Below, piece after piece: positions 1-64,000 of a stretch of 64,000 nt of DNA. The DNA is taken from NCBI GenBank assembly GCA_963827165.1, contig CAWGZR010000005.1, positions 704,001 through 768,000 of the forward strand. The letters run 5' to 3'. Source of the DNA: Candidatus Bathyarchaeota archaeon (GTDB lineage Archaea > Thermoproteota > Bathyarchaeia > Bathyarchaeales > Bathycorpusculaceae). The notes under the pieces are model-generated. The model searched no databases. It saw nothing but the letters and a program-made list of their open reading frames with translations, and had not been told where the DNA came from. A program made the position numbers and the translations under genes. The first letter of the stretch is position 1, and each line of letters starts with the position of its first letter.

Positions 1-158
1 CATCAAATCCCCAACAGTCAAAGTAATTTCGGTGATGCGATATAAAACTTACTGCTAGAAGGCAATGTTTGTTTGGAATAAGAAAAATTGCAGAAAACAG
101 TTTAATTGATGTATTGCTGTCGTTTTGTTCTCCTCAATCGAGCGCGTCTTGTTGTTTA

Positions 159-620
159 TTATTGCTTTTCATGTTTGGTGAAACGCGTGCGCCTTATTTG
201 GAGAAATCCTTCAATTGTGAAAACGGTCAAGGCCAGAACGGTTATGAATATAAGCAGTAGAAAGAAAACTTTGAATTCGTAGGTTTCAACCGGGTAATGT
301 ATGGCTAAAATTACTGCTTCTGTCACGAGGATTGCTAAGAAAAGGATTGAGTAACGCCACATATTAGGAACCAGACGTTTGCCGATCCATACGTATCCTG
401 AAACGTGTGCTTTGTTTTTCGTAATGTACTCCCCGTACTGGTTTTTTTTAAGGTAGCCTAGGCCCTCGAGTTTCTGCAAGTGCCTATATGCAACACTTGG
501 GCTACTGAGATTGGCAGCTTTCATTATTTCTCGGGGTCCAACAGGTTTGCCTAACTTTAAAATGTGTAAGTACACCTCTAAAGTTATTCCCTCTAACTCT
601 CCTTGGTCCGTCTTAGCCAT
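159..620 (-). CDS. Winged-helix DNA-binding protein with two C-terminal transmembrane helices (membrane-anchored regulator)
   Basis: N-terminal wHTH-like 'VGPREIMKAANLSSPSVAYRHLQKLEGLGYL' followed by two hydrophobic segments; divergent from 873. Confidence 0.7.
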   Translation of the reverse strand: MAKTDQGELEGITLEVYLHILKLGKPVGPREIMKAANLSSPSVAYRHLQKLEGLGYLKKNQYGEYITKNKAHVSGYVWIGKRLVPNMWRYSILFLAILVTEAVILAIHYPVETYEFKVFFLLLIFITVLALTVFTIEGFLQIRRTRFTKHEKQ

Positions 621-669
621 GGTTAAGCCTCAAGGTAAAACGAAAGTAAAAGTTTATCTGTGATTCGCT

Positions 670-816
670 TTTCCCAACTTCTCATTTTCAGAGCGTTTTT
701 GTTAAGACATTTTAAATGGGTGCAAGGAGCCTCAGATCTCTTAACAAACCTTTGTTTTACTTTTCGGCGCCGTTTTTTTCGTTAAGAATAACTTGCTTTC
801 ACCATAGGTTGGGAAA
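670..816. promoter_or_regulatory. Divergent promoter region with nested inverted repeats (putative operator)
   Basis: TTTCCCAAC(670-678)/GTTGGGAAA(808-816); TTTGTTAAGA(698-707)/TCTTAACAAA(739-748); extra GTTAAGA at 781. Confidence 0.35.
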
Positions 817-872
817 GTCTTATTAAACTAACCAGCGCTAAATTGAACTAAGAAATTAAAAAGGAGAAGAAA

Positions 873-2273
873 GTGATAATGTCTAAACCTAAAGAATATT
901 CATGGATGACTAAAGATAAACTGATGACTTACACCTTTTTCGCTCTGCTCATACTCACCGTTATAACAGCTATTATATGGTCACAGGAAAAGACTCCCTC
1001 GGGCTGGAACCTCGGTCTAACATTAGCTATTAACGCAATAATCTCCGTTGGAATCGCCGTTGGACTTGACGCTTTTCTATTCAAAATCACTGCTGATAGC
1101 CCGCTTAACTTGATGTCTGCTGCCGTTTTTGGCTTAATTGTGACTGATTGCTACGTATTGGGCGCACCGAGTATGACTACAATCGGTTTTGATTTGTTCC
1201 CCGTAGAGGCACCTCAATGTTTCGTCTTTGTCGCGTTAATGTCTCTAATCGGCTTGGTTGTTTTCAAGAAACTTGTCGGCGTCACTGGAAGAAAATACGT
1301 TAACCCCGCTGCAGCTGCAAAACTTGTCGTCATGATTCCATTCATCGACACATTGCTTCTAGCAATTGACCACATGAAAAGCGGTTTACTCAAGGTGCCT
1401 TCGCTGGCTGGCCCAGTTGGGTTGACTAACGTAGTAAACGGCAACGGAGGCGGTACAGGATACCCTGGATTCGGCGCATATATGTGGAGTTGCTTCTCTA
1501 ATGCGAGCATAAAGAATCTCTCATCAGCAAATATAAGCAAATTGTTTCTGCAAATGCTTCTTGACAAGTTTCACGGGTGGCCTGGTGGAGCCTCAACAAT
1601 TGCAGTAATCGTCGTTGGCATAGGCTTCTTCGTCGTCGCGCGCAAATACGTTAAATGGAGAATCACAATAAGCTATATTGTTACTGTCGCTTTGCTTTCG
1701 GTGGTTTTCTCTGCTGCATACGGTGACTCAGGTAGTTCAGGTTACCTTGTGCGACTGCTGTTCATGCTATTCATCGGCAGCTCAATATTCTTGGCGTTCT
1801 TCATGGCAACAGATCCTGCAACTACGCCGCTAACCTATTTGGGACAAATAATCTTCGGAGTCGGCACAGCCGTATTGACAGTGCTTATGATAACATACCT
1901 GCAGTTTTTCGGAGCCTCTTTCGTTGCATTAGTTATTATGAACTTGACTGTGCCCGCGCTTGACAAGATCGGCAGAATGAAGCCATCAACCGAAAGTAAA
2001 GAACCAAAGCTACCTAAAGCACAAGCCTTCGCCCCTGAAAAAATCAAAGAAACCCAATGCATACGATGTGGTGCTTGCATGACTGCTTGCTGCCATGGAC
2101 TTAGCCCAATACTGATTAAGCAGGCATTTGATAAGATGAACTTTGACCAAATGAGTAAGCTACATGCGGATTATTGCACTGGATGCGGACACTGCAGTTA
2201 CGTTTGCCCTGCAAGAATCGACCTTAGAAGAGCCATATTGCAATCCAAAGGAATGCTGAGACAACAAGAATAA
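873..2273 (+). CDS. RnfD/NqrB-family membrane protein fused to a C-terminal RnfC-like 2x[4Fe-4S] ferredoxin domain
   Basis: Multiple TM helices; RnfD motifs 'GRKYVNPAAAA' and 'FFMATDPATTP'; C-terminal CIRCGACMTAC and CTGCGHCSYVCP. Confidence 0.8.
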   Translation: MIMSKPKEYSWMTKDKLMTYTFFALLILTVITAIIWSQEKTPSGWNLGLTLAINAIISVGIAVGLDAFLFKITADSPLNLMSAAVFGLIVTDCYVLGAPSMTTIGFDLFPVEAPQCFVFVALMSLIGLVVFKKLVGVTGRKYVNPAAAAKLVVMIPFIDTLLLAIDHMKSGLLKVPSLAGPVGLTNVVNGNGGGTGYPGFGAYMWSCFSNASIKNLSSANISKLFLQMLLDKFHGWPGGASTIAVIVVGIGFFVVARKYVKWRITISYIVTVALLSVVFSAAYGDSGSSGYLVRLLFMLFIGSSIFLAFFMATDPATTPLTYLGQIIFGVGTAVLTVLMITYLQFFGASFVALVIMNLTVPALDKIGRMKPSTESKEPKLPKAQAFAPEKIKETQCIRCGACMTACCHGLSPILIKQAFDKMNFDQMSKLHADYCTGCGHCSYVCPARIDLRRAILQSKGMLRQQE

Positions 2274-2306
2274 ACCCCTATTTCCTTAATCTTTTCTTTT
2301 ATTTTC
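2274..2306 (+). terminator. Pyrimidine/oligo-T archaeal terminator-like tract
   Basis: CCCCTATTTCCTTAATCTTTTCTTTTATTTT directly after the stop codon. Confidence 0.45.
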
Positions 2307-2451
2307 TCCCAAGCAAACATATGTTGCCACGTTTGATGGTGCAGTCTTAGCGCCTGTTTCCCAAGTTCTAGCCGTTGCTTTTTGACATGTCAACCTTCCA
2401 AGCATTAAGCTTATAAACATGCCACAACGTAAATAAGTCAAGGGATAAAAA

Positions 2452-3120
2452 TTGGAAACACCAAAATTCAAACTAGCTGACATATTCCAAGGCATCCTTA
2501 TACCAATAATCCTCGTGGCTTTGATCTATTTTCTCGCAATATACATTAACCCCAACGGATCTTCACACATAATCGGAAACTCCAGCACAATAGGTATTAT
2601 TCTCACTCAGGGCTTTGCGCAAATGATCATTCTCGGTATCCCAATGATATTGGGTTTACTGTGGAACAAATGGGCGGGCGGCGCGGCTGGCTTCATTACA
2701 GGCGGCATGTATTACTTAGCTGAAGCAGGCTATTCCAACGGATCTTATGCGGTCTATAACTCCTTTACTTACAACTTCTACGGCGACTTGAGTATGCTCT
2801 CTTATCTTGTTATGGCTGTAATCATCGGTTACATGGCGGGCGCTTTGGCTAACGGTTCCATGAACTTCAAGCGGTTACTCGGGGCAGGGTTGACAGCAGC
2901 CATCATTACCGCTGTAATCCAAGCGTACTTCAACTACACTATTTCACTCACACCAGCGCGGACTATGAATCATCAAATGTGGGCAAATACATCCTATGGA
3001 TTTGCTGGCTTGTACGGCTTTGTGTTGCAATTCATTCCGAACATTGCTTTAGGAGTAATCATCCCGATCCTTGCTAAAGTAATGTCGTGGTATGGGCTTC
3101 AACCAGTAAGGCATCAATAA
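2452..3120 (+). CDS. Integral membrane protein (about 6 TM), possible ECF S-component-like
   Basis: 222 aa, almost entirely hydrophobic helices; 'LWNKWAGGAAGFITG' resembles the S-component 'GPxxGxxxG' helix pattern. Confidence 0.6.
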   Translation: METPKFKLADIFQGILIPIILVALIYFLAIYINPNGSSHIIGNSSTIGIILTQGFAQMIILGIPMILGLLWNKWAGGAAGFITGGMYYLAEAGYSNGSYAVYNSFTYNFYGDLSMLSYLVMAVIIGYMAGALANGSMNFKRLLGAGLTAAIITAVIQAYFNYTISLTPARTMNHQMWANTSYGFAGLYGFVLQFIPNIALGVIIPILAKVMSWYGLQPVRHQ

Positions 3121-3152
3121 AAAAATCCCTATTTCCCTTTCTTTTTTAATTT
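3121..3152 (+). terminator. Pyrimidine/oligo-T terminator-like tract
   Basis: CCCTATTTCCCTTTCTTTTTT after the stop; same CCCTATTTCC core as at 2276. Confidence 0.45.
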
Positions 3153-3380
3153 CCGAAATTTTTGGAAACCCAACTGTTCTGACATCATTTTTTCGGTTGC
3201 TTTTGTTCACAAATAGTGGTGTGTCTACTCCCTCCATTTTGGCGATTGTTGGTATCGCGTTTTTGTACTCGGAATTTTCTCACAAGCATAAGTGGCAATC
3301 GGGAGGGGAATTTCCGGAAATTTTTTTGCTTTGTGTTTTAGATTGCTTTTTTGCATCAGGGTTTGAATCGTCTTCAGGTT

Positions 3381-3490
3381 GCGTCATAAAACGTCACGAA
3401 ACGTCAAATAACGTCATAAAAAGTCATGAAACGTCGCCAAACGTCATAAACCGTCACAAAACGTCACCAAAAGTCAACAAGCGACACCAC
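3381..3490. repeat. Degenerate tandem repeat, 11 units with exact 10-bp period (consensus aCGTCAnnAA), 30-bp higher-order period
   Basis: gcgtcataaa acgtcacgaa acgtcaaata acgtcataaa aagtcatgaa acgtcgccaa acgtcataaa ccgtcacaaa acgtcaccaa aagtcaacaa gcgacaccac. Confidence 0.9.
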
Positions 3491-3820
3491 CGTCACTTAA
3501 CATAAAAGACAAAGATCGTGGACAAAAGAAGCCCCAAAAGCATGGTCAGATGATGGTGTGGGGCTTTTCAGCCCATGTATTTCTTTGTTTCTTAGATTGG
3601 TTTTTTGAAAAGGGGTTTGGATTAGCTGCAGGTTGAGTCTTAAAATCTCTATTTTTCTCTAAAATTATCTTAGAAAGGCAATTGCAGTCAACAATGGCAA
3701 AAGACTCCTATAAGCCGTAGTTCGCGGGTTGCCTGTTTGCCATTTTTGGTTTGGAGCTTGAAAAACAATTTGATTGAAAGGAAATGAATGGCGGAAAAAC
3801 GGGTTTAGAAAAAATCAGGT

Positions 3821-5116
3821 TTAGTTTGGCGCGAATTCCCAGGCAATGTTGCCTTTCCAGATTTCGCCCAGCTTCGTTATCCTGACTTCTTTGTCGTCGA
3901 TTTCGATTAGTCCTTTGTCTTTCAGCTTTTGGAGTTGCTTAGGGAAAACTTTCTCAGGGGTTGTGCCAAATTTTTCCATAAACTCTTTTTTGCTAACTGG
4001 CAGCCGGAGGTATAACCGCGTCATCGTTCGCCTCATCATATCCTCAGTTGTGGATTCTGAAAGCCTGCTTATAGGCAGTTTTCCGGTTTTCACAGTTGAC
4101 ATATAATCATTTATGTTTTCTAAGTTAGAGTAAGAAAACTGTTGCAGATACCCCATAAAGCAGCCCGCCCCAGTCGTCAAAATGCCTCCCCAAGGCCAAC
4201 CGTTAAGACAGTTCTCGCGCATGTGCCACTCGACCCTGCTGAAGCGGTCGTGCCCAACTGCTTTGTAGCCTGCAGCTGTCAGCATGTTGTAGGCAGTTAG
4301 GTACATCTGTTTCTCGTATTCGGCATCTCCTGTGGGCGGTGAAACGCCTGTTTTAATCATTTTTTCAAGTGTGGTGCCGGGATCCACATGTAAAGAGTAA
4401 GCGTCAACTTCCACGTCAAGCTCAATTGTTTTCTTCAGGGTGTCTATCCAGCTTTCCATCGTTTGCCCAGGAAGGTTATACATAAGATCAACGCAGACGC
4501 ATAAATCTAGTTTCCTCGCGTGCCGAATTGCTTTTTCAACATCTGCCGCTGAATCAGGCAGGCAAAGCAGCTTGCGCAGCTTGTCATCAAAAGTTTGGGC
4601 TCCCATGTCCATCTGGTAGACTCCGTACTCGGCGAGTTTATTGATTTTTGGGAGTGCAAGGGTCTTTGAGGAACCTGTGACTTTGATGAAGTATTCTTCG
4701 TTGATGTTGAAGTTTTCTTTGCAGAAGTCGATGAGGTCAATCATCTGCTCAGCCGCTAAGACGCTTGGCGTTCCTCCGCCTAAGACGATTTCGTCGAAGC
4801 AGCTGGTCTGCACATATTTAGTTTTCGCGTACATTGCGAGCTCTTTTTTCAGCAAATCAAGGTATGGCTCAATCTTCACTTTGGAAGTGGCTGTGGTTGG
4901 GAAATAACAAAAAGCGCATCTAGAGTCGCACACGGATATCCACGGCTGGAGCTCCATAAGCCTGCCTGACTTGTTTTCAGTGTTAAGGAACTCCATGAAG
5001 GCATGGTAAGTTTCGGGTTTTATTTCTGGGTAATCCCTGTATGTGTAGGGCGGCCAGTTTTCTCGAGTATCGTACCCGCCGGATTTCCCTTCTTTGAGTG
5101 CAACAGCTTTAGTCAT
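3821..5116 (-). CDS. HemN/HemW-like (class C-type) radical SAM protein
   Basis: CDSRCAFC motif, 'LGGGTPS', 'GAQTFDD', 'DLMYNLPGQT', HemN_C-like tail 'RITKLGEIW'. Confidence 0.8.
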   Translation of the reverse strand: MTKAVALKEGKSGGYDTRENWPPYTYRDYPEIKPETYHAFMEFLNTENKSGRLMELQPWISVCDSRCAFCYFPTTATSKVKIEPYLDLLKKELAMYAKTKYVQTSCFDEIVLGGGTPSVLAAEQMIDLIDFCKENFNINEEYFIKVTGSSKTLALPKINKLAEYGVYQMDMGAQTFDDKLRKLLCLPDSAADVEKAIRHARKLDLCVCVDLMYNLPGQTMESWIDTLKKTIELDVEVDAYSLHVDPGTTLEKMIKTGVSPPTGDAEYEKQMYLTAYNMLTAAGYKAVGHDRFSRVEWHMRENCLNGWPWGGILTTGAGCFMGYLQQFSYSNLENINDYMSTVKTGKLPISRLSESTTEDMMRRTMTRLYLRLPVSKKEFMEKFGTTPEKVFPKQLQKLKDKGLIEIDDKEVRITKLGEIWKGNIAWEFAPN

Positions 5117-5252
5117 CCAAATTCCCCGCGAATTTACTTTTAGAACGGCTCAGAAACATAATAAACATATCGTTAAAACATATCGATTGAATGCGGAATC
5201 CAAAAAAAGCACCTTTTATCTTTAATAGAAAATTTTTTCTCTCGTGGGCTAA

Positions 5253-6653
5253 TTATTTTTTGCTCATGGTTCGCATGATGATGTAATTTGCGGCGGTTCG
5301 AGCCATAATTTTGCTGTACACGCTGCCCCGCAGATACCCTTTTACGGCTTGGCGAAGGAAGTACTTGATTGAGTAGAACTTATTGTAGAAATCCTGCCTT
5401 TCTTTAAGCACTATTTCAGCGGGCAGATTAGGATCTTCAAAGATCGCGTTCATCGTGTTGTAACGGTTCCAGTCATTGGTCATCTTCCACCCATAGCTCT
5501 GAACCAAAGCCCGAAGCTCAGTTCCTGGGTAAGGTGTGGGAATATTTAGCCAAACGCTATCGGGTTCCACTCTTCGGACAAAATCAAGGCTTTCCGTAAG
5601 AGTTTCCCGTGTTTCACCTGGATAGCCCAGAATTATAGAGACGGTGGTAAATATTCCCGCTTCTTTAGACCATTTGATGGCGTTTTCGCACTGTTCAGTG
5701 GTGACTTTCTTCTTCAGGGAGTCGCGGATTCTTTGGCATCCTGATTCTACGCCGAAGCAGATTTCGTCGCAGCCGGCCTTATGCATCTTAGCGAGCAGCT
5801 CTTTTGTCGTTACGTCTGCCCGGGTTCCACAGCCCCATTTCAAATTTACCTTGCGCTCAATCATTCCATCGCAGATATCGATCGCTCTTTTCTTATCGAA
5901 GGAAAAAGTGTCATCTTGAAACTGAATTCCCTCTGCTCCATACTCGTTTTTGAGCCATCCAATTTCGTCAAGAACGTTGCCAGCGCTTCTTGCACGGAAT
6001 GTTCTGCCAAACATTTCGGACGCAACGCAAAAGCTGCATTGGAAGGGGCATCCCCTGCTTGAGATTATCGGCAATATCCTTTTTCCGTTGATTCGGTATT
6101 TTTCGATTGGAATCTGTTTGTAGTCTGGGCGTGGCAGCGCATCTAGGTTTTGGATGAACGGTCGGGTTGGCGCTTGCACGATTTGTTTGTCTTTTCGGTA
6201 AGTTATGCCTTTGATATTGTCTATGTTTTGTAGCTGGGGTTGCTTTGCGAGTTCCAGAAGGGTTTCTTCTCCTTCGCCTCTTACGATGACGTCAACTACG
6301 CTTTCTTGAGTAAGGATTTCTTTGTCTTGGAAGGTCGCGTGTGGTCCACCCATAACGATTTTAGCGTCAGGACAGGCTTCCTTTGCGGCGTAAGCGGTTT
6401 TGAGAGCTGACTCAAAAGTCTGCGTCATCGCGCCGACCCCGACTATGGTGGGTTGGTAAACGCTTAGTTCCTTTTTGAGGTTCTCATGGTCTATGCCGTA
6501 TATGGGGCAATCAAAGACTTTTACATCAAAATTGTTCTGCTCCAGCACAGCCGCCATATATGCCAAGCCAAGCGGTGCGAAAAGCGGGTGATCGCCTGCT
6601 CCTTCGAGGAGCGGTGTATTAACGAGCGCTATCTTGGGCTTGTTTGTTGTCAT
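5253..6653 (-). CDS. Cobalamin-binding (class B) radical SAM protein #1
   Basis: B12-binding N-domain 'PLGLAYMAAVL...GGPHAT...GEGE'; 'SRGCPFQCSFC', 'GVESG', 'TPYPGT'. Confidence 0.92.
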   Translation of the reverse strand: MTTNKPKIALVNTPLLEGAGDHPLFAPLGLAYMAAVLEQNNFDVKVFDCPIYGIDHENLKKELSVYQPTIVGVGAMTQTFESALKTAYAAKEACPDAKIVMGGPHATFQDKEILTQESVVDVIVRGEGEETLLELAKQPQLQNIDNIKGITYRKDKQIVQAPTRPFIQNLDALPRPDYKQIPIEKYRINGKRILPIISSRGCPFQCSFCVASEMFGRTFRARSAGNVLDEIGWLKNEYGAEGIQFQDDTFSFDKKRAIDICDGMIERKVNLKWGCGTRADVTTKELLAKMHKAGCDEICFGVESGCQRIRDSLKKKVTTEQCENAIKWSKEAGIFTTVSIILGYPGETRETLTESLDFVRRVEPDSVWLNIPTPYPGTELRALVQSYGWKMTNDWNRYNTMNAIFEDPNLPAEIVLKERQDFYNKFYSIKYFLRQAVKGYLRGSVYSKIMARTAANYIIMRTMSKK

Positions 6654-6844
6654 TATTATACACGTTTAGCAAGGGGTTATTTTAATGACTAATCATTGTC
6701 GCTTGGATATAGGTCTTAAGCATATAATTTTAAGATTTTAACCTTTTGCTAAAGTTGCGCCCAACCGCTAAACCTGGCAGTGAGCATATTTTTCACCGTT
6801 ACATTTTTATAATGTGAGGTTGACGCTTCTTTCGAGGACCCTTT

Positions 6845-7588
6845 TTGCGAGTTGCTTCAATGTGGACTGGCGGCAAAGATAGCTACTTAGCTTGCTCAGG
6901 CGCCGTCTCCGAAGGAAACAACGTTACCACACTCATAAACTTCGTATTCAAAGAACCTCCACATCCTAAACCCAATAGAATCAAAAGTTTGGCGGGTTCG
7001 GTTTTGATGAAGCTGTCTGGGATGAAGCCCTACAAGGATGTTCCGCATGAAGTTAACCCCGAAATCATCGCGTTGCAGGCGAAGGCGTTGGGTTTGCCGA
7101 TTGTGCAGCCAGAAGTTTCGATGATGGAGTTCGTTGACAAATTTAAGGCAACGATCAGTAGCCTGAAGCCGACTGTTGAGGGAATCGCTTGGGGTGCCGA
7201 GGAGGATCAAGCCGCCGTTCACATGTCGATGCTTACCCCTATCTGCGAAGAGCTAAAGGTAAAAATGATTTTTCCGCTCAAAGGCATCGGCGAAGACGCA
7301 AACATTGAGACTTTCACTCGGAAAGGTTATGAAGCAACCGTAATCGTTGTTGACACTGACTTTTTGAGTGAAGATTGGCTTGGACACGAAGTCGACGCCA
7401 ACTTCTTGGAGCAGATCCGCAACAAAAGCAAGGAAACAGGCACGGCGGTAAGCAACATCGAGTTCCACACGCTCGTCACCGATGCCCCTCTTTTCAGGAA
7501 ACGCCTCAGAATCGTTGAAAGCCGTAAGATCAAACGGAAAGGGTTCGCGGTGCTCGACATAACCAAAGCTGAACTTATCGAAAAATAA
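6845..7588 (+). CDS. DUF71/Dph6 (diphthine-ammonia ligase family) PP-loop ATP pyrophosphatase, divergent paralog A
   Basis: 'WTGGKDS' PP-loop and 'EFHTLVTDAPLF'; lacks the canonical DPCGEGG segment. Confidence 0.8.
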   Translation: MRVASMWTGGKDSYLACSGAVSEGNNVTTLINFVFKEPPHPKPNRIKSLAGSVLMKLSGMKPYKDVPHEVNPEIIALQAKALGLPIVQPEVSMMEFVDKFKATISSLKPTVEGIAWGAEEDQAAVHMSMLTPICEELKVKMIFPLKGIGEDANIETFTRKGYEATVIVVDTDFLSEDWLGHEVDANFLEQIRNKSKETGTAVSNIEFHTLVTDAPLFRKRLRIVESRKIKRKGFAVLDITKAELIEK

Positions 7589-7638
7589 GTCACTTCAGAA
7601 TAAGATTGCCCGAAAACCTGAGCGGGTTTTGGAGCGGC

Positions 7639-9885
7639 TCATCTAATTTTTCTTTTGAGTCGTCTTGCCGTCAAAAATACAACCAAAGCAGCGATTACCG
7701 CCAAAACCAAAAAAACAGCGATTTCGGAGACCGGTTCTGCCGTTGCGGGTTTTGCTGTTGATGCAGGTCCAAAAGCGTAGAGCATATTGTTGTATGAGCC
7801 CACGTATACGGCACTGTCGGCTGCGGCTGGTGAGGAGACAACCATTTCGCCTGTGGCGTAGCTCCAGATTTCTTTGCCGTTTTGTGCGTTGAGGGCATAG
7901 ACGTCGCCGTCGTAGGAGCCAACGTAAACAGCACCGCCTGAGACTGCAGGCGACGACGCTACTTGCCCGCCGGTCAGGAAGCTCCACGCGAGTTTGCCAT
8001 CCGACGCCTGCAAAGCGTAAACTTTCCCGTCTCCTGACCCCACATAAATCAGGCCGGCCGCCACGGCAGGGGACGAAGCAACCCCCGCATCCGTGGCGAA
8101 TTCCCAGACGAGTTTGCCGTCGGAGGCTCGCAGGGCATAGACGTTGTGGTCGTAAGAGCCAATGTACACGACGCCGTCTGCTACTGCGGGCGACGAAACC
8201 ACGTAGCCCCCTGTTGCGTAGTTCCAGATGATGGAACCGTCGGAGGCATTGAGGCAGTAGACGTTATTATCGTTTGAGCCGACATAGACTCTGCCGTCGT
8301 TGACTGCGGGTGAGGAAACCGTGATTTGACCGTTTGTAGTATAGTGCCATATGAGTGTGCCGTCCGATGCGTTTAAGGCGTATATGCTGCCGTCTTCTGA
8401 ACCCACATACATGACGCCACCCTGTACGGTGGGAGAAGAAACCACTGGGCCGCCTGTTTTGAAGCTCCAAACCTTGATGCCTGTGGCAGCATCGAGTGCG
8501 TAAACATTGCCGTCGTAAGAGCCCACATACACGATGCCATCCGCAACCGCAGGAGATGAAAACATCACCATGTCGCCCGTAGCGTAGCTCCACACCACGT
8601 TGTTATGCATTTCCACGTTGAATCCAACCATACCGGTCGAAGCGTTCAAAGCGTATACGACGCCATCATGCGAACCCACATAAACCAGCCCGTCTGCTAC
8701 TGTTGGAGAAGAGTCTATTTCACCCCCTGTTGCGTAGCTCCAAACGTAGCCGCCCGTCGTAGCATTCAATGTATATAGTTTCCCGTCCCAGCAGCCAACG
8801 TAAACCCTGCCGTCGGCCACTTCGGGACGCGAAATAACCATGTCACCCGTCACGTAGGTCCACAGCAAACTGCCGCCGGAGGCATCAAGCGCATATACTC
8901 TGCTGTTCTCCGATCCCACATAAACTGTGTCGCCCGCCACCGAAGGGGAAGAAGCTACAGCTGCACTTGTTGAGAAACTCCAAATTTTGGCGCCGGTTTC
9001 TGCGTTTAGGGCGTAGACCTTGTCGTCGGTTGACCCAATGTAGACAGTGCCTCCGCTGATACAGGGCGAAGAATAGATTGCTCCGCCCGTCGTGAAGTTC
9101 CAAATCTGTTTGCCAGAGGAGGCTTCCAAAGCGTAGATTTTTCCGTCGTCGGAACCAGCGTAGACCACGCCTGACTGTACCGCGGGTGAAGAAACCACTT
9201 GGCTGCCCGTTGAGTAGGTCCAGATGAGGGCTCCGTTAACGGCGTTGAGAGCGTAGATTTTGCCGTCTTCCGACCCGATGTACAAGGTTCCGTTGCTGAC
9301 CGCAGGCGACGACAACATGATTTTGTAGCCCGTGCTGAAGTTCCACGCCAACCTGCCTGTTTGGGCGTTTAGGGCGTAAACATTGTGGTCTTCCGAGCCG
9401 AAGTACACGTTTCCGTAGGCGACGGCTGGGTCACAGTCAACGTAGTTTCCTGTCGCGAAGTTCCAAAGTTTTGCGCCGTTGGTTGCGTTGAGTGCATAGA
9501 GGTTGTGGTCTTCGCTGCCAACATACACCCTGCCTTCTGAGACTGCGGGTTGGGAAATCACGATGCCGCCCGTCGTAGACGCCCAGATGACAGCGCCGCT
9601 TAGGGCATCGAATGCGTAGATGTTATGGTCAAAAGAACCTACGTACACGACGCCGCCGACTACAGTGGGTGAATCCATTTGGCCGCCCGTGTTGAACTTC
9701 CAAAGTGTCTGATTCGTCGCAGGCGCCGAAGAATCTCCACTGCCTGTGTGAGCGGGATTACCGTGAAACATGGGCCACCCAGCTGCACTGACTTGGCTCT
9801 GGGCTGCTCCCAAAATGGCTGCGGCTAAAAACAGCGTAGACAGAACAAAAACAAACGTGGCGGCTGCTTTCATTTCTGTTTCCAT
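7639..9885 (-). CDS. Secreted, C-terminally anchored PQQ-like beta-propeller repeat protein (16 repeats)
   Basis: Signal peptide, 'WPMFHGNPAHTG' cap, 16 repeats of W..xTG...SSPxV..G.VYVGS.D..YALNA, C-terminal TM followed by a basic tail. Confidence 0.9.
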   Translation of the reverse strand: METEMKAAATFVFVLSTLFLAAAILGAAQSQVSAAGWPMFHGNPAHTGSGDSSAPATNQTLWKFNTGGQMDSPTVVGGVVYVGSFDHNIYAFDALSGAVIWASTTGGIVISQPAVSEGRVYVGSEDHNLYALNATNGAKLWNFATGNYVDCDPAVAYGNVYFGSEDHNVYALNAQTGRLAWNFSTGYKIMLSSPAVSNGTLYIGSEDGKIYALNAVNGALIWTYSTGSQVVSSPAVQSGVVYAGSDDGKIYALEASSGKQIWNFTTGGAIYSSPCISGGTVYIGSTDDKVYALNAETGAKIWSFSTSAAVASSPSVAGDTVYVGSENSRVYALDASGGSLLWTYVTGDMVISRPEVADGRVYVGCWDGKLYTLNATTGGYVWSYATGGEIDSSPTVADGLVYVGSHDGVVYALNASTGMVGFNVEMHNNVVWSYATGDMVMFSSPAVADGIVYVGSYDGNVYALDAATGIKVWSFKTGGPVVSSPTVQGGVMYVGSEDGSIYALNASDGTLIWHYTTNGQITVSSPAVNDGRVYVGSNDNNVYCLNASDGSIIWNYATGGYVVSSPAVADGVVYIGSYDHNVYALRASDGKLVWEFATDAGVASSPAVAAGLIYVGSGDGKVYALQASDGKLAWSFLTGGQVASSPAVSGGAVYVGSYDGDVYALNAQNGKEIWSYATGEMVVSSPAAADSAVYVGSYNNMLYAFGPASTAKPATAEPVSEIAVFLVLAVIAALVVFLTARRLKRKIR

Positions 9886-9942
9886 CTCACTCAGGTATTA
9901 AGGAATAAAGAGGTTTTCTCTTAAAACAGGGAAAAGGCAGGG

Positions 9943-11040
9943 CTACTTTTTGCGAAGGCTTTCAGGAATGTAAACACAAGCGGGGTCCTCAGCATACATG
10001 TCGCCTGTGTAAGCGTACGCGCGGTTTCTGCATCCCCCGCAGAGCTCACGGTATTCGCAGACTCCGCATTTGCCCTTGAGTAGGTTGCGGTCTTGGAAGC
10101 TGCTGTAGAACGGTGAGGACTTAACATCTTTCCAAGCGTCCTGCAGCGATTTGTTTCGAATGTTGCCCAGCCTCTGGTGTTCGGTGGGTGTGAGGTCGGT
10201 GTAGAAGCATGGGATAAGGTCGCCATTCTCCGTGACTGAAACGTAGCCGCCGAAAGCGAAGTAGGTGCATTTGCCGTGGAATTTGTGCTCGTACCATTTA
10301 TCGAAGTTTGGGATGCCGCGCATTTTGACGACGCGGGCGAAGTGGGGGCAATGGACATGGATTTCGAATTTGCCCTCATATTTTTCGGTGAGGTCCCAAA
10401 TGTGGTTGAGCACCCACTCATACTGTTCGGCCGAAGGGGTGAGGTCAGCCATTTCCTTGGCTCTTCCACTGGGAACAAGATGGTTAAACCAGACGAAGTT
10501 CGCGTGATACTTCTCCGCCAACTCGCAAACATGGTCGAGATGCTGATAATTTATGGTAGTTATGGCGCAGGCTAACCCGTTGAGGATTTTGCCCTTGCTG
10601 AGTTTGTCAATGGCGGCCAAGGCCTTGCGGTAGCTGCCTTTGCCCCGAAGTTGGTCATTGATTTCTTCGGGTCCGTCGATACTAACGCTGGTCCAGATTT
10701 GGTCCCTCACCAGGTTGTCATAGATTGAACCATCGACAAAAGTGCCGTTAGTAAGAAGGCAGACGTTGAGACCTTTGCTCTTGGCATATTTGGTGATTTC
10801 AAAGATGTCTGGGCGCGTAAGCGGTTCTCCCCCTTTTATGCCGAACCAGCGGACGCCGAATTCTGACACTTCATCCACAAGGTGGAATGCTTCTTGAGTT
10901 GTGAGTTCCCTGGGGGCTTTGGCGCCTGTGGCGTCAACGTTGCAGTATTTGCAACGGGCATTACATGCACCTGTTGCCCTCCAAGAAGTCATAAGCAAAG
11001 GACCCTTACTCGTCAAACAAAAACCCTCTCTTTCTCGCAA
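9943..11040 (-). CDS. Radical SAM/SPASM-domain protein (NirJ/Ahb/PqqE-like superfamily)
   Basis: CNARCKYC, 'GGEPL'; SPASM cysteines 'PCF...CGVCEYRELCGGCR...DPAC'. Confidence 0.88.
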   Translation of the reverse strand: MREREGFCLTSKGPLLMTSWRATGACNARCKYCNVDATGAKAPRELTTQEAFHLVDEVSEFGVRWFGIKGGEPLTRPDIFEITKYAKSKGLNVCLLTNGTFVDGSIYDNLVRDQIWTSVSIDGPEEINDQLRGKGSYRKALAAIDKLSKGKILNGLACAITTINYQHLDHVCELAEKYHANFVWFNHLVPSGRAKEMADLTPSAEQYEWVLNHIWDLTEKYEGKFEIHVHCPHFARVVKMRGIPNFDKWYEHKFHGKCTYFAFGGYVSVTENGDLIPCFYTDLTPTEHQRLGNIRNKSLQDAWKDVKSSPFYSSFQDRNLLKGKCGVCEYRELCGGCRNRAYAYTGDMYAEDPACVYIPESLRKK

Positions 11041-11270
11041 TCATTATTTATCTAAACGTTTCTTTCAACCTAAAAAAGATTATGCGGTGCCTTCTTCTTG
11101 CTGTCTTTTCGTTCAAGCAGCATTTTCCTGCTTTTCTTAGGGGGCAGATCCACGTTGGGATGTTTCCGTAAGGTTTATAGTGAAATCAAATATCATAAAG
11201 TGACTTGGTGGCATATCGCTTACCTCTTAATTAGAGATAAGCGAATGGTTAGAATAAGGGGGTACTATCT

Positions 11271-13889
11271 ATTCACAAAAAAGTCTTAGTTCTTGCTATT
11301 TTATTTGTGCTTCTTACTTCATCAGTTTCCGCCTCAATTTCCGCCCTTCAAATGAACGCAAAGGCACAGGCGACAGGCACAACTTCTAACTTGAACCAGT
11401 ACGAATGGCCCCAATTTCAAGGAGACGAATCGTTCACCCGTTTCTCAGCAGGACCCGCCCCAAGCACATCTAACGTGCTTTGGAAAGCCACTATACCTGG
11501 TATACAACCGGACCTTACAGCCTTCGACGGCTTAATCTTCGTAGGCACAAACACATCCCTCGTAGCAGTAAACCAAGCCGGTCAAATAGCTTGGAGCACC
11601 CCTATTCCCTTGAATAAAACCTGGCCCATAGCCTACGAAATTGATTCTTCACATTTGGTTGCGGAGGGTAGCTGCCTTGATCCCTCCACTGGCAAAATCC
11701 TGTGGACAAGCACTTCGTTTTGCGCGGACACAGGAATCTTCACGTCCAACGTTTACAGCCCCGAAACAAAAATGTTTTATGTAAAAGATAATTCCTACAT
11801 TGTCGCATGGAACTTCGCCGACCCCTCAAAGCCGCCGACCGTTGCGTGGACAACTTACATTCCAGGCGGAGGCCAAGCAGGCATCGGAACAACCTATGGA
11901 GCCGGCATAGTCTTCGCAGGCTCCTTTGAAAACCAACAGCTGGCGCTTAACGCAACAACTGGCAAAATAATATGGGATACCCAAACGAAGGGACCCATGA
12001 TTTTTGACGGCGCCTACGCGGATGGCTTCTTCTTCAGAGGCGGAACAGACGACAACACAATGTATTGCTTTAACGCAGCCGACGGACAAATCGTGTGGAC
12101 CTACACTCCACCTTCTGACCCAAATGGGTACTTCACAACTGGACCCGCCATCGCTTACGGAACCGTTTATGAAATGAACAAAGACGGGTACCTCTACGCC
12201 CTGAACGAAAAGACTGGCGCTCTGCTTTGGAAATACAAGAGTCCGGACACCGATTTCATGTGGCCAGGAATGCCCACAGTGGCGGACGGCAAAATCTACC
12301 TCACTACCGGCCAACACGCAGCTTACAATGGTCCAGCACAGGTCTCCCAATTCGCGTGCTTGAACGCATACAACGGGCAAACCATCTGGACCCTTCCCAT
12401 TGAAGCGTTGGCTCCCAGGGAGTCGGCCATCGTTGCGTATGGAAACTTGTACATCATCCCCGGTGAAGTAACATCCGCCGTTGACACAACATCAGGAACA
12501 GAATACTCAACAAATAACGCGCTTTGGGCGATAGGCGGCGGAAGCTCAACTCCAGCGCCGACCCCGTCTGGCACCCAGGGATCTGCCCCAACACCCACGC
12601 CGGCGCCTTCGCTGACACCGATTTTGTCTTCGAGCCTCAGCAATTGGACTATGTTTCGCGCTGATCCAGCTCACTCATCAACAGCCGAAGTCGGCCCATC
12701 AAACCTTACTGAAGCTTGGAAATTCGCAACTGAGGGCTCAGTTGTCTCCTCGCCAACGGTCGTTGGCGGAGTGGTTTATGCCGGTTCACAGGACAAAAAC
12801 GTTTACGCAGTTGATGCATTGAGCGGCAAGCTTGTCTGGAAGTTTGCTACTAGCGGCTCGATTGAAGATTCGCCTGCCGTGGCAGCTGGATTACTATATA
12901 TTGAGAGCGACGACGGCTACGTTTACTGCCTTAACGCACAGAGCGGGGCACTCAATTGGCAGACCCCCGTTGGGAGCAATCTGCACTACACGTATGCGAA
13001 CCTGATGCTAACCTCTTCACCCGTTGTATCAGATGGCATGGTTTACATCGGCTCCTTAGACGGCAACCTATACGCCCTCAACGCGGAATCGGGCGCGATT
13101 GTTTGGAAAACTCCATCGGGCGGACCAATCGAGTGTTCACCAGCCTACTCTGACGGCGCCGTCTTCTTCACTTCCCAGCAGCCATCGACTGGCATGCTCT
13201 TCAAGCTTAACGCGGATACTGGACAGGTAATGTGGAACTTCACGATTCCTTATAATCACTCGTTTTTAGGCGGGACAGAGCTTCTTGGTTCCCCTTCCGT
13301 TGCAGCAGGGATGGTTTTTGCATCCTCAGACTGGGGAGCTTACTACGCAGTAAACGTTGAATCAGGCCAGATGGTGTGGGATTTCGTTAACCCCGCGGCT
13401 ACGGAATTCATTGTTTCCTCACCCATCTACGTTAATGGTGACCTCTACATCATCAACATATTCAATATTATGTGCCTCAACGCAGCGAATGGACAAATGG
13501 TCTGGACCGCCTACACAGGAGACGAACTCTACGTTTCGCCTTCCTATGCTGATGGCAAAATCTACGTTGCAACTAGCGAACGGCATATATTTGTTCTCGA
13601 CACCACGCAAGGCGGTAAGAAAATTGCGACTGGTACCACACCCTCCAGTAGCTGGTCTTCGCCAACGATAGCGGACGGCATGCTATACATCGGATGTAAC
13701 GACTGGAATATCTATTGTTTTTCAGAAGGCATCAGCACCCAAGGGTCAACCCCTGCCACAACAGACAACGTCGCGATGGGACACGACATAGTCATTGTAG
13801 TATTCGTAATCGCTGCCCTTGCAATTGCAGCAGCCTTCACAGTGAGCTATGTTAACAGAAAGAAAGTCAAAACGCCGTCGACAGCTTAG
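11271..13889 (+). CDS. Secreted, anchored tandem PQQ-like beta-propeller protein with Pro/Thr linker (first canonical start GTG 11307; ATT 11271 proposed)
   Basis: Two caps (WPQFQGD, WTMFRAD), propeller repeats, PT-rich linker, C-terminal TM; in-frame upstream 'IHKKVLVLAILF' completes a signal peptide. Confidence 0.85.
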   Translation: MHKKVLVLAILFVLLTSSVSASISALQMNAKAQATGTTSNLNQYEWPQFQGDESFTRFSAGPAPSTSNVLWKATIPGIQPDLTAFDGLIFVGTNTSLVAVNQAGQIAWSTPIPLNKTWPIAYEIDSSHLVAEGSCLDPSTGKILWTSTSFCADTGIFTSNVYSPETKMFYVKDNSYIVAWNFADPSKPPTVAWTTYIPGGGQAGIGTTYGAGIVFAGSFENQQLALNATTGKIIWDTQTKGPMIFDGAYADGFFFRGGTDDNTMYCFNAADGQIVWTYTPPSDPNGYFTTGPAIAYGTVYEMNKDGYLYALNEKTGALLWKYKSPDTDFMWPGMPTVADGKIYLTTGQHAAYNGPAQVSQFACLNAYNGQTIWTLPIEALAPRESAIVAYGNLYIIPGEVTSAVDTTSGTEYSTNNALWAIGGGSSTPAPTPSGTQGSAPTPTPAPSLTPILSSSLSNWTMFRADPAHSSTAEVGPSNLTEAWKFATEGSVVSSPTVVGGVVYAGSQDKNVYAVDALSGKLVWKFATSGSIEDSPAVAAGLLYIESDDGYVYCLNAQSGALNWQTPVGSNLHYTYANLMLTSSPVVSDGMVYIGSLDGNLYALNAESGAIVWKTPSGGPIECSPAYSDGAVFFTSQQPSTGMLFKLNADTGQVMWNFTIPYNHSFLGGTELLGSPSVAAGMVFASSDWGAYYAVNVESGQMVWDFVNPAATEFIVSSPIYVNGDLYIINIFNIMCLNAANGQMVWTAYTGDELYVSPSYADGKIYVATSERHIFVLDTTQGGKKIATGTTPSSSWSSPTIADGMLYIGCNDWNIYCFSEGISTQGSTPATTDNVAMGHDIVIVVFVIAALAIAAAFTVSYVNRKKVKTPSTA

Positions 13890-13904
13890 TGGGCGCCTCA
13901 GACT

Positions 13905-15371
13905 TTAGTCTTGGTCTTTGCTTGGTGTGCTGTGTCCGCCTGGGCTTTTCTTTACAGGTCTAACCTTGCCCATCTGTCTAAACGCCCATCTCGATGCGCG
14001 ATACTTCCAGACGAGGTGGTTGAGAGCCATGCGTGCCATGATTTGGCTGTGGAAATCTCCCCGTTGCCTCATCCGTAAGTAATAGGTTGGTGTGAAGATC
14101 CTGTCATAGACTGATTTTTTGGTTTGCTCCAACTTCTCAAGAGGCAAAAGCGCATTTTTGAAAACCTGCATCTGCTCATGATAAAGGTTCCAGTTCTCCG
14201 AAAGCTCCAACCCCAACTCTTTAACCTGATCATAAAGTAGTGTGCCAGGGTAAGGAACCGCCTCACACATGTAAACGTAATCAGGCTTGGTTTTGCGAAT
14301 GAAATCCGCTGTTTGCTTCAGCATCTCCGGTGTTTCGCCTGGGTACCCAATGACGAGCGATATGGCGACGAGGATGTCTGATTCCTTCGCTAACTTGATG
14401 GCATTAGCGTTCTGCTCAACTGTGGTGCCTTTCCGCATGGTGTTTAGCATCTGTTGGCTGCCTGATTCGACGCCGAAATGGATGAGTTGGCAGTTTGTGC
14501 TCCTGAGCTTGTCCAAAAGAGCCTTAGAGACTTTGTCTACCCGCGTTCGGCAGTCCCACGGCATGTCAAATCCCCGTATCTTCATTTCGTCGCAGATGGC
14601 GATTGCCCTTGGTACATCAGAAGTGAACGTGTCGTCGTAAAACGCGAAAGCTCCTGCCCCAAAAGTGTCCCGTAGCCACTCAAGCTCGTCCACCACCTTA
14701 TGTGGGTTGCGTGCCCTAAACCCTTTGCCGCACATCTTGGATGCGAGGCAGAAGGCGCAGTTGAAGGGGCATCCGCGGCTGGTTATGATGGGCATGTAGA
14801 GTTTGCCATTAATACGATAGCGACTAACGTCAAAGTGCTTGTGAGCTGGGTAGGGAAGGGTGTCTATGTCTTCGAGGAAGGGCCGGTCAGCAGTGCGGAT
14901 GACTTGCCCGTCTCGCTTATAGGTGATGCCTAAAACCTTGCCCAGAGCTTTGAGGTTGTCTTCGGACACGAGGCGTGCGAGTTCGAGCATGGTTTGTTCT
15001 CCTTCGCCGCGCACGACGATGTCGACGTCTTGGCTATCCATGAAGGTGCGTTCATCCAAAACGGTGACGTGGGGTCCGCCAATCATGGTTACGCAGTTTG
15101 GCAGGGCTGCTTTGGCTGCTTTTAGTACTTGAAGCGCAGGGAAGTAAGTGACGGTTGCCGCGGTTGCGCCGACGATGTCGGCTTTAAGGCTTCTGAACTT
15201 GTCTTCCAGGTCCTTCTGGCTGAGTTTGGCGATTTGGCAGTCAACCACGTCCACTTGGTACCCATCTCGTTCAAGCACTGCGACAAGGTAGCTGATGCCA
15301 AGAGGTATGAAAACGGCTTGCGGTACATCCTCAGGATAAGGTGGATTAGCAAGTACTACGTGAGCCTTCAC
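13905..15371 (-). CDS. Cobalamin-binding radical SAM protein #2
   Basis: 'PLGISYL', 'GGPHVT', 'SRGCPFNCAFC', 'GVESG', 'PYPGT'. Confidence 0.92.
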   Translation of the reverse strand: MKAHVVLANPPYPEDVPQAVFIPLGISYLVAVLERDGYQVDVVDCQIAKLSQKDLEDKFRSLKADIVGATAATVTYFPALQVLKAAKAALPNCVTMIGGPHVTVLDERTFMDSQDVDIVVRGEGEQTMLELARLVSEDNLKALGKVLGITYKRDGQVIRTADRPFLEDIDTLPYPAHKHFDVSRYRINGKLYMPIITSRGCPFNCAFCLASKMCGKGFRARNPHKVVDELEWLRDTFGAGAFAFYDDTFTSDVPRAIAICDEMKIRGFDMPWDCRTRVDKVSKALLDKLRSTNCQLIHFGVESGSQQMLNTMRKGTTVEQNANAIKLAKESDILVAISLVIGYPGETPEMLKQTADFIRKTKPDYVYMCEAVPYPGTLLYDQVKELGLELSENWNLYHEQMQVFKNALLPLEKLEQTKKSVYDRIFTPTYYLRMRQRGDFHSQIMARMALNHLVWKYRASRWAFRQMGKVRPVKKSPGGHSTPSKDQD

Positions 15372-15640
15372 GCTATGTCCCCGACTTAGAAACTAAAATC
15401 GTCTACCCAATCTATTATGTGTTATGCAAATAAGCTGAGCTGCCGATTAACGTTACAGGTTGATGTTTTCTTGAGGTTTTCATGGCAGGAGATTTTAGTT
15501 TTTTGTGATTTGGGTTGCTTGGGTTTTTTTGAGCTTGAAAAATCTGCAAGTCAAGACCCTTCCTGAGTCAACTCGACTCTTCCCGTTAGTTTAGCTCATA
15601 TACTGCCTGGTACATTCGCGGTTTTTAGGGTGATACCGTT

Positions 15641-17290
15641 TTGGACGAACCGCTTATTGTAGGTGCTGAACGCAAGGGTTTTTATGGATTGTCTTCAATA
15701 GGCGAAGTACTCATACTCGGAGACAGCAAGTTGCCACCCGATTTAGCCCTTATACACGGAAACGTTCGAACGATGGACGCAGCACAACCTTTTGCCCAAG
15801 CAGTTGCAATTAAAGAGGGCAAAATCGTTAAGGTAGGCTCCGACGAAGAGGTACAACAGCTAATCGGTGAACAAACCAAGGTCATATACCTCAACGGAAA
15901 AACCGTGCTTCCAGGTCTAGTCGACACCCACATTCATGTGGCGGACTTTGGTAGATGCTTGCTCTGGCTTGACCTGACCGAAACAGACTCCATCGCGGAC
16001 TTTCAACGGCTGATAAAAGAAAAAGTCAATGAGACCCAGGCTGGCAAATGGCTCATCGGCCGTGGATGGAACGAAAAACGCTTCAAAGAAAAACGCTTAC
16101 CCAACTTCTCAGACCTGAACGAAGCGGCGCCCGACAACCCCGTCATTATGTACCGTGAGGCGGCAATGACCTGCGCTGTAAATAGCAAAGCCCTCGCGTT
16201 GGCGGGCGTCACAGAGGAAACAGCCGTACCTGCAGGTGGAGCAGTCGAAAAAGACCCCGAAACGGGTAAGCTCACAGGCATTTTTCGGGACACCGCCACC
16301 AATCTAATATGGCAAGCAGTACCTGAACCCACAGCCGATGAACTCGTGGACGCCTCGAGATTGGCGCTTCAAAAAATCGCAGAAGCAGGAATAACCGGCA
16401 TCCACTGGATCCTGATTTCCAAGGGAGAGTTCGGGATAGTTCAGAAGCTTGAGGCCGAAGGGAAACTTCCCGTCAGAGTCAACGTCATCGTTCCTTACGA
16501 GTTCCTCAAAGAAACCGACGGGTTCAAACCAAAGGACCCATCGATGCTTTACGTCGGTGGAGTTTTCATTACAACAGATGGGTACCTAGACTCAAAAACA
16601 GCTGCCCTAACCCTACCCTACAGCGACGATCCAACCAACAGCGGCAAAATGCTCCTAACCCAACAAGAACTGGCATCTTCGACTGCTACAGTTTTGGCGT
16701 TGGGTCTGCAACCTGTCATACACGCAATGGGCGACAAGGCTATTAAAACAGCGCTCAAAGTAATCGAGGAAAGCAAGTATGCCGAGGGGGTTCGTTTTCG
16801 GATGGAGCAGGCGGCGGTTCTGAACTTGGAATTAATCAAACGCCTCAAGACCCAAAATGTAATTGTTACGGTTCAGCCCACTGTTATTGCAACTGAATTT
16901 GCAGTTTGGTCAGCTGATACGCGGCTTGGCAAGGAACGGTCTGAGATGCTTCATCCCCTAAAGACCTTGCTGATAGAGGGTGTTAAGGTTGCTGGCGGCT
17001 CAGACTGCCCAATGGAACCTCTAAGTCCCCTGCTCGGAATACAAGAGGCAGTAAGCAGAACCCGCTTCCGAGAACAACGTTTAACCTTTGAAGAAGCCCT
17101 GCAGATGTACACCACGAATGCAGCCTACTGTTCAGGCGAGGAAAACGCGAAAGGCTCAATCGAAGAGGGCAAACTTGCAGATTTAACGGTTCTTTCACAC
17201 GACCCCTTTATCTCTGCGTCGGAAAAAATTAGTAGCATCGGCATTGAAATGACCATTGTTAATGGAAAAATTGGTTTCCGCCAGCGTTAA
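15641..17290 (+). CDS. YtcJ-like metal-dependent amidohydrolase (Amidohydro_3); true start probably downstream (about 15731)
   Basis: 'VLPGLVDTHIH', 'HAMGD', 'GGSDCP', 'GSIEEGKLADLTVL'. Confidence 0.85.
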   Translation: MDEPLIVGAERKGFYGLSSIGEVLILGDSKLPPDLALIHGNVRTMDAAQPFAQAVAIKEGKIVKVGSDEEVQQLIGEQTKVIYLNGKTVLPGLVDTHIHVADFGRCLLWLDLTETDSIADFQRLIKEKVNETQAGKWLIGRGWNEKRFKEKRLPNFSDLNEAAPDNPVIMYREAAMTCAVNSKALALAGVTEETAVPAGGAVEKDPETGKLTGIFRDTATNLIWQAVPEPTADELVDASRLALQKIAEAGITGIHWILISKGEFGIVQKLEAEGKLPVRVNVIVPYEFLKETDGFKPKDPSMLYVGGVFITTDGYLDSKTAALTLPYSDDPTNSGKMLLTQQELASSTATVLALGLQPVIHAMGDKAIKTALKVIEESKYAEGVRFRMEQAAVLNLELIKRLKTQNVIVTVQPTVIATEFAVWSADTRLGKERSEMLHPLKTLLIEGVKVAGGSDCPMEPLSPLLGIQEAVSRTRFREQRLTFEEALQMYTTNAAYCSGEENAKGSIEEGKLADLTVLSHDPFISASEKISSIGIEMTIVNGKIGFRQR

Positions 17291-17298
17291 ACCGCTAG

Positions 17299-17565
17299 TC
17301 AAATTTGTGCCTTGCTTTTTTCAGCCTTCATAAGTTCAGCAGTAAGCCTCCAGAGAAAGAATCCCAGTGCACTGACAAAAAACATCGCGATTGTGAAAGT
17401 GTCTGTTCTTACGTTCAGTAGATGGGAAACACGTTCTGGCAGCCATTCCGGATGAGTAAACTGTATGACTACTCCGTCTAGCCACGCTAGGAAACCGAAA
17501 AAGAACAGCATCTCCCCGACAACCTTGATGATGACAAGCGCTAATCTATTGGAAGAAGTATTCAT
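17299..17565 (-). CDS. Small two-TM membrane protein
   Basis: 88 aa, two hydrophobic helices, ATG start, TATA-like TTTATAA upstream on the minus strand. Confidence 0.65.
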   Translation of the reverse strand: MNTSSNRLALVIIKVVGEMLFFFGFLAWLDGVVIQFTHPEWLPERVSHLLNVRTDTFTIAMFFVSALGFFLWRLTAELMKAEKSKAQI

Positions 17566-17978
17566 GCGTAAGGTTAAACCTGGGCGAGGATTATAAAACT
17601 TGCGAGCACCCTGTTTCTTTGAGCTTTTCTGCTTATCTATTGGCTATTGTTTTGGGTTAACCAGTTTGAGTAGCCAGAGCGAATCAAGTGCGGAAAATAA
17701 CTGCTGTTTTAGACGACACTGCCAGTTATTGCCAAAAGTGTCATGGCAGACTTAACCCCGCAGAGGTTAGGGAGAATGATCATGCAACTAGTTCAAACAA
17801 GATTTTCTGTAACATCAAAATGGTTCAATGTTTCAACCGCTAAACGTTATTTTCATGCGGCATTTCAATTTCGACCATAACTTGGCCATTATTTCCACAA
17901 AATAAAACGGTTTTTTGAACCGGTAAGTTCATTGAATCCAAAAAATCAAGAACAAACATACACCCTATACCAAGGTTG

Positions 17979-19427
17979 CTACTTTATTTTAAGTAGTATT
18001 TTGGCGGTTTTCTTTGGGTGGCGCATTGCCCTTACGATTTTGGCTCTGGTAAAGGTGGGATTCGCCATGTTCGCTCTCATGCAAAGCTCTTGTAGGTCTT
18101 GGGCTGTGAACTCGGGTGTCTCAATCAGGGGTTCCGTGGCTGCTAGAGCGTAGTCGCAGAAGCCTTCTCTTAGGTAGCCACCTTGCTTGGCTTGTTCGTA
18201 GAGCGCAGTTCCGTAGATGGGCATAGCTATGCTAAATATGAGGCTGTCGGCTCCCAAGCTTCTGAGTTTGTAGGCGAATTTAATGGTTTGTTCGATGTCT
18301 GCTTTGGTTTCGCCGATTAAGCCTAAGACGAAGAAACAGCCGACTTTGATGCCGACTTTCTTGCACAGGATGACTGCCCTCTCAACAGCTTTCAAATCTA
18401 AGCTTTTCCTAATAACCTCATCCACGACTCGTTGGACGCCTGATTCTGGTGCAACGCGGATTTTTTTGCAGCCCGCCCGCTTCATTTTCCGAAGCAGAGT
18501 TTCATCAAGCGTATCTGCCCGAATTCCGTTAGGGGTAAACCAATCGATGTGTAGGCCGCGCTCTACGATTTGGTCGCAAATGTCTGCCATGCGTTTCTTG
18601 TCAAGAGTCATGTTCTCGTCGTAGAAGTCAACCTGCTTGACCCCGAAAGTCTTCACGACCTGTTCGAGTTCGTCTACGACGTTTTTTGGGCTTCTGCCAC
18701 GCCACTGTCGACCCCAAACGATAAAGTTGGTACAGAAGACGCAGCTGTAGGGGCAACCCCTGCTCGTCGTTACGATGGTCCACGGTTTGCTTATCTCGCC
18801 TCGTAGCGGGTTTTCCTTGACCGCTTCGTTATAAACTTGCATGGGCAGCAAGTGTCTAGCGGGAAAAGGCAACGAATCTAAATCAGTAATAATCGATCGC
18901 GGACTCGTGTGCGTCGGCTTCCCGTTTTGCCAGAAAGCTAATCCATTGATGTTTCTAAAATCCTTCTTGCCCGCTTCCAATGCTTCGACGAGCTCAAAAA
19001 CTGTTTTCTCTGGTTCTCCAACTACGATAAAATCAACGTCTGGATTTTCAAGACAAGCCTCTGCACGGGCGGAAGGGTGCTGACCCATTAAAACCATGAC
19101 AATTCTTTTGTTAGTTGCCTTTACAGCGTGAACAACGTCAAACGCGGTTTTCGACCAACCCGAAAAGGGAATCTCCATGATAACGACGTCTGGTTTCCAT
19201 TTCCTGATACGTTCGGCGATGGTTTGGTCGCTTAAGCCGACGCGATATTTTGTTTCATCCAGCTCGGTGATATCTCTCCAGCCTTCGGTGGGCGCGTCTA
19301 TGATGGAGGCGGCATGCTTCTGTTCCAAGACAGCGGCAACCGACGCCAGCACGATAGGTGGGAACACGTTTGGTTTTCCCCACGCTCTTGGCTGGATTCG
19401 AGGCGGATTAATCAGGCAAACTCGCAT
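17979..19427 (-). CDS. Cobalamin-binding radical SAM protein #3
   Basis: 'MRVCLINPP', 'GQHPS', 'GEPE', 'SRGCPYSCVFC', 'APESG'. Confidence 0.92.
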   Translation of the reverse strand: MRVCLINPPRIQPRAWGKPNVFPPIVLASVAAVLEQKHAASIIDAPTEGWRDITELDETKYRVGLSDQTIAERIRKWKPDVVIMEIPFSGWSKTAFDVVHAVKATNKRIVMVLMGQHPSARAEACLENPDVDFIVVGEPEKTVFELVEALEAGKKDFRNINGLAFWQNGKPTHTSPRSIITDLDSLPFPARHLLPMQVYNEAVKENPLRGEISKPWTIVTTSRGCPYSCVFCTNFIVWGRQWRGRSPKNVVDELEQVVKTFGVKQVDFYDENMTLDKKRMADICDQIVERGLHIDWFTPNGIRADTLDETLLRKMKRAGCKKIRVAPESGVQRVVDEVIRKSLDLKAVERAVILCKKVGIKVGCFFVLGLIGETKADIEQTIKFAYKLRSLGADSLIFSIAMPIYGTALYEQAKQGGYLREGFCDYALAATEPLIETPEFTAQDLQELCMRANMANPTFTRAKIVRAMRHPKKTAKILLKIK

Positions 19428-19479
19428 GCTCGCACTTCTTAAGCCATAATACCGCGAGGGCTTTGATTAAAACTTTGCA

Positions 19480-20475
19480 CTAAATCGGCAAAAAGTATAG
19501 CCGCACACCGACGATAACGCCGACACAAATCAAACCCCATAGAACAATCGTCACATCCCGAATGCGGAGGGCACCCAAGATCTTTTCACCCGTCAACGGT
19601 TCTAGGCTGTCGCCTAGAATGTATTGTCCAGGCTTCTCCAACTGAATCCGCAGCGCGCCAGCCATCGCAGCCATCGGCCAACCGTGGTTCCTGCTAGGAG
19701 TTTTCTTATGGTCTCGGCGGGCGATTCTCCAGGCGTTTTTAGCGTCTTTGCGCAGTAGAACAGCCGATGCAATCATGAGCAGGGCAGTGAGACGTGTGGG
19801 GATGTAGTTGACGACTGTGTCGAGGTTTGCGCTGAACCAACCTGTGTTGATGTGATCTTTGTCTTTGAAGCCAACCATCCCGTCCAAAGTGTTGATTGCT
19901 CTAAAAGCGATGGCTCCTGTGACGCCAAATAGGGCGAAGGACATCATGGGTGAGAGTTTGAAATCAATGAGGTTTTCAGCCATGGATTCGATGACTGCGC
20001 TGCCCATCTGCGGTCCGTTTAGGTTTGTTGAATCCCTTCTTGAGAAGTGACTGTATTTCTTGGCTTCATCCACTTCGTCAACCTGAATTGCCTTCGCAAC
20101 GGCTTTTGCCCAGTCGGTTTCAAGCTTGATGCAGATGGTCATTTTCACAAGGATTATTGCGAGGAAGGCGTAGACAAAGATGCTGATGTATGTGTAGATT
20201 GCCCATAGCCCGAAGTAGGTTGGGATGGTGAAGGTGGCTATTACTGTGAGCCCCAAGAGGACACCCATGAATTTTTCTATTTTCGCGTTTGGATTCTTGA
20301 AGTAGGGTTCGATTTTCTTAGTGTATTTTCCCATAACGACGGTTGGATGCAGCTTGAAGTACCATTTGTCAGGGTAATTGGGCGAGGGGTCACCCACAGC
20401 CAAATCTAAGATGATTGCAAGAGCCATAATGGCTATGGCAACTAAGATGTTAAGGAGCTCTACGGGTGGCACCAA
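19480..20475 (-). CDS. cbiB: Adenosylcobinamide-phosphate synthase CbiB
   Basis: 'DLAVGDP...HP', 'ESMAEN', 'RAINTLDGMVG', 'NYIPTRL', 'SRNHGWPMAAMAGAL..QLEKPG.Y'. Confidence 0.88.
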   Translation of the reverse strand: MVPPVELLNILVAIAIMALAIILDLAVGDPSPNYPDKWYFKLHPTVVMGKYTKKIEPYFKNPNAKIEKFMGVLLGLTVIATFTIPTYFGLWAIYTYISIFVYAFLAIILVKMTICIKLETDWAKAVAKAIQVDEVDEAKKYSHFSRRDSTNLNGPQMGSAVIESMAENLIDFKLSPMMSFALFGVTGAIAFRAINTLDGMVGFKDKDHINTGWFSANLDTVVNYIPTRLTALLMIASAVLLRKDAKNAWRIARRDHKKTPSRNHGWPMAAMAGALRIQLEKPGQYILGDSLEPLTGEKILGALRIRDVTIVLWGLICVGVIVGVRLYFLPI

Positions 20476-20576
20476 CCAAGATTAGGCTAAACATTGCGGC
20501 AAAAACTAATATCAATTACGGTTAAGAAAGAAAAACACCCTTCTCGCTACACTAATCCTGCGGTTGCTCGCCGCTT

Positions 20577-21959
20577 TTATTTGCCGAGTTTAAGCTTGGT
20601 GTACGCATAAAGGTTGTATGCGACAACCATTGCTGTGTTGAGTTTGAATCTTCTTCTTTTGTCGAAGTAGTATCCTCGTCGCAGGTAGAAGTGCATGTAT
20701 GCGGCTTGCCGTAGCTTAGAGAGTTCTTTCATGCTCATGGTCGGAGTTTCGAAGATGGGGTGGCAGGTATCGTACATGTCAAAATCCGTGATGCGGAGCC
20801 AGCCTTTTTCCTTTACGTTGTCGTACATCGGAGTTCCTGGAAACGGGGTTGCTACATTGTAGAAGCCTGTGTCGTGAGGAGATATTTTTTCGATGAAACG
20901 GATGGTTTTCCAAGCGCTTTCCTTGGTTTCACCTGGGAAGCCTAAGATAACGTTGGGGATAGGTGTCATTCCTAGCTCTTCGAGCCATCCCAAAACTTTC
21001 ATGGTTAATTCAGGGGTGATTCCTTTTTTCATGGCGTCAAGGACCTGCTGGCTGCCTGATTCGACGCCGAACCAAACGGTGATGCAGCCTGCGTTCTTCA
21101 TTTTGACAAGCAACTCTTTGGTCAGCATGTCAACGCGGGTCCCGCAGTTCCACTCGATTTTCAAGCCGCGCTTGGTGATTTCGTTGCAAAGCTCCTCTGT
21201 TCGGGGTTGATCGACGGTGAAGGCGTCGTCGCAGAATGTGAATTTGCTGATTCCATAGGTTTTGTGAAGAAGCTCGATTTCGTCTACGACGTTTTTTGGG
21301 CTTCTCATGCGGTATTTGCGTCCGTGCATTCGTACTGTTGAGCAGAATTCGCACCAATAAACACAGCCTCGGCTTGTCGCGAGGTAGAGTATGTCTTCCA
21401 TTTCTCGGAAACGTTCCATGGGCCAGAGGTGACGGGCCGGAAAGGGCAGGTTATCCAAGTCTTCAATGTATGGACGGTCGGGATTCCGCACGATTTTTCC
21501 ATCTTTTCGGCAGGTTGTCCCAATCACATCGTCGAACCCTGTGCCTTTTTCAACTCTTTGTGCCAACTCCAAAAGCGTGTATTCGCCTTCGCGTCTGACA
21601 ACAACGTCCAGTTGCGGGCATTCTTCAAGCGATTTATCATCCCAGAAAGTAACGTGGGCGCCTCCAGCTACGGTTATGCAGTTGGGGCAAGCCTCCTTTG
21701 CGATCTTAACCAACTTCATCGCCGTGTTATACGTCAAAGTGGACGATGTGAACCCCACGATATCGGGTTGACGCTTAGCGATTTCGGCTCTGAAATCTTC
21801 AAACGACAACTTGAGCACCTGGCAATCGATTACATCGACTGGAAACTGGTTTTTCTCCAGTACCGCACCTAAATATCCCAGACCTAAAAGCGCAAACGGC
21901 AGATGCATTACAGCCATAGCTGGCGCCGCGGGGTTAACTAGGGTTACATGAGGCTTCAT
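20577..21959 (-). CDS. Cobalamin-binding radical SAM protein #4
   Basis: 'LGLGYLGAVL', 'GGAHVTFWD', 'SRGCVYWCEFC', 'GVESG', 'TPFPGT'; ATG 21959 (TTG 21986 alternative). Confidence 0.92.
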   Translation of the reverse strand: MKPHVTLVNPAAPAMAVMHLPFALLGLGYLGAVLEKNQFPVDVIDCQVLKLSFEDFRAEIAKRQPDIVGFTSSTLTYNTAMKLVKIAKEACPNCITVAGGAHVTFWDDKSLEECPQLDVVVRREGEYTLLELAQRVEKGTGFDDVIGTTCRKDGKIVRNPDRPYIEDLDNLPFPARHLWPMERFREMEDILYLATSRGCVYWCEFCSTVRMHGRKYRMRSPKNVVDEIELLHKTYGISKFTFCDDAFTVDQPRTEELCNEITKRGLKIEWNCGTRVDMLTKELLVKMKNAGCITVWFGVESGSQQVLDAMKKGITPELTMKVLGWLEELGMTPIPNVILGFPGETKESAWKTIRFIEKISPHDTGFYNVATPFPGTPMYDNVKEKGWLRITDFDMYDTCHPIFETPTMSMKELSKLRQAAYMHFYLRRGYYFDKRRRFKLNTAMVVAYNLYAYTKLKLGK

Positions 21960-22060
21960 TTTCTGCGTCACTGTTTGACCCTTCAAAAAGATCTGTTTGA
22001 TGCTTAAACATTTCGCATTTTCGGGGCAAAAAGTGGTGAAGGAAATTTTTGACGGATTTC

Positions 22061-23083
22061 TTATTTGTCAGGCCAATATTTCGGTTTCATGTATTGGCTT
22101 TCAATCAATGAGGGAAACAGGTTTAGGGGCCATGCGGGCGGAACGGGCGTCAAATATACTTCCACTGTTTCTACGCCGGCGATCCTTAGGATTTTGCCGT
22201 AAACCTCAAACAGCTTCTCAAAATCTTCCAAAGGAATCGCACAGTACAAATCGTATGTGCCCATCTGTCTGATAATGACTATTACATTTGGGATCTGAAG
22301 CAGATGCGAATATATTTCCGGCATTTTGCTTCGGTTAGAAACTTTCACGAAAACGCTGCCGAGCGCTTTGTAACCGAGCCTGCTCAAATTGATCGTTACA
22401 GTTGAGCGCGTTAACAAGTTTCCTCTTAGCTTCTTGTAGCGTTGGATGACGGTTTTGCTTGAAATATTCAACTGTGACGCGATGCTTTTGAAGGATGTGC
22501 GGGAGTTTTCAGTTAGAATCAACGCGATTTTCTTATCCGTTTCATCAAACTCACATTGAGGCTGAGCATGATTAATCGGAGTGGACTCTTGCATGATTTT
22601 TTGAGGCGTCTCTCGATCCAGCGGTTTGATAATTAGGTTTTGGGGGTACTCGACGTTCACGGCTTCTGCCCAAATAAAAACGTCAACGTGTTGGACGTTG
22701 GCGTTTGACTCCAGATCCTGAATTATGTCATGCAGTTTGTTTAGGTCACGCAGGGCGACTTTTCCCCAAAAACTGTAGTGCCCCAGGGGCCCTATTAACT
22801 CCCCTATGTATGGTTTGCTTTCAAGAAACGCTTTGACCTCTTTTTCGTTTTCAAGTGAAGTCATCATTCCCAAATCTGCGATGTGAGGGTAACCAAGGCA
22901 GTGGGGGTTAACCAGCATTTTTTCGCCATTTATTACGCCGTCCCGCCATAGGCGTTTGTAACGCATTCGAACAGCTGTCACGGTAATTTTGCATTCCTCC
23001 GCAATGTCGGTAAAGCTTGTTCGTGACTCCAAAAGTAGGATTTTCAGAATTTTTGCATCAATTTCATCTATTCTTGCCGCCAA
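22061..23083 (-). CDS. Tandem (double) Lrp/AsnC-family transcriptional regulator
   Basis: Two HTH units ('IDEIDAKILKILL.ESRTSF', 'FDETDKKIALIL.ENSRTSF'), each followed by a RAM-like domain. Confidence 0.88.
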   Translation of the reverse strand: MAARIDEIDAKILKILLLESRTSFTDIAEECKITVTAVRMRYKRLWRDGVINGEKMLVNPHCLGYPHIADLGMMTSLENEKEVKAFLESKPYIGELIGPLGHYSFWGKVALRDLNKLHDIIQDLESNANVQHVDVFIWAEAVNVEYPQNLIIKPLDRETPQKIMQESTPINHAQPQCEFDETDKKIALILTENSRTSFKSIASQLNISSKTVIQRYKKLRGNLLTRSTVTINLSRLGYKALGSVFVKVSNRSKMPEIYSHLLQIPNVIVIIRQMGTYDLYCAIPLEDFEKLFEVYGKILRIAGVETVEVYLTPVPPAWPLNLFPSLIESQYMKPKYWPDK

Positions 23084-23156
23084 TTCGCCGTACCTTTAAG
23101 ATGTTGAAATCGTTAGAGCCAAACACCTTGGCGTTTTATTTAAGATTTCTCGTTAC

Positions 23157-23302
23157 AAAGTTACATACATGTGAATTTTGGCTCCGCAAACCCTCTTCAG
23201 AGCAAAAAAAGCCAGTTTCAAATCTAATGCTGAACAAAAAATCTTATACCCGCTAAATTTCGTAACTCCATAAAGTTACATAGGGCTTGCTTGGCTCCCA
23301 AA
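23157..23302. promoter_or_regulatory. Putative operator: direct repeats plus palindrome between the Lrp gene and the 911-aa gene
   Basis: AAAGTTACATA...TTGGCTCC at 23157 and 23272; GTAACT-N6-AGTTAC at 23262-23279. Confidence 0.4.
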
Positions 23303-23578
23303 CAATACATAAACGCTTACCTTCACCGGCAATTCGGCTAAAACATTCACAAAAACGCTGACTGCAGATTCCAAAATTCAAGTTCTGCTTAAAATCAATT
23401 GGCTCAAATAAAAGTCTTTGACATTCCGGGTCAGTTTTTTAGTGTATACTTTGAATCTTAAATATTTAAAAAAACAACTTTCTCGCGGCAAAAGAAGCGC
23501 CAATTTGTATGCTCAGCAATAAACTTATAAGTAAATTTATCCGTAGATATAACTACCAATTTTAAGGAGAAAGAAAAA

Positions 23579-26314
23579 ATGCAAATTGGAAAAAACAAAA
23601 TAATTACTCTCGCAATTACGGTGCTATTCATATTCTCAATGAGCGCTTCAATGATGCTAATACCCTCTGTAAACGCACATACACCCGCATGGACTATTCC
23701 AACCTACGCTTATATCACTATATCACCCAATCCAGTCGGCGTCGGCCAGCAAGCGTACGTAATCATGTTTCTTGACAAGCTATATGACAACACACTATCA
23801 ATTAACAACTATCGATTCCATAATTACCAACTGGTTATTACGGCTCCAGACGGTACAAACACAACAGAAAGTTTCCCAGTGATTCAAGACACGACATCCG
23901 CACAAGACTATGCCTTCACACCAAACACTGTTGGCACCTACACGTTAACATTCATATTCCCAGGACAGACATTAACTCTTGCCAACGATGCTAATTCTGA
24001 AGCCACACTTTTTGGTCCACCAACTTTTCCGAACCCATACATCAATGATACCTATGCACCAAGCAGCGCAACGACAACTCTTACCGTGCAATCTTCACCC
24101 GTCCCAACAGCGACCGCAAGCGGCCCGCTGCCAACAGCATACTGGACTCGTCCAATATACGGCGAGAACAGCTATTGGTACACCCTCTCGTCAAACTGGC
24201 TAGGCACTGGAAGCCCAGGCTACTCAGGCTTTGGCGGGACTTCAAACCAGCAGTCATTCCCAGGCGATGCAGTCGGGTCTCTAACCAGCCATGTCATGTG
24301 GACTAAACAGCTTCAAAGCGGCGGAGTCGTCGGAGGAAACACAGTTGCTATTCCAGCAAACACCTACTTCGAAGGATCGGCATACAGCCAAAGATACACC
24401 AACCCAATAATCGTCGACGGAATGCTCATCTACACCAACCCGATAGGCTGGTCTGATGTCCCTGGAGGAACCGGTGGGCAAGGATACGGAGCGACAACCT
24501 GCGTTGACCTACAAACAGGGCAGACACTTTGGACTAACCCTACCATGAAAGCATTAAGCTTTGCTTACATATATGATGCTGAAGACCCTAACCAGCACGG
24601 CGTTTGGCCACCAGTGCTAATATCTTCAACTGCCTCCAACGGTGGTATCTTTGGAGCCGGGGCAGGCAATTGGTATGCATATGACGCCGACACAGGAACG
24701 TCGATTTTCAACATAACCAATGTTCCAGGCGGTGCAACGATGCTCGGACCATCAGGCGAATTCCTCGTCGATAACATAGTAAGCTACGGGCCAATCACCA
24801 TGGGTCCATTCGGTCCATCACATTCAGGAGCTCCATATTACTTGCAAGAATGGAATTCATCCAAACTATGGGACAGCACATATTCCGGTGCTTCAACAGT
24901 TCCAGGCCTAATTCCGACATATACCGACGGAAGCAATCCTGCCCTACTAGACTTTAACATCTCAATACCCTCATTACAAGCCGCACCAACGATACAAGAT
25001 GCTTTCTACAACAAAATGTTGATTGTCTCAACGGGCACTTTCCCAGGCGGTCCTTTTGAAACATTCTCATCAGATAGCTGGACACCTTACACATACTACG
25101 GCATAAGCGTCGCATCAGGCAGCATCGGCAATGTTCTATGGACTAACACGGTCACACCACCCGCAGGAAACATTACAGTAGAACCAGGACCCGCAGATCC
25201 AACAGCTGACGGCGGTCACGGAGTCTTCACAGAAGGATACAAAGAAACTACGCAGTTCGTAGGCTACAGCATGTCGACAGGTCAGAAGATTTGGGGTCCG
25301 ACCCAAATGATGGCGCCTCTTGACTACTACGGCAACCCAGCAATTCCAATCATTGGAGGAGTTGCAGCCAACGGAAAACTCTACAGCACAGGCTACGCAG
25401 GAATACTCTACTGCTGGGACATCACAACTGGCGACCTATTGTTTACGTGGGGGAACGGCCCATCAGGCTCAACCAACAGTTCATACGCTGGCTTTAACAC
25501 TCCATTCGGTGTATACCCAATGCAAATCAACGCTATTGGCAACGGCATAGTGTACATGGTTACAACAGAGCACACAATTGAAACACCACTATTCAAGGGA
25601 GGATTTACATCAGCTGTTAACGCGACAACTGGCCAACTTATCTGGACACTCTCAGACTACACAGGCGAATTCTTCACAACTTCATATGCAATGGCAGACG
25701 GCTATAACACCTGGTTCAACGGCTATGACAACTCAATCTACGTTGTAGGCAGAGGACCAAGTCAAACAACCGTCGACGCACCAAACGTTGCAACAACAAT
25801 CGGCGTACCAGTAGTGATACGCGGCAGCGTATTAGACACTGCAACCGGAACACAGGGAACACAGCAGAAAGGCGATTTTCCAAACGGCGTTCCATGCGCA
25901 TCTGATGCAAGCATGACCGCATGGATGGGATACGTGTACCAGCAACAAGCAATGCCAACCAACTTTACAGGTGTTAAAGTGCAACTCTCGGTCTTAGACT
26001 CTAACGGAAACCACTACTCAATAGGAACCACAACAACTGACACGAGCGGTATGTACACTCTCAGCTATACACCCACAATCTCAGGCAACTACACAGTATA
26101 CGCCACATTCGCAGGAACCAACGGGTACTGGCCATCATCAGCAGAAACAAGCTTCGTAGCAACCGGAGCGCACGCAACCGAAGCGCCAACCGCAACACCT
26201 ACAACCGGATTAGCAAGTGAATCAACAGTTGAATACGTAGGCATCGCAATCATCATTGTGATAATAATAATCGGCGCAGTATTAGCCCTCTTGATGATGC
26301 GAAAACACCCATAA
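23579..26314 (+). CDS. Large secreted, membrane-anchored surface protein (Ig-like domain + PQQ-like propeller + C-terminal beta domain)
   Basis: GGAGA RBS, signal peptide, Thr/Gly-rich, propeller repeats (DLQTGQTLW, DITTGDLLF, NATTGQLIW), many NxS/T sequons, C-terminal TM + RK. Confidence 0.85.
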   Translation: MQIGKNKIITLAITVLFIFSMSASMMLIPSVNAHTPAWTIPTYAYITISPNPVGVGQQAYVIMFLDKLYDNTLSINNYRFHNYQLVITAPDGTNTTESFPVIQDTTSAQDYAFTPNTVGTYTLTFIFPGQTLTLANDANSEATLFGPPTFPNPYINDTYAPSSATTTLTVQSSPVPTATASGPLPTAYWTRPIYGENSYWYTLSSNWLGTGSPGYSGFGGTSNQQSFPGDAVGSLTSHVMWTKQLQSGGVVGGNTVAIPANTYFEGSAYSQRYTNPIIVDGMLIYTNPIGWSDVPGGTGGQGYGATTCVDLQTGQTLWTNPTMKALSFAYIYDAEDPNQHGVWPPVLISSTASNGGIFGAGAGNWYAYDADTGTSIFNITNVPGGATMLGPSGEFLVDNIVSYGPITMGPFGPSHSGAPYYLQEWNSSKLWDSTYSGASTVPGLIPTYTDGSNPALLDFNISIPSLQAAPTIQDAFYNKMLIVSTGTFPGGPFETFSSDSWTPYTYYGISVASGSIGNVLWTNTVTPPAGNITVEPGPADPTADGGHGVFTEGYKETTQFVGYSMSTGQKIWGPTQMMAPLDYYGNPAIPIIGGVAANGKLYSTGYAGILYCWDITTGDLLFTWGNGPSGSTNSSYAGFNTPFGVYPMQINAIGNGIVYMVTTEHTIETPLFKGGFTSAVNATTGQLIWTLSDYTGEFFTTSYAMADGYNTWFNGYDNSIYVVGRGPSQTTVDAPNVATTIGVPVVIRGSVLDTATGTQGTQQKGDFPNGVPCASDASMTAWMGYVYQQQAMPTNFTGVKVQLSVLDSNGNHYSIGTTTTDTSGMYTLSYTPTISGNYTVYATFAGTNGYWPSSAETSFVATGAHATEAPTATPTTGLASESTVEYVGIAIIIVIIIIGAVLALLMMRKHP

Positions 26315-26323
26315 AACAGCCAC

Positions 26324-26356
26324 GGGAAAACCATTTTCCCTCTCTTTTCTTTTTTT
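26324..26356 (+). terminator. Hairpin plus oligo-T terminator
   Basis: GGGAAAA-CCA-TTTTCCC followed by TCTCTTTTCTTTTTTT just after the stop. Confidence 0.6.
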
Positions 26357-26398
26357 AAACTTTATCGAAGGATTTTTTCAAATTATTTAAATCTTGAA

Positions 26399-27259
26399 AT
26401 GCGTTTATTGGCAAGGCTAACCCGCCATAGATGGGATTACACTTTGCCTCAAGACCTGACGCTTAAAGAAAAAATTCATCGAGCAAACATACACGTTCAC
26501 CATCTTGAAGCACAATACTACGAACTGCTCCACCCTGAAGTGTACTCCAAGCAAGAACAAAAAAGAACGACTGCGAAGCTCCAAGAAGTTGATAAGCTTA
26601 TCACCGACAACCACAGAGTCGCTCTGGATGTCGGGGCAGGTACCGGAAACCTAACGGGCAAACTTCTACATATGGGTTACACCGTCACCGCCGTGGACAT
26701 TTCACAAGAAATGTGCGCAATCCTCCCCAAAAAATACCCTGCCTATCTCAAAAATGAAAAGTTGAAGGTGATTTGCGCACCCATTGAGGAGATGGATTTT
26801 GAAGAACAACAATTTGACGCTATCACATGCTACTCCGTGCTTCATCATCTACCCGACTACATTTACGCCCTCCGCTGCCTCTCAGTTTTCCTAAAGAAGG
26901 GCGGAGTTATGTACCTCGACCATGAAGCATCCCCTTTCTACTGGAAAAACGAACCCAGCATGCTTTCCAGCCTCGTGAAAGGGATATATCTGCACTCAAA
27001 TCCTCTGCTTAACAGCTTGTACTTTCAAATAACCGGGTTAAGAGTACCCTCAATAGATTACGAGCTTTCGGATTATTGGCATAAAAAAGAGCACGCCCTA
27101 AACCACGGGAGCATAAAGCAATTGTTCAAAGATGAAAAATATCAGTTTTCAAAACGTACTGATTACTACGAAACCAGCACTTGGATTCCCAGCCCACTTT
27201 CCTTCATTTACCGCCTTCTATGTAGCCCTGAAATGAGCTGTTGGACAGCTAAAAAATAA
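26399..27259 (+). CDS. Class I SAM-dependent methyltransferase
   Basis: 'ALDVGAGTG', 'VDIS', 'FDAITCYSVLHHL', 'LKKGG'. Confidence 0.88.
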   Translation: MRLLARLTRHRWDYTLPQDLTLKEKIHRANIHVHHLEAQYYELLHPEVYSKQEQKRTTAKLQEVDKLITDNHRVALDVGAGTGNLTGKLLHMGYTVTAVDISQEMCAILPKKYPAYLKNEKLKVICAPIEEMDFEEQQFDAITCYSVLHHLPDYIYALRCLSVFLKKGGVMYLDHEASPFYWKNEPSMLSSLVKGIYLHSNPLLNSLYFQITGLRVPSIDYELSDYWHKKEHALNHGSIKQLFKDEKYQFSKRTDYYETSTWIPSPLSFIYRLLCSPEMSCWTAKK

Positions 27260-28636
27260 CTACGCGATTCCAACGTTTTGGTGAGCTTTTGGGTTCAATC
27301 TTCTTTTTGCGAAGTTAAAGGCGCCTTCACGTTTTACCCGCTTCATTATTTGTTTTGGCGAGCGGTGGAAATCTATGAAGAATCTTCTTTGAATTTTTAG
27401 CAGGGAGTTGTAGTCAAACTCTTTGGTTTTTACAGCTAGCAGAAAATCGTCAAGCTTGACATAACTATTTGAATCTAAGACTTCCTGATAGAGCCTGCTA
27501 TCTGGGTTTGCAATGAAGATGTTAAATATACACCAGTCGGGACTCAGTTTTTTAGCGAACTTCAACGACATTTCCATATCTTTGAGCGTCTCGTCTGGGA
27601 CACCCAGCATGAATGAGCAGGCTGTTTTTATGCCATTTTTGCTGCAAAGCTTGAAGGCGGTTTCTATCTGCTCAAGAGTTGTGTTTCGCCCGATCCGCTG
27701 TAGAATCCTCTGCGACCCCGACTCCACGCCGAACCAGATTGTTTTGCATCCCGCTTTGCTCATGGTCTCCAAAAGTTCCTGGTTAACTAAATCCACGCGG
27801 GTGTCACATACCCATTCTAAATCTAGATTATTCTCAACCATCAGATTGCAAAGTTCGATGGTTTGTTTCTTTCTGAGTGTAAAGTTGTCGTTGATGAAGT
27901 AAATTCCTTTTGTGCCATACTTGCTTTGCAAATCCTTTATTTCCCCGATGACCCGCTGTGGACTGAATGCTCGGCAGATGTTTCCCCAGAGTTTTTTTGT
28001 TTCGCAGAAGCCGCAGTTGTAGACGCATCCCCGTGAGATGCTCATTATGTCGGCGGGTTTAACGTTGAGGTACTCAACGGTTCTGTCGTAAAGTTCGAGC
28101 TTTAACAGGTGCCTTGCGGGATAAGGAATTTCATCCATGTTTTCGATGAATTTTGGCGGGTTTTTGATGTTTTTGCCTTGACGTTTGCATGCGACTCCAG
28201 GTATTGTCATGGCGGCTTGTTCATTGCCGTTTGTTATGCATGTAGCTAGTTCCGTTATTGCGCGTTCGCCTTCGCCCATAACAACGTAGTCGATTTCAGG
28301 GTTGTCCAGCAAACTGTCGGGAACGTAAGAGGCGTGCCATCCGCCAACGATTATCTTACAATCAGGTAGGGTTTCCTTGATGGCTTTGGCGGTTTCTGTA
28401 CAGCGCGAATAGGTGGCTGACCCACAGGTGATGCCAACAATTTGAGGTTTAAGATTGAACACCAGCTGTTTTACTTCGCTGATGGGGTTTTTCATAAGGT
28501 AGTTGTCGAGCATCTGCACTTCGAAGCCTGCTTTTTCCAGTGCCGCGGCAACATACATTAAACCTATAGGAGGCAACCGTTTGCCAAGGTACCATGCGCC
28601 GTTTTCGGGAGGAGCCGTTGTCATTAAAAGAATCAA
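27260..28636 (-). CDS. Cobalamin-binding radical SAM protein #5
   Basis: 'PPIGLMYVAA', 'GGWHAS', 'SRGCVYNCGFC', 'GVESG'. Confidence 0.92.
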   Translation of the reverse strand: MILLMTTAPPENGAWYLGKRLPPIGLMYVAAALEKAGFEVQMLDNYLMKNPISEVKQLVFNLKPQIVGITCGSATYSRCTETAKAIKETLPDCKIIVGGWHASYVPDSLLDNPEIDYVVMGEGERAITELATCITNGNEQAAMTIPGVACKRQGKNIKNPPKFIENMDEIPYPARHLLKLELYDRTVEYLNVKPADIMSISRGCVYNCGFCETKKLWGNICRAFSPQRVIGEIKDLQSKYGTKGIYFINDNFTLRKKQTIELCNLMVENNLDLEWVCDTRVDLVNQELLETMSKAGCKTIWFGVESGSQRILQRIGRNTTLEQIETAFKLCSKNGIKTACSFMLGVPDETLKDMEMSLKFAKKLSPDWCIFNIFIANPDSRLYQEVLDSNSYVKLDDFLLAVKTKEFDYNSLLKIQRRFFIDFHRSPKQIMKRVKREGAFNFAKRRLNPKAHQNVGIA

Positions 28637-28868
28637 ATTAGTTTTCTCCTTCTGTGAAACTTTGCAATCTAAGCAGCACGTTTTGTCTCCCTGTAAACGT
28701 TTGCTTACTTTGATTAAACCCGCGTTTATAGGTTTAACTGAACCTACGTTTAGGAGTGTTTGTTATTTGTTTTTGCTGTTTTCTGAAAGCAAAGCCTGTG
28801 GTTGCAGATGTTTATGAAAAGGTTTATAGCCCTTCCGAGTGCCTTTTCCAGAACGAAGAGGGGTAAAG

Positions 28869-29576
28869 ATGAAAGTTGTCGTCCACTGGAGCGGCGGCAA
28901 AGAATGCTGCTTAGCTTACCACAAAGTCGTCAAGCAGGGACATCACGTTGCTTGTCTTCTCAGCTTCGAATATCAGCGTCCTTACGTATTTCACAGTTTC
29001 CAGATGATGCATCTCCAATCCCAAACGCTGGGCACGCCCCTTAAAGTTGTCAGAATCAGAAAGCCGTACGAAGACATCCTTGGCGCCCTGAGCAAACTAA
29101 AGGATGAGGAGGGCATTGAAGGCATCGTTACAGGCGATATAGCTGGTGCAGGATGCGCCATTGTACACTCAAGCTACTATGAGAGTATGGCCAAACAGTT
29201 GGGGTTAGCTTTCTTGATGCCTAACGAGGGCGACACGTACGAAGTGCTTAAGGACGCTGTGAGCACAGGTCTAAGACCGGTCTTAACTTGTATCAACACC
29301 AACTTTTTCGGCGAGGAATGGCTGGGAAGAAAACTTGATCCAGAATCCGTCAAGGAACTCAAAGCGATAGCCGACGAAAAAGACATTGACGTTGCCAGCG
29401 AAGACGGACAAGGCTACCACAGCACCGTGGTCGAAGCGCCTCTTTTTAAAGATTCTTTGAGCATAGGCAAATTCAAAACTAAGAAAAAGAAGGAAAAATC
29501 CAAAAATTGGAAAAGAAACTGGCTCTACATGGACATTAAAGAGTGCCATTTGACGCCAAAGCAACCGTCCAAGTGA
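28869..29576 (+). CDS. DUF71/Dph6-family ATP pyrophosphatase paralog B
   Basis: 'MKVVVHWSGGKECC', 'VTGDI', 'EEWLGR', 'YHSTVVEAPLF'; ATG 28869 after GAGGGG. Confidence 0.85.
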   Translation: MKVVVHWSGGKECCLAYHKVVKQGHHVACLLSFEYQRPYVFHSFQMMHLQSQTLGTPLKVVRIRKPYEDILGALSKLKDEEGIEGIVTGDIAGAGCAIVHSSYYESMAKQLGLAFLMPNEGDTYEVLKDAVSTGLRPVLTCINTNFFGEEWLGRKLDPESVKELKAIADEKDIDVASEDGQGYHSTVVEAPLFKDSLSIGKFKTKKKKEKSKNWKRNWLYMDIKECHLTPKQPSK

Positions 29577-29705
29577 GGTTCCTTCGACCTTTTGGCCTTC
29601 ATCATTCTGAAAATCTGATATTTTAGGTTTCAGATGGAAAATTGCGTGCAATTGCATAAAGTAAATGTAGCACAAGGTATAAACTCTATTGCTTCAGGTA
29701 AAAAC

Positions 29706-31118
29706 ATGAAAACTCGCATTACTCTTGTCAATCCGCCGTACCCTGCCGGTTCCCATCAACATCCCCCTTTCATGCCTCTGGGTATAGGGTACTTAGGCGC
29801 TGTGTTGTACAAGAATCACTTTGAAGTTAACGTGATTGATTGTCAAGCGCAGAAATTAACGCACAGCCAATTCAAAGAGGAAATCAGCAAGGTTCAGCCG
29901 GACATAGTTGGAGTCACCTGCACAACCCTCACCTACAAGTCAGCGCTCGGCATAGTGAAAATAGCTAAACAAGTTTGGCCAAAATGCCTAACCGCAATCG
30001 GAGGACCCCACGTCACTTTCTGGGATGAAAAGGCACTGCAGGAATGTCCTGAACTTGACATTGTGGTCAGAGGCGAAGGCGAGAATACGATTCTTGAACT
30101 TGCGCAGAGAGTCGAAAACGGTCAAGCGTATCATGACCTCATCGGAACTACCTGCAGAAACGGCTCGGCAATGGCGAAGAACCCCGATAGACCGTATTTG
30201 GAGAACCTCGACAGCTTACCGTTCCCAGCTCTGCATCTATGGTCGCACACGGCGAACTTGCGCAAATACGGTACGATTCCCTACCCAGTGATGACAAGCC
30301 GCGGCTGCGTCTACTGGTGCAATTTCTGCACAACTGTGCGTATGTTTGGCAGAAGATACCGCATGCGCAGCACCAAAAACGTGGTTGACGAGTTGGAGTT
30401 CCTGCACAAGAACTATTATGCGACTCAATTCACCTTTTACGATGACGCATTCACAGTTAACCAAGAACGGACGATGGAGATATGCGACGAAATCGTGCGC
30501 AGAGGGCTAAAAATCAAATGGGACTGTGAAACCCGAGTGGACATGGTTTCCAAAGAATTGTTCGTTAAGATGAGGGAAGCAGGTTGCATCGCTGTTTGGT
30601 TCGGTGTAGAGTCGGGTTCAAAGACGCTTCTAACCAGCATGGGAAAGGGTTTCTCGCTTACGCAGACAAGACGGGCTTTCAAGTGGGCAAAAGAAGCGGG
30701 CTTGATGACAGTTGCAGGCGTCATTTTAGGATTTCCCGGCGAAACCAAGGAAACCGTTTGGGAAACAATCCGGTTCATAAAAGAGCTGAACCCAAATGAC
30801 GTCGGCTTCTACATTGCAACACCTTACCCAGGAACACCGCTATATGAGGAAGTCAAAGCAAGCGGTAGGCTAAAGATAACTGACTTCGACAAGTATGACA
30901 CTGCAACGCCGACTTTCGAGATTCCAAATTTCACGATGCAAGAGCTATCACAAATCCGGGAAAAAGCATTCCAAAGCTTCTACCTTAGCCCAGCATACTT
31001 CGTCAGCGCTCTTGGCATGTTCAGACAAGGCAAAATGTGGGGTTTAGGCGCAACTCGACTGATTCTCGCTCACGCAAGACGGGCAGTAATAGCGAGGGCA
31101 AACAGCATCATGAAATAG
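29706..31118 (+). CDS. Cobalamin-binding radical SAM protein #6
   Basis: 'MKTRITLVNPP', 'GGPHVTFWD', 'SRGCVYWCNFC', 'GVESG', 'TPYPGT'. Confidence 0.92.
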   Translation: MKTRITLVNPPYPAGSHQHPPFMPLGIGYLGAVLYKNHFEVNVIDCQAQKLTHSQFKEEISKVQPDIVGVTCTTLTYKSALGIVKIAKQVWPKCLTAIGGPHVTFWDEKALQECPELDIVVRGEGENTILELAQRVENGQAYHDLIGTTCRNGSAMAKNPDRPYLENLDSLPFPALHLWSHTANLRKYGTIPYPVMTSRGCVYWCNFCTTVRMFGRRYRMRSTKNVVDELEFLHKNYYATQFTFYDDAFTVNQERTMEICDEIVRRGLKIKWDCETRVDMVSKELFVKMREAGCIAVWFGVESGSKTLLTSMGKGFSLTQTRRAFKWAKEAGLMTVAGVILGFPGETKETVWETIRFIKELNPNDVGFYIATPYPGTPLYEEVKASGRLKITDFDKYDTATPTFEIPNFTMQELSQIREKAFQSFYLSPAYFVSALGMFRQGKMWGLGATRLILAHARRAVIARANSIMK

Positions 31119-31145
31119 AAAAATTTTGACGGAGAAAATGTTAGA

Positions 31146-32516
31146 TTGATTTTGCTGATGACTACTGCGCCGCCCTTGAAGTCGCCTTGGGGCGTGGCTG
31201 GAAGGCTTCCTCCTTTGGGTTTGGCATACGTTGCCTCAGTACTGGAAAAAAGCGGCTTCCAAGTTGAAATCTACGACAATTACTTGCTCGAGCGACCCAT
31301 CGAAGAAGTTAAATCGGAAATAAGAAAATGCTCCCCAGAAATCGTTGGCTTAACATGCAATTCTTTGTCTTATGAGCGAGTCGTGGAAATGGCTAAGACA
31401 GTTAAAGAGGCGTGTCCTTCCTGCCGCGTTATTATCGGCGGTCCGCATGCCTCGTACATGCCTGAGACACTGCTTGAACACCCGGAGATAGATTACGTAG
31501 TTGTCGGAGAAGGAGAGAGGGCCATGGTTCAGCTTGTTTTCAACATTACAAAAGGCGAAAAGGCCTCGGCGGCAGCGCAGATTCCCGGAGTTGCATGCAA
31601 AATCGGTGGTGAAATAGCCGAAACTCCACCTCAATTCATCGCTAACCTGGATGAGGTTCCTATTCCAGCCCGTCAATTGCTGCCGATGCGGATGTACGTT
31701 CGGGAACTGAGTTATCTTAGCGTTAAACCCGTTGACACCATGAGCATACATCGTGGTTGTCCCTACAGATGCGCTTACTGCGAGACAAGGGAGCTTTGGG
31801 GCTCAGCTTGCCGCGCGTTTTCGCCGCAGAGAGTAATCGACGAAATCCAGCAGATAGTCGAAACCTACGGCACAAAAGGCATTTACTTTGTCGGCGACAA
31901 CTTTACCATAAACAAAAAACGCACAACCGAACTTTGTCGCCTTATGAAAAGCAACAAAATCGATTTGAAGTGGACTTGCGAAACACGCTCCGACCTAATC
32001 AACAAAGAACTCCTATCAGAAATGAAATCTGCGGGCTGCCAAACCATGTTTTTCGGCGTCGAATCTGGATCGCCTCGGATTCTGCAGAAACTCAACAAAG
32101 GCATTGATCTGCAGGAGGTTGTGAAGGCTTTTGAGCTCTGCAGGCAAGTGGGCGTGCAGACTGTGACGTCTTTTATGCTGGGGATTCCAGGTGAAACCGT
32201 CGACGACATGAACGAGACTTTCGACTTTGCTAAGAAGCTGAAGGCGGATTGGTGTCAATTCAACATCTATATAGCCTGCCCAGGCAGCGCGCTCTACGAC
32301 GAAGTAATAAACAAAGGCCTCTACGATCAAATGTACGGCTATCTTGCACGGGTCAAAACCGACCAATTCGATTACGACACACTCACCACGATTCAACGCG
32401 ATTTCCAGAGAAGCTTCCAGAAATCCGCCGCCCAAAACTTTATGCGGGTAGCAAAGCAAGAAGGCTTAGGAAGCGCGGTCAAGAAGAGTGCGTCGATGGT
32501 TTTTCGCCGCTCATAA
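31146..32516 (+). CDS. Cobalamin-binding radical SAM protein #7
   Basis: 'PPLGLAYVAS', 'GGPHAS', 'HRGCPYRCAYC', 'GVESG'; close paralog of 27260-28636. Confidence 0.92.
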   Translation: MILLMTTAPPLKSPWGVAGRLPPLGLAYVASVLEKSGFQVEIYDNYLLERPIEEVKSEIRKCSPEIVGLTCNSLSYERVVEMAKTVKEACPSCRVIIGGPHASYMPETLLEHPEIDYVVVGEGERAMVQLVFNITKGEKASAAAQIPGVACKIGGEIAETPPQFIANLDEVPIPARQLLPMRMYVRELSYLSVKPVDTMSIHRGCPYRCAYCETRELWGSACRAFSPQRVIDEIQQIVETYGTKGIYFVGDNFTINKKRTTELCRLMKSNKIDLKWTCETRSDLINKELLSEMKSAGCQTMFFGVESGSPRILQKLNKGIDLQEVVKAFELCRQVGVQTVTSFMLGIPGETVDDMNETFDFAKKLKADWCQFNIYIACPGSALYDEVINKGLYDQMYGYLARVKTDQFDYDTLTTIQRDFQRSFQKSAAQNFMRVAKQEGLGSAVKKSASMVFRRS

Positions 32517-32670
32517 AAGGCTTTAATCACCAGAAAAGGGTTCAAACTTTAGTTCGGTTTCTTTTTTTTAGCATTTTCAAGAGGATGCAACATCTTTGTT
32601 GCCAAACTAGACAACTATATTAACGCGTGGAGTTAATCTAACTAAAATATTACGAATTTAGGGGAGAAAG

Positions 32671-34107
32671 ATGAAAACTCATGTAACCCTTGTGAATCCA
32701 CCCTACCCCGGTCACTCATTTCCACATCCGCCTTTCCCGCCGCTGGGCATTGGCTACGTAGCCGCCGTTTTGGAGAAGAACAAATTTGTCGTCGACGTCG
32801 CAGACGCCCTCGTCCTTGGAGTAAGCTACGAAGGGTTAAAACAGGAATTCCTCAAACGCAAACCAGACATCGTCGGTTGCACATGCAACACCCTAACTTA
32901 CAAATCCGCCCTTGCATGCCTGAAAGCCGCCAAAGAAGCCAACCCCAAATGCATAACCGTCATCGGTGGACACCACGTCACCTTCGAAGACGAACAAGCC
33001 CTTAAAGACGAGCAGACGCTAGACCTCGTCATCCGAAACGAAGGTGAATACACTATGCTAGAGCTCGCCGAGCGGGTGGAAGCCGGCAAGGATTACCGCG
33101 ACATCATCGGCACAACTGTAAGAGGCAAAGACGGTGCAATAGTGAGGAACCCTAAAAGAGCTCACATCGAAAACCTCGATGAACTCCCATTCCCAGCCCG
33201 TCACCTATGGCCGCTGGAAGCCACCTCAAAATATGGCAAAGTAATGTTCGACATTATCGCAAGCCGCGGCTGCTCCTTTGCATGTGACTTCTGCATCGAG
33301 GTCCGCATGCACGGGCAAAAATTCCGCAAACGCAGCGTAGCAAACGTCTGCGAAGAGCTTGAACAGTGTAAGAAAGATTTCGGCGCAACATGGTTCAGCT
33401 TCGTCGACGCCGCCTTCACGGTGGACCAGCAGTTCACCTCAGACCTGTGCGACGAAATCATAAAGCGCAACCTCAACATCAACTGGGTTGCTGGAACCCG
33501 CGTAGACATGGTCACTGAAGAATTGCTCAAGAAGATGGCTAAGGCAGGCTGCAAATCCGTTTGGTACGGCGTCGAAAGCGGCGCACAAAACGTGCTTAAC
33601 GAGATGCGTAAAGGCATCACGTTGGAGCAAACCAAGAAGGCGTTCCATTGGACTGTTGATGCGGGAATGAAGCCTGACCCGAACGTTGTGTTGGGCTTCC
33701 CAGGTGAAACCAAAGAGTCCGCGTGGGCAACCATAAAGCTGTGCCAGGAAATCGCCCCATACTACATGGCGTCTTACACCATAGCTACACCATACCCAGG
33801 CACGCCGCTCTACTATCAAGTTAAAGAGAAAGGTTACCTAAAAGACACAGACTTCGACCACTACGACACAGCCACGCCAACCTTCGAAACCCCAACCATG
33901 ACCATCCAAGAACTCCGCAAACTCCGAGCAAAAGCGTGGTCAAGCTTCTACGAACGACCAAGCTACATACGAGCCATGTTCAAAAAAAGCTTCATCTACG
34001 GATTAGCCGCCATGAAAGCAGCCGCCACCTTTAGGCTCATCGACCTGCGAATGGCACTGCAACCAAACAAAGTACCGCCAAAGCCGCCTTCAAAAAGCCA
34101 CTTCTAA
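32671..34107 (+). CDS. Cobalamin-binding radical SAM protein #8
   Basis: GGGGAG RBS; 'PPLGIGYVAA', 'GGHHVTFED', 'SRGCSFACDFC', 'GVESG', 'TPYPGT'. Confidence 0.92.
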   Translation: MKTHVTLVNPPYPGHSFPHPPFPPLGIGYVAAVLEKNKFVVDVADALVLGVSYEGLKQEFLKRKPDIVGCTCNTLTYKSALACLKAAKEANPKCITVIGGHHVTFEDEQALKDEQTLDLVIRNEGEYTMLELAERVEAGKDYRDIIGTTVRGKDGAIVRNPKRAHIENLDELPFPARHLWPLEATSKYGKVMFDIIASRGCSFACDFCIEVRMHGQKFRKRSVANVCEELEQCKKDFGATWFSFVDAAFTVDQQFTSDLCDEIIKRNLNINWVAGTRVDMVTEELLKKMAKAGCKSVWYGVESGAQNVLNEMRKGITLEQTKKAFHWTVDAGMKPDPNVVLGFPGETKESAWATIKLCQEIAPYYMASYTIATPYPGTPLYYQVKEKGYLKDTDFDHYDTATPTFETPTMTIQELRKLRAKAWSSFYERPSYIRAMFKKSFIYGLAAMKAAATFRLIDLRMALQPNKVPPKPPSKSHF

Positions 34108-34181
34108 GCGCCCGGCCAACATTTTTCTTTTCTCCGTTTCATTCTTAAGAAAGATTTCCCTTGCAAAAACAAGCTGTTTTT

Positions 34182-34478
34182 CTAAAAGGTAACGTTGATT
34201 GCATTAAGGATGTCTCGGTAAGCTTTAAGCGGGGTTTCTTTGTCATGCACGCCCTTAATCAGCATCCGTCCACCATCGAAGAGGCTTACATCCAGTTTCA
34301 CGTAATCAAACATCAAGACCATCGGCGACTTCACACGGATTTTGCAGCTTTTCTTGATTTTTTCGCAGGCATCGTTCATATTGAACTTTATGGGTTGCGC
34401 AGGAGTTATATCCGCGGTTGTTCCTCCGCACAGCCAAACGACGCTGAGGTTGCCGACAACTTCTCTTTCAACCATCAT
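34182..34478 (-). CDS. Small protein resembling the C-terminal domain of ThiF/MoeB-family adenylyltransferases
   Basis: 'WLCGG...' and 'SLFDGGRMLIKGV.D...AY' match the recalled pattern LCG...LFxDGRxLIxG. Confidence 0.55.
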   Translation of the reverse strand: MMVEREVVGNLSVVWLCGGTTADITPAQPIKFNMNDACEKIKKSCKIRVKSPMVLMFDYVKLDVSLFDGGRMLIKGVHDKETPLKAYRDILNAINVTF

Positions 34479-34573
34479 GCATCATCTCCAGCCTTGCTAT
34501 TTTAGGCGTAGGTTTACTTAATCAACATTGTCATAGAACATCTTAAAAATGGGGCGACGCAAAAAGGGGCTGG

Positions 34574-35305
34574 TTAATCTTTGGGTTTGAGGGTTGCTTC
34601 TTCCACGTCCATGTAGCAGAAGTCTCCTTCGCGGAACGGTGACCCGCCGAAATCAACGACTTTGCTTTTCTTTGTGAACTTGGTAATCTCGACCCGTTGT
34701 TTGAACAGCGGCGCATCAAGCGATGTGGAGTGGTATTCTCCTGGTTCGCCTGAAACATCGATTCCTTTGCCTGCAGGACCAACCAGCGGCTGCATGTCCT
34801 CAATGCATTTGCGGTCTATTTGCCTTGCCAGCCATTCCTCACCAAAATACCTTTTGTCGATGCAGCTGAGGATGGCTTTTACGCCTGTTGACTGCTCCAA
34901 CTCCATGATTCGTTTTCGGTGGCGATTCCCCGGAATCAGGTTTAGGGGACGGTCCCAAAGAGGCATGATAAGTTCATACCCCAGCTTCTTGCAGGCATCT
35001 TTCCAGACGCGTCGGTGGTGCACATTGTCGATGTCGCCTGTCACGATAGCTTTTGCGCCTTCTTCTTTGTGCAGGCGTTCCAGAGTTCCCATGATGTCGT
35101 CGTAGCGGTTGTCAGTGATTTTTACGAATTGGTGAGGCATGCCTAAAGCTTTGGTTTGTTGCTCGATGACTTTGAAGCTGTGGAAAACATATGGCTCCAT
35201 GTAAACGTATGTAACCAAGCAGGCCACTTCATGACCTTGCTCGACAACCTTATGTAGCGCTGTGCAGCAGTCTTTTCCGCCGCTCCAATGAACAACAACC
35301 TTCAT
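34574..35305 (-). CDS. DUF71/Dph6-family ATP pyrophosphatase paralog C
   Basis: 'MKVVVHWSGGKDCC', 'VTGDID', 'PLW', 'DVSGEPGEYHS...DAPLF'. Confidence 0.88.
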   Translation of the reverse strand: MKVVVHWSGGKDCCTALHKVVEQGHEVACLVTYVYMEPYVFHSFKVIEQQTKALGMPHQFVKITDNRYDDIMGTLERLHKEEGAKAIVTGDIDNVHHRRVWKDACKKLGYELIMPLWDRPLNLIPGNRHRKRIMELEQSTGVKAILSCIDKRYFGEEWLARQIDRKCIEDMQPLVGPAGKGIDVSGEPGEYHSTSLDAPLFKQRVEITKFTKKSKVVDFGGSPFREGDFCYMDVEEATLKPKD

Positions 35306-35647
35306 TTTTGTTTAACACCTAAGGTTAATTTTGGGTCTATTGAAATATGCATAAAATGGCCGAGACCTAATAAGCATTTACAGAAACGGCTTCAAATGAA
35401 CTTAAGATGTAAACTAGCTATTTTCCCCGATTTTCCTAAGGGTTAAGCTTTTCGTGTGGTGGAGTCGTGTTCACAATTATTAAACAGCGTCGTGACTATA
35501 TCATCAGCTTTTAAGGCAAAGTAGGAAAACATTCTTGAAAGAAACTTTTACCACCAACCATTAACTGCAGTCTCAGACGACCAAAATTATCTTACTGTTA
35601 GCAATAATTGAATCCATTTCATGGTTTCTTGGCTTAAAACTAATTTG

Positions 35648-36760
35648 TCACTTTTCAAGTATCTGTTTTATTGCTCGTACGAGTTTTTGATTGTCTTTTG
35701 CTGAGCGGACTGTGACTCTGAAGTATTTGTCGTCCAAGCCCATGAATGTGCAGCAATCTCGAATCAGCATCAGTTGCGTAGTCAATGCGTCCTTCAGCTT
35801 GGTGGAGGTCACTTTGCCGTTTTGAATTTTTATAAGCAGGAAGTTTGTCACGGACGGGTAAACGTGTAAGCCTTCGATTTCGCCGAGGCTTTTAGCAAGA
35901 GTTTCTCTTTCTTTGGCTATTGTCTTTTTGGTGTTTTCGATGAATTCTGTGTCACTGAACGCCGCAAGAGTTGCGCAACTTGCGAGGCTATTGATGCTCC
36001 AAGGCAACCTGACATTCTCCAGTTTCCCAACCATGTTCGGCGCTGCTAATCCGTAGCCTAATCGTATGCCTGCCATGCCGTAGAACTTTGTAACTGACCT
36101 AATCACAAAAAGGTTGTCGTATTCTTTCACCATGCCTGCCATAGTGGTTTCTTCCCCTTTGTCGGCAAATTCTATGTAGTTTTCGTCTACGCTGAATATT
36201 ACGTCTTTTTTGTGGCAGAAGTCGACCAGCTCCAACACTTCCTCCATAGTGTACAGTCTTCCCGATGGGCTGTGTGGGTTGCAGATGGAGAGGATTTTTG
36301 TTTCAGGTGTTATTGCCTGCTTTATTTTTTCGTTGTCCATGGCAAATCCGTCTCGTAGCTGAAGAAAGTTAACTTCGCTTCCAACTCGCAGTGCTGCCTT
36401 CTCGTACTCGCTGAAGGATGGAATCGGAATTAGCGCCTTGAATCCTCGAGGCAAAATCTCAGTGATGGCGTAGATAAGCTCAATTGAGCCGTCTCCTAAA
36501 ACGACATTTTCTTCCTCGACGCCGTGCCCGACATATTTGGCTATTTCCGCTTTGAACTCGACGGGGTTTGGGTCAGGATAGAACTTTATGAGTTTCGCCT
36601 GCTCTCTCACGGCTTCGACGGCTTTGGGTGATGGTCCGAGGAAATTTATGGGTCCGCTGAACTCTAAGACTTCTTCAATGGGTACTTTGTATTTTCGACT
36701 GAAGCCCCAGATGTCTCCGCCGTGACTGACGAATCTGCGTTCTCTACATTGACCCTGCAA
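35648..36760 (-). CDS. cobD: L-threonine-O-3-phosphate decarboxylase CobD (PLP-dependent, HisC-like fold)
   Basis: N-terminal 'HGG...FSGPINFLG', 'YPDP', 'CNPHSPSG', PLP lysine in 'RSVTKFYGMAGIRLGY', 'LIRDC..F.GL'; cobamide genes nearby. Confidence 0.75.
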   Translation of the reverse strand: MQGQCRERRFVSHGGDIWGFSRKYKVPIEEVLEFSGPINFLGPSPKAVEAVREQAKLIKFYPDPNPVEFKAEIAKYVGHGVEEENVVLGDGSIELIYAITEILPRGFKALIPIPSFSEYEKAALRVGSEVNFLQLRDGFAMDNEKIKQAITPETKILSICNPHSPSGRLYTMEEVLELVDFCHKKDVIFSVDENYIEFADKGEETTMAGMVKEYDNLFVIRSVTKFYGMAGIRLGYGLAAPNMVGKLENVRLPWSINSLASCATLAAFSDTEFIENTKKTIAKERETLAKSLGEIEGLHVYPSVTNFLLIKIQNGKVTSTKLKDALTTQLMLIRDCCTFMGLDDKYFRVTVRSAKDNQKLVRAIKQILEK

Positions 36761-37298
36761 CTTTCTCTTCCTCCATCAACCTTGAGATTTCTTTTTCCAC
36801 TACAACATGAGCCTTAAAGTGAGCATTATACAGGTTTACAACCTTGTATAGCCAGTAGATTCCGCCCACTCCGAGCGTAACAATTGTGATTAGAACATAT
36901 GTTTTTATCGGTATCGTCTGAGGCATGAACATCCGCTCTGGAAAAGCAGAAGCCAGAAAAGCATCTTGGTTCCGTTCATGTAAAAGCAAATCCTTAGACA
37001 ACATGTAAGTGATGATGAAAGCAGGGATAATCAGTATTATGCTGACCGCCCACGCCCTAGAGTTCCTTTCAGGGAAAACCGCACTTGCAGGAGGTGCCTG
37101 CCTCCCATTGCCTTTGAGGTAATCAATAACCTTTTTCTCCAAGTCAGCTTCGCGTTCAAAATGTTTGTTCCTGCCTTCAAGCAAGCGGTGGAACATTGGG
37201 AAAAAAGCGATCCCAAAAGTCACGATTGCCGACAGAAACCACATGGAAAACCAAACTTTCCTGTCGCCGTTCAATTTGTTTTGCGATGCGGTTTCCAT
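36744..37298 (-). CDS. Membrane protein, DUF4234-like
   Basis: Repeated 'IVTFGI'/'IVTLGVGGIYWLYK...N.H' helices. Confidence 0.6.
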   Translation of the reverse strand: METASQNKLNGDRKVWFSMWFLSAIVTFGIAFFPMFHRLLEGRNKHFEREADLEKKVIDYLKGNGRQAPPASAVFPERNSRAWAVSIILIIPAFIITYMLSKDLLLHERNQDAFLASAFPERMFMPQTIPIKTYVLITIVTLGVGGIYWLYKVVNLYNAHFKAHVVVEKEISRLMEEEKVAGSM

Positions 37299-37394
37299 TT
37301 TAAGTTACTTTCCGTTTGGCTGCTTAAAAGGTTGGAGCACCCAAACTTTATAAGGTCTTCCATTGGCATCTAAGAATAAACTGGGCGAGGGGAA

Positions 37395-38078
37395 ATGCTG
37401 CTTTCCATAATAATTCCCGTGCACAACGAGGAATTAACGGTAGGCGACATTATCGACCGCGTAAAAGCAGCAGCAAAGCAGACGGGTTTGCAGACGGAAA
37501 TCATTGTTGTGGATGATCATTCTTGTGACAGATCCCTCGCCGTTGCTGAGAAAAAAGGCGTTAGGCTTTACTCGCTTAAGCAACATCTTGGCAAAGGCTA
37601 TGCGTTGCGTGCAGGCTTCGCTAAAGCAAGCGGAGACGTGATAGTCACCATCGACTCGGACGGTAGCCACATGCCTGAAGAACTCTCTGAGATATTAAGG
37701 CCGATCCTTCGTGATCAAGCGGACCTCGTCATCGGATCAAGATATATGAACCACAAGCGGGTGTCAGCACGCAGGCTAAATGCATTCGGTGTACGCATGT
37801 TCAACTACTTCATCCAGCTGTTCACAGGTGTAGCCATCACCGATTCTCAGTCAGGTTACCGCGCCATGACACAGAAAGTCCTTAGAAGCCAAAAGCTCTA
37901 CTCTGGCGAGTACGAAATAGAATCTGAAATGCTGGTTAAAACCGCCAAAAAAAAATTCCGCATCGCCGAGGTTCCCATCAGTTTTGAGCAGAGAACCTAC
38001 GGCAGATCGGGCGTTGATCCCCTGTGGGACGGCTCAAAAATCTTGTTCTGGATAATAATGGCAAGTACGAAGGGTTAG
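37395..38078 (+). CDS. GT2 glycosyltransferase (polyprenol-phosphate hexose synthase, DPM1-like)
   Basis: 'IIPVHNEE', 'VDDHS.D', 'GKGYAL', 'IDSDGSH', 'DSQSGYRA'. Confidence 0.9.
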   Translation: MLLSIIIPVHNEELTVGDIIDRVKAAAKQTGLQTEIIVVDDHSCDRSLAVAEKKGVRLYSLKQHLGKGYALRAGFAKASGDVIVTIDSDGSHMPEELSEILRPILRDQADLVIGSRYMNHKRVSARRLNAFGVRMFNYFIQLFTGVAITDSQSGYRAMTQKVLRSQKLYSGEYEIESEMLVKTAKKKFRIAEVPISFEQRTYGRSGVDPLWDGSKILFWIIMASTKG

Positions 38079-38080
38079 CC

Positions 38081-39073
38081 GTGGACGACGAAGCGTTACC
38101 TAAAGTTTCAATCATAGTTGCTTCATACAATAACGAGCAAACCATCGAGGAATGCCTCAAATCCGTCTTGGCCCTCGATTACCCCGCAAGCTCAATCGAA
38201 GTAATCGTGATGGACGGCGCCTCAAAGGACGCCACAGTGAAAAAGGCGCAGCAATACCCCATTAAAGTGGTCTCAATCCGCCTGAACGCGCCTGCCGCTT
38301 ACAACTACGCTATGAAAAACGTCGCGACAAACCAGATTTTAGGTTTCATCGACTCAGACGCGAAAGTCGAGCCCCAATGGCTGCGAAAACTTGTTCCCCG
38401 CTTAAGAGAACCACAAATTGCAGGGGTAAGCGGCAGCATAGAAACCTGGAACGTCGAAAACCCATGGGCCAGAAGCATCGGGTACGAACTCAAAAACCGC
38501 TACCAACGCATAGGCAAATATACGAACCGCATCGCTACCATGAATCTGCTCCTCAAAAAGGCAGTTATCGAGGAAGCTGGCGGTTGGGATGAGAATTTGC
38601 CGAGTCAGTACGATACGGATTTGGGTTTTCGTTTGAGTGCCAAAGGCTACAGGATCGCTTATGAACCAAGTGCGGTTTGTTATCACTACAATAGACCGAC
38701 GCTTACGTCTTACTACAGGCAGCAGCTCCAATATGGGAAGAACACTTTGAAGCTGTATTTCAAACATGGCGGTTTAGCGAAGGGCGATGAAATCACGGAT
38801 TTTGGGATGAACATTCAGCCCGTCCTCATTTTGGCGGTCATTGTCTTTTTCCTTGTAGGGATCGTCCCACCTGTAAGGCTTCTCTGGGCTGGCTCAGCTT
38901 TAATTATAGTCATAATGATTCTCTATTTCAATTATTGTGCGACTCGAATCGTCGTCAAATTCCATGACGCAAACGCTTTCCGTTTGGTTGTCTTGTATTT
39001 TGTTCGTGCATGGGCTTGGTTTGTCGGCGCAACAATAACCACCATTCTGTACGTTGCTGGGAGGCGTAAATGA
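38081..39073 (+). CDS. GT2 glycosyltransferase with C-terminal TM helices
   Basis: 'VASYNNE', 'DGASKD', 'FIDSD', 'GGWDE...YDTDL'; GTG start 38081 just after the previous stop. Confidence 0.88.
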   Translation: MDDEALPKVSIIVASYNNEQTIEECLKSVLALDYPASSIEVIVMDGASKDATVKKAQQYPIKVVSIRLNAPAAYNYAMKNVATNQILGFIDSDAKVEPQWLRKLVPRLREPQIAGVSGSIETWNVENPWARSIGYELKNRYQRIGKYTNRIATMNLLLKKAVIEEAGGWDENLPSQYDTDLGFRLSAKGYRIAYEPSAVCYHYNRPTLTSYYRQQLQYGKNTLKLYFKHGGLAKGDEITDFGMNIQPVLILAVIVFFLVGIVPPVRLLWAGSALIIVIMILYFNYCATRIVVKFHDANAFRLVVLYFVRAWAWFVGATITTILYVAGRRK

Positions 39074-40269
39074 TTCCCCCTAAGGTTTGCTTCATCTCGC
39101 CCGAGTATTGGCCTCTCACAGGAGGCACAGGCTCCTACGTCTACTACCTTTCCAACGAACTCCTCAAGAACGGCTACAAAATCTATGTTGTCACGGCAGG
39201 TAACCAAGCCCAAGACATCCAAGTCAACCCGCGACTAAACGTCTCTTTCCTTAAAATTCCCAAAACCCCCATTGTCAAATCGTTTATGCTTGCGGGCGCA
39301 AGCCACAGAAAACTCCAAAGTGTCCGCGACACCGCCGGCGTAGATGTCACCCATCCGCAGCTCCCGTTAACACCAAATTTTGCGGTGCCACCTAAATTTG
39401 GCAAAACCCTTGTATGCACTGTGCATTCAACGTGGAAAGGTGAAGCGGAAGCCATCCGAGGTGAACCTTACAGCCGCTTAAACGCCAACGAAAAGTTTCT
39501 TGTGAGTTTCAACAGATTTTTGAGGTTTTTTGAAGAAGGCATGCTTCATCGTGCACGAAGAATCATCGCGGTAAGCCACTTCACGAAATGGGAACTAACA
39601 ACCTACTATAAGATTCCTCCGAGCAAAATCCAAGTCATACACAACGGTGTTGACACGCGAAAGTTTCAACCAACCTCGGACAAACGCAAAGTCAAGCAGG
39701 AACTCGGATTCAACCCCGACGACTTGGCCATCGTATCAGTCGGCAGGCTCTACGCACGCAAAGGCTTATTTACGCTCATCGATAGCATGCCAACCGTCGT
39801 CAAAAGTTTCCCAAACGCGAAATTCATCGTTTCAGGCAAGGGACAAAGCGACGAAATGCACAAACTCACCGCCTATGCCGAGAAAATCGGGATGAGAGAC
39901 AACTTGGTTTTCACTGGTTACTATCCTGACAAGAAGTTGCCCCTGCTCTATCAAGCCGCAGATGTATTCGCTTTCAGCACCTTCTACGAACATCACCCCT
40001 TCGCAGTATTGGAAGCGCTTTCCACAGGTTTACCCGTAGTGACGACTCGTGTCGGCGGAATCTCCGAAACTATACAAAACGGCAAAAACGGCTTTTTAGT
40101 CGAGCCGTTCAAACCAAAGCAGTTCGCTGACAGAATCCTCTACCTCCTGGAGCATCCCGCGGAGGCCAAGGAAATGGGGGCGCTTGCGAGAAAAACTGTT
40201 CTTGATGAATATGATTGGCGAATAGTCGTCAAAGATGCCATGAAAGTATACGATAAAGCGCTGAGCTAA
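39070..40269 (+). CDS. GT4 (GT-B) glycosyltransferase
   Basis: 'EYWPLTGGTG', 'HNGVD', 'VGRL..RKG', 'EALSTGLPVV'. Confidence 0.9.
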   Translation: MIPPKVCFISPEYWPLTGGTGSYVYYLSNELLKNGYKIYVVTAGNQAQDIQVNPRLNVSFLKIPKTPIVKSFMLAGASHRKLQSVRDTAGVDVTHPQLPLTPNFAVPPKFGKTLVCTVHSTWKGEAEAIRGEPYSRLNANEKFLVSFNRFLRFFEEGMLHRARRIIAVSHFTKWELTTYYKIPPSKIQVIHNGVDTRKFQPTSDKRKVKQELGFNPDDLAIVSVGRLYARKGLFTLIDSMPTVVKSFPNAKFIVSGKGQSDEMHKLTAYAEKIGMRDNLVFTGYYPDKKLPLLYQAADVFAFSTFYEHHPFAVLEALSTGLPVVTTRVGGISETIQNGKNGFLVEPFKPKQFADRILYLLEHPAEAKEMGALARKTVLDEYDWRIVVKDAMKVYDKALS

Positions 40270-41216
40270 GCGATTTGAACTGGCTCTTTTCTATATGCCA
40301 TCGTGACCTTCTGGAACAGCTTAACAATATCAAGCGAGCAAAAAAAGAATTTCGTAAGTAACTCATGCTGATAAATCATCATTTGCGCTTTCACTGGTAA
40401 ATCGATCCTAGGCGGCTCAAACCTGTGTTTAACAGTGGCAATAGGCAAACCTTCAAGTCTGATGTCGTCTTCGGCCATGCTCGTTTTGTCGGCAATGTAG
40501 CCGAGATAGGTTTCTTTCCAGTTTAGCCGCATGATTTTGGCGGCTGTAACATCAACTGCTAAAGCGTCGTTGCCAATCAGCATCAACCCCATCTTGACCG
40601 GTTTGCCTTTGGTGGGTCCGTTGCCTTCGATTCCAACTCTTGCATCCATAATTGTCAGTTGCGGTTTGAACAATGTGTAGAGGCGGTAGAAGACTTCAGG
40701 CAAGAATGGATGCAGGTAGATGCGTTTGTTGCTAGGTACGCAGCCAAAGAGGTTTTTGACTGCGCCGCTATAAGCCATAAATTCATGCGTCTTCATTAAA
40801 GGCAAATCCACCACAGCGTCGGCTTCTAGGACGGTTTTGGGTAGGAACAGCCGCTTCAATGGAGTGTTGCTTTGAAATTTTACTTCGACGACTTTGTCTT
40901 CGGAGAGATTTATGACACTGCCGCCTCCAGCTTCCACTGCGGCTTGTACGCCTGTTTTATCGAACGCCGTCCAGCAGGGATAGTTAAACCCATTAGATTC
41001 ACCCACGAGGACCTCGCTGTTGCCGTCACGGAGCAAGCCGACGAGCTGTTTCATCAGCTCTGGGCTTGTCACGACACCCGGCAGGTATTCGGGGTGGCTT
41101 AAGTTAGGTTTTATGAAAATTTTTCCCTTACCTCCCAACCCAGATTTAGCGACGGCTTCCTTAACGATCTGGCTTATGTCATCTGTTGCACGGGAAATCT
41201 TAACGGTTTTCTGCAT
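40266..41216 (-). CDS. DUF362-family Fe-S protein
   Basis: 'IKPNL...VVTSP', 'LPLMKTH....SGAVKNLFGC', 'EGNGP..G'; ATG 41216. Confidence 0.8.
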   Translation of the reverse strand: MQKTVKISRATDDISQIVKEAVAKSGLGGKGKIFIKPNLSHPEYLPGVVTSPELMKQLVGLLRDGNSEVLVGESNGFNYPCWTAFDKTGVQAAVEAGGGSVINLSEDKVVEVKFQSNTPLKRLFLPKTVLEADAVVDLPLMKTHEFMAYSGAVKNLFGCVPSNKRIYLHPFLPEVFYRLYTLFKPQLTIMDARVGIEGNGPTKGKPVKMGLMLIGNDALAVDVTAAKIMRLNWKETYLGYIADKTSMAEDDIRLEGLPIATVKHRFEPPRIDLPVKAQMMIYQHELLTKFFFCSLDIVKLFQKVTMAYRKEPVQIA

Positions 41217-41220
41217 TTGT

Positions 41221-42654
41221 TCAGAAATTTTTTGCAGCCTCCGCTTGTTTTCCCATAATGCAACCTGGGTCAGAATTGAACATGTCACCGTTGTGGTACG
41301 CGGCTGAGCGTGCCCTGCAACCACCGCAGACGTACTTGTAAGTGCATTTTCCGCAAGCTCCCTTGAGGTTGCCTCGGTTCCGCAGTGATTTGAATAGGGG
41401 CGCGTTTAACCAGATGTCTTGGAACTTTTCGGTTTTGAGGTTGCCGACTTTCACTGGCAAAAACACGCAGGGATGAACATCTCCTTGAGGCGACAATGAA
41501 CAGTAGAGTCTGCCAGCCCCGCAGCCGCCAATGAAGTCCGCAAGCGGGACAGCTTTCTTGGTTACTTTGACGGTTTGCATGTGAGCCATAGACATGGTGA
41601 CATCGCCTGTGCCCTCAGGTCCCTGACATTGCAGTCCAACTCGGGCCAGCTGAGGCGCAGTGGTAAGAATTGTTGTTTTGCATCCTTTCGACATGCGGGC
41701 GAGGAGGTAATGCATGAGCTTTTCGCGTTCTTCAGGCGACAAGTCATCGTCGTAGTGTTCTTTGCCCCTGCCTGTGGGGATAAAGTTGAAGTAAGTGAAA
41801 CGTTCCGCGCCGACTTCTTCGGCAAAAGAAACAATCGCTGGAAACTCTTCAAAATTGTTCTTAGTCGCCGTCGAAGCAATACACACGCATAAGTCGGCTT
41901 CAACGCAGTTTTTAAGCCCAGCAACTGCCCTGTCAAATGCGCCTGGTACGCCTCGGAAGTCATCATGCGTCTTCGCAGACGCTCCATCAATGCTGATGTC
42001 AAGGTAATTGACTTTGGCTTGCTTGAGCTTTTGCACGTTTTCCTTGGTCAGCAAAGTGCCATTGGTAGCTACCGAAACGTAAAGTCCTCGGTCAGCAGCA
42101 TACCGAGCAACTTCAAAGAAGTCTTTGCGGGTCAAGGGTTCGCCGCCTGAGAAAGCCAATGCAGTCACCCCCGCGTCTGCAAGCTGATCAACAACCGTCT
42201 TTGCCTGCTCTGTCGTAAGTTCCTTCTCGTCTTCAGCGCCACTGTTCGAGTAGCAGTGTTTGCATCTGAGGTTGCATTTGTGAGTGAAATCCCAAACGAT
42301 AAGGAAGGGGGCATAAAGGGAAATGGGTTTTTTAATGCCAATATAGCCGAAGCTTTTAGTCAAGTTCAAAACCGCTCGGCGTGCGTACGGATCAGAGAGG
42401 AGCTTCTCAACTTTTTCACGTTTTATGTTTAGGCTACGCCTAAGGAACTCAACCCAGAAACCTATGATCTGCGAGTACAGGATGCTGCACTTTGGGCAGA
42501 TGTGCTCTGTTTTTCCCGAGTAAGAATCCAACGCCGCTTCCAGCACGGTTCTGCCACAAGCTTGGCATTTCCGAAGCGATAACCGTAGCATCCGCTTAGT
42601 CATAGGCAGCGTTATCACCGCATTCCAGAAGCTATCATGGCTAAGCAGACTCAT
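41221..42654 (-). CDS. Radical SAM/SPASM protein with N-terminal Cys-containing extension (candidate GMGT-synthase-like)
   Basis: N-terminal CxxC...CxxC; 'APFLIVWDFTHKCNLRCKHCY'; SPASM 'GGCGAGRLYC...PC...CGKC..KYVCGGCR...C'. Confidence 0.85.
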   Translation of the reverse strand: MSLLSHDSFWNAVITLPMTKRMLRLSLRKCQACGRTVLEAALDSYSGKTEHICPKCSILYSQIIGFWVEFLRRSLNIKREKVEKLLSDPYARRAVLNLTKSFGYIGIKKPISLYAPFLIVWDFTHKCNLRCKHCYSNSGAEDEKELTTEQAKTVVDQLADAGVTALAFSGGEPLTRKDFFEVARYAADRGLYVSVATNGTLLTKENVQKLKQAKVNYLDISIDGASAKTHDDFRGVPGAFDRAVAGLKNCVEADLCVCIASTATKNNFEEFPAIVSFAEEVGAERFTYFNFIPTGRGKEHYDDDLSPEEREKLMHYLLARMSKGCKTTILTTAPQLARVGLQCQGPEGTGDVTMSMAHMQTVKVTKKAVPLADFIGGCGAGRLYCSLSPQGDVHPCVFLPVKVGNLKTEKFQDIWLNAPLFKSLRNRGNLKGACGKCTYKYVCGGCRARSAAYHNGDMFNSDPGCIMGKQAEAAKNF

Positions 42655-42720
42655 CCAAGGCAGATCTCCCGAAACACTAACAGGTTTAGAGTAGGCTTTG
42701 ACGGGATGTTAAATATTTCC

Positions 42721-43344
42721 CTAAACATAGACTTTGCTTTTCAGGATTTTTTCCGCTATTTCCAGGTCTTTAAGCGTGTTAATGTTAAGAAGCACTTCAA
42801 GTTCCTGAGTGATCAGGGCGTTTGTTTCTATCTTTCCTTCCATTTGGCATTTTGCGCCGTTGATGACGTTTACACCCGAGACAGCGTACCAATGTCCATT
42901 GTACTCGTCGGTGGAATCAACGGAGAGCCCCAACGATTCGCGTGCCTTGATCGGCACAAAAACCGCGTAGAAGTCAGTGTTGCATTCTTGGAACTGGCCA
43001 ATGATTTTGTCAAGGAAATTGCCTGTGATAGCTGGAGAATCCGCTGGAATCGTCAAAACAGGACCCATCAACTTGGCTTCACGCGTTGCCTGCTTCAAAT
43101 CATTATGATATCCTTTAGCGTCGGTTCGCAGAACCTTCCATCCCCTGCTTAGACAGTGCTTCTCCGTTTCAGGCGTATTCGGGCTAGTTACCACATAAAA
43201 TTCGGAAACCTTTTCGGCACTCGCGACTGCTTCCCCCACCCAGTCTAGTAACGGTTTACCCAGAAAAGGCAAAAGCGGCTTCTCAACCGGTAACCCGATG
43301 CGTATGCCTTTGCCGCCAGCCATAATCAACGCGGGAACCTTCAT
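42721..43344 (-). CDS. cobY: CobY-like NTP transferase (adenosylcobinamide-phosphate guanylyltransferase family), copy 1
   Basis: 'MAGGKGIR...EKPLL', 'PADSP', 'SGVNVI', 'NINTLKDL'; overlaps the cobS-like gene. Confidence 0.75.
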   Translation of the reverse strand: MKVPALIMAGGKGIRIGLPVEKPLLPFLGKPLLDWVGEAVASAEKVSEFYVVTSPNTPETEKHCLSRGWKVLRTDAKGYHNDLKQATREAKLMGPVLTIPADSPAITGNFLDKIIGQFQECNTDFYAVFVPIKARESLGLSVDSTDEYNGHWYAVSGVNVINGAKCQMEGKIETNALITQELEVLLNINTLKDLEIAEKILKSKVYV

Positions 43345-44171
43345 AGAAGAATTAACACGCCCGCAAACAAAATAAGCGTAACTGCGCGAGCCACTTCATT
43401 GGTGGCACCAATCATGTCGCCTGAAACCCCCCCGAAAATCTTTTCTGCAACTTTCTCCATGACCAAAGCCACTGGGATGCTGACCAAAACCAACCCAACC
43501 GCGACTAAGCCCACAATGGGTTTGCCTATCAATGCGAAATAGGGGAAAACAATCAATATGCAGAGTATGTAGGCGATTATGTTGAGTTTGTTTTTTGCCT
43601 TCTGCAGGAAAATTGAGCCTAACCCTTTATGTGTAGGCTTTCCAATCCAAACGATTGTGACCATGGACAGTTTGGCCGACAGTTCTGCGGCGAGGATGGC
43701 TCCGAAAGCGTAAAGCGGGCTTATCAAAAACAAGCCTGCAAAAGCAGCGAACTCGACAACCAACGCCAACACCGCGCCCCAGTAAGTTACAGTCCAAGCA
43801 TGCGCGACCATTTTGCGGTCATGAAGGCTTCTCAGTCCGAAGGCGTTGCCTAGGTCGATTAGGCCGTCAAAATGTTGGAGTCCTGTGAGAACAAGCAGAA
43901 AAGCCACTGTCATCGCGGCGACCGCAAGCTTCGACAATGTGTCAATTGGCAAGGCAACAAGAGGGTTAACTAAACCAAGCAGGAATTGGACAATGACATT
44001 TGCCCCAAGAAAATAGGTGCCTGCAAGCGTGCCAATTAAGCCGCCGATGATGGGAAAAAGGTAAACGTGCTCCGCCGTCGTGAAGATAAAGTCTTCTTTT
44101 CCCCCTGTAGGGATAATTGTTAGGAAAGACAGCAAATCCCTAAAAGTTTTTATAGCTTTCTCAGGGGACAT
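43341..44171 (-). CDS. CobS-like membrane protein (cobamide synthase family), divergent copy 1
   Basis: 'SFLTIIP', 'FPIIG', 'TGLQHFDGLIDLGN', 'FGGVSGDMIGATNE'; some conserved residues altered. Confidence 0.75.
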   Translation of the reverse strand: MSPEKAIKTFRDLLSFLTIIPTGGKEDFIFTTAEHVYLFPIIGGLIGTLAGTYFLGANVIVQFLLGLVNPLVALPIDTLSKLAVAAMTVAFLLVLTGLQHFDGLIDLGNAFGLRSLHDRKMVAHAWTVTYWGAVLALVVEFAAFAGLFLISPLYAFGAILAAELSAKLSMVTIVWIGKPTHKGLGSIFLQKAKNKLNIIAYILCILIVFPYFALIGKPIVGLVAVGLVLVSIPVALVMEKVAEKIFGGVSGDMIGATNEVARAVTLILFAGVLILL

Positions 44172-44209
44172 ATACCCTACACTAATTAAAAGGAAATATA
44201 GACTTTGTC

Positions 44210-45148
44210 GTGGTAGCTATGGGGGAACTTAAGGGGAGAAAAATACTTGTAACGGGTGGAGCAGGGTTCATCGGATTCCATCTATGTACGCGTCTTTCAG
44301 CTTTATCTTCTGATTTAACGATCTACGATGACTTGTCAAGCGGCAAAATGGAAAACGTCAAAGACGTTGGCAAAGCAAAGTTTGTAGAAGGCAACATTCT
44401 GGATCAAAAAAAGCTGCTTTCACTGGAAAAGCCAGATTTGATTTACCATCTAGCAGCCCAAGTAGTTGTCCCCTACAGCATGGAAAACCCAATGATAGAT
44501 TTTGAAACCAACGCCAAAGGAACCCTGCAAGTTCTGGAAAAAGCCCGCAAAGACGACGCTAAACTCGTCTTTTCATCAAGCGCAGCAGTTTACGGAAATC
44601 CAAGTGTGTTTCCAACACCCGAAACCTACGGGTTCCATCCATTTTCGTGCTACGGATTATCCAAGGTAGTTGGCGAAGAATACTGTGAAATGTACCGTGA
44701 CCAATACGGGTTAGACGTCACCATAATGAGGTTCGCTAACGTCTATGGATTAAGGTGCCACGGTGTAATTCACGACTTTTTAGATAAAATAGCCAAAAAC
44801 CCGAACAAACTTGAGATAATCGGTACGGGGTTGCAGTCCCGCGATTTCGTGCATGTTTCAGATGTGGTTGACGCACTCATAACAGTGGGCTCAGAAGAAT
44901 TCACTAATGGCAGAACCTACAACTTAGGCTATGGGACAACGATAAAAATAATCGATCTCGCCCACCTTATGCTTAAAATTCTAAACTTACAAGATAAAAC
45001 GGTCGTGACAACAACAGGTGTCTCTTGGCAGGGCGACGTAACTACAATATGGTTTGATAATACCAAGGCTAAGAGAGAGTTGAAGTGGAATCCCAAAGTA
45101 AGCCTTGAAGACAGTATCAAAGAAGTCATTGCTGACAGGAAACTATAA
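44210..45148 (+). CDS. NAD-dependent NDP-sugar epimerase/dehydratase (GalE-like)
   Basis: 'VTGGAGFIG', 'SSAAVYG', YxxxK 'YGLSK', 'RFANVYG', 'RDFVHV'. Confidence 0.92.
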   Translation: MVAMGELKGRKILVTGGAGFIGFHLCTRLSALSSDLTIYDDLSSGKMENVKDVGKAKFVEGNILDQKKLLSLEKPDLIYHLAAQVVVPYSMENPMIDFETNAKGTLQVLEKARKDDAKLVFSSSAAVYGNPSVFPTPETYGFHPFSCYGLSKVVGEEYCEMYRDQYGLDVTIMRFANVYGLRCHGVIHDFLDKIAKNPNKLEIIGTGLQSRDFVHVSDVVDALITVGSEEFTNGRTYNLGYGTTIKIIDLAHLMLKILNLQDKTVVTTTGVSWQGDVTTIWFDNTKAKRELKWNPKVSLEDSIKEVIADRKL

Positions 45149-46035
45149 TGGCTGCTCCCGCCCCGGCCAGAGGGCTAATCGCTCTTCTGAGGCTCCCCTA
45201 CTGGCTGATGACAGGCGGCTTATCTCTACTAACCGCGTTCGCAATCGCAAAAAACCCCGCGAACCTAAGCGCACAAACTATTCTGCTGATTTTCTTTTCA
45301 ATGGCATTCATCACGTCGGCGGGCTTCGCGATAAACGATTATTTCGACCGAGAAAGTGACGCCCTTATCAAGCCGAAACGTCCCATACCGTCGGGGGCCT
45401 TATCTTTGAAGCAGGTGATGGCTGTTTCAGGCGTTTTGTTCGCTGCTGGATTAGCTATGTCCTTTTTCATTAACTGGTTAAGTTTCGCAATAATCGCAGC
45501 AGACTCTGCTTTGCTTCTAGTTTACTCAACGCTTGTTAAACGCAAGTCAGGGTTCGCAGCCAACGTTATGGTTGGGATTTTGACGGGCACAGCTTTTATG
45601 TACGGCGAAGCCACAATATCGAGTCCTCCAGCAGTAACCATAATCTCCTTAAGTCTTTACCCCATAGCTCTGGGCACTATCGGCGGCAACGTACTTCGCG
45701 ATGTGCTAAGTCTTGACGGCGACCGAAAAACTGGTTACCCCACACTTCCACAGAAAATCGGCATCGGCAATTCGGCGAAGGCTGCCGCTGGGTTATTCCT
45801 GTTGACCGGTTTGCTTGCGCCTTTGCCTTTTTTCGTAGGCAACTTTAACTTTTACTATTTGATACCCATCGTGGCTTGGAGTGTCCTCTTAATCTACTCG
45901 TCTGTTCGTCTAGTTACCGCTGCTTCAACCGTTGCAAACGTGAGAAAATATGAACGAATAGTAACTATGTCGATGATTCTGCTCCCGCTAGCGTTGATTC
46001 TTCAGGCGGCATCCCACTTGATCGGAGGGCTGTAA
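45148..46035 (+). CDS. UbiA-family prenyltransferase, DGGGP synthase-like
   Basis: 'INDYFDRESD...KPKRPIPSG', about 8 TM helices, second motif 'RDVLSLDGD..GYPTLP'. Confidence 0.82.
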   Translation: MAAPAPARGLIALLRLPYWLMTGGLSLLTAFAIAKNPANLSAQTILLIFFSMAFITSAGFAINDYFDRESDALIKPKRPIPSGALSLKQVMAVSGVLFAAGLAMSFFINWLSFAIIAADSALLLVYSTLVKRKSGFAANVMVGILTGTAFMYGEATISSPPAVTIISLSLYPIALGTIGGNVLRDVLSLDGDRKTGYPTLPQKIGIGNSAKAAAGLFLLTGLLAPLPFFVGNFNFYYLIPIVAWSVLLIYSSVRLVTAASTVANVRKYERIVTMSMILLPLALILQAASHLIGGL

Positions 46036-47508
46036 GTGAGCGAAACCAAAAGCATCTGCCCAGAATGCCAGAAAAAAATAGACGCCCAACTACGGCAAGC
46101 CAACGGTAAAATAAAAATCACCAAGCATTGCCCAGAACACGGCGAATTCGAAGCTACACACTGGCAAAGCACACCCGTCTTTAATCACATGCAAACCTAC
46201 GATCAATTTCAGTACCTGGGAGATTTAAACGCTTCAAAAAACCCTGAAGGTTGCCCCTACGTCTGCGAAACTTGCAACAAGCATGCTTCAGGAACAGTTA
46301 TTGGAGTAATCGACGTGACGAAACGTTGCAACCTTCGTTGCGCAATCTGCTTCTCAACATTTCCCGAGCAAGGTAACGATTACGAGCCAACCAAGGAACA
46401 TCTCATAAAAATGCTTGAGTTCGTGAGCCAAGCAAACCCCAAGCCTCCTGCCATTCTGTTTTCAGGCGGAGAACCCCTTGAACGCGAGGACATGCCCGAA
46501 ATTGTCGGCGCCGCCCACAGACTAAAGTTCATGACTATTCTAGCAACCAACGGGACTCATTTGGTTGACACCCCGGGGCTAGCAAAGAAGCTCAAAGACA
46601 AAGGCTTGAACATTGTTTATTTGTCATTTGACAGCTTCCATGACGATTTTAACAAGAAGATTAGAGGAAAGGCGCTGCTTGAGGAAAAACTCAAAGCAAT
46701 AGAGGTTTGCCGCAAGCATGACATGGAAATCATCTTGGTTAATACGTTGATGAAAAGTCTTAACGATAAGGAAGTTGGCGACATGATACGGTTCGCCGCT
46801 AAAAACACGGACATAGTGCGGGGCTTAATCTTCCAGCCAATAGCCTTCACCGGTAGAGCCACGGAGAACCCTTTCCGCGAAAACTTCCGCGAATGGTCCT
46901 TTGCCGAAGACGTTGAAAAACAAACAGGCGGCGAAATCAAAGCAACCGATTTGTATCCCATGTCAGTTATGACGTCGCCGATCAAGATAATGCGAAAATT
47001 CATGAAAAAGCCTTGGCCCCTGTTTTCATGCAGCCCGCAGTGTGGAATTGTAAACTGGATTTACGTTTCTAAAGAGGGCAAAATGTTCCCTATCAACCGG
47101 TTTGTCAACTTTGATCGTTTCTTCTCAACCATTAGAAAAACTGCCGAGTCCGCCGAATCCAAAGGCAAACTCTCGCTGCTCTCTTCACTGTTTATGGCGT
47201 CTATGCTTTCGATGGATATGCTTCTTGTGACGCAAGAAGTGGGTATGCTTACGCTCCTGAATTCGATCATGCGTATGCATCTTTCACCTTCATATCAGTC
47301 ACTTGGCAAAATCCGAAGAAGAATCTTTCTTTTGGGCTGCATGGCTTTTATGGATTCATATAATTTCGATGTAAACCGCGTAAGACGCTGTGTAGTCCAC
47401 TACATTACACCAGACCTGAAAATCATACCTTTCTGCGCCTACAACAATATCCACCGGGTGGCAATCGAAAAAGAATATGCGGAAAAGCAAAAGAAAACTC
47501 AAGCTTGA
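46036..47508 (+). CDS. tes: Tetraether lipid synthase Tes / GDGT-MAS (MJ0619-family radical SAM)
   Basis: N-terminal 'CPEC...CPEH', 'GCPYVCETC..H', 'DVTKRCNLRCAIC', 'SCSPQCG', C-terminal 'FMDSYNFDV.RV.RC.VHY..PD..IIPFC.YN'. Confidence 0.8.
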   Translation: MSETKSICPECQKKIDAQLRQANGKIKITKHCPEHGEFEATHWQSTPVFNHMQTYDQFQYLGDLNASKNPEGCPYVCETCNKHASGTVIGVIDVTKRCNLRCAICFSTFPEQGNDYEPTKEHLIKMLEFVSQANPKPPAILFSGGEPLEREDMPEIVGAAHRLKFMTILATNGTHLVDTPGLAKKLKDKGLNIVYLSFDSFHDDFNKKIRGKALLEEKLKAIEVCRKHDMEIILVNTLMKSLNDKEVGDMIRFAAKNTDIVRGLIFQPIAFTGRATENPFRENFREWSFAEDVEKQTGGEIKATDLYPMSVMTSPIKIMRKFMKKPWPLFSCSPQCGIVNWIYVSKEGKMFPINRFVNFDRFFSTIRKTAESAESKGKLSLLSSLFMASMLSMDMLLVTQEVGMLTLLNSIMRMHLSPSYQSLGKIRRRIFLLGCMAFMDSYNFDVNRVRRCVVHYITPDLKIIPFCAYNNIHRVAIEKEYAEKQKKTQA

Positions 47509-48029
47509 TTTGTAACTTGAATTGGCAAAACGCAGTAGTCATACGTAAACTGGTATGTGCCGCCATCGGCGGGGTTGAATGTGTACAGTTCAAAAACAAC
47601 CCAGTAGCTGCCGACCTGATTCTCTGTGACTGTGATTGACTGATGCCAGCTTGCTCCATTCTTTAGCGTCATGTTGCATGTTTCGGCGGCTGGGGCGTTC
47701 ACTGGAAAAGAGTTAAGATTCGGGGTTATTTTCACCAAAACTTGGTACTGAACGGTCCAACCCATGTTGTTAACGACGGTTAATGGGACGGTAAAGGTGC
47801 TATTCTGATTGGCGACTAAAAGCTGTGGGTAATTCGCCGCTTTATTTTGTGCGTCAAGCAGGTAAATCGTGCTGTATCCTTCAGGCGCCGGCTTAAAGAT
47901 AACGTAGTAGCCGACAAGCATAGATGAGATGATGATCAAGGCGAGAGCGATGGCGACTAAGTAGCCTTTGTCATCGTTTAAGCCGATTTTCTCTCCAATG
48001 CTTTTGACACGTTCTAACTGTATCCGCAT
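47499..48029 (-). CDS. DUF1616-like membrane-anchored protein
   Basis: N-terminal TM, 'EGYSTIYLLD...A.NYP', 'VFELY'; start uncertain. Confidence 0.6.
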   Translation of the reverse strand: MRIQLERVKSIGEKIGLNDDKGYLVAIALALIIISSMLVGYYVIFKPAPEGYSTIYLLDAQNKAANYPQLLVANQNSTFTVPLTVVNNMGWTVQYQVLVKITPNLNSFPVNAPAAETCNMTLKNGASWHQSITVTENQVGSYWVVFELYTFNPADGGTYQFTYDYCVLPIQVTNQA

Positions 48030-48708
48030 CTAAAAATCCCTTGAATATAGTGCTAAATATTTCTATGCCTGACTTAAATGGTTTAAGTTTGGTCTTCCCA
48101 TATTTGCGCGGTTTGTAAGTCGTGGGGATTTCAACCATATTGTATCCGACTTTGGCGAATTGGACCAGCATTTCGGTGGCAAACGCCATGTCTCCTTCTA
48201 CCAATGGAACGTTGTCGATGCATTCATGTGATATTGCCCTGAACCCTGATTGGGTGTCGCTCAGTAGTTGGCTGTAAAAGAAGTCGTAGACCAAGGTTAT
48301 GATTTTGTTTCCGATAAAATTCGTGAATCCCATGGCTTTTTTCGGGTCAAACATGCGAGTGGCTAAAACCATGTCTGCGTCTTTCTCAAGCATTCTTTCA
48401 ACCAAGCGGTTGATGTGTTTGACCTCGTAGGTTCCGTCGCCGTCAACCATGACTATTATGTTTCCCTTCGCGTTTTTCATACCTGTTCGAAGTGCTATTC
48501 CGTAACCGCGTCTTGGCTCGAGAATTAGCCTGCAAAAACCTGTGTCTTTAATGAGCTCCATTGTCCCGTCTGTAGAGTTGCCGTCGACGACGATGATTTC
48601 GTTTGGGTAAGCTAGCTCTTTGTGGATGGTGTTTACTGCTTCAAGTATGTTTCCTGCCTCGTTGAGTGTCGGAATGACTACCGAAACCAATTCGACTTTT
48701 GATGTCAT
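47971..48708 (-). CDS. GT2 glycosyltransferase (DPM1-like)
   Basis: 'VIPTLNE', 'VDGNSTDGT', 'RGYG.AL', 'VDGDGTY', 'DTQSGFRA'. Confidence 0.9.
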   Translation of the reverse strand: MTSKVELVSVVIPTLNEAGNILEAVNTIHKELAYPNEIIVVDGNSTDGTMELIKDTGFCRLILEPRRGYGIALRTGMKNAKGNIIVMVDGDGTYEVKHINRLVERMLEKDADMVLATRMFDPKKAMGFTNFIGNKIITLVYDFFYSQLLSDTQSGFRAISHECIDNVPLVEGDMAFATEMLVQFAKVGYNMVEIPTTYKPRKYGKTKLKPFKSGIEIFSTIFKGFLDADTVRTCQKHWRENRLKR

Positions 48709-48751
48709 GGCTAACTCCTATCTTGAAGGCTATACTGTTTTCGCATCATGA

Positions 48752-49909
48752 TTAAATAAGCTCTTCGTATATTTCCACGAGAGATTCAACGTTTCGCTCC
48801 CAGCTATACTTTTCTTCCACCGCTGCTCGAAGCTCCAACCCACACGAGGATAACTCAGCATGGGAATATTCTAAGACTGCCCTAGCCATTGGCTCCGGCT
48901 GATTAGGCGGCACCAAAGTCCCACAATTTTCCATCAGAATTTCCCTTATTCCACCAACGTCTGTAGCTACAACCGGCAAGCCACATGCCATGGCTTCAAG
49001 CGCAACCAAAGGCAAGCCTTCCCCAGATTTTGACGGCAACACAAAGAAGTCAGCCGCGTTATAGCAAAGGGGCAAATCAACGTCGCTGACAAAACCCGTC
49101 AACCGAAAATTATTTTCTATTCCCAGTTGCCGAATTCTTTCTTGAACCCCCTTTTGGTCTGGTCCCTTTCCAACAACAAGGAAAACCAAATTAGGATTCT
49201 TCTTGACTGCAAGGTTCGCGCTTTCAATCAATGTGTCGATGCCGTTCTTGTAAACAAGTCTCCTCACCGTTAAGGCCACAACCGCGTTTTTGGGCATCCT
49301 AAATTTAATTCTCATTTCTTCGCGTTTTCCTGGCAGATGCCTGAAATGGCGCAGGTCCACCCCGTTGTGGATGACTTTGATTTTGTTTGGTTTTGCACCT
49401 AAACCAAGAACGTACTGTTTGGTTGCGTTACTTACAGCGATGATTCTGTCTGCTTCTCTTAGCGTCTCTTTCCCCACAGATAGGTCGTTTAGGCGTTCCA
49501 CGTTGTCGAACATATTGTCGTACTGGATGAACGTGTTGTGCTGGGTCAAAACGAACGGTTTGTTGTATCCTTTTGCAAGTTTAGCAGCGATCAACGAGGT
49601 CAAATATGGGTGGCCGTGTGCGTGGACTATGTCGGCTGCGTTTACGGCTTTAAGGAAAGTTTGTAGGCTTGTCGGGGTCGGGATAGAGTAAGGTATGCCG
49701 AGGCGGAATCCGGTGTTTAACGATTCATAGCACTGGACGTCTATGCCATCAACGGTGTAAGTTTTGGGGGTGTTGATGCGGTTGGTCACAACCATGGGCT
49801 TAAAGTTTAGGTTCATCAGCCGCTTGCTCTGTTCATAAACAACCTTTTCAATCCCGCCAACATGAGGCAGAAAAGTATGCGTAACAATGCATAAACTTGT
49901 TTGAACCAT
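48752..49909 (-). CDS. GT4 (GT-B) glycosyltransferase
   Basis: 'PHVGGIE', 'HNGVD', 'KNG', 'EGLPLVALEAMACGLPVV'; ATG 49909 preferred. Confidence 0.9.
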   Translation of the reverse strand: MVQTSLCIVTHTFLPHVGGIEKVVYEQSKRLMNLNFKPMVVTNRINTPKTYTVDGIDVQCYESLNTGFRLGIPYSIPTPTSLQTFLKAVNAADIVHAHGHPYLTSLIAAKLAKGYNKPFVLTQHNTFIQYDNMFDNVERLNDLSVGKETLREADRIIAVSNATKQYVLGLGAKPNKIKVIHNGVDLRHFRHLPGKREEMRIKFRMPKNAVVALTVRRLVYKNGIDTLIESANLAVKKNPNLVFLVVGKGPDQKGVQERIRQLGIENNFRLTGFVSDVDLPLCYNAADFFVLPSKSGEGLPLVALEAMACGLPVVATDVGGIREILMENCGTLVPPNQPEPMARAVLEYSHAELSSCGLELRAAVEEKYSWERNVESLVEIYEELI

Positions 49910-50636
49910 GGAGCCCAACTGCGTAACCTCCACAACCAACATACGATAATAAGCCTTATGGTAAATCCCCAACCAAGCGCGGAAGATAGAAAAATTTCAG
50001 ACTGAAGTGTCTAACCAAGAAACGGGCGTTCTGAAGCCAATGTTTATAAAACTCTTGGAAGGTGACTAATATTAAATCCGTAATTCGTTTCATGAGCGTA
50101 AATTGAACCTGGATGTTCAAAATTTCATTTTATTCGCTCTTGATGGGGCTTGAATCGGGGTTGAATTTGTAAAATATTGCCAAACTGCGCCTTTATCTTA
50201 CGAAAAAGTGAACTTGTGCACCATGGTTTTGTGGTGACTTTGAACTTGGGTGACGTTGATTTGCAGTGAAAACGCGGTAACTTGACTACGTTCGTAAAAG
50301 TGGTCTGAGTTGAGAGATTGCGCCGCCTTAAAATCGTTTTCAACAGCCACTCAGATGTGAACCGCTGACTAAATAGTAATGCTTATATGAAAAGGTTGGA
50401 TAAACCAACCAGTCGTGGGCTGAATAATTTGTTGAACATCGAGAAAAGACCGTTTGTCCCAATCAACTTTCTAACAACTGACCGATTATCTGGATGTTTG
50501 ATGGCTAAAACCCCGTTTTGTTGCCCAAATTGTTCTGAGATTAACACTTCAAATCATTTGCAGTTTACATTCACTTGGACCCAACGAAGAACAGAAGGTA
50601 AATCGTGAAAGAATATTTAGGGAGGAAGAAATTAAA

Positions 50637-51323
50637 ATGAAAGTTGTTGCGGCTTGGAGCGGCGGAAAAGACAGCGCCTATGCAGAGTACTTGGCAACCC
50701 AGCGGGGCCTCGAAGTAGTCAACATTTTGACCATGATGATGAGCAAGGAAAAATCAAACTTCCACATGATACCCGCAGAGATTCTGGATGCACAGTCAGA
50801 CGCCATAGGCATCCCCATAGTGAAGCAGCAAGCCACCCCAAAAACATACGAAGATGACTTCAAAGCTGCGCTGCGGCGTTTCAAAACTGACGGCGCCGAA
50901 GGCTTGGTGACAGGTGACATCTACGAGGTAGCTGGACACGAACAGGGTTGGCTGGGCAGAGTGCTCAAAGAAGTCGGTTTACAACCGATAAAGCCGCTGT
51001 GGATGCTTGACACGAAGCAGATTTACCTTGACTACCTGAAAACAGGGTTTAAGGCAACAGTGGTTAGAACCAACCTGGAGAAGCTGGGCGTAGAGTGGCT
51101 TGGGCGGGTGCTTGACAGAAAATTCTATGACGACATCCTCAAACTCGGCAACGTTGATCCGTGCGGCGAAGGCGGCGAATACCACACTGTTGTGACAGAT
51201 GGACCGACATTTAAGAAAAAGATTGAAATTCTAGAAACACAAAGACACAAGCTAGACAGCGGCTTCGGATACCTCGAAATCAAAAAGTTCGAAGTCAAGC
51301 CGAAAGGCAAGGTAAAACCGTAG
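50637..51323 (+). CDS. DUF71/Dph6-family ATP pyrophosphatase paralog D (canonical motifs), first gene of the cobT-cobS-cobY operon
   Basis: 'WSGGKDS', 'FH', 'TGDI', 'PLW', 'DPCGEGGEYHT.V.DGP.F'; GGAGG RBS. Confidence 0.9.
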   Translation: MKVVAAWSGGKDSAYAEYLATQRGLEVVNILTMMMSKEKSNFHMIPAEILDAQSDAIGIPIVKQQATPKTYEDDFKAALRRFKTDGAEGLVTGDIYEVAGHEQGWLGRVLKEVGLQPIKPLWMLDTKQIYLDYLKTGFKATVVRTNLEKLGVEWLGRVLDRKFYDDILKLGNVDPCGEGGEYHTVVTDGPTFKKKIEILETQRHKLDSGFGYLEIKKFEVKPKGKVKP

Positions 51324-51324
51324 A

Positions 51325-52425
51325 ATGGACCAATCACTCGATGTAATAATTGCCAATAATGAGCTGAAAGCGAAGGCTTTTCTGGATGAAGTGGCAGGCA
51401 AAAACCCACTTTTCATATGCACAATCGGCACCACGGAAACCGGCAAAATCGCAGGGATATCTGCGGCTGGAGCAAACCCCGAGTTCACGGACTACACTCC
51501 GCCAGCCGATGCTGAACTGCTTCTCTTAGGCAAATGCAAATCCATCAACGGTGTTCCTATAACTCCAGACGGAATCCCCACGCCTGGGTTGATCACGAGG
51601 TCGGCTTTGCAACTCGCTAACATTCCCGTGCTCATAGCCAGCGGCGGGGTAAAGGTGAAGCCTCAGATTCCTTTTTTGGATTTGGGTGGAAATCCAGGAA
51701 GGGACATTCGAAGCGGCAATGCAGTTGACAATGTTGCGGAAGTTATTGAACGCGCTAAAGTTGCTGGACAAAACCTGGCAAAAGCCGTGGATTACCTTGT
51801 GATTGGCGAAAGCATTCCAGGCGGAACAACAACCGCGCTTGGCGTCTTATCTGCTCTGGGAGTGAAAGCAGAAGGAAAAGTAAGCAGCACGCTACCTCAA
51901 AATCCTCACAGTTTGAAGGCTGAAACGGTTCGGTCGGGTTTGACAGCTGCAGGCGAAGATTTCGGCACTTTAGCGAAGGATCCTATTCGGGCTATTTCCT
52001 GTGTTGGCGACCCCATGATGGCGGCCTTTACGGGTTTGGTTATTGGGGCATCAAGTCAGGTTCCTGTTTTGATGGCGGGTGGCACTCAGATGAGCGCTGT
52101 CTTGGCCCTGATTAACGCTTTGGAACCCGATGTTCTGTGCAACGTGGCTGTGGGCACAACTCGCTGGGTTGCGAAGGACAAGTCATCTGACCTTAAAGGA
52201 ATTGTGAAGCAGTTCTGCGACGTGCCGATTTTGGCGGCTGACCTTAACTTTTCAGAATCCCGTTTTCCAGGCTTACAAATCTATGAGACGGGTCTAGTCA
52301 AAGAAGGGGTCGGCGCAGGCGGAGCTTCTATCGCTGCGATGGCGAAGCTTGGTGGCGCTGTAACGGCTGACCTATTGCTTAAAGAGATAGAGCGCAATTA
52401 TGGTTCGCTTATGGGTTTGAAGTGA
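51325..52425 (+). CDS. cobT: Archaeal-type nicotinate-nucleotide:benzimidazole phosphoribosyltransferase CobT (TIGR00303-like)
   Basis: 'GTTETGKIAGISAAG...YTPPADAE', 'PTPGLIT', 'GESIPGGTTTAL', 'AGGTQM', 'VKEGVGAGG'. Confidence 0.88.
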   Translation: MDQSLDVIIANNELKAKAFLDEVAGKNPLFICTIGTTETGKIAGISAAGANPEFTDYTPPADAELLLLGKCKSINGVPITPDGIPTPGLITRSALQLANIPVLIASGGVKVKPQIPFLDLGGNPGRDIRSGNAVDNVAEVIERAKVAGQNLAKAVDYLVIGESIPGGTTTALGVLSALGVKAEGKVSSTLPQNPHSLKAETVRSGLTAAGEDFGTLAKDPIRAISCVGDPMMAAFTGLVIGASSQVPVLMAGGTQMSAVLALINALEPDVLCNVAVGTTRWVAKDKSSDLKGIVKQFCDVPILAADLNFSESRFPGLQIYETGLVKEGVGAGGASIAAMAKLGGAVTADLLLKEIERNYGSLMGLK

Positions 52426-52426
52426 G

Positions 52427-53200
52427 ATGGCTATTAAAGAGCTCAAGAACCTGCTGTCTTTCCTCACAATCTTTCCCGTTGCAATGGACAAGGATATGCT
52501 TACTGACTGCGCAAAAGATATGTGGGCTTTTCCGCTGATCGGCTCTTTCATCGGTTTGATTGCCGGCGTTTTCGGTTGGGTTGCTGGCCAGTTTGTTCAC
52601 GGCTTAGTCATCGGCGGCTTAGTTTTGGCAGCTCTTTTGCTAATAACTGGGCTTCATCACACAGACGGGCTTCTTGATTTCGGCGACGGCGTCATGGCTC
52701 ACGGCACACCCGAACACAAGATTGCGGTCATGCATGACCAACTAACAGGCGCAGGCGGCTTATCCATGGGCATCATGACTATGCTTATCGCAGCCTTAGC
52801 CATCGGGCAATTAAGTGGCAATGGGCTTTTCAAAATTCCCCTGATAATCGGCGGCATCATCGCAGTTGAGGCTTCTGCGAAACTTTCGATGGTCGTTATG
52901 GCTTGGGCTGGAAAATCTGTTCATCAAGGCATGAACTCGTCTTTTCTTGAAGCCATGAGTGGAAGCAAAGGCACCTTGCGCTTGGTTGCTGCCGTTGCTA
53001 TCTCTTTCGCTGTTGCTTTGCCTTTCCTGGGCTGGGCGGGCGCTTTCGTTGTCTTAGCCGGCGTGATTACTAGTTTGGTGATGGTTGCGGTTGCCCACCG
53101 GCACTTCGGCGGGGTCACGGGTGACGTTTTCGGTGCCACAAACGAGATAACCCGAATGGTATGCGTTATCGTTTTGCTGGCGGTGGTTGCTTGGGTATAG
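52427..53200 (+). CDS. cobS: Adenosylcobinamide-GDP ribazoletransferase CobS, canonical copy
   Basis: 'SFLTIFP', 'TGLHHTDGLLDFGDG', 'MHD..TG..G', 'FGGVTGDVFGATNE'. Confidence 0.9.
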   Translation: MAIKELKNLLSFLTIFPVAMDKDMLTDCAKDMWAFPLIGSFIGLIAGVFGWVAGQFVHGLVIGGLVLAALLLITGLHHTDGLLDFGDGVMAHGTPEHKIAVMHDQLTGAGGLSMGIMTMLIAALAIGQLSGNGLFKIPLIIGGIIAVEASAKLSMVVMAWAGKSVHQGMNSSFLEAMSGSKGTLRLVAAVAISFAVALPFLGWAGAFVVLAGVITSLVMVAVAHRHFGGVTGDVFGATNEITRMVCVIVLLAVVAWV

Positions 53201-53814
53201 CCGCTCTTGTGATGGCTGGGGGAAAAGGGACCCGCATGCAAATCCAAGAAGAAAAACCCCTCATACGAGTCTGCGGAAAACCTGTTATAGAATACGTAAT
53301 TGCAGCATTGCAAAACGCCCAAAAAATTGACTGCATCTTCGTGGCAACAAGCGCTTGTACGCCTAAAACCGCCAAATACCTGAACGGATTTTCAGTTAAA
53401 GTGCTTGATACCCCCGGGAAAGACTATGTTTCGGATATGGGCTACGCGAGCCAAAACTTGAAACTGGGCGTTTTCGTGGCTATTGCGGCTGATTTGCCTC
53501 TTGTCACGAGCGAAGTGGTCGACACTATCGTTGAACGATATGAATGCTGCGGCAAACCCGCTCTTACCGTCGCGGTCCCCCTGGAAACAAAGAGGCGGCT
53601 TGGGATGTGTGTCGAGTACTCTTTTAAAATGGATGACAAAGATGTCGTTCCCGTTGGCATCAACGTTATTGACGGGCGCAAGAGGTACGGTGACGAGTGG
53701 CTTGATCAAGACATCTACCTGCTTGATCTGGACGAATTAGCCATCAACATTAACACAGTAAAGGAACTGCAGCTTGCCGAAAATTTTTTGGCTGAGCGAA
53801 AAACTTGTTTCTAG
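53191..53814 (+). CDS. cobY: Adenosylcobinamide-phosphate guanylyltransferase CobY, copy 2
   Basis: 'MAGGKGTRM...EKPL', 'GKDYVSD', 'ADLPL', 'PVGINVI', 'NINT'; TTG start overlapping the cobS stop. Confidence 0.85.
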   Translation: MGIAALVMAGGKGTRMQIQEEKPLIRVCGKPVIEYVIAALQNAQKIDCIFVATSACTPKTAKYLNGFSVKVLDTPGKDYVSDMGYASQNLKLGVFVAIAADLPLVTSEVVDTIVERYECCGKPALTVAVPLETKRRLGMCVEYSFKMDDKDVVPVGINVIDGRKRYGDEWLDQDIYLLDLDELAININTVKELQLAENFLAERKTCF

Positions 53815-54689
53815 GTTTTTTCTGTTTTGGTTTCCAGTATTTCTTTTAGTGTTTCCTTCATTTTTCTAGCGTCAACATCCAAAACTGGCGATTCGCATAT
53901 CATCGTAGGATGCATTTTGAAGTCGGCAATGACTTCAGCTAGCATGCGGAAATCTGGACCAAACCCTTCTTCGTTGAGGGTGTGATGTTTTTTCTCTCCC
54001 TGCGCAGAGAACTCGATTTTTGAGAAGTGACAGTGCATGCTCCTCAATGATTCCGTTCCCAAACGCTCTTCGATTCTTTCGGCAACTGCCCGAAAATCCT
54101 CGGTTTTCTTTAGGCTTCCTTGATGGAGGGCGTGGAGGTGCGCCCAGTCAATGACCAATTGCGTGCCTTCAATCTCTTGGTTGAGCGTCAGGATTTCATC
54201 CAAGCTGCCTACCTGGAATTTTCTTCCCATCGTTTCAGGTCCAAGCTTCACCCGAAGCCCTAGGTTTCGCATTTCGACGCTCACATCTTTTAGCGCGGCA
54301 AGGCACGTTTTGAAGGCGAAATCTTTTTCGAAGCGTCCGTAGAACCCCGTGTGGAATACCATTACGTAAGCTCCCATCCAATCTGCTGCGGTTGCTGATG
54401 CGATTAGCCGTCGTTTACTTGCCTCGACAACTTCGCGTGTGCCCGACAGGTTGATGTAGTATGAGCTGTGAAGGCTAAGCTGCACATCGCTCACTTTTGC
54501 TGCGGCACCCAGCTTCTCCGCCAGATTCTTGGAAATCTGTGGTTTAGGACCCCAGCGGACGGCCTCGTACTCAAGCGCATCCAAGTCTTCTTCACGGAGA
54601 AGTCGTGGAACGTCTGGCAAGTCTGCTCCCATAAGGCGAAACATCGGTGGAACTCCTGCAGGTCCAAAACGGGTACGCTCAGCCATCAA
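53811..54689 (-). CDS. nfo: Endonuclease IV (AP endonuclease 2 family)
   Basis: 'RFGPAG', 'SLHSSYYINL', 'VFHTG', 'PETMG....GSLDE', 'IDWAHLHA', 'HCHFSKIE..GEKKH', 'ICESP'. Confidence 0.88.
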   Translation of the reverse strand: MMAERTRFGPAGVPPMFRLMGADLPDVPRLLREEDLDALEYEAVRWGPKPQISKNLAEKLGAAAKVSDVQLSLHSSYYINLSGTREVVEASKRRLIASATAADWMGAYVMVFHTGFYGRFEKDFAFKTCLAALKDVSVEMRNLGLRVKLGPETMGRKFQVGSLDEILTLNQEIEGTQLVIDWAHLHALHQGSLKKTEDFRAVAERIEERLGTESLRSMHCHFSKIEFSAQGEKKHHTLNEEGFGPDFRMLAEVIADFKMHPTMICESPVLDVDARKMKETLKEILETKTEKT

Positions 54690-54764
54690 ATACCAGCTTT
54701 CTATTTTGGGTCGTCAAACATTAAAGTTTTCGTCTCCTTAAAACTTGCGTAAACCCGAGAGTAG

Positions 54765-55553
54765 CTAAAGATGGAGTAGATGAACTAATGTCGGGACAGG
54801 CACGTAAAGACGGATGTAGACGGCTGCGACTATTATTCCGATAGTAAGCGCCAGCAGTGCGTAATCTCCCTTGTGCAATTTTAGTGAGTAAAGGTTTGTG
54901 CGTTTTTTGGTTGCTCCCCAAGCTCGGCTTTCCATTGCCTCCGCCAACTCCAGGCTTCTTCGGATAGCACTGACTATTAGTGGAATGAGCACGGGCACGT
55001 AATTCCGTATCCGCTTCATTAAGCCTCCTTTCTCAAGCTCGAGCCCCCTAGCTTTCTGAGCGTCCATTATCGTTTGGGCTTCCTCAGCGAGTACGGGGAC
55101 GAAACGCACTGCTGTAGTGAAGGCGAAAGCGAATTCGTATGGCACGTGTGATTCTTCCAACGCCAAGCCGAGGTGATCTGGCGAGGTGGTTAGAAAGAAA
55201 ACTGAGAAGGATTCAACTAGCACCACGAAACGCAAGGTCAAAGCTAACGCGCTCTCTACGGCGGGAGGAGCCACCTTGTACCCTGCGTAGAAAAAGGACG
55301 TTCCAACGTTTACTGCGAAGATGACGACTGCCAAGAAAGCTGCCCCCCGCAACGAGCGAACCCATTGCCGCTGCACCCGCGCTAGAAAAACGAATGGAAT
55401 CTGTAGTGCGAAGAGAAAGAGCAGAGGGATGATCTGGGCGAAAATGATTGCGACGGCGAAAACTGATATTACATAGACGAATTTTATTCTGGGGTCTAGG
55501 TTGTGGATTGGAGAGTAAACTTTGCGGAATTTTAACCCGTCGAAAACGCTCAA
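54765..55553 (-). CDS. ecfT: ECF transporter transmembrane component T
   Basis: 'HNLDPRIK', 'RFVP', 'AQKARG', 'AEAMESRA'. Confidence 0.9.
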   Translation of the reverse strand: MSVFDGLKFRKVYSPIHNLDPRIKFVYVISVFAVAIIFAQIIPLLFLFALQIPFVFLARVQRQWVRSLRGAAFLAVVIFAVNVGTSFFYAGYKVAPPAVESALALTLRFVVLVESFSVFFLTTSPDHLGLALEESHVPYEFAFAFTTAVRFVPVLAEEAQTIMDAQKARGLELEKGGLMKRIRNYVPVLIPLIVSAIRRSLELAEAMESRAWGATKKRTNLYSLKLHKGDYALLALTIGIIVAAVYIRLYVPVPTLVHLLHL

Positions 55554-56374
55554 TGGGTTTTGCCTTCCTTGGCGTTTAAGATTATTTTTTCTGCCTCGTA
55601 AATGTCAATCACGTTCTTGGGAAAACCCAGCGGCGCCAATTTCGCGAATACTTGCGCTATTTGAGGAAGAACAATCGAGGATTCAGCCAAAACCTCGGCG
55701 TCAGTCAAAATTTCTTTTCCAGAGCCTTCAGCAACGATTTTCCCCTCCTTCATCAAAACAACACGGGGGTTGCATTCGGCGACGAATTCCACGTCATGAG
55801 TGACTATGACGACGGTTTTTCCTTGCGCCTGCATCTGCATAATGAATTGGGTTAGCTTTTCCTTTTGTTCGTGATCTTGGCCAATTGTAGGTTCGTCCAA
55901 AATCAGGGTCTGCGGGTTCCAAGCTAAAACCGAAGCTAATGCGACACGTTTCCGTTCGCCACCGCTTAAGAGGAAAGGTGAGGTTTTGCGGTACTGGCTA
56001 AGAGAAAGTAACTCAAGCGCCCACGTTACCCTTTTTTCAACAACGTCTGGCGTGAACCCGAAGTTTTTGAGGGCAAAAGCGATTTCTTCTTCGACTGTTT
56101 CGCTGAAAAGTTGGTGGTCAGGGTTCTGGAAGACAAAACCGACGTTTCTAGCGAGTGTTGCAACGCTGGTTTTGGTGGTTTCAACTCCGTTCACAATCAC
56201 TTTTCCCGAGGTGGGTTTCAGTAGCCCGTTGAAGTGCTTGACGAAAGTTGATTTTCCCGCTCCGTTTTGCCCCATTATCGCCAAGAACTCACCGTCTTTC
56301 ACTGTTAACGATACACCTTTGAGGGCTTCCACTTTGTTCGCGTATGAAAAGTGAATGTCCTGCGCCTCAATCAT
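55550..56374 (-). CDS. ecfA: ECF transporter ATPase (EcfA/CbiO)
   Basis: 'GQNGAGKST', 'FQNPDHQLF', 'LSGGE', 'LDEPT', 'THD'. Confidence 0.92.
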   Translation of the reverse strand: MIEAQDIHFSYANKVEALKGVSLTVKDGEFLAIMGQNGAGKSTFVKHFNGLLKPTSGKVIVNGVETTKTSVATLARNVGFVFQNPDHQLFSETVEEEIAFALKNFGFTPDVVEKRVTWALELLSLSQYRKTSPFLLSGGERKRVALASVLAWNPQTLILDEPTIGQDHEQKEKLTQFIMQMQAQGKTVVIVTHDVEFVAECNPRVVLMKEGKIVAEGSGKEILTDAEVLAESSIVLPQIAQVFAKLAPLGFPKNVIDIYEAEKIILNAKEGKTH

Positions 56375-57222
56375 TTAACTGCGAAAGCCTCCAACAGCTG
56401 GTCTGCTAACTCTTCAGAAGATAGGGGTGTGTTGTCGCCAACGTTTAAGCCGTCTTTTTTGAGCAACTGATAAAGTAGAGTTGCCTTTGGTATCCCTACG
56501 CCGATTAAGCGGGTTTCTGCCGAGTTTAGGATTTCCCTGGGGTTGCCTTCTAAACAAACTTTTCCCTCATCCATCACTACAAGGTGATTCGCGTACTTCG
56601 CCGTCAAATCCAGCCTGTGCTCCACGAGCACAACGGTTATGCCTTGTTTTCTGTTCAAATCGTAGATGACATCAAAAATTTTCTCGGCGCTAAGCGGGTC
56701 AAGAAAAGACGTGGGTTCATCTAACACTATGATTTCAGGCTCCATCGCCAAAACGGCTGCAATCGCTACCCGCTGCTGTTGTCCACCGCTGATTTCATGT
56801 GGCGACCGTTCCCGTAAATCGTAGATGCCTGTCTGGTTGAGTGCCCAATCCACTTTTTTTCTGATTTCTGCTCGAATAACTCCAAGGTTTTCCAGTCCGA
56901 AAGCCACGTCTTTCTCAACTGAGAGGGCAAAGAGCTGGTTTTCGGGGTTTTGGAACACTAGCCCTACTCGTTTAGCCATCTCGTAGGTATGGCGTTTTAG
57001 TACGTCTTCGCCTGCAACAGTAATTTCACCTTTGAGTTCGCCCTGATAAAAATGTGGGACTAACCCATTGAAGCATCGGCACAAAGTTGTTTTTCCACAG
57101 CCGCTTGGACCCGTGATTAGAACGAACTCGCCTTTCTCCACTTTGATGGAGACGTCGGCGATTGACGGTTTAGTTGCGCCCGGATAAGTGTAAGTGAGGT
57201 TTTTGGTTTCGATTATAGCCAT
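56371..57222 (-). CDS. ecfA: ECF transporter ATPase (EcfA/CbiO)
   Basis: 'GPSGCGKTT', 'FQNPENQLF', 'ISGGQQQR', 'LDEPT'; ATG 57222. Confidence 0.92.
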   Translation of the reverse strand: MAIIETKNLTYTYPGATKPSIADVSIKVEKGEFVLITGPSGCGKTTLCRCFNGLVPHFYQGELKGEITVAGEDVLKRHTYEMAKRVGLVFQNPENQLFALSVEKDVAFGLENLGVIRAEIRKKVDWALNQTGIYDLRERSPHEISGGQQQRVAIAAVLAMEPEIIVLDEPTSFLDPLSAEKIFDVIYDLNRKQGITVVLVEHRLDLTAKYANHLVVMDEGKVCLEGNPREILNSAETRLIGVGIPKATLLYQLLKKDGLNVGDNTPLSSEELADQLLEAFAVK

Positions 57223-57335
57223 ATTTGTGCCTGCACTTAAGCGTAAACGACTGTTCATTTAAGCGTAGCTACCCAACTTTGGCTGTTTTTTAAATCTACA
57301 CATATCCAAAAAGAAAACCCGTTGAGTGAAGATTT

Positions 57336-58361
57336 TCACACCAAAGAAGGAACTGAGTCTGGGTTAAGGGAATTACCTACAGCCTTTCGCAAAAGTGCAA
57401 GACATTGTTTAAGCGTCGGTCCTATTTCGCCTGTGCCGCTTACTCCTGCCGCCATGGCGTGTCCTCCACCAACTCCTTGAAGGAACTCACCTAGAGGCGC
57501 TGCAATATCCTTTCCTAAGTTTATACCTGTCCCCTCTGTGAACTGCCGGATACAACGAAGGCTTACTTCGATTTTTCCGTTCTTGAGTCCTGCAACTGCT
57601 GAGGCATGGGCGCCTATATCAACTAGAGACTTTGCTGCTGGAGCTTGGTAGGCACTGACATGGGAAACAGCGATTATCCAACCGTTGATCCTGACAATTT
57701 TAGCTCTTTTGCATGCCTTCAGTTTAGCTAAGCGTTCTGAAGTGTCGATTGGCAAGGCAAACTCCTGTAACGTTGCTTGCACATCAATACCCGTGCTGAC
57801 CAGCTTAGCGACGACTCCGAAGGTCGAGGCGCTCGCCAAAGAGAAATGCCTTGTGTCAAAAGCTATCCCTATAAACAGCGCTTTTGCCTCGTTGAAATTG
57901 GGCTTAACTTTTGCCTGCTTGAAGAGTCTATAAACAATTTCACAGTTGGCTGGGGCTTTCTGATCTATGATGCAGAGCTTGCAGATTTGGGTGGTTTCGG
58001 GGCTTGGGTAATGATGGTCAACGATTATTTTAGGGGCAGGTGACCTTCTTATGGTGTCCGCGACCTCGTCCAGTTGGTCAATCGTGTTTAGATCTAGAAA
58101 AACAATCACTTCTGCCGATTCAATGTTCGGTTTAAGATTGACTGTTATAGGCATGCGTTCCAGAAGAAGTTTAGCTGGCTTGTTGACGCCCTGGGGGCAG
58201 CCGACTTCAAACACCACATCGGGCATAAACCGTTTCAGTAAGCCCTGCAAAGCGTACGCTGAACAGATTGCGTCAGCGTCGGCGCCACGGTGACACAGCA
58301 AAAGGACAAAAGACGCATTGTTTTCCTTGAGAATTTGGAGAAAATCTTGGAATTCGTTCAT
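57336..58361 (-). CDS. DHH/DHHA1-family phosphoesterase
   Basis: 'H..ADADA', 'FLD', 'VDHH', 'GGGHAMAAG'. Confidence 0.88.
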   Translation of the reverse strand: MNEFQDFLQILKENNASFVLLLCHRGADADAICSAYALQGLLKRFMPDVVFEVGCPQGVNKPAKLLLERMPITVNLKPNIESAEVIVFLDLNTIDQLDEVADTIRRSPAPKIIVDHHYPSPETTQICKLCIIDQKAPANCEIVYRLFKQAKVKPNFNEAKALFIGIAFDTRHFSLASASTFGVVAKLVSTGIDVQATLQEFALPIDTSERLAKLKACKRAKIVRINGWIIAVSHVSAYQAPAAKSLVDIGAHASAVAGLKNGKIEVSLRCIRQFTEGTGINLGKDIAAPLGEFLQGVGGGHAMAAGVSGTGEIGPTLKQCLALLRKAVGNSLNPDSVPSLV

Positions 58362-58648
58362 TTTAGCTTTCTCAGATAGGTTTCGACGGCTTGATGTGCC
58401 GCCCCTGTTGCTTCATTAACCAGCGCCTGCGCGTCAACATCTTTGGCTTCGGGCGTTAATTGAAGGTCTATTTCTACGGAGACTTTGAGTGGTTTTGCCC
58501 CTTCAGCTTCCACGCTGATGTCCAAGAGATCAACCATTCTAGAAGAAACTTTTGACAGAACATATCTTCTGGCTTCCTCTTCAGCTGCCGCGCATAAAAT
58601 TTCTATTTGCTCGGTGGATAACTCTGGTATCCCGAGCTCACCCAACAA
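58358..58648 (-). CDS. DUF3194-family protein
   Basis: About 96 aa acidic protein 'LSTEQIEILC.AAEE.AR.Y..SKV....DLDI', in its usual archaeal position next to prefoldin beta. Confidence 0.65.
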   Translation of the reverse strand: MLGELGIPELSTEQIEILCAAAEEEARRYVLSKVSSRMVDLLDISVEAEGAKPLKVSVEIDLQLTPEAKDVDAQALVNEATGAAHQAVETYLRKLK

Positions 58649-58656
58649 TCATTCAC

Positions 58657-59031
58657 CTAAGAAGTAGGTGGTTGATTGACAGGGCTTAGGTCTTCTTGGA
58701 GTTTCGTCTGCGACTCTTTTATTTGGCTGCGCATCCGCTCTTCTTGTCTTCCCAGAACCGTGCTTCTTGTTTCCAAAAGTTCTTTGCGTTCAACAAGTTC
58801 CTCAGTTACTTTCGGTTTCTCTGCTTTCACAAGCAGTGAACCAACTGCCTTGTAAATCACCGCGGCGTCAGCCGTTTTCTGAAGTTCGGCAATGGTCTGT
58901 TCAACCTCTGATTTTTCCATTTCAACCTGCTGTTTCTGCTGAAGAATTGACTGAAGCGTTTGCTGTAATTGCTGCAGTCTAAGAAGCCTTTCTTGAACGT
59001 TAGCCGGTAACCTTGAAATATCATCACTCAA
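58657..59031 (-). CDS. pfdB: Prefoldin subunit beta
   Basis: 'LP.NVQ..L..LQQLQQ.LQ....QK', 'YKAVGSLLVK', coiled coils. Confidence 0.93.
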   Translation of the reverse strand: MSDDISRLPANVQERLLRLQQLQQTLQSILQQKQQVEMEKSEVEQTIAELQKTADAAVIYKAVGSLLVKAEKPKVTEELVERKELLETRSTVLGRQEERMRSQIKESQTKLQEDLSPVNQPPTS

Positions 59032-59110
59032 ATTTTATCCTTCCGTACCCAGCAATACGAGACGCTATTAATTAAGTATTTCCAACAAGCGAAACGCTGC
59101 CGAAAACCCG

Positions 59111-60424
59111 TTAAATCCCCGTTTGGTTCCAATAGTAGATGTGCTGATAACCCATATTCGATACTGGGTACTGCGGGTCAGCGTAAACTATGTCAAGGCT
59201 TACCCTGTACTGTGACAGAAGAGTGCTTGTGGCGACGGCTATCTGCATGGTTTTGTCGTCTGTGAGCCAGAATCCCCAGATTGTATCATTTGGGTTACGC
59301 ATGCCCCAACCATAATTTTGAGGCAAAACCAGCACTGCGTCTGGCTGACTTAAATCGGGGAACTGTTTTTGGTGTATGTCGTTCCAAAAGCTTTGCATGG
59401 CGATTAACTGGGTGTTTGTCAATGCGCCGTATAAGCTTCCGTTGTTATATGGGTAGTTGAAAACGGCGATGTATTTTGCTCCTGCTTCATAGGACGTTAG
59501 CATTTGGTCGTAGATTTCGGGTCCGCTGTCAAGATAGTAAGGTTCATCATTGTATTTCCAAGTGATCATTGCGCCCCAATCTTTTCCCTGTAATCTTGCG
59601 GCTCCCTTAACAAGCGCGATTTGCTCAGCGACGCTGCAGTTCCAACCTAACTCAGCAAACATTACGTTGTATCCGCCTAAGTAATCATACCAATAAAGCC
59701 CGTAGTCAGAAGTGAAGGTTGTTATATCCGCTGCTTTCAAAGTGCTAAGGCCGCTGTCTCCTTGAAGGATGTCTTGGACAAAAAAGTTGGCTTCCAAATT
59801 GTAGTTTGGCGGATCGGTTCCGTTTCCCATGTACCCAAGCATTTTCTGGTAAATTTTGTCGAGGTCCATGGTTGCATTTAAGTAATCCTGACTAAAGTTA
59901 GCTGCCCTCGAAAAGTTGGTGTTCAAGAAATACCTTTGAAAAAGCGTAAAATATGCAGACCAGTTCCCATCCAGCTGTATTCCGCCTGGTTCATCGTTGT
60001 AGTACATTCCCAGGAATTTGTTGCCCCATTTTGCTTTCCATTGCTCAGTGACGCTTAACGAGTTGTTCCAAAACCAGTAGCGACTGGCATCCAGGTGCGC
60101 CTGAACGCCAACGTTTACTATCACGCTTAATCCGTTGGCGACTGCGTAATCGCAGATTTCATTCACTGCCGTTTCGTTTTGAGTGAGTGCGTTTCTTCCC
60201 GCGTCTAAAATGAAGAGATTTGTGTAGCCTTTTACTTTGTCGATTAGGACTTTGGCTTCTTGCGTGGTGTTTCCACCGAAAGCTACCCCCACGTAAACGT
60301 TGTTCGGGTTGGCCTTAGGCTGGCTTCCAACGTTGTAAGAAGTGTATGCGCCCACTGAGACCGCAAGTAACGCTATGAGGAAGGCAGGAATCAAATATTT
60401 CTTGGATCCTTTATGGCTACTCAT
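59111..60424 (-). CDS. Membrane-anchored secreted hypothetical protein, possible glycoside hydrolase-like barrel
   Basis: N-terminal basic + hydrophobic anchor; 'GMYYNDEPGG'; aromatic-rich; many sequons. Confidence 0.7.
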   Translation of the reverse strand: MSSHKGSKKYLIPAFLIALLAVSVGAYTSYNVGSQPKANPNNVYVGVAFGGNTTQEAKVLIDKVKGYTNLFILDAGRNALTQNETAVNEICDYAVANGLSVIVNVGVQAHLDASRYWFWNNSLSVTEQWKAKWGNKFLGMYYNDEPGGIQLDGNWSAYFTLFQRYFLNTNFSRAANFSQDYLNATMDLDKIYQKMLGYMGNGTDPPNYNLEANFFVQDILQGDSGLSTLKAADITTFTSDYGLYWYDYLGGYNVMFAELGWNCSVAEQIALVKGAARLQGKDWGAMITWKYNDEPYYLDSGPEIYDQMLTSYEAGAKYIAVFNYPYNNGSLYGALTNTQLIAMQSFWNDIHQKQFPDLSQPDAVLVLPQNYGWGMRNPNDTIWGFWLTDDKTMQIAVATSTLLSQYRVSLDIVYADPQYPVSNMGYQHIYYWNQTGI

Positions 60425-60605
60425 AGACGAACCTGCAGGAAACTGTTAACTTACCCCATCCTTAATGTCTTGCTGTAGAAACCCATCCCGGCTGATTTAT
60501 CAGAGGCGACCAGTTTTTGCTTTTACCAAGCAAACTCATCAAAGGTTCTTGTGAAGTTTTTAAAGGAGTCCAGTCATTCAACACTGGAAAGGAAGCGAAA
60601 ACAAA

Positions 60606-60977
60606 ATGGAACGAGCCAACGTTACAAAGGAAGAGATTCAACAGCAAGATACTCGTTTCCTAGCGGTTTATGTTGAATCAAAGAACTCATGCATGGTTAT
60701 GCTAAGCGAAAAGGAAGACAAGCTTGGGACCATGGCGATAGCTGTTCCCAAACCCAAAGAAGGCGTAGGAGCCGTCACGTCCTCAGTGCTTTTGGGCGAC
60801 AAAAACATTATTTCAGCACGGATGTTCGCCGAATACGTTGCCACCAAAAAAGGAAAAATCGCGCTTGTTTCAGTTTACCTAGAGAAGGTAAGTGAAATTC
60901 AAGCTCAGGGCTTCTTCAATAAGCTCATTGACAAACTAATTAAAGGGGACAGCCAAAAGGAGCCGACAGCAATCTAA
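60606..60977 (+). CDS. Hypothetical protein, possible proteasome assembly chaperone (PAC4-like)
   Basis: 'LGTMAIAVP....SSVLLG.....ARMFAEY..K.GK.ALVS' resembles the PAC4 pattern (from memory). Confidence 0.5.
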   Translation: MERANVTKEEIQQQDTRFLAVYVESKNSCMVMLSEKEDKLGTMAIAVPKPKEGVGAVTSSVLLGDKNIISARMFAEYVATKKGKIALVSVYLEKVSEIQAQGFFNKLIDKLIKGDSQKEPTAI

Positions 60978-61019
60978 GAACAAGCTGCTCGTGCAGGCTG
61001 CTGTGAACGGTGAAATCCA

Positions 61020-61514
61020 ATGATTTGCCAGTTGACAACCGAGGATATTCAAGCGATTCTAAATGTTGTTAACAGCGCCGCAATCACCTATGAAGGCAAA
61101 ATCCCTAGCGACATGTGGAATCAACCTTACATGCTAGCGACGGAACTTGAAAAAGAAATTCAGAGCGGCGTTCAATTTTACGGCTGCAAAGAAAACGGCG
61201 TTTTAACGGTGGTTATGGGAATCCAACCGGTGAAGGGTGTCACCCTTATCAGGCATGCTTACGTTTTGCCTTCATGGCAGCGGAAAGGGCTTGGGCAAAA
61301 ACTGCTGAAACACCTGCTGAGTTTAGCTATTACACCTCTGGTTTATGTTGGTACATGGGAAGCAGCAATCTGGGCAGTGAAGTTTTACGAGAAAAACGGG
61401 TTTCAACTTGTGCCAGAGTCGGAAAAGAACAGGCTTTTGAGGAAGTATTGGGATATTTCGGAGCGACAGGTTGAAACATCAGTGGTACTCAAAATGGAAA
61501 GGCACCCCCAATGA
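61020..61514 (+). CDS. GNAT-family N-acetyltransferase
   Basis: Acetyl-CoA motif 'YVLPSWQRKGLG', 'AVKFYEKNGF'. Confidence 0.88.
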   Translation: MICQLTTEDIQAILNVVNSAAITYEGKIPSDMWNQPYMLATELEKEIQSGVQFYGCKENGVLTVVMGIQPVKGVTLIRHAYVLPSWQRKGLGQKLLKHLLSLAITPLVYVGTWEAAIWAVKFYEKNGFQLVPESEKNRLLRKYWDISERQVETSVVLKMERHPQ

Positions 61515-62572
61515 AAGAAACCCTGCTGCTCAAAGTTGATTCTGAAAAACCCGATACATCCAAAATCGAGGTTGCTGCGCAGTTCATCCGCAAAGGCGGT
61601 CTCGTGGCTTTCCCCACCGAAACAGTTTACGGCTTAGGTGCCGACGCGCTTAACGCTGACGCTGTCTTAGCTCTCTTTGAAGCTAAAAAACGTCCTTTAG
61701 ATAACCCACCAATCGTCCACATCGCCGATCCGCGCGAAGTTTGCCGGTTGGTTGAAGAGGTGCCTAAGAAAGCAGATTTGTTGATGACGCATTTTTGGCC
61801 TGGCCCGTTGACGCTGGTTTTTCGGCGTTCAAGCATCGTGCCAGACGTGACAGTTGCCAATTTAGACACGGTTGCGGTTCGAATGCCCAAACATCAAGTG
61901 GCTTTAGCTTTGATTAGGCAAAGCGGCTGCCCTATTGCTGCTCCAAGCGCGAACTTGGCAGGGAAACCCAGCCCGACAAATGCCCAGCATGTTTTCGAGG
62001 ATTTAAACGGACGAATTGACGCTATTTTAGACGGTGGTCCCACAAACATCGGGGTCGAATCAACAGTTGTCGATGTAAGCGTTGATCCGCCGATGGTTCT
62101 TCGTCCAGGCGGAACCCCCTTTGAAGCGCTGAAACAGGTTTTAGGCGATATGAGGCTTCATCCCTTCGTTTTGGCTGAGGCTGAGTTGCCGCTGGAAAAG
62201 ATGCGTTCCCCCGGAATGAGGCATAAGCATTACGCACCGAAAGCGGACGTGCTTCTCGTTGAGGGAGACGTTTCAGCCGTTGTAGCAAAAGTTAAAGAGC
62301 TAACTGAATTTTACGTGCGAAATGGTGTAAAAGTGGGCGTATTAGCCACCGACGAAACCCAAAATAACTATAGAGCCGACGTCGTTAAATCGCTGGGAAG
62401 CCGCTTCAATTTGGAGCTTGTTGCTCAACGCCTTTTTAGTTTGCTAAGAGAGGTCGACGCCCAAGGGGTCAGTGTAATAATCGCTGAGGGTGTTTCTTCT
62501 GAGGGGCTTGGGTTAGCCGTCATGAACAGGCTGCGCAAAGCATCGGGCTACCACATCGTCAAAGCCAACTGA
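61511..62572 (+). CDS. sua5: Threonylcarbamoyl-AMP synthase Sua5 (YrdC + SUA5 domain)
   Basis: 'AFPTETVYGLGADA', 'K.RP.DNP.IVH', 'WPGPLT', 'APSANLAGKPSPT', 'SPGM...HYAP', 'NRLRKAS'. Confidence 0.95.
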   Translation: MKETLLLKVDSEKPDTSKIEVAAQFIRKGGLVAFPTETVYGLGADALNADAVLALFEAKKRPLDNPPIVHIADPREVCRLVEEVPKKADLLMTHFWPGPLTLVFRRSSIVPDVTVANLDTVAVRMPKHQVALALIRQSGCPIAAPSANLAGKPSPTNAQHVFEDLNGRIDAILDGGPTNIGVESTVVDVSVDPPMVLRPGGTPFEALKQVLGDMRLHPFVLAEAELPLEKMRSPGMRHKHYAPKADVLLVEGDVSAVVAKVKELTEFYVRNGVKVGVLATDETQNNYRADVVKSLGSRFNLELVAQRLFSLLREVDAQGVSVIIAEGVSSEGLGLAVMNRLRKASGYHIVKAN

Positions 62573-63286
62573 GCTCACCTGCGAATCAACGCAAGAAGAT
62601 CATCTATAGCCATAGTTGCTACATATACCACACTGTCAGCGGGCCGTATTAGATCAAGAGCCTGCTGTCAATGATTACATTGCCGCAGCTGAAAACAACG
62701 TTGGGCACTTTGCCGAAACGTCCTAGTCTCTTTTAGGACCCAAATATGCTCTTTTGAACGATGCAAAATCTGTTCGGAAAGCTCCCAGACTTGGTTTTAC
62801 GCTGGTGACCTTATGCCTCCAAGAGACATTGAAAGCGACAAGAGGAAAAGACAATAGATTAAACAATTCTTGATATTGGCCTTGCTGAGTCTAAAAGGAC
62901 ATGAGGAAAAAAATACAAGTGTTAAGTTCAATTTGACCTATTCTGAAATAAGCGATTAGAAATGGACGAAATTATTATCTTCACGGCTTCTTTTTTCTTC
63001 ATACCAAATGAGTAGATAGTAGATTATACCATATGCTATTAAAGCAGAAACACCACTAAGAACACAAAACCCAAACTTACTACATTTATTGTATCATACA
63101 AATAAAAAACTAATACGAAAATATAGGCAAGAAAAACAATAGCCAGTACTGTTCTTGCCCTCGATGTGCTGTAAGGTTGTTTTTCTTTTGCTGTTTTCAT
63201 CTAATTGCCGTTGTTGCTCTTAGTATATAAAATTAAAGCTTTATGGAAAAACAGACCTAAAATAAGATTAAGAAAGAGATATGGGT

Positions 63287-63503
63287 TTATTGTTGGCTCT
63301 TAGCCCTTTCAGCTACTTCTTTATCCATTCAGTTTTTAGCATTTTTATATGCTCTTTTAAATGCTTTATCGTCTCTCTGAAGTCTTTCATACTTTTCTTT
63401 GGTTGGGTCTGATTCTTTAACTATTTCCATGACTTCTTCATTTTTGCGTTATAGAAGTTTTCTTACGCTTTCAAAGCTAAGTAGCCATGCCTTATCACTC
63501 GGT
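63287..63503 (-). pseudogene. Possible degraded ORF in an AT-rich spacer
   Basis: One frame reads PSDKAWLLSFESVRKLL*RKNEEVMEIVKESDPTKEKYERLQRDDKAFKRAYKNAKN*MDKEVAERAKSQQ*. Confidence 0.3.
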
Positions 63504-63657
63504 CAATCGGCTCACTGTATGTCGCTTCTCAACAAACTTAAATTAAAGAATTGTGGGTTTGCATGGTTTCCAATATCTGACTCTCCCAAAAAATTTATAT
63601 TTAAATATCTGATTGTTGAATTCCGTTTATATTAAAACAATAAAAATTGGTGAAAAT

Positions 63658-64000
63658 ATGTCTCAAGGTGGAACAGTTCCAATTCTAGTACTTAAAGAAG
63701 GAACAGGCCGAACAACAGGCCGCGAAGCACAGAAAAATAACATCATGGCTGCAAAAATAGTGGCTGAAGCAGTGAAAAGCACGCTTGGTCCCTGCGGCAT
63801 GGATAAAATGCTTGTTAACAGCATGGGCGATGTCGCCATAACAAATGACGGGGCAACGATAATGAAAGAGCTCGATATTCAGCATCCAGCAGCAAAAATG
63901 CTCGTTGAAGTTGCTAAAGCTCAAGACAACGAAGTAGGCGACGGCACAACAACCGCGGTGATTTTAGCAGGAGAGTTGCTTTCAAAAGCTGAAGGCTTGC
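63658..64000 (+). CDS. ths: Thermosome (group II chaperonin) subunit, 5' part; runs off the window and is absent from the ORF track
   Basis: [16 protein letters not shown]...[25 protein letters not shown]...[39 protein letters not shown]; GGTGA RBS. Confidence 0.96.

Follow-up and report, generated by a model that had tools for sequence, protein, structure and literature searches.

What pathway, if any, unites a dozen radical SAM enzymes (rSAMs), a tetraether synthase (Tes) homologue and a set of cobamide-assembly genes within one Bathyarchaeia island? The preliminary description of the window, the whole 64,000-nucleotide stretch of DNA analysed here, took it for a candidate undescribed B12-dependent lipid-tailoring system. 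We found that the island belongs to a conserved Bathyarchaeia gene neighbourhood of ~60 kb, which holds lipid cross-linking and tailoring enzymes, the majority of them vitamin-B12-dependent by type, together with a second B12-assembly gene set. Judged from its genes and their relatives, the locus probably serves GMGT-type tetraether glycolipid tailoring, supplied by cobamide salvage and assembly of its own.

Extent and conservation of the neighbourhood

The described inventory was borne out by Pfam and NCBIfam: eight B12-binding rSAMs, two SPASM rSAMs, a HemN-like rSAM, the Tes homologue, a UbiA, five glycosyltransferases (GTs), an SDR epimerase, a class I methyltransferase, four DUF71 proteins, and cbiB, cobD, cobT, two cobS and two cobY are all in place. 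The CX3CX2C motif is kept in all 12 rSAMs of the island. The set, described as free of recognisable housekeeping interruptions, is nevertheless interrupted: three large PQQ-like beta-propeller genes, Amidohydro_3, Lrp/AsnC, DUF362, DUF4234 and DUF1616 lie in between.

Among long frames, 13 PF02310 matches exceed the cut-off in the 3.13-Mb genome and nine fall inside C5:694,748-738,107, a 43-kb interval that makes up 1.4% of the total. This clustering is far from chance, although its members are paralogues, so the events are not independent. The island continues beyond the left end of the window, and its full arrangement spans from the upstream genes to the cobT operon.

C5:692-704 kb, upstream of the window: CbiZ, ninth B12-rSAM, MtrH with corrinoid protein, third SPASM rSAM
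54765..57258 (-): ECF-type CbiQ and two ABC ATPases just right of the island, possibly its right edge

Seven of the eight genomes examined (G003, G014, G001, G012, G040, G333 and G334) have their B12-rSAM arrays no more than 70 kb from the Tes2/Gms core (described below); in the eighth, G008, array and core are on different contigs. The core order GT4-GT2-DUF1616, Tes2-UbiA-SDR, CobS2-CobY2, Gms-DUF362, GT4-GT2-GT2, DUF4234, CobD repeats in the named MAGs (loci L022-L038) with Gms identities of 56-92%. In G040, from a different family of the same order, almost all island genes have orthologues within ~62 kb, including six B12-rSAMs, HemN-like, SPASM_1, CbiB, the amidohydrolase, the methyltransferase, CbiZ, MtrH and CobS1. 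Genomes of the genus differ in gene order through rearrangement. The synteny with this second family, at 40-65% identity, argues for functional coupling of the island genes.

The tetraether and glycosyltransferase core

The lipid-related genes of the core and the remaining rSAMs that lack a B12-binding domain are as follows.

44210..45148 (+): SDR epimerase/dehydratase, first gene of the SDR-UbiA-Tes2 operon
45148..46035 (+): DGGGP-synthase-like UbiA prenyltransferase, a paralogue
46036..47508 (+): Tes2, divergent tetraether synthase paralogue (NF045702)
41221..42654 (-): Gms-like (GMGT synthase-like) SPASM rSAM of 477 aa, beside cobS/cobY
40266..41324 (-): DUF362 protein, in this order always downstream of the Gms-like gene
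37395..40269 (+): GT2 (AglJ-like), GT2 and GT4 glycosyltransferase operon
47499..49972 (-): DUF1616 fragment, GT2 (AglJ-like) and GT4
36744..37298 (-): DUF4234 small membrane protein, conserved core member
9943..11040 (-): SPASM_1, AhbD/NirJ-like SPASM rSAM without N-terminal extension (TIGR04545)
3821..5116 (-): HemN-like (class C type) rSAM (Radical_SAM and HemN_C)

The SDR stop overlaps the UbiA start and the Tes2 gene abuts UbiA. A Tes homologue is indeed present, with 463.3 bits for NF045702 against a cut-off of 450, but it is neither the canonical nor the only one, as Tes1 scores 663.5 bits 350 kb from the island. Tes2 aligns end to end, over 480 residues, with the solved GDGT-MAS structure 7TOL and keeps the CxxC...CPEHG ribbon and both CX3CX2C motifs. 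Of 24 same-genus genomes, 22 have an orthologue, at 83-94% identity, and G040 has a 47% copy. The UbiA retains the Asp-rich motifs at 163-165 bits, under the DGGGPS cut-offs of 269 and 296, and a better-scoring copy lies at C5:913307.

The strongest lipid marker of the island, missed by the preliminary description, is the second SPASM rSAM, which by its domain layout has the Gms architecture. The AhbD model of NCBIfam covers residues 118-467 only, with 313.7 bits against a cut-off of 500, and the preceding extension of ~117 aa is common to 19 homologues from across Thermoproteota. The published description of Gms (PMC11214058) is of an AhbD homologue extended by 100 aa, and this AhbD-like core with an N-terminal extension is what the island protein shares. 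Full-length homologues are found in named archaea such as Thermococcus sp. (45% identity), Archaeoglobus sp. (44%) and Methanobrevibacter acididurans (41%).

SPASM_1 scores 224 bits for TIGR04545 over residues 17-359 against a cut-off of 500, and has orthologues in the G040 cluster (53%) and L033 (48%). The best NCBIfam match of the HemN-like rSAM is HutW, with 188 bits against 400; its orthologues are within the G040 cluster (65%) and beside Gms in L033 (49%).

The GT2-GT2-GT4 operon order is kept next to Gms/DUF362 in L022-L037 and G040, and the DUF1616/GT2/GT4 group beside Tes2 in L023, L024, L028, L038 and G040. The AglJ-like GT2s and DUF1616 might, however, act in protein glycosylation and not on a lipid. 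In a peat RNA library, three contigs match parts of the SDR (over 44271-44537), Tes2/DUF1616 and GT2 genes at 100% identity, which is a weak hint of expression and may reflect DNA carry-over.

The putative B12-dependent enzymes and their proposed cobamide supply

The eight B12-rSAMs of the window form one paralogous family with 30-58% identity. Each has B12-binding and Radical_SAM domains (PF02310 and PF04055 in B12-rSAM 1).

5253..6653 (-): B12-rSAM 1, subfamily A; 52% orthologue within the G040 cluster
13905..15371 (-): B12-rSAM 2, subfamily A
17979..19427 (-): B12-rSAM 3, subfamily C; 60% orthologue in G040, separate clade with C5:265604
20577..21986 (-): B12-rSAM 4, subfamily A; 63% orthologue in G040
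27260..28636 (-): B12-rSAM 5, subfamily B; flanks CobD in L023, L024, L025, L032 and L035
29634..31118 (+): B12-rSAM 6, subfamily A; 62% orthologues in G040
31146..32516 (+): B12-rSAM 7, subfamily B; 54% orthologue in G040
32671..34107 (+): B12-rSAM 8, subfamily A

None of the eight reaches an NCBIfam equivalog cut-off. Trees split them into three old subfamilies, with A the largest and nearest to putative Gmm, the B12-rSAMs found beside gms in distant archaea. Links to the characterised enzymes (Gmm, Ted, GrsA/B, Cds and Gms) are indirect, made through synteny and through named relatives instead of those sequences. A gms homologue is directly flanked by a B12-rSAM in 5 of 18 and 10 of 63 distant loci of two locus sets, and no Gmm-like gene adjoins the Gms homologue of a Thermococcus sp. 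MAG. According to Garcia et al. (2024, PMC11214058), gms and gmm cluster in genomes and Bathyarchaeota have multiple Gmm2-clade copies.

The gms-adjacent proteins match B12-rSAMs 1, 4, 6 and 8 with 34-39% identity (E 1e-87 to 1e-104), which agrees with the expected relatedness, and form one clade beside subfamily A with none of the eight island proteins inside it. Subfamilies B and C are loosely placed, with deep-node supports of 0.2-0.8, and neither has a specific tie to the Gmm clade in the tree. Synteny, relatedness and the Gms-like marker favour the lipid-tailoring interpretation of the island, whereas two of the three subfamilies lack that tie and the substrate is a predicted one.

The cobamide genes and DUF71 proteins are interleaved with these enzymes.

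19480..20475 (-): CbiB2, adenosylcobinamide-phosphate synthase, second copy (NF002281 276.8, cut-off 273; canonical C4 copy 330); 58% orthologue in G040
35648..36760 (-): CobD2, threonine-phosphate decarboxylase-like, second copy (TIGR01140 278.7, under the cut-off of 290.55; C4 copy 304.4); conserved-core member in L022-L038 and G040
42721..43344 (-): CobY2, MobA-like nucleotidyltransferase, second copy; 33% identical to CobY1
43341..44171 (-): CobS2, divergent second copy, cobalamin-5'-phosphate synthase-like (TIGR00317 110.5, cut-off 110); 35% identical to CobS1
50637..53814 (+): DUF71(B12-type)-CobT-CobS1-CobY1 operon (CobT, TIGR00303 397.6, cut-off 240; CobS1, TIGR00317 151.9, cut-off 110)
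6845..7588 (+): DUF71 paralogue 1, DUF71-B12-like (PF01902); 92 bits, Dph6 cut-off 197; His at the E188 position
28839..29576 (+): DUF71 paralogue 2
34574..35305 (-): DUF71 paralogue 3; 93% orthologue beside B12-rSAM 8 in L022

By these comparisons, the island cbiB, cobD, cobY and cobS are divergent second copies of the cobamide loop-assembly set; a higher-scoring CbiB'/CobD' pair sits on C4 in a housekeeping context. A low-scoring CobS lies within 3 kb of Tes2 in all five same-genus genomes, which also keep the DUF71-CobT-CobS1-CobY1 operon. Two CobS matches occur in all ten genomes searched (these five and five further ones from both families), with one match in G325 partial. All four DUF71 proteins have the diagnostic His of the DUF71-B12 subgroup, and the operon member carries the EGGEYH motif. 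Co-located B12 supply had been claimed, and the genes more specifically make up a divergent second loop-assembly set with remodelling genes.

Other genes of the island are the following.

26399..27259 (+): class I SAM methyltransferase (Methyltransf_11); 54% orthologue within the G040 cluster
15641..17290 (+): Amidohydro_3 metallohydrolase, conserved next to CbiB2; 49% orthologue adjoining CbiB in G040
22061..23083 (-): tandem Lrp/AsnC-type regulator, two HTH_AsnC domains and a ligand domain
7639..9885 (-): PQQ-like beta-propeller protein (Pfam), probably a bystander
11307..13889 (+): PQQ-like beta-propeller protein (Pfam); 44% orthologue in the G040 cluster (L119:3348-6227)
23579..26314 (+): large PQQ/Ig-like surface protein of a multi-copy family; weak (25%) counterpart at the same position in G040

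For the regulator, the AhbA/B models give no more than 32 bits, where the cut-offs are 125-140. Also kept in the neighbourhood are PQQ-propeller proteins, MtrH with its corrinoid protein and two large unknown proteins.

Alternative readings and the proposed pathway

The other genes conserved here are as compatible with a broader B12 neighbourhood as with a lipid pathway. The B12-rSAMs might then act on non-lipid substrates, such as the lignin-derived or other recalcitrant organics proposed for Bathy-6, and merely happen to lie among cobamide genes, and the Tes2/Gms/GT core would be an unrelated neighbour. Bathy-6 MAGs hold 7-20 B12-type rSAMs each, with suggested lignin-metabolism roles together with PQQ-domain proteins (PMC11697101). 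The kept propellers and MtrH/corrinoid methyltransferase pair, the loose placement of subfamilies B and C, the G001 array 44-70 kb from Tes2 and a second B12 cluster 190 kb from Gms in G333 all point the same way. However, the Gms/GT/CobD core has B12-rSAMs immediately beside it in 7 of 17 close named loci, many of the loci being truncated, four B12-rSAMs lie within 12 kb of Gms in G040, the closest relatives found outside the order adjoin gms, and the PQQ family is scattered genome-wide in >30 copies. We regard this reading as unlikely.

Cobamide biosynthesis or remodelling is a much less probable role for the whole island. Here the class I methyltransferase and the B12-rSAMs would act on the cobamide itself, as BzaC/D/E-like enzymes of the lower ligand or as methylases of the corrin periphery, in keeping with their interleaving with cbiB, cobD, DUF71 and cobT, the match of all eight to the BzaD model TIGR04385, and the BzaCDE homologues at the B12 locus of a Bathy-6 cMAG (PMC11697101). 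The BzaD model gives them no more than 96-154 bits, though, where the cut-off is 450, the gms-adjacent B12-rSAMs are more similar, no ThiC-family (BzaA/B/F) gene is found in the window or L001, and 8-9 paralogues in three old subfamilies far exceed the needs of a Bza pathway. Peptide or protein maturation, with a RiPP or a surface protein (the adjacent propellers, for example) as the target, is more improbable still. SPASM rSAMs are common peptide maturases, and the best partial matches include ApyD and further RiPP C-methyltransferase models, but their 135-233 bits are far under the cut-offs of 282-750, the island SPASM proteins are AhbD/Gms-like instead of peptide-maturase-like, and no precursor-like gene was recognised, small ORFs being outside the systematic scope.

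For tetraether glycolipid tailoring, each pathway step is assigned from homology and synteny. The UbiA and Tes2 would build the diether and couple it tail to tail, and the Gms-like rSAM would cross-link the two biphytanyl chains. The 8-9 Gmm-family class B rSAMs and the HemN-like rSAM may C-methylate the lipid or perhaps make other radical modifications, for example desaturation as in Ted; possibly one paralogue is a butanetriol (BDGT) methylase. The SDR and five glycosyltransferases would supply sugar headgroups. CbiZ, the DUF71-B12 paralogues and the amidohydrolase would strip imported corrinoids, and CbiB2, CobD2, CobY2 and CobS2 with the CobT-CobS1-CobY1 operon would rebuild the nucleotide loop, so providing the cofactor for the B12-dependent enzymes of the locus.

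To call the system undescribed was an overstatement, as the Tes, Gms, Gmm and Ted kinds of enzyme are already described. The cluster gives concrete candidates for the unusual lipids of Bathyarchaeia, which are abundant archaea of sediment and peat.

Island contents and conservation across families

The ORF listing, Pfam and NCBIfam recover the whole inventory that the preliminary description had counted. It comprises eight proteins with B12-binding and Radical_SAM domains (B12-rSAMs), two SPASM rSAMs, one HemN-like rSAM, a Tes homologue (Tes2) adjoining a UbiA gene, five glycosyltransferases (GTs), an SDR epimerase, a class I methyltransferase, four DUF71 proteins, and cbiB, cobD, cobT, two cobS and two cobY genes. 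The CX3CX2C motif is kept in all 12 rSAMs of the window and in two further rSAMs upstream. The series is broken by other genes: three for PQQ-like propellers, one for an amidohydrolase, one for a tandem Lrp/AsnC regulator, and several DUFs.

Main features of the island and its flanks (window positions unless a locus or contig is named)
L001:12532-13891 (-), equal to C5:696532-697891 of this genome (G000): MtrH-like methyltransferase and 142-aa corrinoid protein, a pair kept beside CobS1 in genome G040 (locus L120)
L001:14011-18743 (+): large proteins of 769 and 804 aa, both with no Pfam match; their G040 orthologues (29-33% identity) adjoin CobS1
873-2273 (+): fusion of an RnfD/NqrB-like membrane protein with a 2x[4Fe-4S] ferredoxin domain, closely flanking the island on its left
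5253, 13905, 17979, 20577, 27260, 29634, 31146, 32671: B12-rSAMs B12_1 to B12_8, in this order
7639-9885, 11307-13889, 23579-26314: PQQ-like beta-propeller/Ig-like proteins, of a family with >30 ORFs genome-wide
9943-11040 (-): SPASM rSAM (SPASM_1)
40266-41324 (-): DUF362 ORF with GTG start, sharing about 100 nt with the 3' end of the gene for the Gms-like protein; its true start is probably further downstream
41221-42654 (-): Gms-like SPASM rSAM, 477 aa
44210-45148 (+): SDR
45148-46035 (+): UbiA
46036-47508 (+): Tes2
53811-57258 (-): immediate right-hand neighbours of the cobT operon, namely a xylose-isomerase-like TIM barrel, then ECF-type CbiQ and two ABC ATPases

The island extends beyond the left end of the window. 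There, at C5:692-704 kb, it goes on with CbiZ, a ninth B12-rSAM (53% identity to B12_4), MtrH with the corrinoid protein and a third AhbD-like SPASM rSAM. The ECF CbiQ/ATPase module lies to the right of the island. A possible role of the MtrH-like/corrinoid pair is corrinoid-dependent methyl transfer, as in systems for methoxylated aromatics. Across the genome (3.13 Mb, 94.5% complete), the B12-binding domain PF02310 has 16 matches; 13 are long frames above cut-off, and nine of these 13 fall within 43 kb.

The tandem Lrp/AsnC protein was considered as the siroheme decarboxylase AhbA/B and rejected at 32 bits against cut-offs of 125-140. Rfam at its gathering thresholds gives no match within the window, and no riboswitch is recognised there. 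In a peat RNA library (X1), three short contigs are 100% identical to the SDR, Tes2/DUF1616 and GT2 genes, a weak hint of their expression; the run contains just 0.06 of the sampled words, so its uncovered parts are uninformative.

Tes2 orthologues are found in 22 of 24 same-genus genomes at 83-94% identity, four of them fragmented; completeness is 58% and 65% in the two genomes that lack one. Of 16 genomes from other families of the order, G040 alone has a Tes2-type copy, at 47%. In five of five same-genus genomes, no more than 3 kb separate the second cobS gene (CobS2) from Tes2, and B12-rSAM arrays lie 10-70 kb from Tes2 in four of the five, the array of G008 being on a separate contig.

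In loci L022-L038 the core reads [GT4 GT2 DUF1616][Tes2 UbiA SDR][CobS2 CobY][Gms DUF362][GT4 GT2 GT2] DUF4234 CobD, flanked by B12-rSAMs, a methyltransferase, DUF71 or a HemN-like gene. Among the named MAGs of these loci, Gms identity is 76% in the Bathy-6 cMAG CP170178.1 and 56% in Ca. Bathyarchaeum sp. bin115. Genome G040 represents a second family of the order; its stretch C1:425-487 kb, about 62 kb long, holds orthologues of almost all island and upstream genes.

Gene order at C1:425-487 kb of G040 (identity to the island)
Part 1: two unknown large proteins, CobS1, corrinoid protein, MtrH, CbiZ, CN-hydrolase, PQQ_2
Part 2: SPASM rSAM, HemN-like (65%), two B12-rSAMs, CbiB (58%), amidohydrolase (49%), SPASM_1
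Part 3: four more B12-rSAMs (54-63%), methyltransferase, Gms (56%)
Part 4: three GTs, DUF4234, CobD, CobY, CobS2
Part 5: Tes2, UbiA, SDR, DUF1616, GT4

The synteny check thus bears out the grouping, the island content being conserved across families at 40-65% identity. This conservation is our main argument that the island genes are functionally coupled. PQQ_2, one member of the genome-wide PQQ-like family, is still conserved within the G040 cluster.

Tetraether-type enzymes and B12-binding rSAMs

Two genes of the genome exceed the NF045702 cut-off for the Tes family (450 bits). One is Tes1 at C5:395589-397010 with 663.5 bits and the other is Tes2, barely above the cut-off with 463.3 bits (462.9 in the genome scan). 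They share 39-41% identity, and Tes2 is not the orthologue of the organism's canonical Tes. Like Tes/GDGT-MAS (MJ0619; PDB 7TOL), Tes2 aligns full-length, its residues 3-482 with residues 24-505 of the solved GDGT-MAS 7tol_A (E 8e-112), and keeps all Cys motifs, namely the N-terminal ribbon CxxC...CPEHG and two CX3CX2C. It differs in its constant coupling to an SDR and a DGGGPS-like UbiA, and in its occurrence, which covers just two of the families sampled in the order.

The Tes2 gene directly follows the UbiA gene, whose start overlaps the SDR stop. UbiA is DGGGPS-like yet under the equivalog cut-offs, with 164.7 bits versus 269 (PRK12884) and 163 versus 296 (PRK12882). Another UbiA-family copy at C5:913307 is the better-scoring DGGGPS-like protein (249.8 and 190, respectively), and the genome also has a heme o synthase and a MenA-like protein elsewhere. 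The G040 orthologue and the other copy share residues N63, D64, D67, D71 and D192 of UbiA without exception. The Asp-rich NDxxDxxxD and the second Asp motif, expected of a DGGGP synthase of the UbiA family, are thereby kept.

The AhbD model TIGR04545 fits only residues 118-467 of the Gms-like protein, with 313.7 bits versus a cut-off of 500, and the SPASM domain PF13186 is present. Its N-terminal extension of ~117 aa is common to and alignable across 19 homologues and absent from SPASM_1 and the upstream SPASM protein. The accessible text of Garcia et al. 2024 (PMC11214058) describes Gms as homologous to AhbD, belonging to the SPASM/Twitch class and extended at its N-terminus by 100 aa.

Matches to the Gms-like protein at E <= 1e-60 occur in 151 of 301 sampled Thermoproteota genomes. 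Many are full-length including the extension, at 40-49% identity, and the AhbD-type partial ones begin at residue ~114. Homologues in named archaea include those of Ca. Methanosuratincola (46%), Thermococcus sp. (45%), Archaeoglobus sp. (44%), Methanobrevibacter acididurans (41%) and Thermoproteus sp. (40%). The Thermococcus sp. MAG homologue, our proxy for the characterised Thermococcales Gms, aligns over residues 38-470 with a tblastn E of 2e-123 that is relative to the candidates only; the similarity threshold for Gms given in the accessible text of Garcia et al. 2024 is E <= 1e-80 (PMC11214058). All 120 listed protein homologues have 77-91% identity, are Bathyarchaeia-type and bear generic names.

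In the window, the Gms-like gene has Tes2 and eight B12-rSAMs at distances of up to 36 kb. In distant lineages, a B12-rSAM directly adjoins the gms homologue in 5/18 and 10/63 loci of two surveys, and a Tes-like gene does so in 4/63. Near Gms of the Thermococcus sp. MAG there is no Gmm-like gene, and the sole B12-rSAM match in that MAG has 25% identity. As the accessible text of Garcia et al. 2024 (PMC11214058) has it, gms clusters with tes in bacteria too.

The eight B12-rSAMs form one paralogous family with 30-58% identity, each with a B12-binding domain and an rSAM domain with CX3CX2C. None exceeds any NCBIfam equivalog cut-off, the best being BchE, HpnJ and ApyD at 200-250 bits versus 480-750. 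The gms-adjacent B12-rSAMs of distant loci, used as proxies for Tg-Gmm, have 34-39% identity to B12_1, B12_4, B12_6 and B12_8 (E 1e-87 to 1e-104); the BLAST threshold to Tg-Gmm was 1e-65 in what is accessible of Garcia et al. 2024 (PMC11214058).

Trees of 33 and 41 sequences (MAFFT and FastTree) place the gms-adjacent proteins in one clade, joined by a Methanobrevibacter homologue. Subfamily A (B12_1, 2, 4, 6, 8 and the upstream copy; support 0.995) adjoins this clade. Subfamily B holds B12_5 and B12_7, and subfamily C holds B12_3 and a paralogue at C5:265604; all three have orthologues in another family. The kinship with lipid enzymes that had been proposed for the B12-rSAMs thus holds in part: subfamily A neighbours the gms-adjacent clade, but none of the nine island paralogues falls within it and B and C are farther, the deep nodes being weak (support 0.2-0.8).

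The tree result fits a published remark (Garcia et al. 2024) by which the homologues of many Bathyarchaeota all belong to the "Gmm2" clade and come in several copies. A Gmm-like homologue of Bathyarchaeota can be a desaturase, Ted (locus tag DRO69_02625), according to the accessible part of the Garcia et al. 2025 preprint (10.1101/2025.10.20.683597). The Ted-Hgs-Grs locus of Ca. Bathyarchaeota B1_G15 described there is alike in that a Bathyarchaeial Gmm-like B12-rSAM does non-methylation chemistry on tetraethers. It differs from the present locus, where Pfam finds no AttH-like gene within the window.

As described in the accessible text of PMC11214058, the gms-gmm(-grs) clusters of Thermococcales and other archaea likewise combine an AhbD-like SPASM rSAM with N-terminal extension and B12-rSAMs of the same broad family. 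However, the island has no B12-rSAM of the gms-adjacent clade and instead carries eight or nine paralogues of three other subfamilies. It also adds Tes2 with UbiA and SDR, a second set of genes for cobamide loop assembly, and five GTs, and grs is not recognised within the window.

The second loop-assembly set and the DUF71 proteins

A CbiB'/CobD' pair in housekeeping context on contig C4 scores above the cut-offs (330 versus 273 and 304.4 versus 290.55). The island copies, CbiB2 and CobD2, score lower (276.8 and 278.7) and have 43% and 37% identity to that pair. CobS2 passes TIGR00317 borderline with 110.5 bits at a cut-off of 110 and adjoins Tes2/Gms, and the high-scoring CobS1 (151.9) is in the DUF71-CobT-CobS1-CobY1 operon. 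Both CobS types are present in 10 of 10 genomes searched from both families, the second match of G325 being partial. Since the better-scoring CbiB'/CobD' pair is on C4 and CobS1 is in the cobT operon, we regard CbiB2, CobD2, CobY2 and CobS2 of the island as a divergent second loop-assembly set.

We also considered that CobY2, CobS2 and CobD2 serve lipid head-group activation and transfer, analogous to CarS and a CDP-alcohol transferase. This was downgraded, CbiB being duplicated and conserved in the cluster too. Because CbiB is corrin-specific, its duplication argues that the second set carries out real cobamide chemistry and was not recruited for lipid head groups.

Beside this set the island has CbiZ, an amidohydrolase and four DUF71 proteins. 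One DUF71 gene adjoins cobT-cobS-cobY and the others adjoin B12-rSAMs and cobD. All four have His at the position of the Dph6 catalytic E188 (invariant H183 in alignment A1), a replacement that marks the DUF71-B12 subgroup, predicted in B12 salvage in the accessible text of de Crecy-Lagard et al. 2012 (PMC3541065). They read EGGEYH, EPGEYH, EDGQGYH and SNIEFH, versus the motif ENGEF/YH of that subgroup, none exactly.

The archaeal cobinamide salvage and loop assembly with DUF71-B12, as far as the accessible text of PMC3541065 covers it, is matched here by CbiZ, CbiB, CobD, CobY, CobS and CobT, and by DUF71 with the His188 signature. The differences are that CbiB, CobD, CobY and CobS each have a divergent extra copy among lipid genes, and that four DUF71 paralogues are here versus one.

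Elsewhere in the genome, a high-scoring DUF71 frame at C5:357834-358500 is interrupted by TGA and TAG and may be the genuine Dph6, broken or mis-assembled; another DUF71 copy at C9:44846 scores 160.9 versus the Dph6 cut-off of 197.3. The CobQ gene also lies outside the island. At C4:128-136 kb (L122), nifH-nifB-nifD adjoin an Lrp regulator and cobQ, matching the nifHBDK arrangement reported for Bathy-6.

Readings of the island and their implications

Judged from sequence, UbiA and Tes2 would make a tetraether, in which the Gms-like enzyme would introduce a cross-link. The Gmm-family and HemN-like rSAMs may add methyl groups or perform other radical tailoring, and the SDR and GTs may add sugars. 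Salvage, remodelling and reassembly of the cofactor would fall to the cobamide genes. Enzymes of the kinds Tes, Gms, Gmm, Grs, Cds and Ted are already described, so to call the system undescribed goes too far. A gms/tes cluster with cobamide genes has no description in the literature searched, but an earlier one is possible, including in the supplementary data of Garcia 2024 and PMC11697101, whose accessible parts were covered.

The region could alternatively be a general B12 neighbourhood whose enzymes act on non-lipid substrates. In its accessible text, PMC11697101 reports many B12-type rSAMs, PQQ proteins and B12 loci in Bathy-6 and links the rSAMs to lignin. We consider such a general neighbourhood unlikely. 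A Bza-like modification of the cobamide would resemble the anaerobic BzaC/D/E benzimidazole pathway in that B12-rSAMs and a class I methyltransferase adjoin cobT. However, the island misses the model cut-offs by a factor of three, the eight B12-rSAMs scoring 96.6-154.4 bits against 450 for the BzaD model TIGR04385, and has no BzaA/B/F gene, which makes this modification very improbable. Peptide maturation, the remaining alternative, is likewise very improbable.

Within the lipid-tailoring reading, a bolder and rather improbable proposal joins two parts. One B12-rSAM subfamily would be a C-methylase turning the tetraether glycerol into butanetriol or pentanetriol (BDGT/PDGT), with Tes2 and UbiA building the dedicated lipid; CbiB2-CobD2-CobY2-CobS2 would be the assembly line of a separate cobamide that differs in its linker or lower ligand and serves these lipid enzymes alone. 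The backbone methyl groups reportedly derive from methionine, as Coffinet et al. are said to have found in 2020. The second family of the order has the cluster too, and those of its members that carry a name here are Ca. Bathyarchaeum MAGs. This family, we presume, is possibly the one that holds the Bathy-8 lineage (Baizosediminiarchaeum). The accessible texts of PMC12694404 and PMC13003381 give BDGTs as the biomarker of Baizosediminiarchaeum.

A shared-orthologue test for BDGT in one Methanomassiliicoccus MAG (G332) gives three long B12-rSAM frames whose best matches to the island paralogues reach just 23-33% identity. Matches of this level in a single MAG lend no specific support to the butanetriol proposal. 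The same MAG has a small cluster of B12-rSAM, GT4 and GT2 at L114:931-4406 (-), 27-31% similar to the island B12-rSAMs and GT4_a/GT2_a. No BDGT-forming enzyme is named in the searchable literature, though Dong et al. 2025, outside that scope, may name one, and butanetriol and BDGT are absent from the main text of a 2026 review of lipid rSAMs.

In sediments, peat and soils, Bathyarchaeia rank with the most abundant archaea, and their lipids (GMGTs, methylated tetraethers, BDGTs) serve as environmental proxies. Genes are assigned to only a minority of these lipid modifications, and the supercluster provides a short ordered list of candidates: Tes2 with UbiA, the Gms-like enzyme, three B12-rSAM subfamilies and the HemN-like rSAM. 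The hosts that have served for Gms, Gmm and Ted can express all of them. Lignin has been the context for the "many B12-dependent radical SAM enzymes" of Bathy-6; these might now be re-read as largely lipid-tailoring. Moreover, two parallel nucleotide-loop assembly sets in one genome, one of them amid its client enzymes, are unusual and bear on cobamide specialisation.

Follow-up and report, generated by a model that had tools for sequence, protein, structure and literature searches.

An array of class B radical SAM genes

The window (the whole stretch of 64,000 nucleotides that was analysed) carries the features collected in Table 1. Among the 28 ORFs within positions 1-40269 that are 150 aa or longer, a Pfam scan found the B12-binding domain PF02310 together with the Radical_SAM domain PF04055 in eight, here called R1 to R8, and a motif search found CxxxCxxC in every one of them. 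These results confirm the preliminary description, in which eight class B cobalamin-radical SAM paralogs had been recognised, and each motif quoted there is present, as an exact match, in precisely the paralogs named: HVTFxD, VRMxG and DFDxYDT in R4, R6 and R8; MILLMTTAPP, CETxxLWG, CRAFSPQRVI and DWCxFNI in R5 and R7; ASxMxGxxFRAR in R1 and R2; and APESG in R3 only. The AF2 model of R6 (pLDDT 93.6; residues 1-21 disordered) has the class B fold, its best structural matches in Foldseek being TsrM, AprD4, MgmA, OxsB, TokK and CysS, with just 15-21% identity to the solved structures. (Note that the true start of R6 is probably Met25, at position 29706.)

R1 sits 136 nt upstream of a HemN-like gene on the same strand and is divergently oriented to DUF71 copy A; the triad HemN-like/R1/AhbD-like is seen again in related loci. 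R4 and R3 flank cbiB in a co-directional run, Lrp-R4-CbiB-R3, of which R3 is the last gene and an Lrp/AsnC-type regulator, matched in NCBIfam by regulator models only, is the first. In the other run 57 nt separate DUF71 copy B from R6, the next gene, and 27 nt separate R6 from R7; most near relatives likewise carry copy B ahead of their R6 orthologue. Large secreted beta-propeller proteins are interleaved with the genes of this island, with three to five genes for glycosyltransferases and one for an epimerase in the vicinity; in related loci the glycosyltransferase genes again stand as a block between cobD and the gms-like gene. A survey of eight intergenic gaps, with 30 small ORFs in all, found clear conservation only between R8 and DUF71 copy C (34161-34521), where three overlapping ORFs have matches in 39 of the 80 related loci; the runner-up, a gap near 17300-17565, has matches in 10 of 80. 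None of the 30 looks like a repeated precursor peptide. The 98-aa ORF at 34182..34478 matched nothing in Pfam above cut-off.

Pieces of R6, R7 and R8 are found at 92-100% identity in contigs of four peat or soil RNA libraries from four studies, and pieces of R8 without any differences in contigs of peat RNA libraries. These matches indicate presence only.

Table 1. Features of the locus, in order of position in the window
Feature	Position	Strand	Basis and remarks
HemN-family radical SAM protein, downstream of R1	3821..5116	-	PF04055 + HemN_C; ChuW/HutW 188 vs 400, HemW 150 vs 205
R1, class B (B12-binding) radical SAM, 466 aa, subfamily A	5253..6653	-	PF02310 + PF04055; CPFQCSFC, ASxMxGxxFRAR
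DUF71/PF01902 PP-loop ATP pyrophosphatase copy A, not Dph6	6845..7588	+	PF01902 3e-35; Dph6 model 92 bits vs 197
AhbD-like radical SAM/SPASM, 365 aa, without N-terminal extension	9943..11040	-	AhbD 224 vs 500
R2, class B radical SAM, 488 aa, subfamily A	13905..15371	-	Domains, motifs, tree; 40% identity to R1
Amidohydro_3 family hydrolase	15641..17290	+	PF07969 3e-91; in 27/80 related loci
R3, class B radical SAM, 482 aa, subfamily D	17979..19427	-	Domains; APESG instead of GVESG
CbiB, adenosylcobinamide-phosphate synthase	19480..20475	-	NF002281 276.8 vs 273; TIGR00380 230 vs 166
R4, class B radical SAM, 469 aa, subfamily B	20577..21986	-	Domains, motifs, identity, tree
Tandem Lrp/AsnC-type regulator, heads run with R4, CbiB, R3	22061..23083	-	Two HTH_AsnC + AsnC_trans_reg
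Class I SAM-dependent methyltransferase	26399..27259	+	Methyltransf_11/25; in 31/80 related loci
R5, class B radical SAM, 458 aa, subfamily C	27260..28636	-	Domains, motifs; 54% identity to R7
DUF71/PF01902 copy B	28839..29576	+	Dph6 model 97 bits vs 197; heads run B-R6-R7-R8
R6, class B radical SAM, 494 aa as ORF, subfamily B	29634..31118	+	Domains, motifs, AF2 model
R7, class B radical SAM, 456 aa, subfamily C	31146..32516	+	Domains, motifs, identity, tree
R8, class B radical SAM, 478 aa, subfamily B	32671..34107	+	Domains, motifs, identity, tree
Conserved 98-aa ORF, no family, downstream of DUF71 copy C	34182..34478	-	tblastn matches in 39/80 related loci
DUF71/PF01902 copy C	34574..35305	-	Dph6 model 108 bits vs 197; 41% identity to copy B
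CobD-like threonine-phosphate decarboxylase / HisC-type aminotransferase	35648..36760	-	TIGR01140 278.7, just under cut-off 290.6
Three glycosyltransferase genes (GT2, GT2, GT4)	37395..40269	+	Pfam scan
gms-like gene, candidate GMGT synthase	41221..42654	-	AhbD-like radical SAM/SPASM core + ~117-aa N-terminal CxxC...CxxC extension
CobY-like guanylyltransferase + CobS, set 1	42721..44171	-	PF12804, PF02654; TIGR00454 and CobY models below cut-off
UbiA prenyltransferase, DGGGP-synthase-like	45148..46035	+	PF01040; PRK12882 163 vs cut-off 296
Tes, tetraether lipid synthase	46036..47508	+	NF045702 463.3 bits vs cut-off 450
DUF71/PF01902 copy D	50637..51323	+	139 bits vs 197; immediately upstream of cobT-cobS-cobY
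CobT, CobS, CobY-like, set 2	51325..53814	+	TIGR00303 397.6 vs 240; PF02654, PF12804

A ninth paralog, the subfamilies and their distribution

An HMM built from R1-R8 was searched against 5769 ORFs in this genome that are 80 aa or longer, and matched 19 of them at E<=1e-5. Nine of the 19 score 593-730 bits and lie inside C5:694748-738107, including a ninth close paralog, R0, on contig C5 at 694748-696133, 8 kb upstream of the window; five more, elsewhere in the genome, score 224-397 bits, and the remaining five at most 54 bits. In all 24 other genomes of the same genus that were searched the HMM found 3-19 matches at E<=1e-40, and the same gene order is seen again among 80 related loci fetched, so the array is neither a chance nor an assembly feature. 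The records of 74 of these 80 loci are titled Bathyarchaeia, which identifies the host as a Bathyarchaeia archaeon, and the titles of its relatives describe MAGs from soil and peat. Of 151 Bathyarchaeia genomes, 22 have multi-copy arrays; these genomes all belong to two families, where some genera alone carry them, and the two most-sampled families yielded none (0/35 and 0/18 genomes). The island (the arrays, the extra DUF71 copies and this type of gms) appears to be either present or missing as a whole across genomes.

Trees resolved four deep, well-supported subfamilies: A (R1/R2), B (R4/R6/R8/R0), C (R5/R7) and D (R3). Pairwise identity is 54-58% among R4, R6 and R8 and 54% between R5 and R7; R1 and R2 share 40%, which is not above the 41% of R1 and R4, and despite this their clade has a support of 100 UFBoot and 100 SH-aLRT. 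The R5/R7 clade is equally well supported (100/100), and R3, 30-34% identical to every other paralog, forms a separate clade (100/100) whose sister is an out-paralog at C5:265604. The subfamilies that had been recognised from motifs are thus borne out as ancient clades.

Kinship to genes adjoining gms

The lipid methylase Gmm is defined by a B12-rSAM gene that adjoins gms, and the architecture given for Gms in PMC11214058 matches that of the gms-like protein of the window. The latter has a match at E<=1e-50 in 163 of 301 Thermoproteota genomes, the full-length homologues among them being 40-49% identical; its core is 33% identical to the AhbD-like protein encoded at 9943..11040. We hand-picked 20 gms-like loci, 17 from Thermoproteota other than Bathyarchaeia and three from Bathyarchaeia, and in five, all from the 17 (L091, L092, L093, L096 and L100), a B12-rSAM gene encoding 470-484 aa abuts or overlaps gms. 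These five proteins, which by synteny stand in for characterised Gmm, reach 407-479 bits with the HMM built from R1-R8, more than any paralog of this genome outside the array (best 397 bits), and are 31-40% identical to R0-R8 (E 2e-57 to 1e-104). Within the same taxonomic order, single-copy relatives stand directly beside gms in G033 (overlapping genes) and, judging from coordinates, also in G084 and G138.

Judged by sequence, the nearest identifiable relatives of R1-R8 are therefore the B12-rSAM genes adjoining gms in other Thermoproteota. With Gmm (from Thermococcus guaymasensis, a GMGT methylase; PMC11214058, in part) R1-R8 have in common the B12-binding and radical SAM architecture, a similar length (456-494 aa) and a gms-like gene in the island. 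They differ in lying outside the gms-adjacent clade (98 UFBoot / 92 SH-aLRT), of which this genome has no member, in lying 7 kb from the gms-like gene instead of adjoining it, and in being set, as nine copies in four subfamilies with R0, among cobamide genes. These comparisons place R0-R8 in the wider Gmm family, outside its gms-adjacent core clade. According to PMC11214058, several Gmm homologs occur in many Bathyarchaeota, 'exclusively in the Gmm2 clade', and from that passage we infer that R0-R8 are the multi-copy 'Gmm2'-type homologs reported there. The C-terminal 50 residues of R0-R8 have a net charge of +5 to +11 and amphipathic stretches, as do those of the gms-adjacent proteins; Cgm is described as membrane-bound via its C-terminus (bioRxiv 10.1101/2025.10.20.683597, in part).

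None of R1-R8 reached the cut-off of any curated NCBIfam model. The gms-adjacent proteins show the same pattern of matches, with BchE at ~240-250 bits and with HpnJ, ApyD and MgmA (TIGR04014) common to both sets; rSAM_ocin_1 at E<=1e-30 is absent among them. Because BchE is the best match of the gms-adjacent proteins too, it says nothing about tetrapyrroles.

Cobamide genes around the arrays

The immediate and most constant neighbours of the arrays are cobamide genes, not lipid genes, which counts against a lipid substrate. In the fetched flanks of the 80 related loci we counted DUF71 in 64, CbiB in 39, CobD in 32, a gms-like gene in 16 and tes in one, and in the present genome CbiZ, CobD, CobT and two CobS/CobY sets lie within 60 kb. 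At least three DUF71 copies are found in 17 of 22 array-bearing genomes, as compared with 6 of 129 others; the 20 hand-picked gms-like loci gave no DUF71 match, and none was found within the 31 kb fetched around the array of genome G040. Non-Dph6 DUF71 genes are predicted to act in B12 salvage (PMC3541065). The four copies of the island score below the Dph6 cut-off and adjoin cbiB or cobT/cobS/cobY, as in the criterion of that paper, and their signature motif likewise ends in E-[FY]-H, but the asparagine of the published ENGE[FY]H is missing. (The motif of copy D is also present in a copy outside the island.) Moreover, radical SAM genes occur nowhere in PMC3541065, whereas here the copies lie inside B12-rSAM runs and co-vary with them.

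Candidate substrates

Such a neighbourhood could mean that cobamides or other tetrapyrroles are the substrates of the paralogs, which would then resemble either BzaD/BzaE or tetrapyrrole-modifying class B enzymes, and that the island as a whole serves to remodel cobamides. The runs Lrp-R4-CbiB-R3 and DUF71(B)-R6-R7-R8, the cobamide genes within 60 kb, the constancy of DUF71 and its co-variation with the arrays, the salvage prediction (PMC3541065) and the HemN-family and AhbD-like genes flanking R1 are all consistent with this, and BzaD/BzaE are likewise class B radical SAM enzymes encoded beside the cobamide loop genes cobT and cobS. With the BzaD model (TIGR04385), however, R1-R8 score only 97-154 bits where the cut-off is 450, and a search of this genome, 94.5% complete, turned up no ThiC/BzaF-type gene; lower-ligand methylation of the BzaD/BzaE type, offered in the preliminary description as the alternative to lipids, thus fails. 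The affinity of the paralogs in the tree is with the gms-adjacent clade, whose members outside Bathyarchaeia share the BchE best match and have neither DUF71 nor CbiB as neighbours, and the G040 array also lacks a nearby DUF71. It is, besides, commonplace for B12-dependent enzymes to be encoded next to B12 supply genes. We regard cobamides or tetrapyrroles as quite unlikely substrates. (Note that co-occurrence cannot separate a lipid from a cobamide role, because the whole island appears to be present or absent together.) It is also unlikely that the substrates are glycans, proteins or peptides (in the manner of RiPP or MCR modification) or small molecules derived from organic matter in the peat. 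Such substrates would suit the sub-threshold matches to the RiPP methylase models ApyD (135-233 bits) and rSAM_ocin_1 (77-146 bits), the likeness in structure and sequence to AprD4, an aminoglycoside enzyme, and to MgmA, the MCR glutamine C-methyltransferase (PDB 9ccb), the interleaved glycosyltransferase and beta-propeller genes, and the conserved 98-aa ORF. Yet the model matches are far under their cut-offs (TIGR04014, for MgmA, 105-150 bits against 360) and those to BchE, HpnJ, ApyD and MgmA recur in the gms-adjacent proteins, the small ORFs resemble no precursor peptide, and the solved structures, although of the same fold, are distant in sequence (~20% identity for MgmA).

The least probable reading, in our view, is the one put forward in the preliminary description, namely that at least one subfamily would C-methylate tetraethers on their glycerol backbone to produce butanetriol and pentanetriol lipids (BDGT/PDGT), and that the others would methylate chains or sugars, the different positions being modified in sequence. 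Class B enzymes do methylate sp3 carbons that bear oxygen, the family is kin to lipid methylases, tes and gms-like genes are near, the passages of the literature found name no BDGT-forming enzyme, and four subfamilies, with canonical Gmm elsewhere in the order, exceed the known chain methylations. Nothing, however, ties these genes specifically to butanetriol lipids, or any paralog to the backbone rather than to the chains, and Gmm, a characterised relative, methylates the GMGT alkyl chain 'and not the glycerol backbone' in the wording of a passage of PMC11214058. BDGTs are ascribed, in part of PMC12694404, to the genus Baizosediminiarchaeum, prevalent in marine sediments, whereas the present genus is titled as soil and peat. 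The restricted distribution of the arrays, including their absence from the most-sampled families, may also argue against it, as does, weakly, the fact that protein-atlas look-ups with R6 and R3 gave no Thermoplasmatota cluster among the matches listed.

We favour, at about even chances, the interpretation that R0-R8 are lipid-tailoring enzymes, most likely C-methylases, with co-located cofactor supply. A membrane-lipid substrate, as had been suggested, is plausible given that the closest relatives are Gmm-type and that a gms-like gene, a DGGGPS-like UbiA gene and tes lie 7.1, 11 and 12 kb downstream of R8, all within 7-13 kb; the parts of the literature surveyed held no lipid data on this genus. 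Passages of bioRxiv 10.1101/2025.10.20.683597 describe Gmm homologs that act on tetraether chains: Cgm (Saci_1785) and Pgm methylate GDGTs, tentatively at C-13, and Ted, from a Bathyarchaeota MAG, desaturates GDGT chains. Because function diverges in this way within the family, the label 'methylase' is insecure for R0-R8. The basic, amphipathic tails of R0-R8 recall the C-terminal membrane anchor of Cgm; R1-R8, however, are shorter than the lengths required in the published searches (>495 aa for Cgm, >=500 aa for Ted), and Pfam scans of the window showed no AttH-like hydratase partner.

If R0-R8 tailor lipids, each would most likely be active at the membrane, with archaeol, GDGT or GMGT as its ether-lipid substrate. 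By the mechanism established for class B methylases, which we infer to hold for R0-R8, a 5'-deoxyadenosyl radical formed at the [4Fe-4S]/SAM site would take hydrogen from an unactivated sp3 carbon, the methyl group would come from methylcobalamin, and cob(I)alamin would be methylated again by a second SAM. Subfamilies A-D would differ in substrate or position, and one or more of them may carry out non-methylating chemistry, like their relative Ted. The interleaved CbiZ, CbiB, CobD and CobT genes, the two CobS/CobY sets and the four non-Dph6 DUF71 genes would then represent a co-inherited cofactor supply rather than a substrate pathway.

Class B radical SAM paralogs form a conserved array

A Pfam scan of positions 1-40269, covering 28 ORFs with a length of 150 aa or more, identified eight, the paralogs R1-R8, in which a PF02310 domain (43-87 bits) is followed by a PF04055 domain (73-116 bits). 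All eight are between 456 and 494 aa long and keep the CxxxCxxC motif, and the motifs by which the preliminary description had grouped them were each found in exactly the paralogs that it named. Pairwise identity is 54-58% among R4, R6 and R8, 54% between R5 and R7, 40% between R1 and R2, and 30-34% between R3 and all the others. The AF2 model of R6, the sole paralog of the array that was modelled (pLDDT 93.6), had its best Foldseek matches with TsrM, AprD4, MgmA, OxsB, TokK and CysS (TM 0.63-0.75, 15-21% identity); for a predicted structure, these matches confirm the class B fold and nothing beyond it. (Note that translation of R6 probably does not include the first 24 codons of its ORF; residues 1-21 are disordered in the model and the paralogs align from Met25.)

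An HMM of R1-R8, run against the 5769 ORFs of at least 80 aa in this genome (3.13 Mb in 14 contigs, 94.5% complete), matched 19 of them at E<=1e-5. The nine best matches (593-730 bits) all lie inside 43 kb of C5, the contig that carries the window, the ninth being R0, a paralog upstream of the window. Five other B12-rSAM-like genes (224-397 bits) lie outside the array, and five matches are weak (<=54 bits). Note that another B12-rSAM paralog, on contig C4, adjoins pterin-binding and DUF447 genes; because of these neighbours, a role in methanopterin-type cofactor synthesis is suggested for it.

A search of named genomes returned 80 loci with R6 relatives (54-94% identity), 74 of which are titled Bathyarchaeota, Bathyarchaeia, Bathyarchaeum or Bathycorpusculum; many come from soil or peat MAG series. 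Gene order is kept across these loci, and 76 of the 80 hold at least two R-family ORFs. In distant relatives, including Bathycorpusculum, there is a core run of four paralogs, one per subfamily, followed by a convergent DUF71 gene. All 24 other genomes of the genus that were searched gave between 3 and 19 matches at E<=1e-40. Elsewhere in the order, matches turned up in 13 of 16 genomes, mostly one to four per genome and eight in one. The array is thus a real, conserved and well-structured set of class B radical SAM paralogs. (The remaining six loci, L011, L012, L038 and L036, also L073 and L077, are titled otherwise, the titles including Limnocylindrales, Acidoferrum, Actinomycetes and Nanoarchaeia; they carry a Bathyarchaeia-type cluster, 71-85% to R6, and the titles of these MAG records are probably label or binning errors.)

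Pieces of R6, R7 and R8 were found at 92-100% identity in contigs of four peat or soil RNA libraries from four studies, two of the pieces (268 and 151 nt) without differences. These contigs cover small shares of the stretch, the uncovered parts being uninformative, and the matches show presence in RNA libraries only. Other genes of the region include three for large PQQ-like beta-propeller or Ig-like proteins within the array, with similar genes in related loci; one for an RnfD/NqrB-like membrane protein with a 2x[4Fe-4S] ferredoxin domain fused at its C-terminus, which is found beside the array in some distant loci; and, downstream of DUF71 copy C, a conserved ORF of 98 aa that belongs to no known family and has tblastn matches in 39 of the 80 related loci.

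Positions of features in the window (no prefix), on contigs of the same genome (C prefix) and in fetched loci (L prefix; L081 is the stretch upstream of the window)
Feature	Position	Remarks
RnfD/NqrB-like ferredoxin fusion	873-2273	
HemN-family gene	3821-5116	
R1	5253-6653	
DUF71 copy A	6845-7588	PF01902
Large PQQ-like or Ig-like proteins	7639-9885, 11307-13889, 23579-26314	
AhbD-like SPASM gene	9943-11040	without the Gms extension
DUF71 copy B	28839-29576	PF01902
R6, first 24 codons	29634-29705	
RNA-library pieces	32673-32940, 33984-34134	no differences
98-aa ORF	34182-34478 (-)	
DUF71 copy C	34574-35305	PF01902
gms-like gene, candidate GMGT synthase	41221-42654	AhbD-like radical SAM/SPASM, ~117-aa N-terminal CxxC...CxxC extension
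CobS/CobY-like pair 1	42721-44171	
UbiA prenyltransferase	45148-46035	DGGGP-synthase-like
Tes, tetraether synthase	46036-47508	NF045702, 463.3 bits (cut-off 450)
DUF71 copy D	50637-51323	PF01902
CobT and CobS/CobY-like pair 2	51325-53814	
R0	C5:694748-696133	8 kb upstream of the window
CbiZ	L081:8348-9391	just upstream of the window
MtrH gene with small corrinoid protein	L081:12532-13891	just upstream of the window
Out-paralog	C5:265604	
Dph6	C5:357834-358343	PF01902; 211 bits (cut-off 197)
DUF71 outside the island	C9:44846-45514	PF01902
B12-rSAM paralog on C4	C4:171214-172608	L083:6214-7608

The paralogs fall into four old subfamilies

We built a maximum-likelihood tree of 49 rows (IQ-TREE, UFBoot/SH-aLRT; quick versions were built too) from R0-R8 and two out-paralogs, together with relatives taken from six distant loci, six genes from the genome G040 and the genes adjacent to gms, the GMGT synthase gene. 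R1 and R2 form clade A (100/100), R4, R6, R8 and R0 form clade B (100/100), R5 and R7 form clade C (100/100), and R3 represents clade D (100/100), which is sister to the out-paralog on C5 (100/99); A and B share a joint node (100/99). Every clade holds orthologues from several Bathyarchaeia families. Given these well-supported clades, the grouping put forward in the preliminary description is right and old.

None of R1-R8 reached a curated NCBIfam cut-off among the best 25 models per protein. Scores were 173-250 bits with the BchE model (cut-off 481), 153-237 with HpnJ (cut-off 578) and 105-150 with the MCR glutamine methylase (MgmA) model TIGR04014 (cut-off 360), and HpnR, PhpK and the other curated class B families likewise gave no pass among these best 25. 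The preliminary description had raised BzaD/BzaE-type methylation of the cobamide lower ligand as an alternative. This did not hold up: R1-R8 score 97-154 bits with the BzaD model TIGR04385 (cut-off 450), and ThiC/BzaF (family PF01964) was not found in the 94.5%-complete genome, a control search being positive in 13 of 14 named genomes. With no detectable ThiC/BzaF, the Bza route lacks the enzyme that feeds it, a ThiC-like hydroxybenzimidazole synthase (BzaF or BzaA/B). (The missing ThiC family is relevant to synthesis of the thiamine pyrimidine too, not just to that of benzimidazole.) For R6 and R3, a protein atlas gave generic B12-rSAM clusters only, and a scan of small ORFs for precursor peptides found nothing repeated or peptide-like. 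We also dropped the idea that a tandem Lrp-type protein is a fused AhbA/B siroheme decarboxylase, as it matches regulator models only.

Kinship to enzymes encoded beside gms

In the parts of PMC11214058 drawn on here, gms is reported to be clustered with gmm, a B12-rSAM methylase gene, in several archaeal groups. We therefore fetched gms-like loci of other genomes, 20 in all and hand-picked, 17 of them from non-Bathyarchaeia families and three from other Bathyarchaeia. In five of the 17 non-Bathyarchaeia loci a B12-rSAM gene of 470-484 aa abuts or overlaps gms. The five encoded proteins score 407-479 bits with the HMM of R1-R8, above every out-paralog of this genome, and are 31-40% identical to R0-R8 (E 2e-57 to 1e-104). 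The Gmm search rule given in PMC11214058 is a BLAST E<=1e-65 to Gmm of T. guaymasensis and a length of at least 400 aa; with the five proteins as synteny-defined stand-ins for that characterised Gmm, R0, R1, R2 and R4-R8 gave E<=1e-66 in all pairs, and R3 gave 2e-57 to 1e-63.

The gms-adjacent proteins show the same pattern of BchE, HpnJ and ApyD matches as R1-R8, so that likeness to BchE is no sign of tetrapyrrole chemistry; it is a trait of the lipid-enzyme family. A tetrapyrrole reading taken from best matches to BchE, AhbD and HemN was accordingly dropped, the gms-adjacent proteins matching BchE and HpnJ alike and Gms itself being AhbD-like by the account in PMC11214058.

In G033, a genome of the window's own order, a single-copy relative lies directly beside gms, the genes overlapping, and in G084 and G138 single-copy relatives lie beside gms too, by coordinates. 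The tree unites every gms-adjacent gene with the single-copy Bathyarchaeia genes in one clade (98/92), in which this genome has no member. Outside that clade are A+B (100/99), C (100/100) and D (100/100), with support of 39/39 for their relative branching order. The R genes also lie away from gms: the nearest, R8, ends at a distance of 7.1 kb from the gms-like gene, with cobD and three glycosyltransferase genes between. Many Bathyarchaeota are stated to have Gmm homologs only in a non-canonical 'Gmm2' clade, mostly as several copies drawn from different parts of that clade (PMC11214058). With the characterised Gmm represented by stand-ins, the tree position fits that statement, and we infer that the R paralogs are 'Gmm2'-type homologs. 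Taken broadly, the Gmm family of lipid methylases would include them on the basis of sequence.

According to the same parts of PMC11214058, Gmm methylates GMGT chains and explicitly not the glycerol backbone. The portion of a preprint considered here (bioRxiv 10.1101/2025.10.20.683597) assigns GDGT methylation to Cgm and Pgm, and GDGT chain desaturation to Ted, a protein from a Bathyarchaeota MAG that is 31% identical to Gmm; homologs this distant thus do lipid chemistry that is not always methylation. It also reports membrane anchoring by the C-terminus of Cgm. The last 50 residues of R0-R8 have a net charge of +5 to +11 and amphipathic stretches, as do those of the gms-adjacent proteins, and the R6 model ends in three helices; these predicted features are compatible with anchoring of the Cgm type, without demonstrating it.

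Tetraether-lipid and cobamide genes in one island

The island combines tetraether-lipid genes with cobamide salvage. The gms-like, DGGGPS-like and tes genes lie together, 7-13 kb from the array, with glycosyltransferase genes on both sides. In the gms-like protein, core residues 118-467 score 314 bits with the AhbD model, whose cut-off is 500. Such an AhbD-like core preceded by an N-terminal extension (~100 aa) is the Gms architecture described by Garcia et al. in the relevant passages of PMC11214058. Matches at E<=1e-50 were obtained in 163 of 301 Thermoproteota genomes and include full-length relatives (40-49% identity); for homologues in other Thermoproteota the alignment starts at about residue 10-35. 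Note that the HemN-family gene, R1 and the AhbD-like SPASM gene form a triad that recurs in related loci, distant ones included (L041, L048), and that may be a gms-gmm-type module in paralogous form.

Within 80 kb are genes for CbiZ, CbiB, a CobD-like protein, CobT, two CobS/CobY-like pairs, a CbiQ/ABC-ATPase transporter and four DUF71 proteins; CbiP and CbiC are encoded elsewhere in the genome, so the island does not hold the entire B12 pathway. (The two CobS/CobY-like pairs, CobT, and the upstream CbiZ and MtrH/corrinoid pair make this a dense region of cobamide salvage and loop assembly.) Cobamide and R genes share gene runs: in the co-directional run Lrp-R4-CbiB-R3 (gaps of 52-101 nt) CbiB is flanked by R4 and R3, and a DUF71 gene heads the run DUF71-R6-R7-R8 (gaps of 57, 27 and 154 nt).

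The genome has six PF01902/DUF71 genes, of which one alone, on C5 outside the island, passes the Dph6 cut-off; this true Dph6 is a short ORF of 169 aa that spans positions 2-163 of the 218 in the model. The four island copies score 92-139 bits against the same cut-off of 197 and adjoin cbiB-containing gene runs or cobT/S/Y. For non-Dph6 DUF71 genes near cbiB or B12 transporters, a role in B12 salvage was predicted by de Crecy-Lagard et al., in the parts of PMC3541065 drawn on here. Unlike the DUF71-B12 subgroup of that paper, with its motif ENGE[FY]H, the island copies keep the E-[FY]-H end and lack the asparagine; half of the motif rule is therefore seen in them, and the island motif also occurs in a copy outside the island. 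(As a divider between island and outside copies, the rule of ENGE[FY]H versus EGGE/DxE failed to split the DUF71 copies.) Predicting R6 and DUF71 copy B as a complex, in a run without controls, gave a score of 0.00, which is no evidence either way on binding.

Of the array's neighbours, DUF71 is the most constant, being present in 64 of the 80 related loci, followed by CbiB (39), CobD (32), the gms-like gene (16) and tes (1); many of the loci counted do not reach the full flank length. Among 151 Bathyarchaeia genomes at least 85% complete, 22, including this one, have arrays of at least three R-family genes (18 in family f1 and four in f7) and 23 more have one or two copies; with 11 candidates scored per genome, these counts are lower bounds. 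On this scoring, none was found in the two most-sampled families (0/35 and 0/18). At least three DUF71 copies are found in 17 of the 22 array genomes versus 6 of the 129 others. In f1, the five array-less genomes have one DUF71 each; in f7, the two array-less genomes have one and the four array genomes have three. These genomes are kin, so that the comparison offers few independent contrasts and is not a statistic. A close orthologue of the window's gms-like gene shows the same presence pattern as the arrays in the phylum sample, and the island (arrays, extra DUF71 and this type of gms) seems to come and go as a block.

Discussion

We put the chance that the R paralogs are lipid-tailoring enzymes at about even. 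This reading is based on sequence kinship, which is the sole direct evidence on the R proteins themselves, on the gms-like, tes and UbiA neighbours, and on the literature on the family. Co-directional runs with cobamide genes and the co-variation of DUF71 with the arrays would fit a cobamide or tetrapyrrole substrate instead. However, both are equally expected if nine B12-dependent enzymes were inherited with their cofactor supply, which is a common arrangement; co-occurrence does not separate the lipid from the cobamide reading, and we regard action on cobamides or tetrapyrroles as unlikely. That the paralogs act on other substrates is unlikely as well, if slightly less so.

Within the lipid reading falls the proposal of the preliminary description that the paralogs are candidates for methylating the glycerol backbone in butanetriol or pentanetriol lipids (BDGT/PDGT). 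The extra methyl of butanetriol lipids originates from methionine. This analysis gave the backbone role no specific support, no BDGT-forming enzyme was named in the portions of the literature covered by our search, and we consider it quite improbable that even one paralog has this function. Just as doubtful is a fuller scheme in which the four subfamilies would share the labour of lipid tailoring in a self-contained island, at least one of them, unlike the chain-methylating canonical Gmm type, would be the long-sought C-methylase that forms butanetriol or pentanetriol from the glycerol backbone, and the co-varying DUF71 paralogs would modify or mend the cobamide required by these enzymes.

Tetraether lipids of archaea are in wide use as markers of environment and past climate, and Bathyarchaeia rank with the most abundant archaea of sediments and peat. 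Multiple copies in Bathyarchaeota have been reported before (in the parts of PMC11214058 drawn on here); new here are the four-subfamily structure, the make-up of the island and the link to DUF71 paralogs. A confusing paralog set is thereby reduced to four ancient, testable subfamilies beside tes and a gms-like gene, in an enzyme family for which expression hosts have been published. Moreover, the copy number of non-Dph6 DUF71, whose role in B12 metabolism was predicted in 2012 (in the parts of PMC3541065 drawn on here), tracks arrays of B12-dependent radical SAM genes, which provides a new lead on this family.

Follow-up and report, generated by a model that had tools for sequence, protein, structure and literature searches.

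The closest described relatives of the genes studied here are the DGGGP synthase of M. jannaschii (MjDGGGPS; 6M31/7BPU), a UbiA prenyltransferase, and tetraether synthase (Tes), or GDGT-MAS (MJ0619, 7TOL; MA_1486). According to the available portion of a review that covers MjDGGGPS, alanine mutants of the motif-3 residues D180, D183, and D187 each show strongly lowered activity, and the binding of GGGP is impaired in them while that of GGPP is hardly affected (PMC9385802). The ligands of the metallocofactors in GDGT-MAS, a labile methionine, and a strictly conserved active-site tyrosine are given in the available part of Lloyd 2022 (PMC9433317). The only second Tes homolog that has been tested, as far as the available text of Zeng 2022 tells (PMC8941075), is MA_1114 of M. 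acetivorans, which yielded macrocyclic archaeol in trace amounts only; Tes paralogs may therefore be weak or act otherwise. The accessible text of PMC12694404 states that Bathy-6-type archaea make up more than 90% of the Bathyarchaeia in paddy soils. They are also frequent in peat. In the reviewed literature, so far as its available text goes, the lipids of Bathy-6 were found to be undescribed, and only Baizosediminiarchaeum has an assigned biomarker (BDGTs).

The locus lies in a stretch of 64,000 nucleotides (the window; GCA_963827165.1, contig CAWGZR010000005.1, positions 704,001-768,000 of the forward strand) from Candidatus Bathyarchaeota archaeon, a soil and peat archaeon represented by a Bathy-6-type Bathyarchaeia MAG. 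Three genes follow each other on the plus strand, with coordinates given in the window: a GalE-like SDR (44210-45148, 312 amino acids), a DGGGPS-like UbiA prenyltransferase paralog, here called UbiA2 (45148-46035, 295 amino acids), and a paralog of tetraether synthase, here called Tes2 (46036-47508, 490 amino acids). The SDR gene starts with GTG, with an ATG 9 nt inside, UbiA2 with ATG, and Tes2 with GTG. The initial annotation had described the three genes as abutting, which is confirmed by a direct reading of the junctions. The TAA stop codon of the SDR gene (45146-45148) and the ATG of UbiA2 (45148-45150) have one A in common in the sequence TAATG, while the TAA of UbiA2 (46033-46035) is directly followed by the GTG of Tes2 (46036-46038), with GGAGGG at 46024-46029. 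The Tes2 gene ends with TGA (47506-47508), and its last 10 nt are shared with the 3' end of a gene running toward it. The triad is present in the same order and on one strand in all of the 80 related loci. The projected SDR/UbiA junction measures -13 to +2 nt and the UbiA/Tes junction -4 to +2 nt, each in 79 of the 80 loci. The arrangement is thus more than chance.

The genome encodes four UbiA proteins, namely a heme o synthase, a MenA-like protein, a DGGGPS-like protein (UbiA1), and UbiA2, along with two Tes proteins, one GGGPS, and one CarS. The separate DGGGPS-like UbiA scores 249.8 bits against NF009523 compared to 164.7 for UbiA2, and the other Tes (Tes1) scores much higher than Tes2 against NF045702, at 663.7 and 463.3 bits, respectively. 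UbiA2 and Tes2 are therefore extra paralogs, as the initial annotation had surmised that they might be, and not the sole genes of their kind in the genome. They are only 31% and 39% identical to their own housekeeping copies. In the phylogenies, UbiA2 falls into a clade of its own (10 rows, SH-aLRT 99) with a stem of 2.38 changes per site, and Tes2 into another (11 rows, SH-aLRT 100) with a stem of 0.67 changes per site. Neither clade is nested within the housekeeping copies of the same genomes. All 15 genomes in the class sample that carry the module retain a housekeeping-type UbiA, and 13 of them retain a Tes1-type gene. The single GGGPS and the single CarS imply that the module is no complete parallel pathway, and that it may simply use GGGP.

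UbiA2 matches PF01040 at 119 bits (gathering score 34.2) and the DGGGPS structure 6m31 at an E-value of 1.2e-30, and belongs to the same family as DGGGPS. However, it falls below all NCBIfam DGGGPS equivalog cut-offs (NF009521, 163 versus 296 bits; NF009522, 96.5 versus 353 bits; NF009523, 164.7 versus 269 bits). The AF2 model (pLDDT 85.1) has an all-helical membrane fold of roughly nine helices and aligns to 7bpu with a TM score of 0.79/0.83 at 28% identity; the best structural matches are 7bpu, 6m31, 4tq4, and 4od4. The first Asp-rich motif, NDxxDxxxD, is kept as NDYFDRESD (residues 63-71, nt 45334-45360, plus strand), where N63, D64, D67, and D71, corresponding to N62, D63, D66, and D70 in MjDGGGPS, are unchanged in all of the 14 aligned orthologs. 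The tyrosine and lysine of motif 2 (Y126 and K131, corresponding to Y125 and K130) are also invariant.

Motif 3 reads RDVLSLDGD (residues 184-192, nt 45697-45723, plus strand), as had been noted at the outset. Its aspartate triad is incomplete: D185 and D192 stand for D180 and D187 of MjDGGGPS, but the position of D183 is taken by Ser188. Just before the motif, G180-N181 replace R175-E176. Both Ser188 and G180-N181 are fixed in UbiA2, without exception among the 14 aligned orthologs and the 80 loci, and the motif has the form R-D-[IV]-[LF]-S-x-[D/E, once N]-G-D in all 80 loci. The same form is found in the UbiA2 of the second family that carries the module, which is 45% identical. The motif had been set against a usual KDxxDxxGD, and this is indeed the form in the M. 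jannaschii enzyme, but the housekeeping enzyme of the class instead has KGxxDxxGD, in 38 of 40 fetched copies as well as in the copy of the genome itself, so that UbiA1 has no equivalent of D180.

The variant motif is not unique, since chlorophyll synthase (ChlG/BchG; 9sau/9sas) also carries a serine at this position and shares a second Asp-rich motif of the form D-x-x-S-x-[D/E]-G-D-R with UbiA2. The match between UbiA2 and ChlG is nevertheless far weaker than that to DGGGPS (57.5 bits in PDB; NF005742, 88.2 bits versus a cut-off of 313), and the ChlG model gives a higher score to UbiA1 (116 bits) than to UbiA2. ChlG esterifies a tetrapyrrole carboxylate, and there is no sign of a tetrapyrrole at the module. 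With a serine in chlorophyll synthase and no D180 equivalent in UbiA1, deviations in the motif give no simple map to the acceptor, and the initial reading of the serine as a sign of an altered acceptor was overstated. An altered acceptor is consistent with the location of the replaced residues in motif 3, but unproven.

Tes2 exceeds the cut-off of NF045702 narrowly, by 13 bits (463.3 versus 450), and aligns over its full length to 7tol (377.5 bits, residues 3-482). As judged from the alignment, it keeps every metal ligand of the solved GDGT-MAS. The rubredoxin site CX2CX20CX2H (C8, C11, C32, and H35), the [Fe4S4]N site with three cysteines and a histidine (C73, C77, C80, and H83), the radical SAM motif CX3CX2C (C98, C102, and C105), and the C-terminal cluster (C336, C452, and C467, assigned by alignment to 7tol and not by a published ligand list) with the labile methionine M439 are all invariant in the 13 orthologs compared. 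Y456, at the position of the active-site Tyr459 in the M. jannaschii protein, is invariant too. Tes2 differs from the characterized enzymes in being a divergent second copy that is confined to two families of Bathyarchaeia and always found in an operon with a UbiA gene. It resembles MA_1114 in that both are extra Tes-family genes beside a working Tes, a likeness by description only, and the available text of PMC8941075 reports no linkage of MA_1114 to a UbiA, an epimerase, or a GT4 gene. The Pfam name HMPTM reflects a former annotation of the Tes family as a pterin C-methylase.

UbiA2 and Tes2 could be isozymes for the ordinary DGGGP synthase and GDGT synthase steps that come into play when oxygen, temperature, or growth phase changes, next to an epimerase and glycosyltransferases that are unrelated neighbors. 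That UbiA2 is closest to DGGGPS in both fold and family, that every catalytic feature of GDGT-MAS is kept in Tes2, and that the genome has a single GGGPS and a single CarS agree with this, as do the non-specific binding of head groups by GDGT-MAS, described in the available part of PMC9433317, and the two Tes copies present in 22 of 322 methanogen genomes according to the available text of PMC8941075. However, the stems are very long, the identities to the housekeeping copies are low, the residues on which the activity of MjDGGGPS depends are replaced in UbiA2 without exception, and GT4 and SDR genes remain linked to UbiA2 and Tes2 across a rearrangement between the two families. We therefore consider isozymes rather unlikely.

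The protein encoded by the first gene of the triad (PF01370, 185.5 bits) can be filed no further than as a GalE-like extended SDR of the NDP-hexose 4-epimerase type, based on its sequence. It aligns from end to end with the short UDP-glucose 4-epimerases of archaea and thermophiles (4zrm, 3ehe, and 3icp), scoring about 180 bits, with 4zrm and 3ehe as the closest solved structures (about 181 bits). The translation contains GGAGFIG, SSSAAVYG, and YGLSK, which align to the NAD-binding GxxGxxG of the Rossmann fold and the catalytic serine and YxxxK in 4zrm. GalE-type enzymes are recognized by the absence of the dehydratase signature, and the Asp-Glu pair of the dehydratases is missing here. Unlike GalE, the protein scores below the GalE equivalog cut-off (TIGR01179, 171.2 versus 262.3 bits), and its gene is translationally coupled to that of a membrane prenyltransferase.

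Downstream of the triad, on the minus strand, are genes for a small membrane protein (47499-48029), a GT2 glycosyltransferase (47971-48708), and a GT4 glycosyltransferase of the GT-B type (48752-49972). The small membrane protein has one N-terminal helix and a CARDB/Ig-like β-sandwich that matches the C-terminal part of DUF1616 (PF07760, 49 bits); among compact folds, its model (pLDDT 83.7) comes closest to the CARDB domain 2kl6 (TMt 0.75), and its gene adjoins the triad in 14 of the 15 module-bearing genomes. The GT2 resembles AglJ and dolichyl-phosphate-hexose synthases (TIGR04182, 158.2 bits, under the cut-off of 325), and its orthologs of at least 65% identity are adjacent to the triad only in module bearers of the first family, not in those of the second. 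In contrast, the GT4 (PF00534, 140.3 bits) is co-inherited with the module: at E-values of at most 1e-60 it is present in 13 of the 151 class genomes, all of them module bearers, and is never more than roughly 3 kb away from the triad.

Sugar genes of this kind would also fit a glycan-carrier or surface-polysaccharide pathway. The decaprenyl-phosphate phosphoribosyltransferase of mycobacteria makes a polyprenyl-phosphate-linked sugar that is then epimerized by an SDR, and UbiA2 could act in the same way, with the glycosyltransferases building the glycan. The GT2, GT4, and DUF1616-type neighbors point in this direction. Glycosylation of proteins or of the cell surface is a possible task for the epimerase and the glycosyltransferases. 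UbiA2 matches phosphoribosyltransferase models weakly (NF008977, 46.8 bits), and the membrane phosphoribosyltransferase 8j8k aligns to its model with a TM score of 0.57. However, the phosphoribosyltransferase score of 47 bits compares with about 164 bits for DGGGPS models, and Tes2, although better conserved than any other gene here, would be left without a role, because the coupling of lipid tails is the only known chemistry of Tes. A glycan pathway is accordingly improbable.

Divergent from the triad, on the minus strand, lie a second, more divergent CobS-family membrane transferase, CobS2 (43341-44171), and a second MobA/CobY-like nucleotidyltransferase paired with it, CobY2 (42721-43344). 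A cobT-cobS1-cobY1 cluster is located in the same window, and its CobS, encoded directly after cobT, scores higher than CobS2 against PF02654 (135.9 versus 88.3 bits); the two are 35% identical. CobS2 just reaches the cut-off of TIGR00317 (110.5 versus 110 bits). CobY2 scores 123.5 bits against TIGR00454 compared to 154.7 bits for the other copy, to which it is 34% identical. The CobS2 type (at least 155 bits) is restricted to 14 genomes, all of them module bearers with a second CobS as well, and CobY2 comes after CobS2 in the loci of both families, making CobS2 a possible member of the module. In the second family, a by-eye reading places a gene resembling a CobD-like aminotransferase next to this pair. 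The association could mean that these genes act on a cofactor (a corrinoid, a pterin, or a quinone-like compound) by modifying or prenylating it, and the restriction of the CobS2 type to module bearers, the CobD-like neighbor, and the cobT cluster in the window are in line with this. However, the nearest relatives of UbiA2 are lipid synthases, and genera of the first family that lack the module have no CobS, so that a general shrinking of the genome may be behind the joint loss. Cofactor chemistry is very improbable.

Tes2-type and UbiA2-type genes are present, and adjacent, in the same 15 of the 151 class genomes, representing 12 of the 16 genomes in the first family (f1) and three of the five in the second (f5). 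In the class sample, the module is absent from all 130 genomes outside these two families. It is present in 23 of 401 genomes in the phylum sample, with none among the 369 outside the two families. The families include Bathy-6 and Bathycorpusculum MAGs, and many of the related MAGs come from peat. A search with Tes2 against 1.84 billion representative proteins identified a nearest full-length cluster of 46% identity, with all others at 38% or below. Tes2 is conserved at 65-95% identity and UbiA2 at 64-86%. In f5, the genes are arranged on one strand in the order GT4, β-sandwich protein, SDR, UbiA2, and Tes2. The GT4, the small β-sandwich membrane protein, and the second CobS/CobY pair are thus inherited together with the triad. 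The counts are made over kin and represent few independent events, in two families where some genera lack everything, and co-inheritance is therefore no proof of a shared function.

This distribution also bears on whether the module makes tetraethers with a modified backbone, based on butanetriol or pentanetriol (BDGT/PDGT). Bathyarchaeia have been reported as sources of BDGTs, the literature on BDGTs names no enzyme for them in its available text, and the old C-methylase annotation of the Tes family would suit such a product. However, BDGTs are described in the accessible text of PMC12694404 as a biomarker of the marine genus Baizosediminiarchaeum, with Methanomassiliicoccus named as a second producer, while among the sampled genomes, whose groups are known by code, the module was found only in the two families with Bathy-6 and Bathycorpusculum MAGs. 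The relatives of Tes2 outside these families are at most 46% identical, and Tes2 retains the cofactor set of a coupling enzyme. A link of the module to butanetriol lipids is not supported, and we regard this explanation as scarcely credible.

An extra set of lipid genes found only in close relatives probably makes a lipid special to the lineage. Our preferred reading, which we hold tentatively and at a little less than even confidence, is that of an accessory, lineage-restricted membrane-lipid module beside the ordinary archaeal lipid pathway, producing a glycosylated and probably membrane-spanning ether lipid. We infer the substrates, products, order of the steps, and joint action on one molecule from homology and gene linkage. 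UbiA2, a DGGGPS-type prenyltransferase embedded in the membrane, would most likely transfer an isoprenoid chain to a lipid acceptor bound otherwise than GGGP is in orthodox DGGGPS; the acceptor may itself differ, or differ in its head group. Tes2 would most likely link two saturated isoprenoid tails through their methyl ends, by the same radical C(sp3)-C(sp3) coupling as GDGT-MAS, so that the lipid formed spans the membrane or is macrocyclic. The epimerase most likely supplies the 4-epimer of a UDP-hexose, and GT4 would put this hexose on the lipid. Bathy-6-type Bathyarchaeia would thus have an ether or tetraether lipid of their own that carries a sugar. The initial annotation had suggested a sugar-derived acceptor; a link to a sugar is plausible because GT4 is strictly inherited with the module, but the simplest role for the epimerase is to provide a head-group sugar rather than the prenyl acceptor.

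A more far-reaching version, which we consider a long shot, is that the co-inherited genes, seven or eight in number, make up a self-contained pathway to membrane lipids of a new archaeal class. The acceptor prenylated by UbiA2 would not be GGGP. A head group linked through phosphate would be added by CobY2 and CobS2 in place of CarS and a CDP-alcohol transferase, using a nucleotide activation and transfer that is otherwise known only from the cobamide nucleotide loop. A sugar would come from the epimerase and GT4, and Tes2 would dimerize the product. If true, it would provide a diagnostic biomarker lipid for Bathy-6.

In this conserved and lineage-restricted set, a DGGGPS-like enzyme that has been re-tooled stands beside a glycosyltransferase and a Tes-type enzyme with all of its cofactor sites. 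It thereby offers a natural experiment on the choice of acceptor in DGGGPS-type enzymes and bears on the role of second Tes copies, a question standing since MA_1114. As it comprises only four or five genes to express, and as Tes, Gms, and Ted have already been studied in suitable hosts, a candidate biomarker could be reached in a concrete way and at low cost.

The locus is also represented in peat RNA libraries, the contigs of which may contain DNA and give proof of neither the strand nor a single transcript. Five contig pieces from one run match the SDR gene, the 3' end of Tes2, GT2, and GT4 with no mismatches. Contigs of relatives in the RNA libraries of two other studies span the UbiA2/Tes2 junction.

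The window carries three consecutive genes on its forward strand, encoding a GalE-like epimerase (SDR), a UbiA prenyltransferase (UbiA2) and a Tes-like radical SAM protein (Tes2). The SDR (44210-45148, 312 amino acids) matches the NAD-dependent epimerase/dehydratase family (PF01370, 185.5 bits), and among solved structures it is closest to short UDP-glucose 4-epimerases. UbiA2 (45148-46035, 295 amino acids) matches the UbiA family (PF01040, 119 bits), and models of the DGGGP synthase (DGGGPS) type give the best profile scores, every one of them below its own cut-off. Tes2 (46036-47508, 490 amino acids) is of the radical SAM type, has the zinc ribbon that Tes proteins carry at their N terminus, and scores 463.3 bits on NF045702, for which the cut-off is 450. 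The SDR/UbiA2 junction reads TAATG, with one base common to stop and start, and at the UbiA2/Tes2 junction the TAA is directly followed by GTG, with GGAGGG located 7-12 nt upstream. At its stop, Tes2 shares 10 nt with the 3' end of a convergent gene. The open reading frames, junctions and motifs confirm the three abutting genes and the RDVLSLDGD motif, residues 184-192 of UbiA2, described in the initial annotation. Scans of the window with bacterial promoter and terminator models and with Rfam, models not made for archaea, gave nothing useful.

The genome to which the window belongs (G000, C5:704001-768000) is 3.13 Mb in size with a completeness of 94.5%. It encodes four UbiA-family proteins, which are a heme o synthase, a MenA-like protein, a DGGGPS-like protein (UbiA1) and UbiA2, and two Tes-family proteins, Tes1 (663.7 bits) and Tes2 (463 bits). 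UbiA1 scores 249.8 bits on NF009523 and UbiA2 164.7 bits, and the identity between the two is 31%, compared to 39% between Tes1 and Tes2. GGGPS and CarS are each encoded by a single gene. Polyprenyl synthases are present in two copies, one of which is located near the MenA-like gene, and there is thus no sign of an extra synthase for the donor chain. A rival explanation of such second copies is that they are isozymes for the ordinary reactions. Second Tes copies are already known from methanogens, and the likeness to Tes2 lies in their being a second copy.

Maximum likelihood phylogenies were inferred for both families by a quick search, with SH-aLRT values as the only measure of support. The Tes2 clade contained 11 sequences (SH-aLRT 100, stem 0.67), and Tes1 from the same genome was not its sister; the nearest Tes representatives were the clusters P0122, P0128 and P0135, and the tree did not settle where Tes2 branches within Tes. 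The UbiA phylogeny proposed in the initial annotation placed UbiA2 in a long-stemmed clade of its own with 10 sequences (SH-aLRT 99, stem 2.38), apart from a class-wide UbiA1 clade of 39 sequences that roughly tracks taxonomy, although the outgroups were very long and the root is unsure. The genome thus holds separate UbiA1 and Tes1 copies from which UbiA2 and Tes2 are set apart in the trees, and the possibility that UbiA2 and Tes2 are the only DGGGPS and Tes genes, branching with the orthodox enzymes, does not hold. The paralogy of UbiA2 and Tes2 is established. Among 1.84 billion representative proteins, the closest full-length cluster was 46% identical to Tes2 and represents the form found in a second family, here called f5, while all other full-length matches were at most 38% identical. 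The 120 matches listed in the search for UbiA2 homologs were all at least 78% identical, too close for a deep phylogeny, and had been annotated as DGGGPS or UbiA family by pipelines, and a Protein Atlas search gave UbiA clusters only.

The predicted structure of UbiA2 (pLDDT 85.1) is closest to the DGGGPS of M. jannaschii (MjDGGGPS, 7bpu), with TM scores of 0.79/0.83, and the protein retains motif 1, Tyr126 and Lys131. The two differ in motif 3, which reads G-R175-E176-I-V-K-D180-F-E-D183-M-E-G-D187 in MjDGGGPS and G-G-N-V-L-R-D-V-L-S-L-D-G-D in UbiA2, and the replacements R175G, E176N and D183S (MjDGGGPS numbering) are fixed in every UbiA2 ortholog seen. According to the review PMC9385802, the mutations D180A, D183A and D187A each strongly lower the activity of MjDGGGPS, and mutations in motif 3 affect the binding of GGGP far more than the binding of GGPP. 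The changes in UbiA2 fit an altered handling of the acceptor, but do not indicate its identity. The Ser variant calls for caution, as chlorophyll synthase has N-D-F-K-S-V-E-G-D at the same position. Furthermore, the motif of UbiA1 is K-G-x-x-D-x-x-G-D, which lacks the equivalent of D180, in 38 of the 40 copies fetched from the class and in the genome's own copy, and the housekeeping enzyme of the class is therefore itself non-canonical. The initial annotation had contrasted UbiA2 with KDxxDxxGD; the departure is real, but such departures are not confined to UbiA2, since chlorophyll synthase has Ser and UbiA1 reads KGxxDxxGD.

A few observations concern the other UbiA copies. The UbiA1 sequences (L096-L135 from 40 Bathyarchaeia genomes, and L002:1441-2286) read GRE..KGxxDxxGD in 38 of the 40 fetched copies, with Gly at the site of the functionally important Asp180 of MjDGGGPS. 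The f5 copy in locus L117 has KDIVDIEGD, yet groups with UbiA1. A genome from the same genus encodes a very divergent UbiA with a canonical KDIEDIKGD motif and an end branch of 4.14 (L098, G127:C1:55600-56950), which may represent a third DGGGPS-like type. Beside UbiA1, at L002:397-1185 on the reverse strand, is a gene for a 262-amino acid protein with very long, low-complexity stretches rich in Asn and Gln and one N-terminal hydrophobic helix.

Tes2 aligns over residues 3-482 with the solved Tes enzyme GDGT-MAS (7tol, 377.5 bits). The residues listed as functional in GDGT-MAS (Lloyd 2022, PMC9433317) were inspected in 13 Tes2 orthologs, including those of f5. All 13 keep the rubredoxin motif C8-X2-C11-X20-C32-X2-H35, the ligands of the N-terminal cluster (C73, C77, C80 and H83), the radical SAM motif C98-X3-C102-X2-C105, and, by alignment to 7tol, C336, C452 and C467, with Met439 aligned to the labile Met and Tyr456 to the strictly conserved Tyr459. 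With these residues kept, Tes2 would be expected to function as a tail-coupling enzyme. The substrates of GDGT-MAS are saturated diether lipids, and its binding of head groups is non-specific.

The three genes are colinear on one strand in all of the 80 best related loci (UbiA identity 64-86%). With distances projected from the start codons of the window, the SDR/UbiA2 junction spans -13 to +2 nt in 79 of these loci, most commonly as a 4-nt overlap, and the UbiA2/Tes2 junction -4 to +2 nt, also in 79. The nearest public loci belong to MAGs of Bathyarchaeia that carry the names Bathy-6 or Candidatus Bathycorpusculum and derive from peat and soil, from pulp-mill reactors and from termite guts. 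Within an evenly drawn set of 151 class genomes, genes of the Tes2 type (at least 46% identity) and of the UbiA2 type (at least 45%) occur in the identical 15 genomes and are adjacent in every one. The bearers belong to the family of the window, f1 (12/16), and to a single genus of f5 (3/5), a family of the same order, with none in the 29 other families (0/130). A UbiA1-type gene is retained by all 15, a Tes1-type gene by 13. Of 401 genomes sampled across the phylum, 23 carry the Tes2 type, 19 of them in f1 (19/26) and four in f5 (4/6), compared to 0/369 elsewhere. The genes were also seen at ca. 83% and 74% UbiA identity in DATHCJ010000018.1 (L014) and DATIXS010000154.1 (L078), filed under the bacterial MAG names Limnocylindrales and Acidoferrum, which are probably mis-binned archaeal contigs.

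The co-inherited module is larger than the three genes, and the analysis thereby widens its extent as well as delimiting its distribution. Orthologs of a GT4 glycosyltransferase gene (48752-49972, reverse strand) were found at E<=1e-60 in only 13 class genomes out of 151, all of them bearers in which the gene is no more than ca. 3 kb away from the triad. The remaining two bearers are fragmented assemblies, in one of which the module begins at the first bases of the contig. A gene for a 176-amino acid protein (47499-48029, reverse strand), modeled (pLDDT 83.7) as a single membrane helix and a CARDB/Ig-like beta-sandwich, is a neighbor of the triad in all but one of the 15 bearers. An AglJ-like GT2 gene is adjacent only in f1. 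In f5, a single strand carries the genes for GT4, the sandwich protein, SDR, UbiA2 and Tes2, in that order, with a 4-nt overlap between the last two. A glycan-carrier pathway is one rival reading of this gene set.

The explanation with the best support is that of an accessory ether-lipid module, a function that we infer. In such a module, UbiA2, as a prenyltransferase of the DGGGPS type re-tooled on its acceptor side, would be partnered by a complete tail-coupling enzyme of the Tes type (Tes2), the epimerase would provide a sugar, and the co-inherited GT4 would attach it. A pathway for BDGT-type backbones would agree with Bathyarchaeia being sources of BDGTs, but is not supported, as the literature consulted assigns BDGTs to Baizosediminiarchaeum and Methanomassiliicoccus, and the scan of representative proteins gave no close relative of Tes2 beyond f1 and f5. 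A literature search, with most subscription papers outside its reach, found no paper on an operon of UbiA and Tes paralogs; the words lipid, tetraether and UbiA are all absent from the Bathy-6 genome paper (PMC11697101), and a paper on Methanomassiliicoccales held nothing relevant on lipid paralogs. The module points to a putative lineage-specific lipid in the main Bathyarchaeia of soil and peat, a proposal open to direct testing.

Parts of the region are represented among contigs from the peat RNA libraries of three studies. In one run there are five mismatch-free pieces on SDR, the 3' end of Tes2, GT2 and GT4, and pieces from two other runs span the UbiA2/Tes2 junction (45886-46370) with 90-99% identity, and thus come from relatives. 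RNA libraries may contain DNA, and the contigs reveal neither which strand was transcribed nor whether the genes share one transcript, so that they lend weak support to expression in peat.

Divergently oriented to the triad, on the reverse strand, are second and more diverged copies of CobS (CobS2, 43341-44171) and CobY (CobY2, 42721-43344), and a cofactor pathway is a further alternative for the module. The cobT (51325-52425), cobS1 (52427-53200) and cobY1 (53161-53814) genes are colinear on the forward strand, and cobS1 and cobY1 outscore the second pair. Within the class sample, the CobS2 type (at least 155 bits) is restricted to 14 of the 15 bearers, each with two CobS genes, a number found in bearers only, and the score in single-copy genomes is at most 108 bits. 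Genera of f1 without the module have no CobS whatever. Since this is the case, and since the pair has a CobD-like neighbor in f5, we treat CobS2-CobY2 as a possible member of the module only. In the f5 locus L094, judged by eye from translations, a pyridine-nucleotide-disulfide-oxidoreductase-like gene is placed between Tes2 and CobS2-CobY2, which are followed by the gene for a CobD-like aminotransferase (9830-11281 and 13270-14409, both on the reverse strand).

A radical SAM/SPASM gene (41221-42654) was rejected as a module member because it is present in 78 of the 151 genomes, often on other contigs. The stretch at 40266-42654 on the reverse strand encodes this heme-b-synthase-like protein, which scores 313.8 bits on TIGR04545 (cut-off 500) and has a Cys-rich N-terminal extension; the gene overlaps a DUF362 gene, and many f1 loci keep this pair of genes upstream of the module. 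Downstream of cobT-cobS-cobY, at 54765-57258 on the reverse strand, are three genes whose translations resemble parts of an ECF/cobalt-type transporter, namely its T component and two ATPases.
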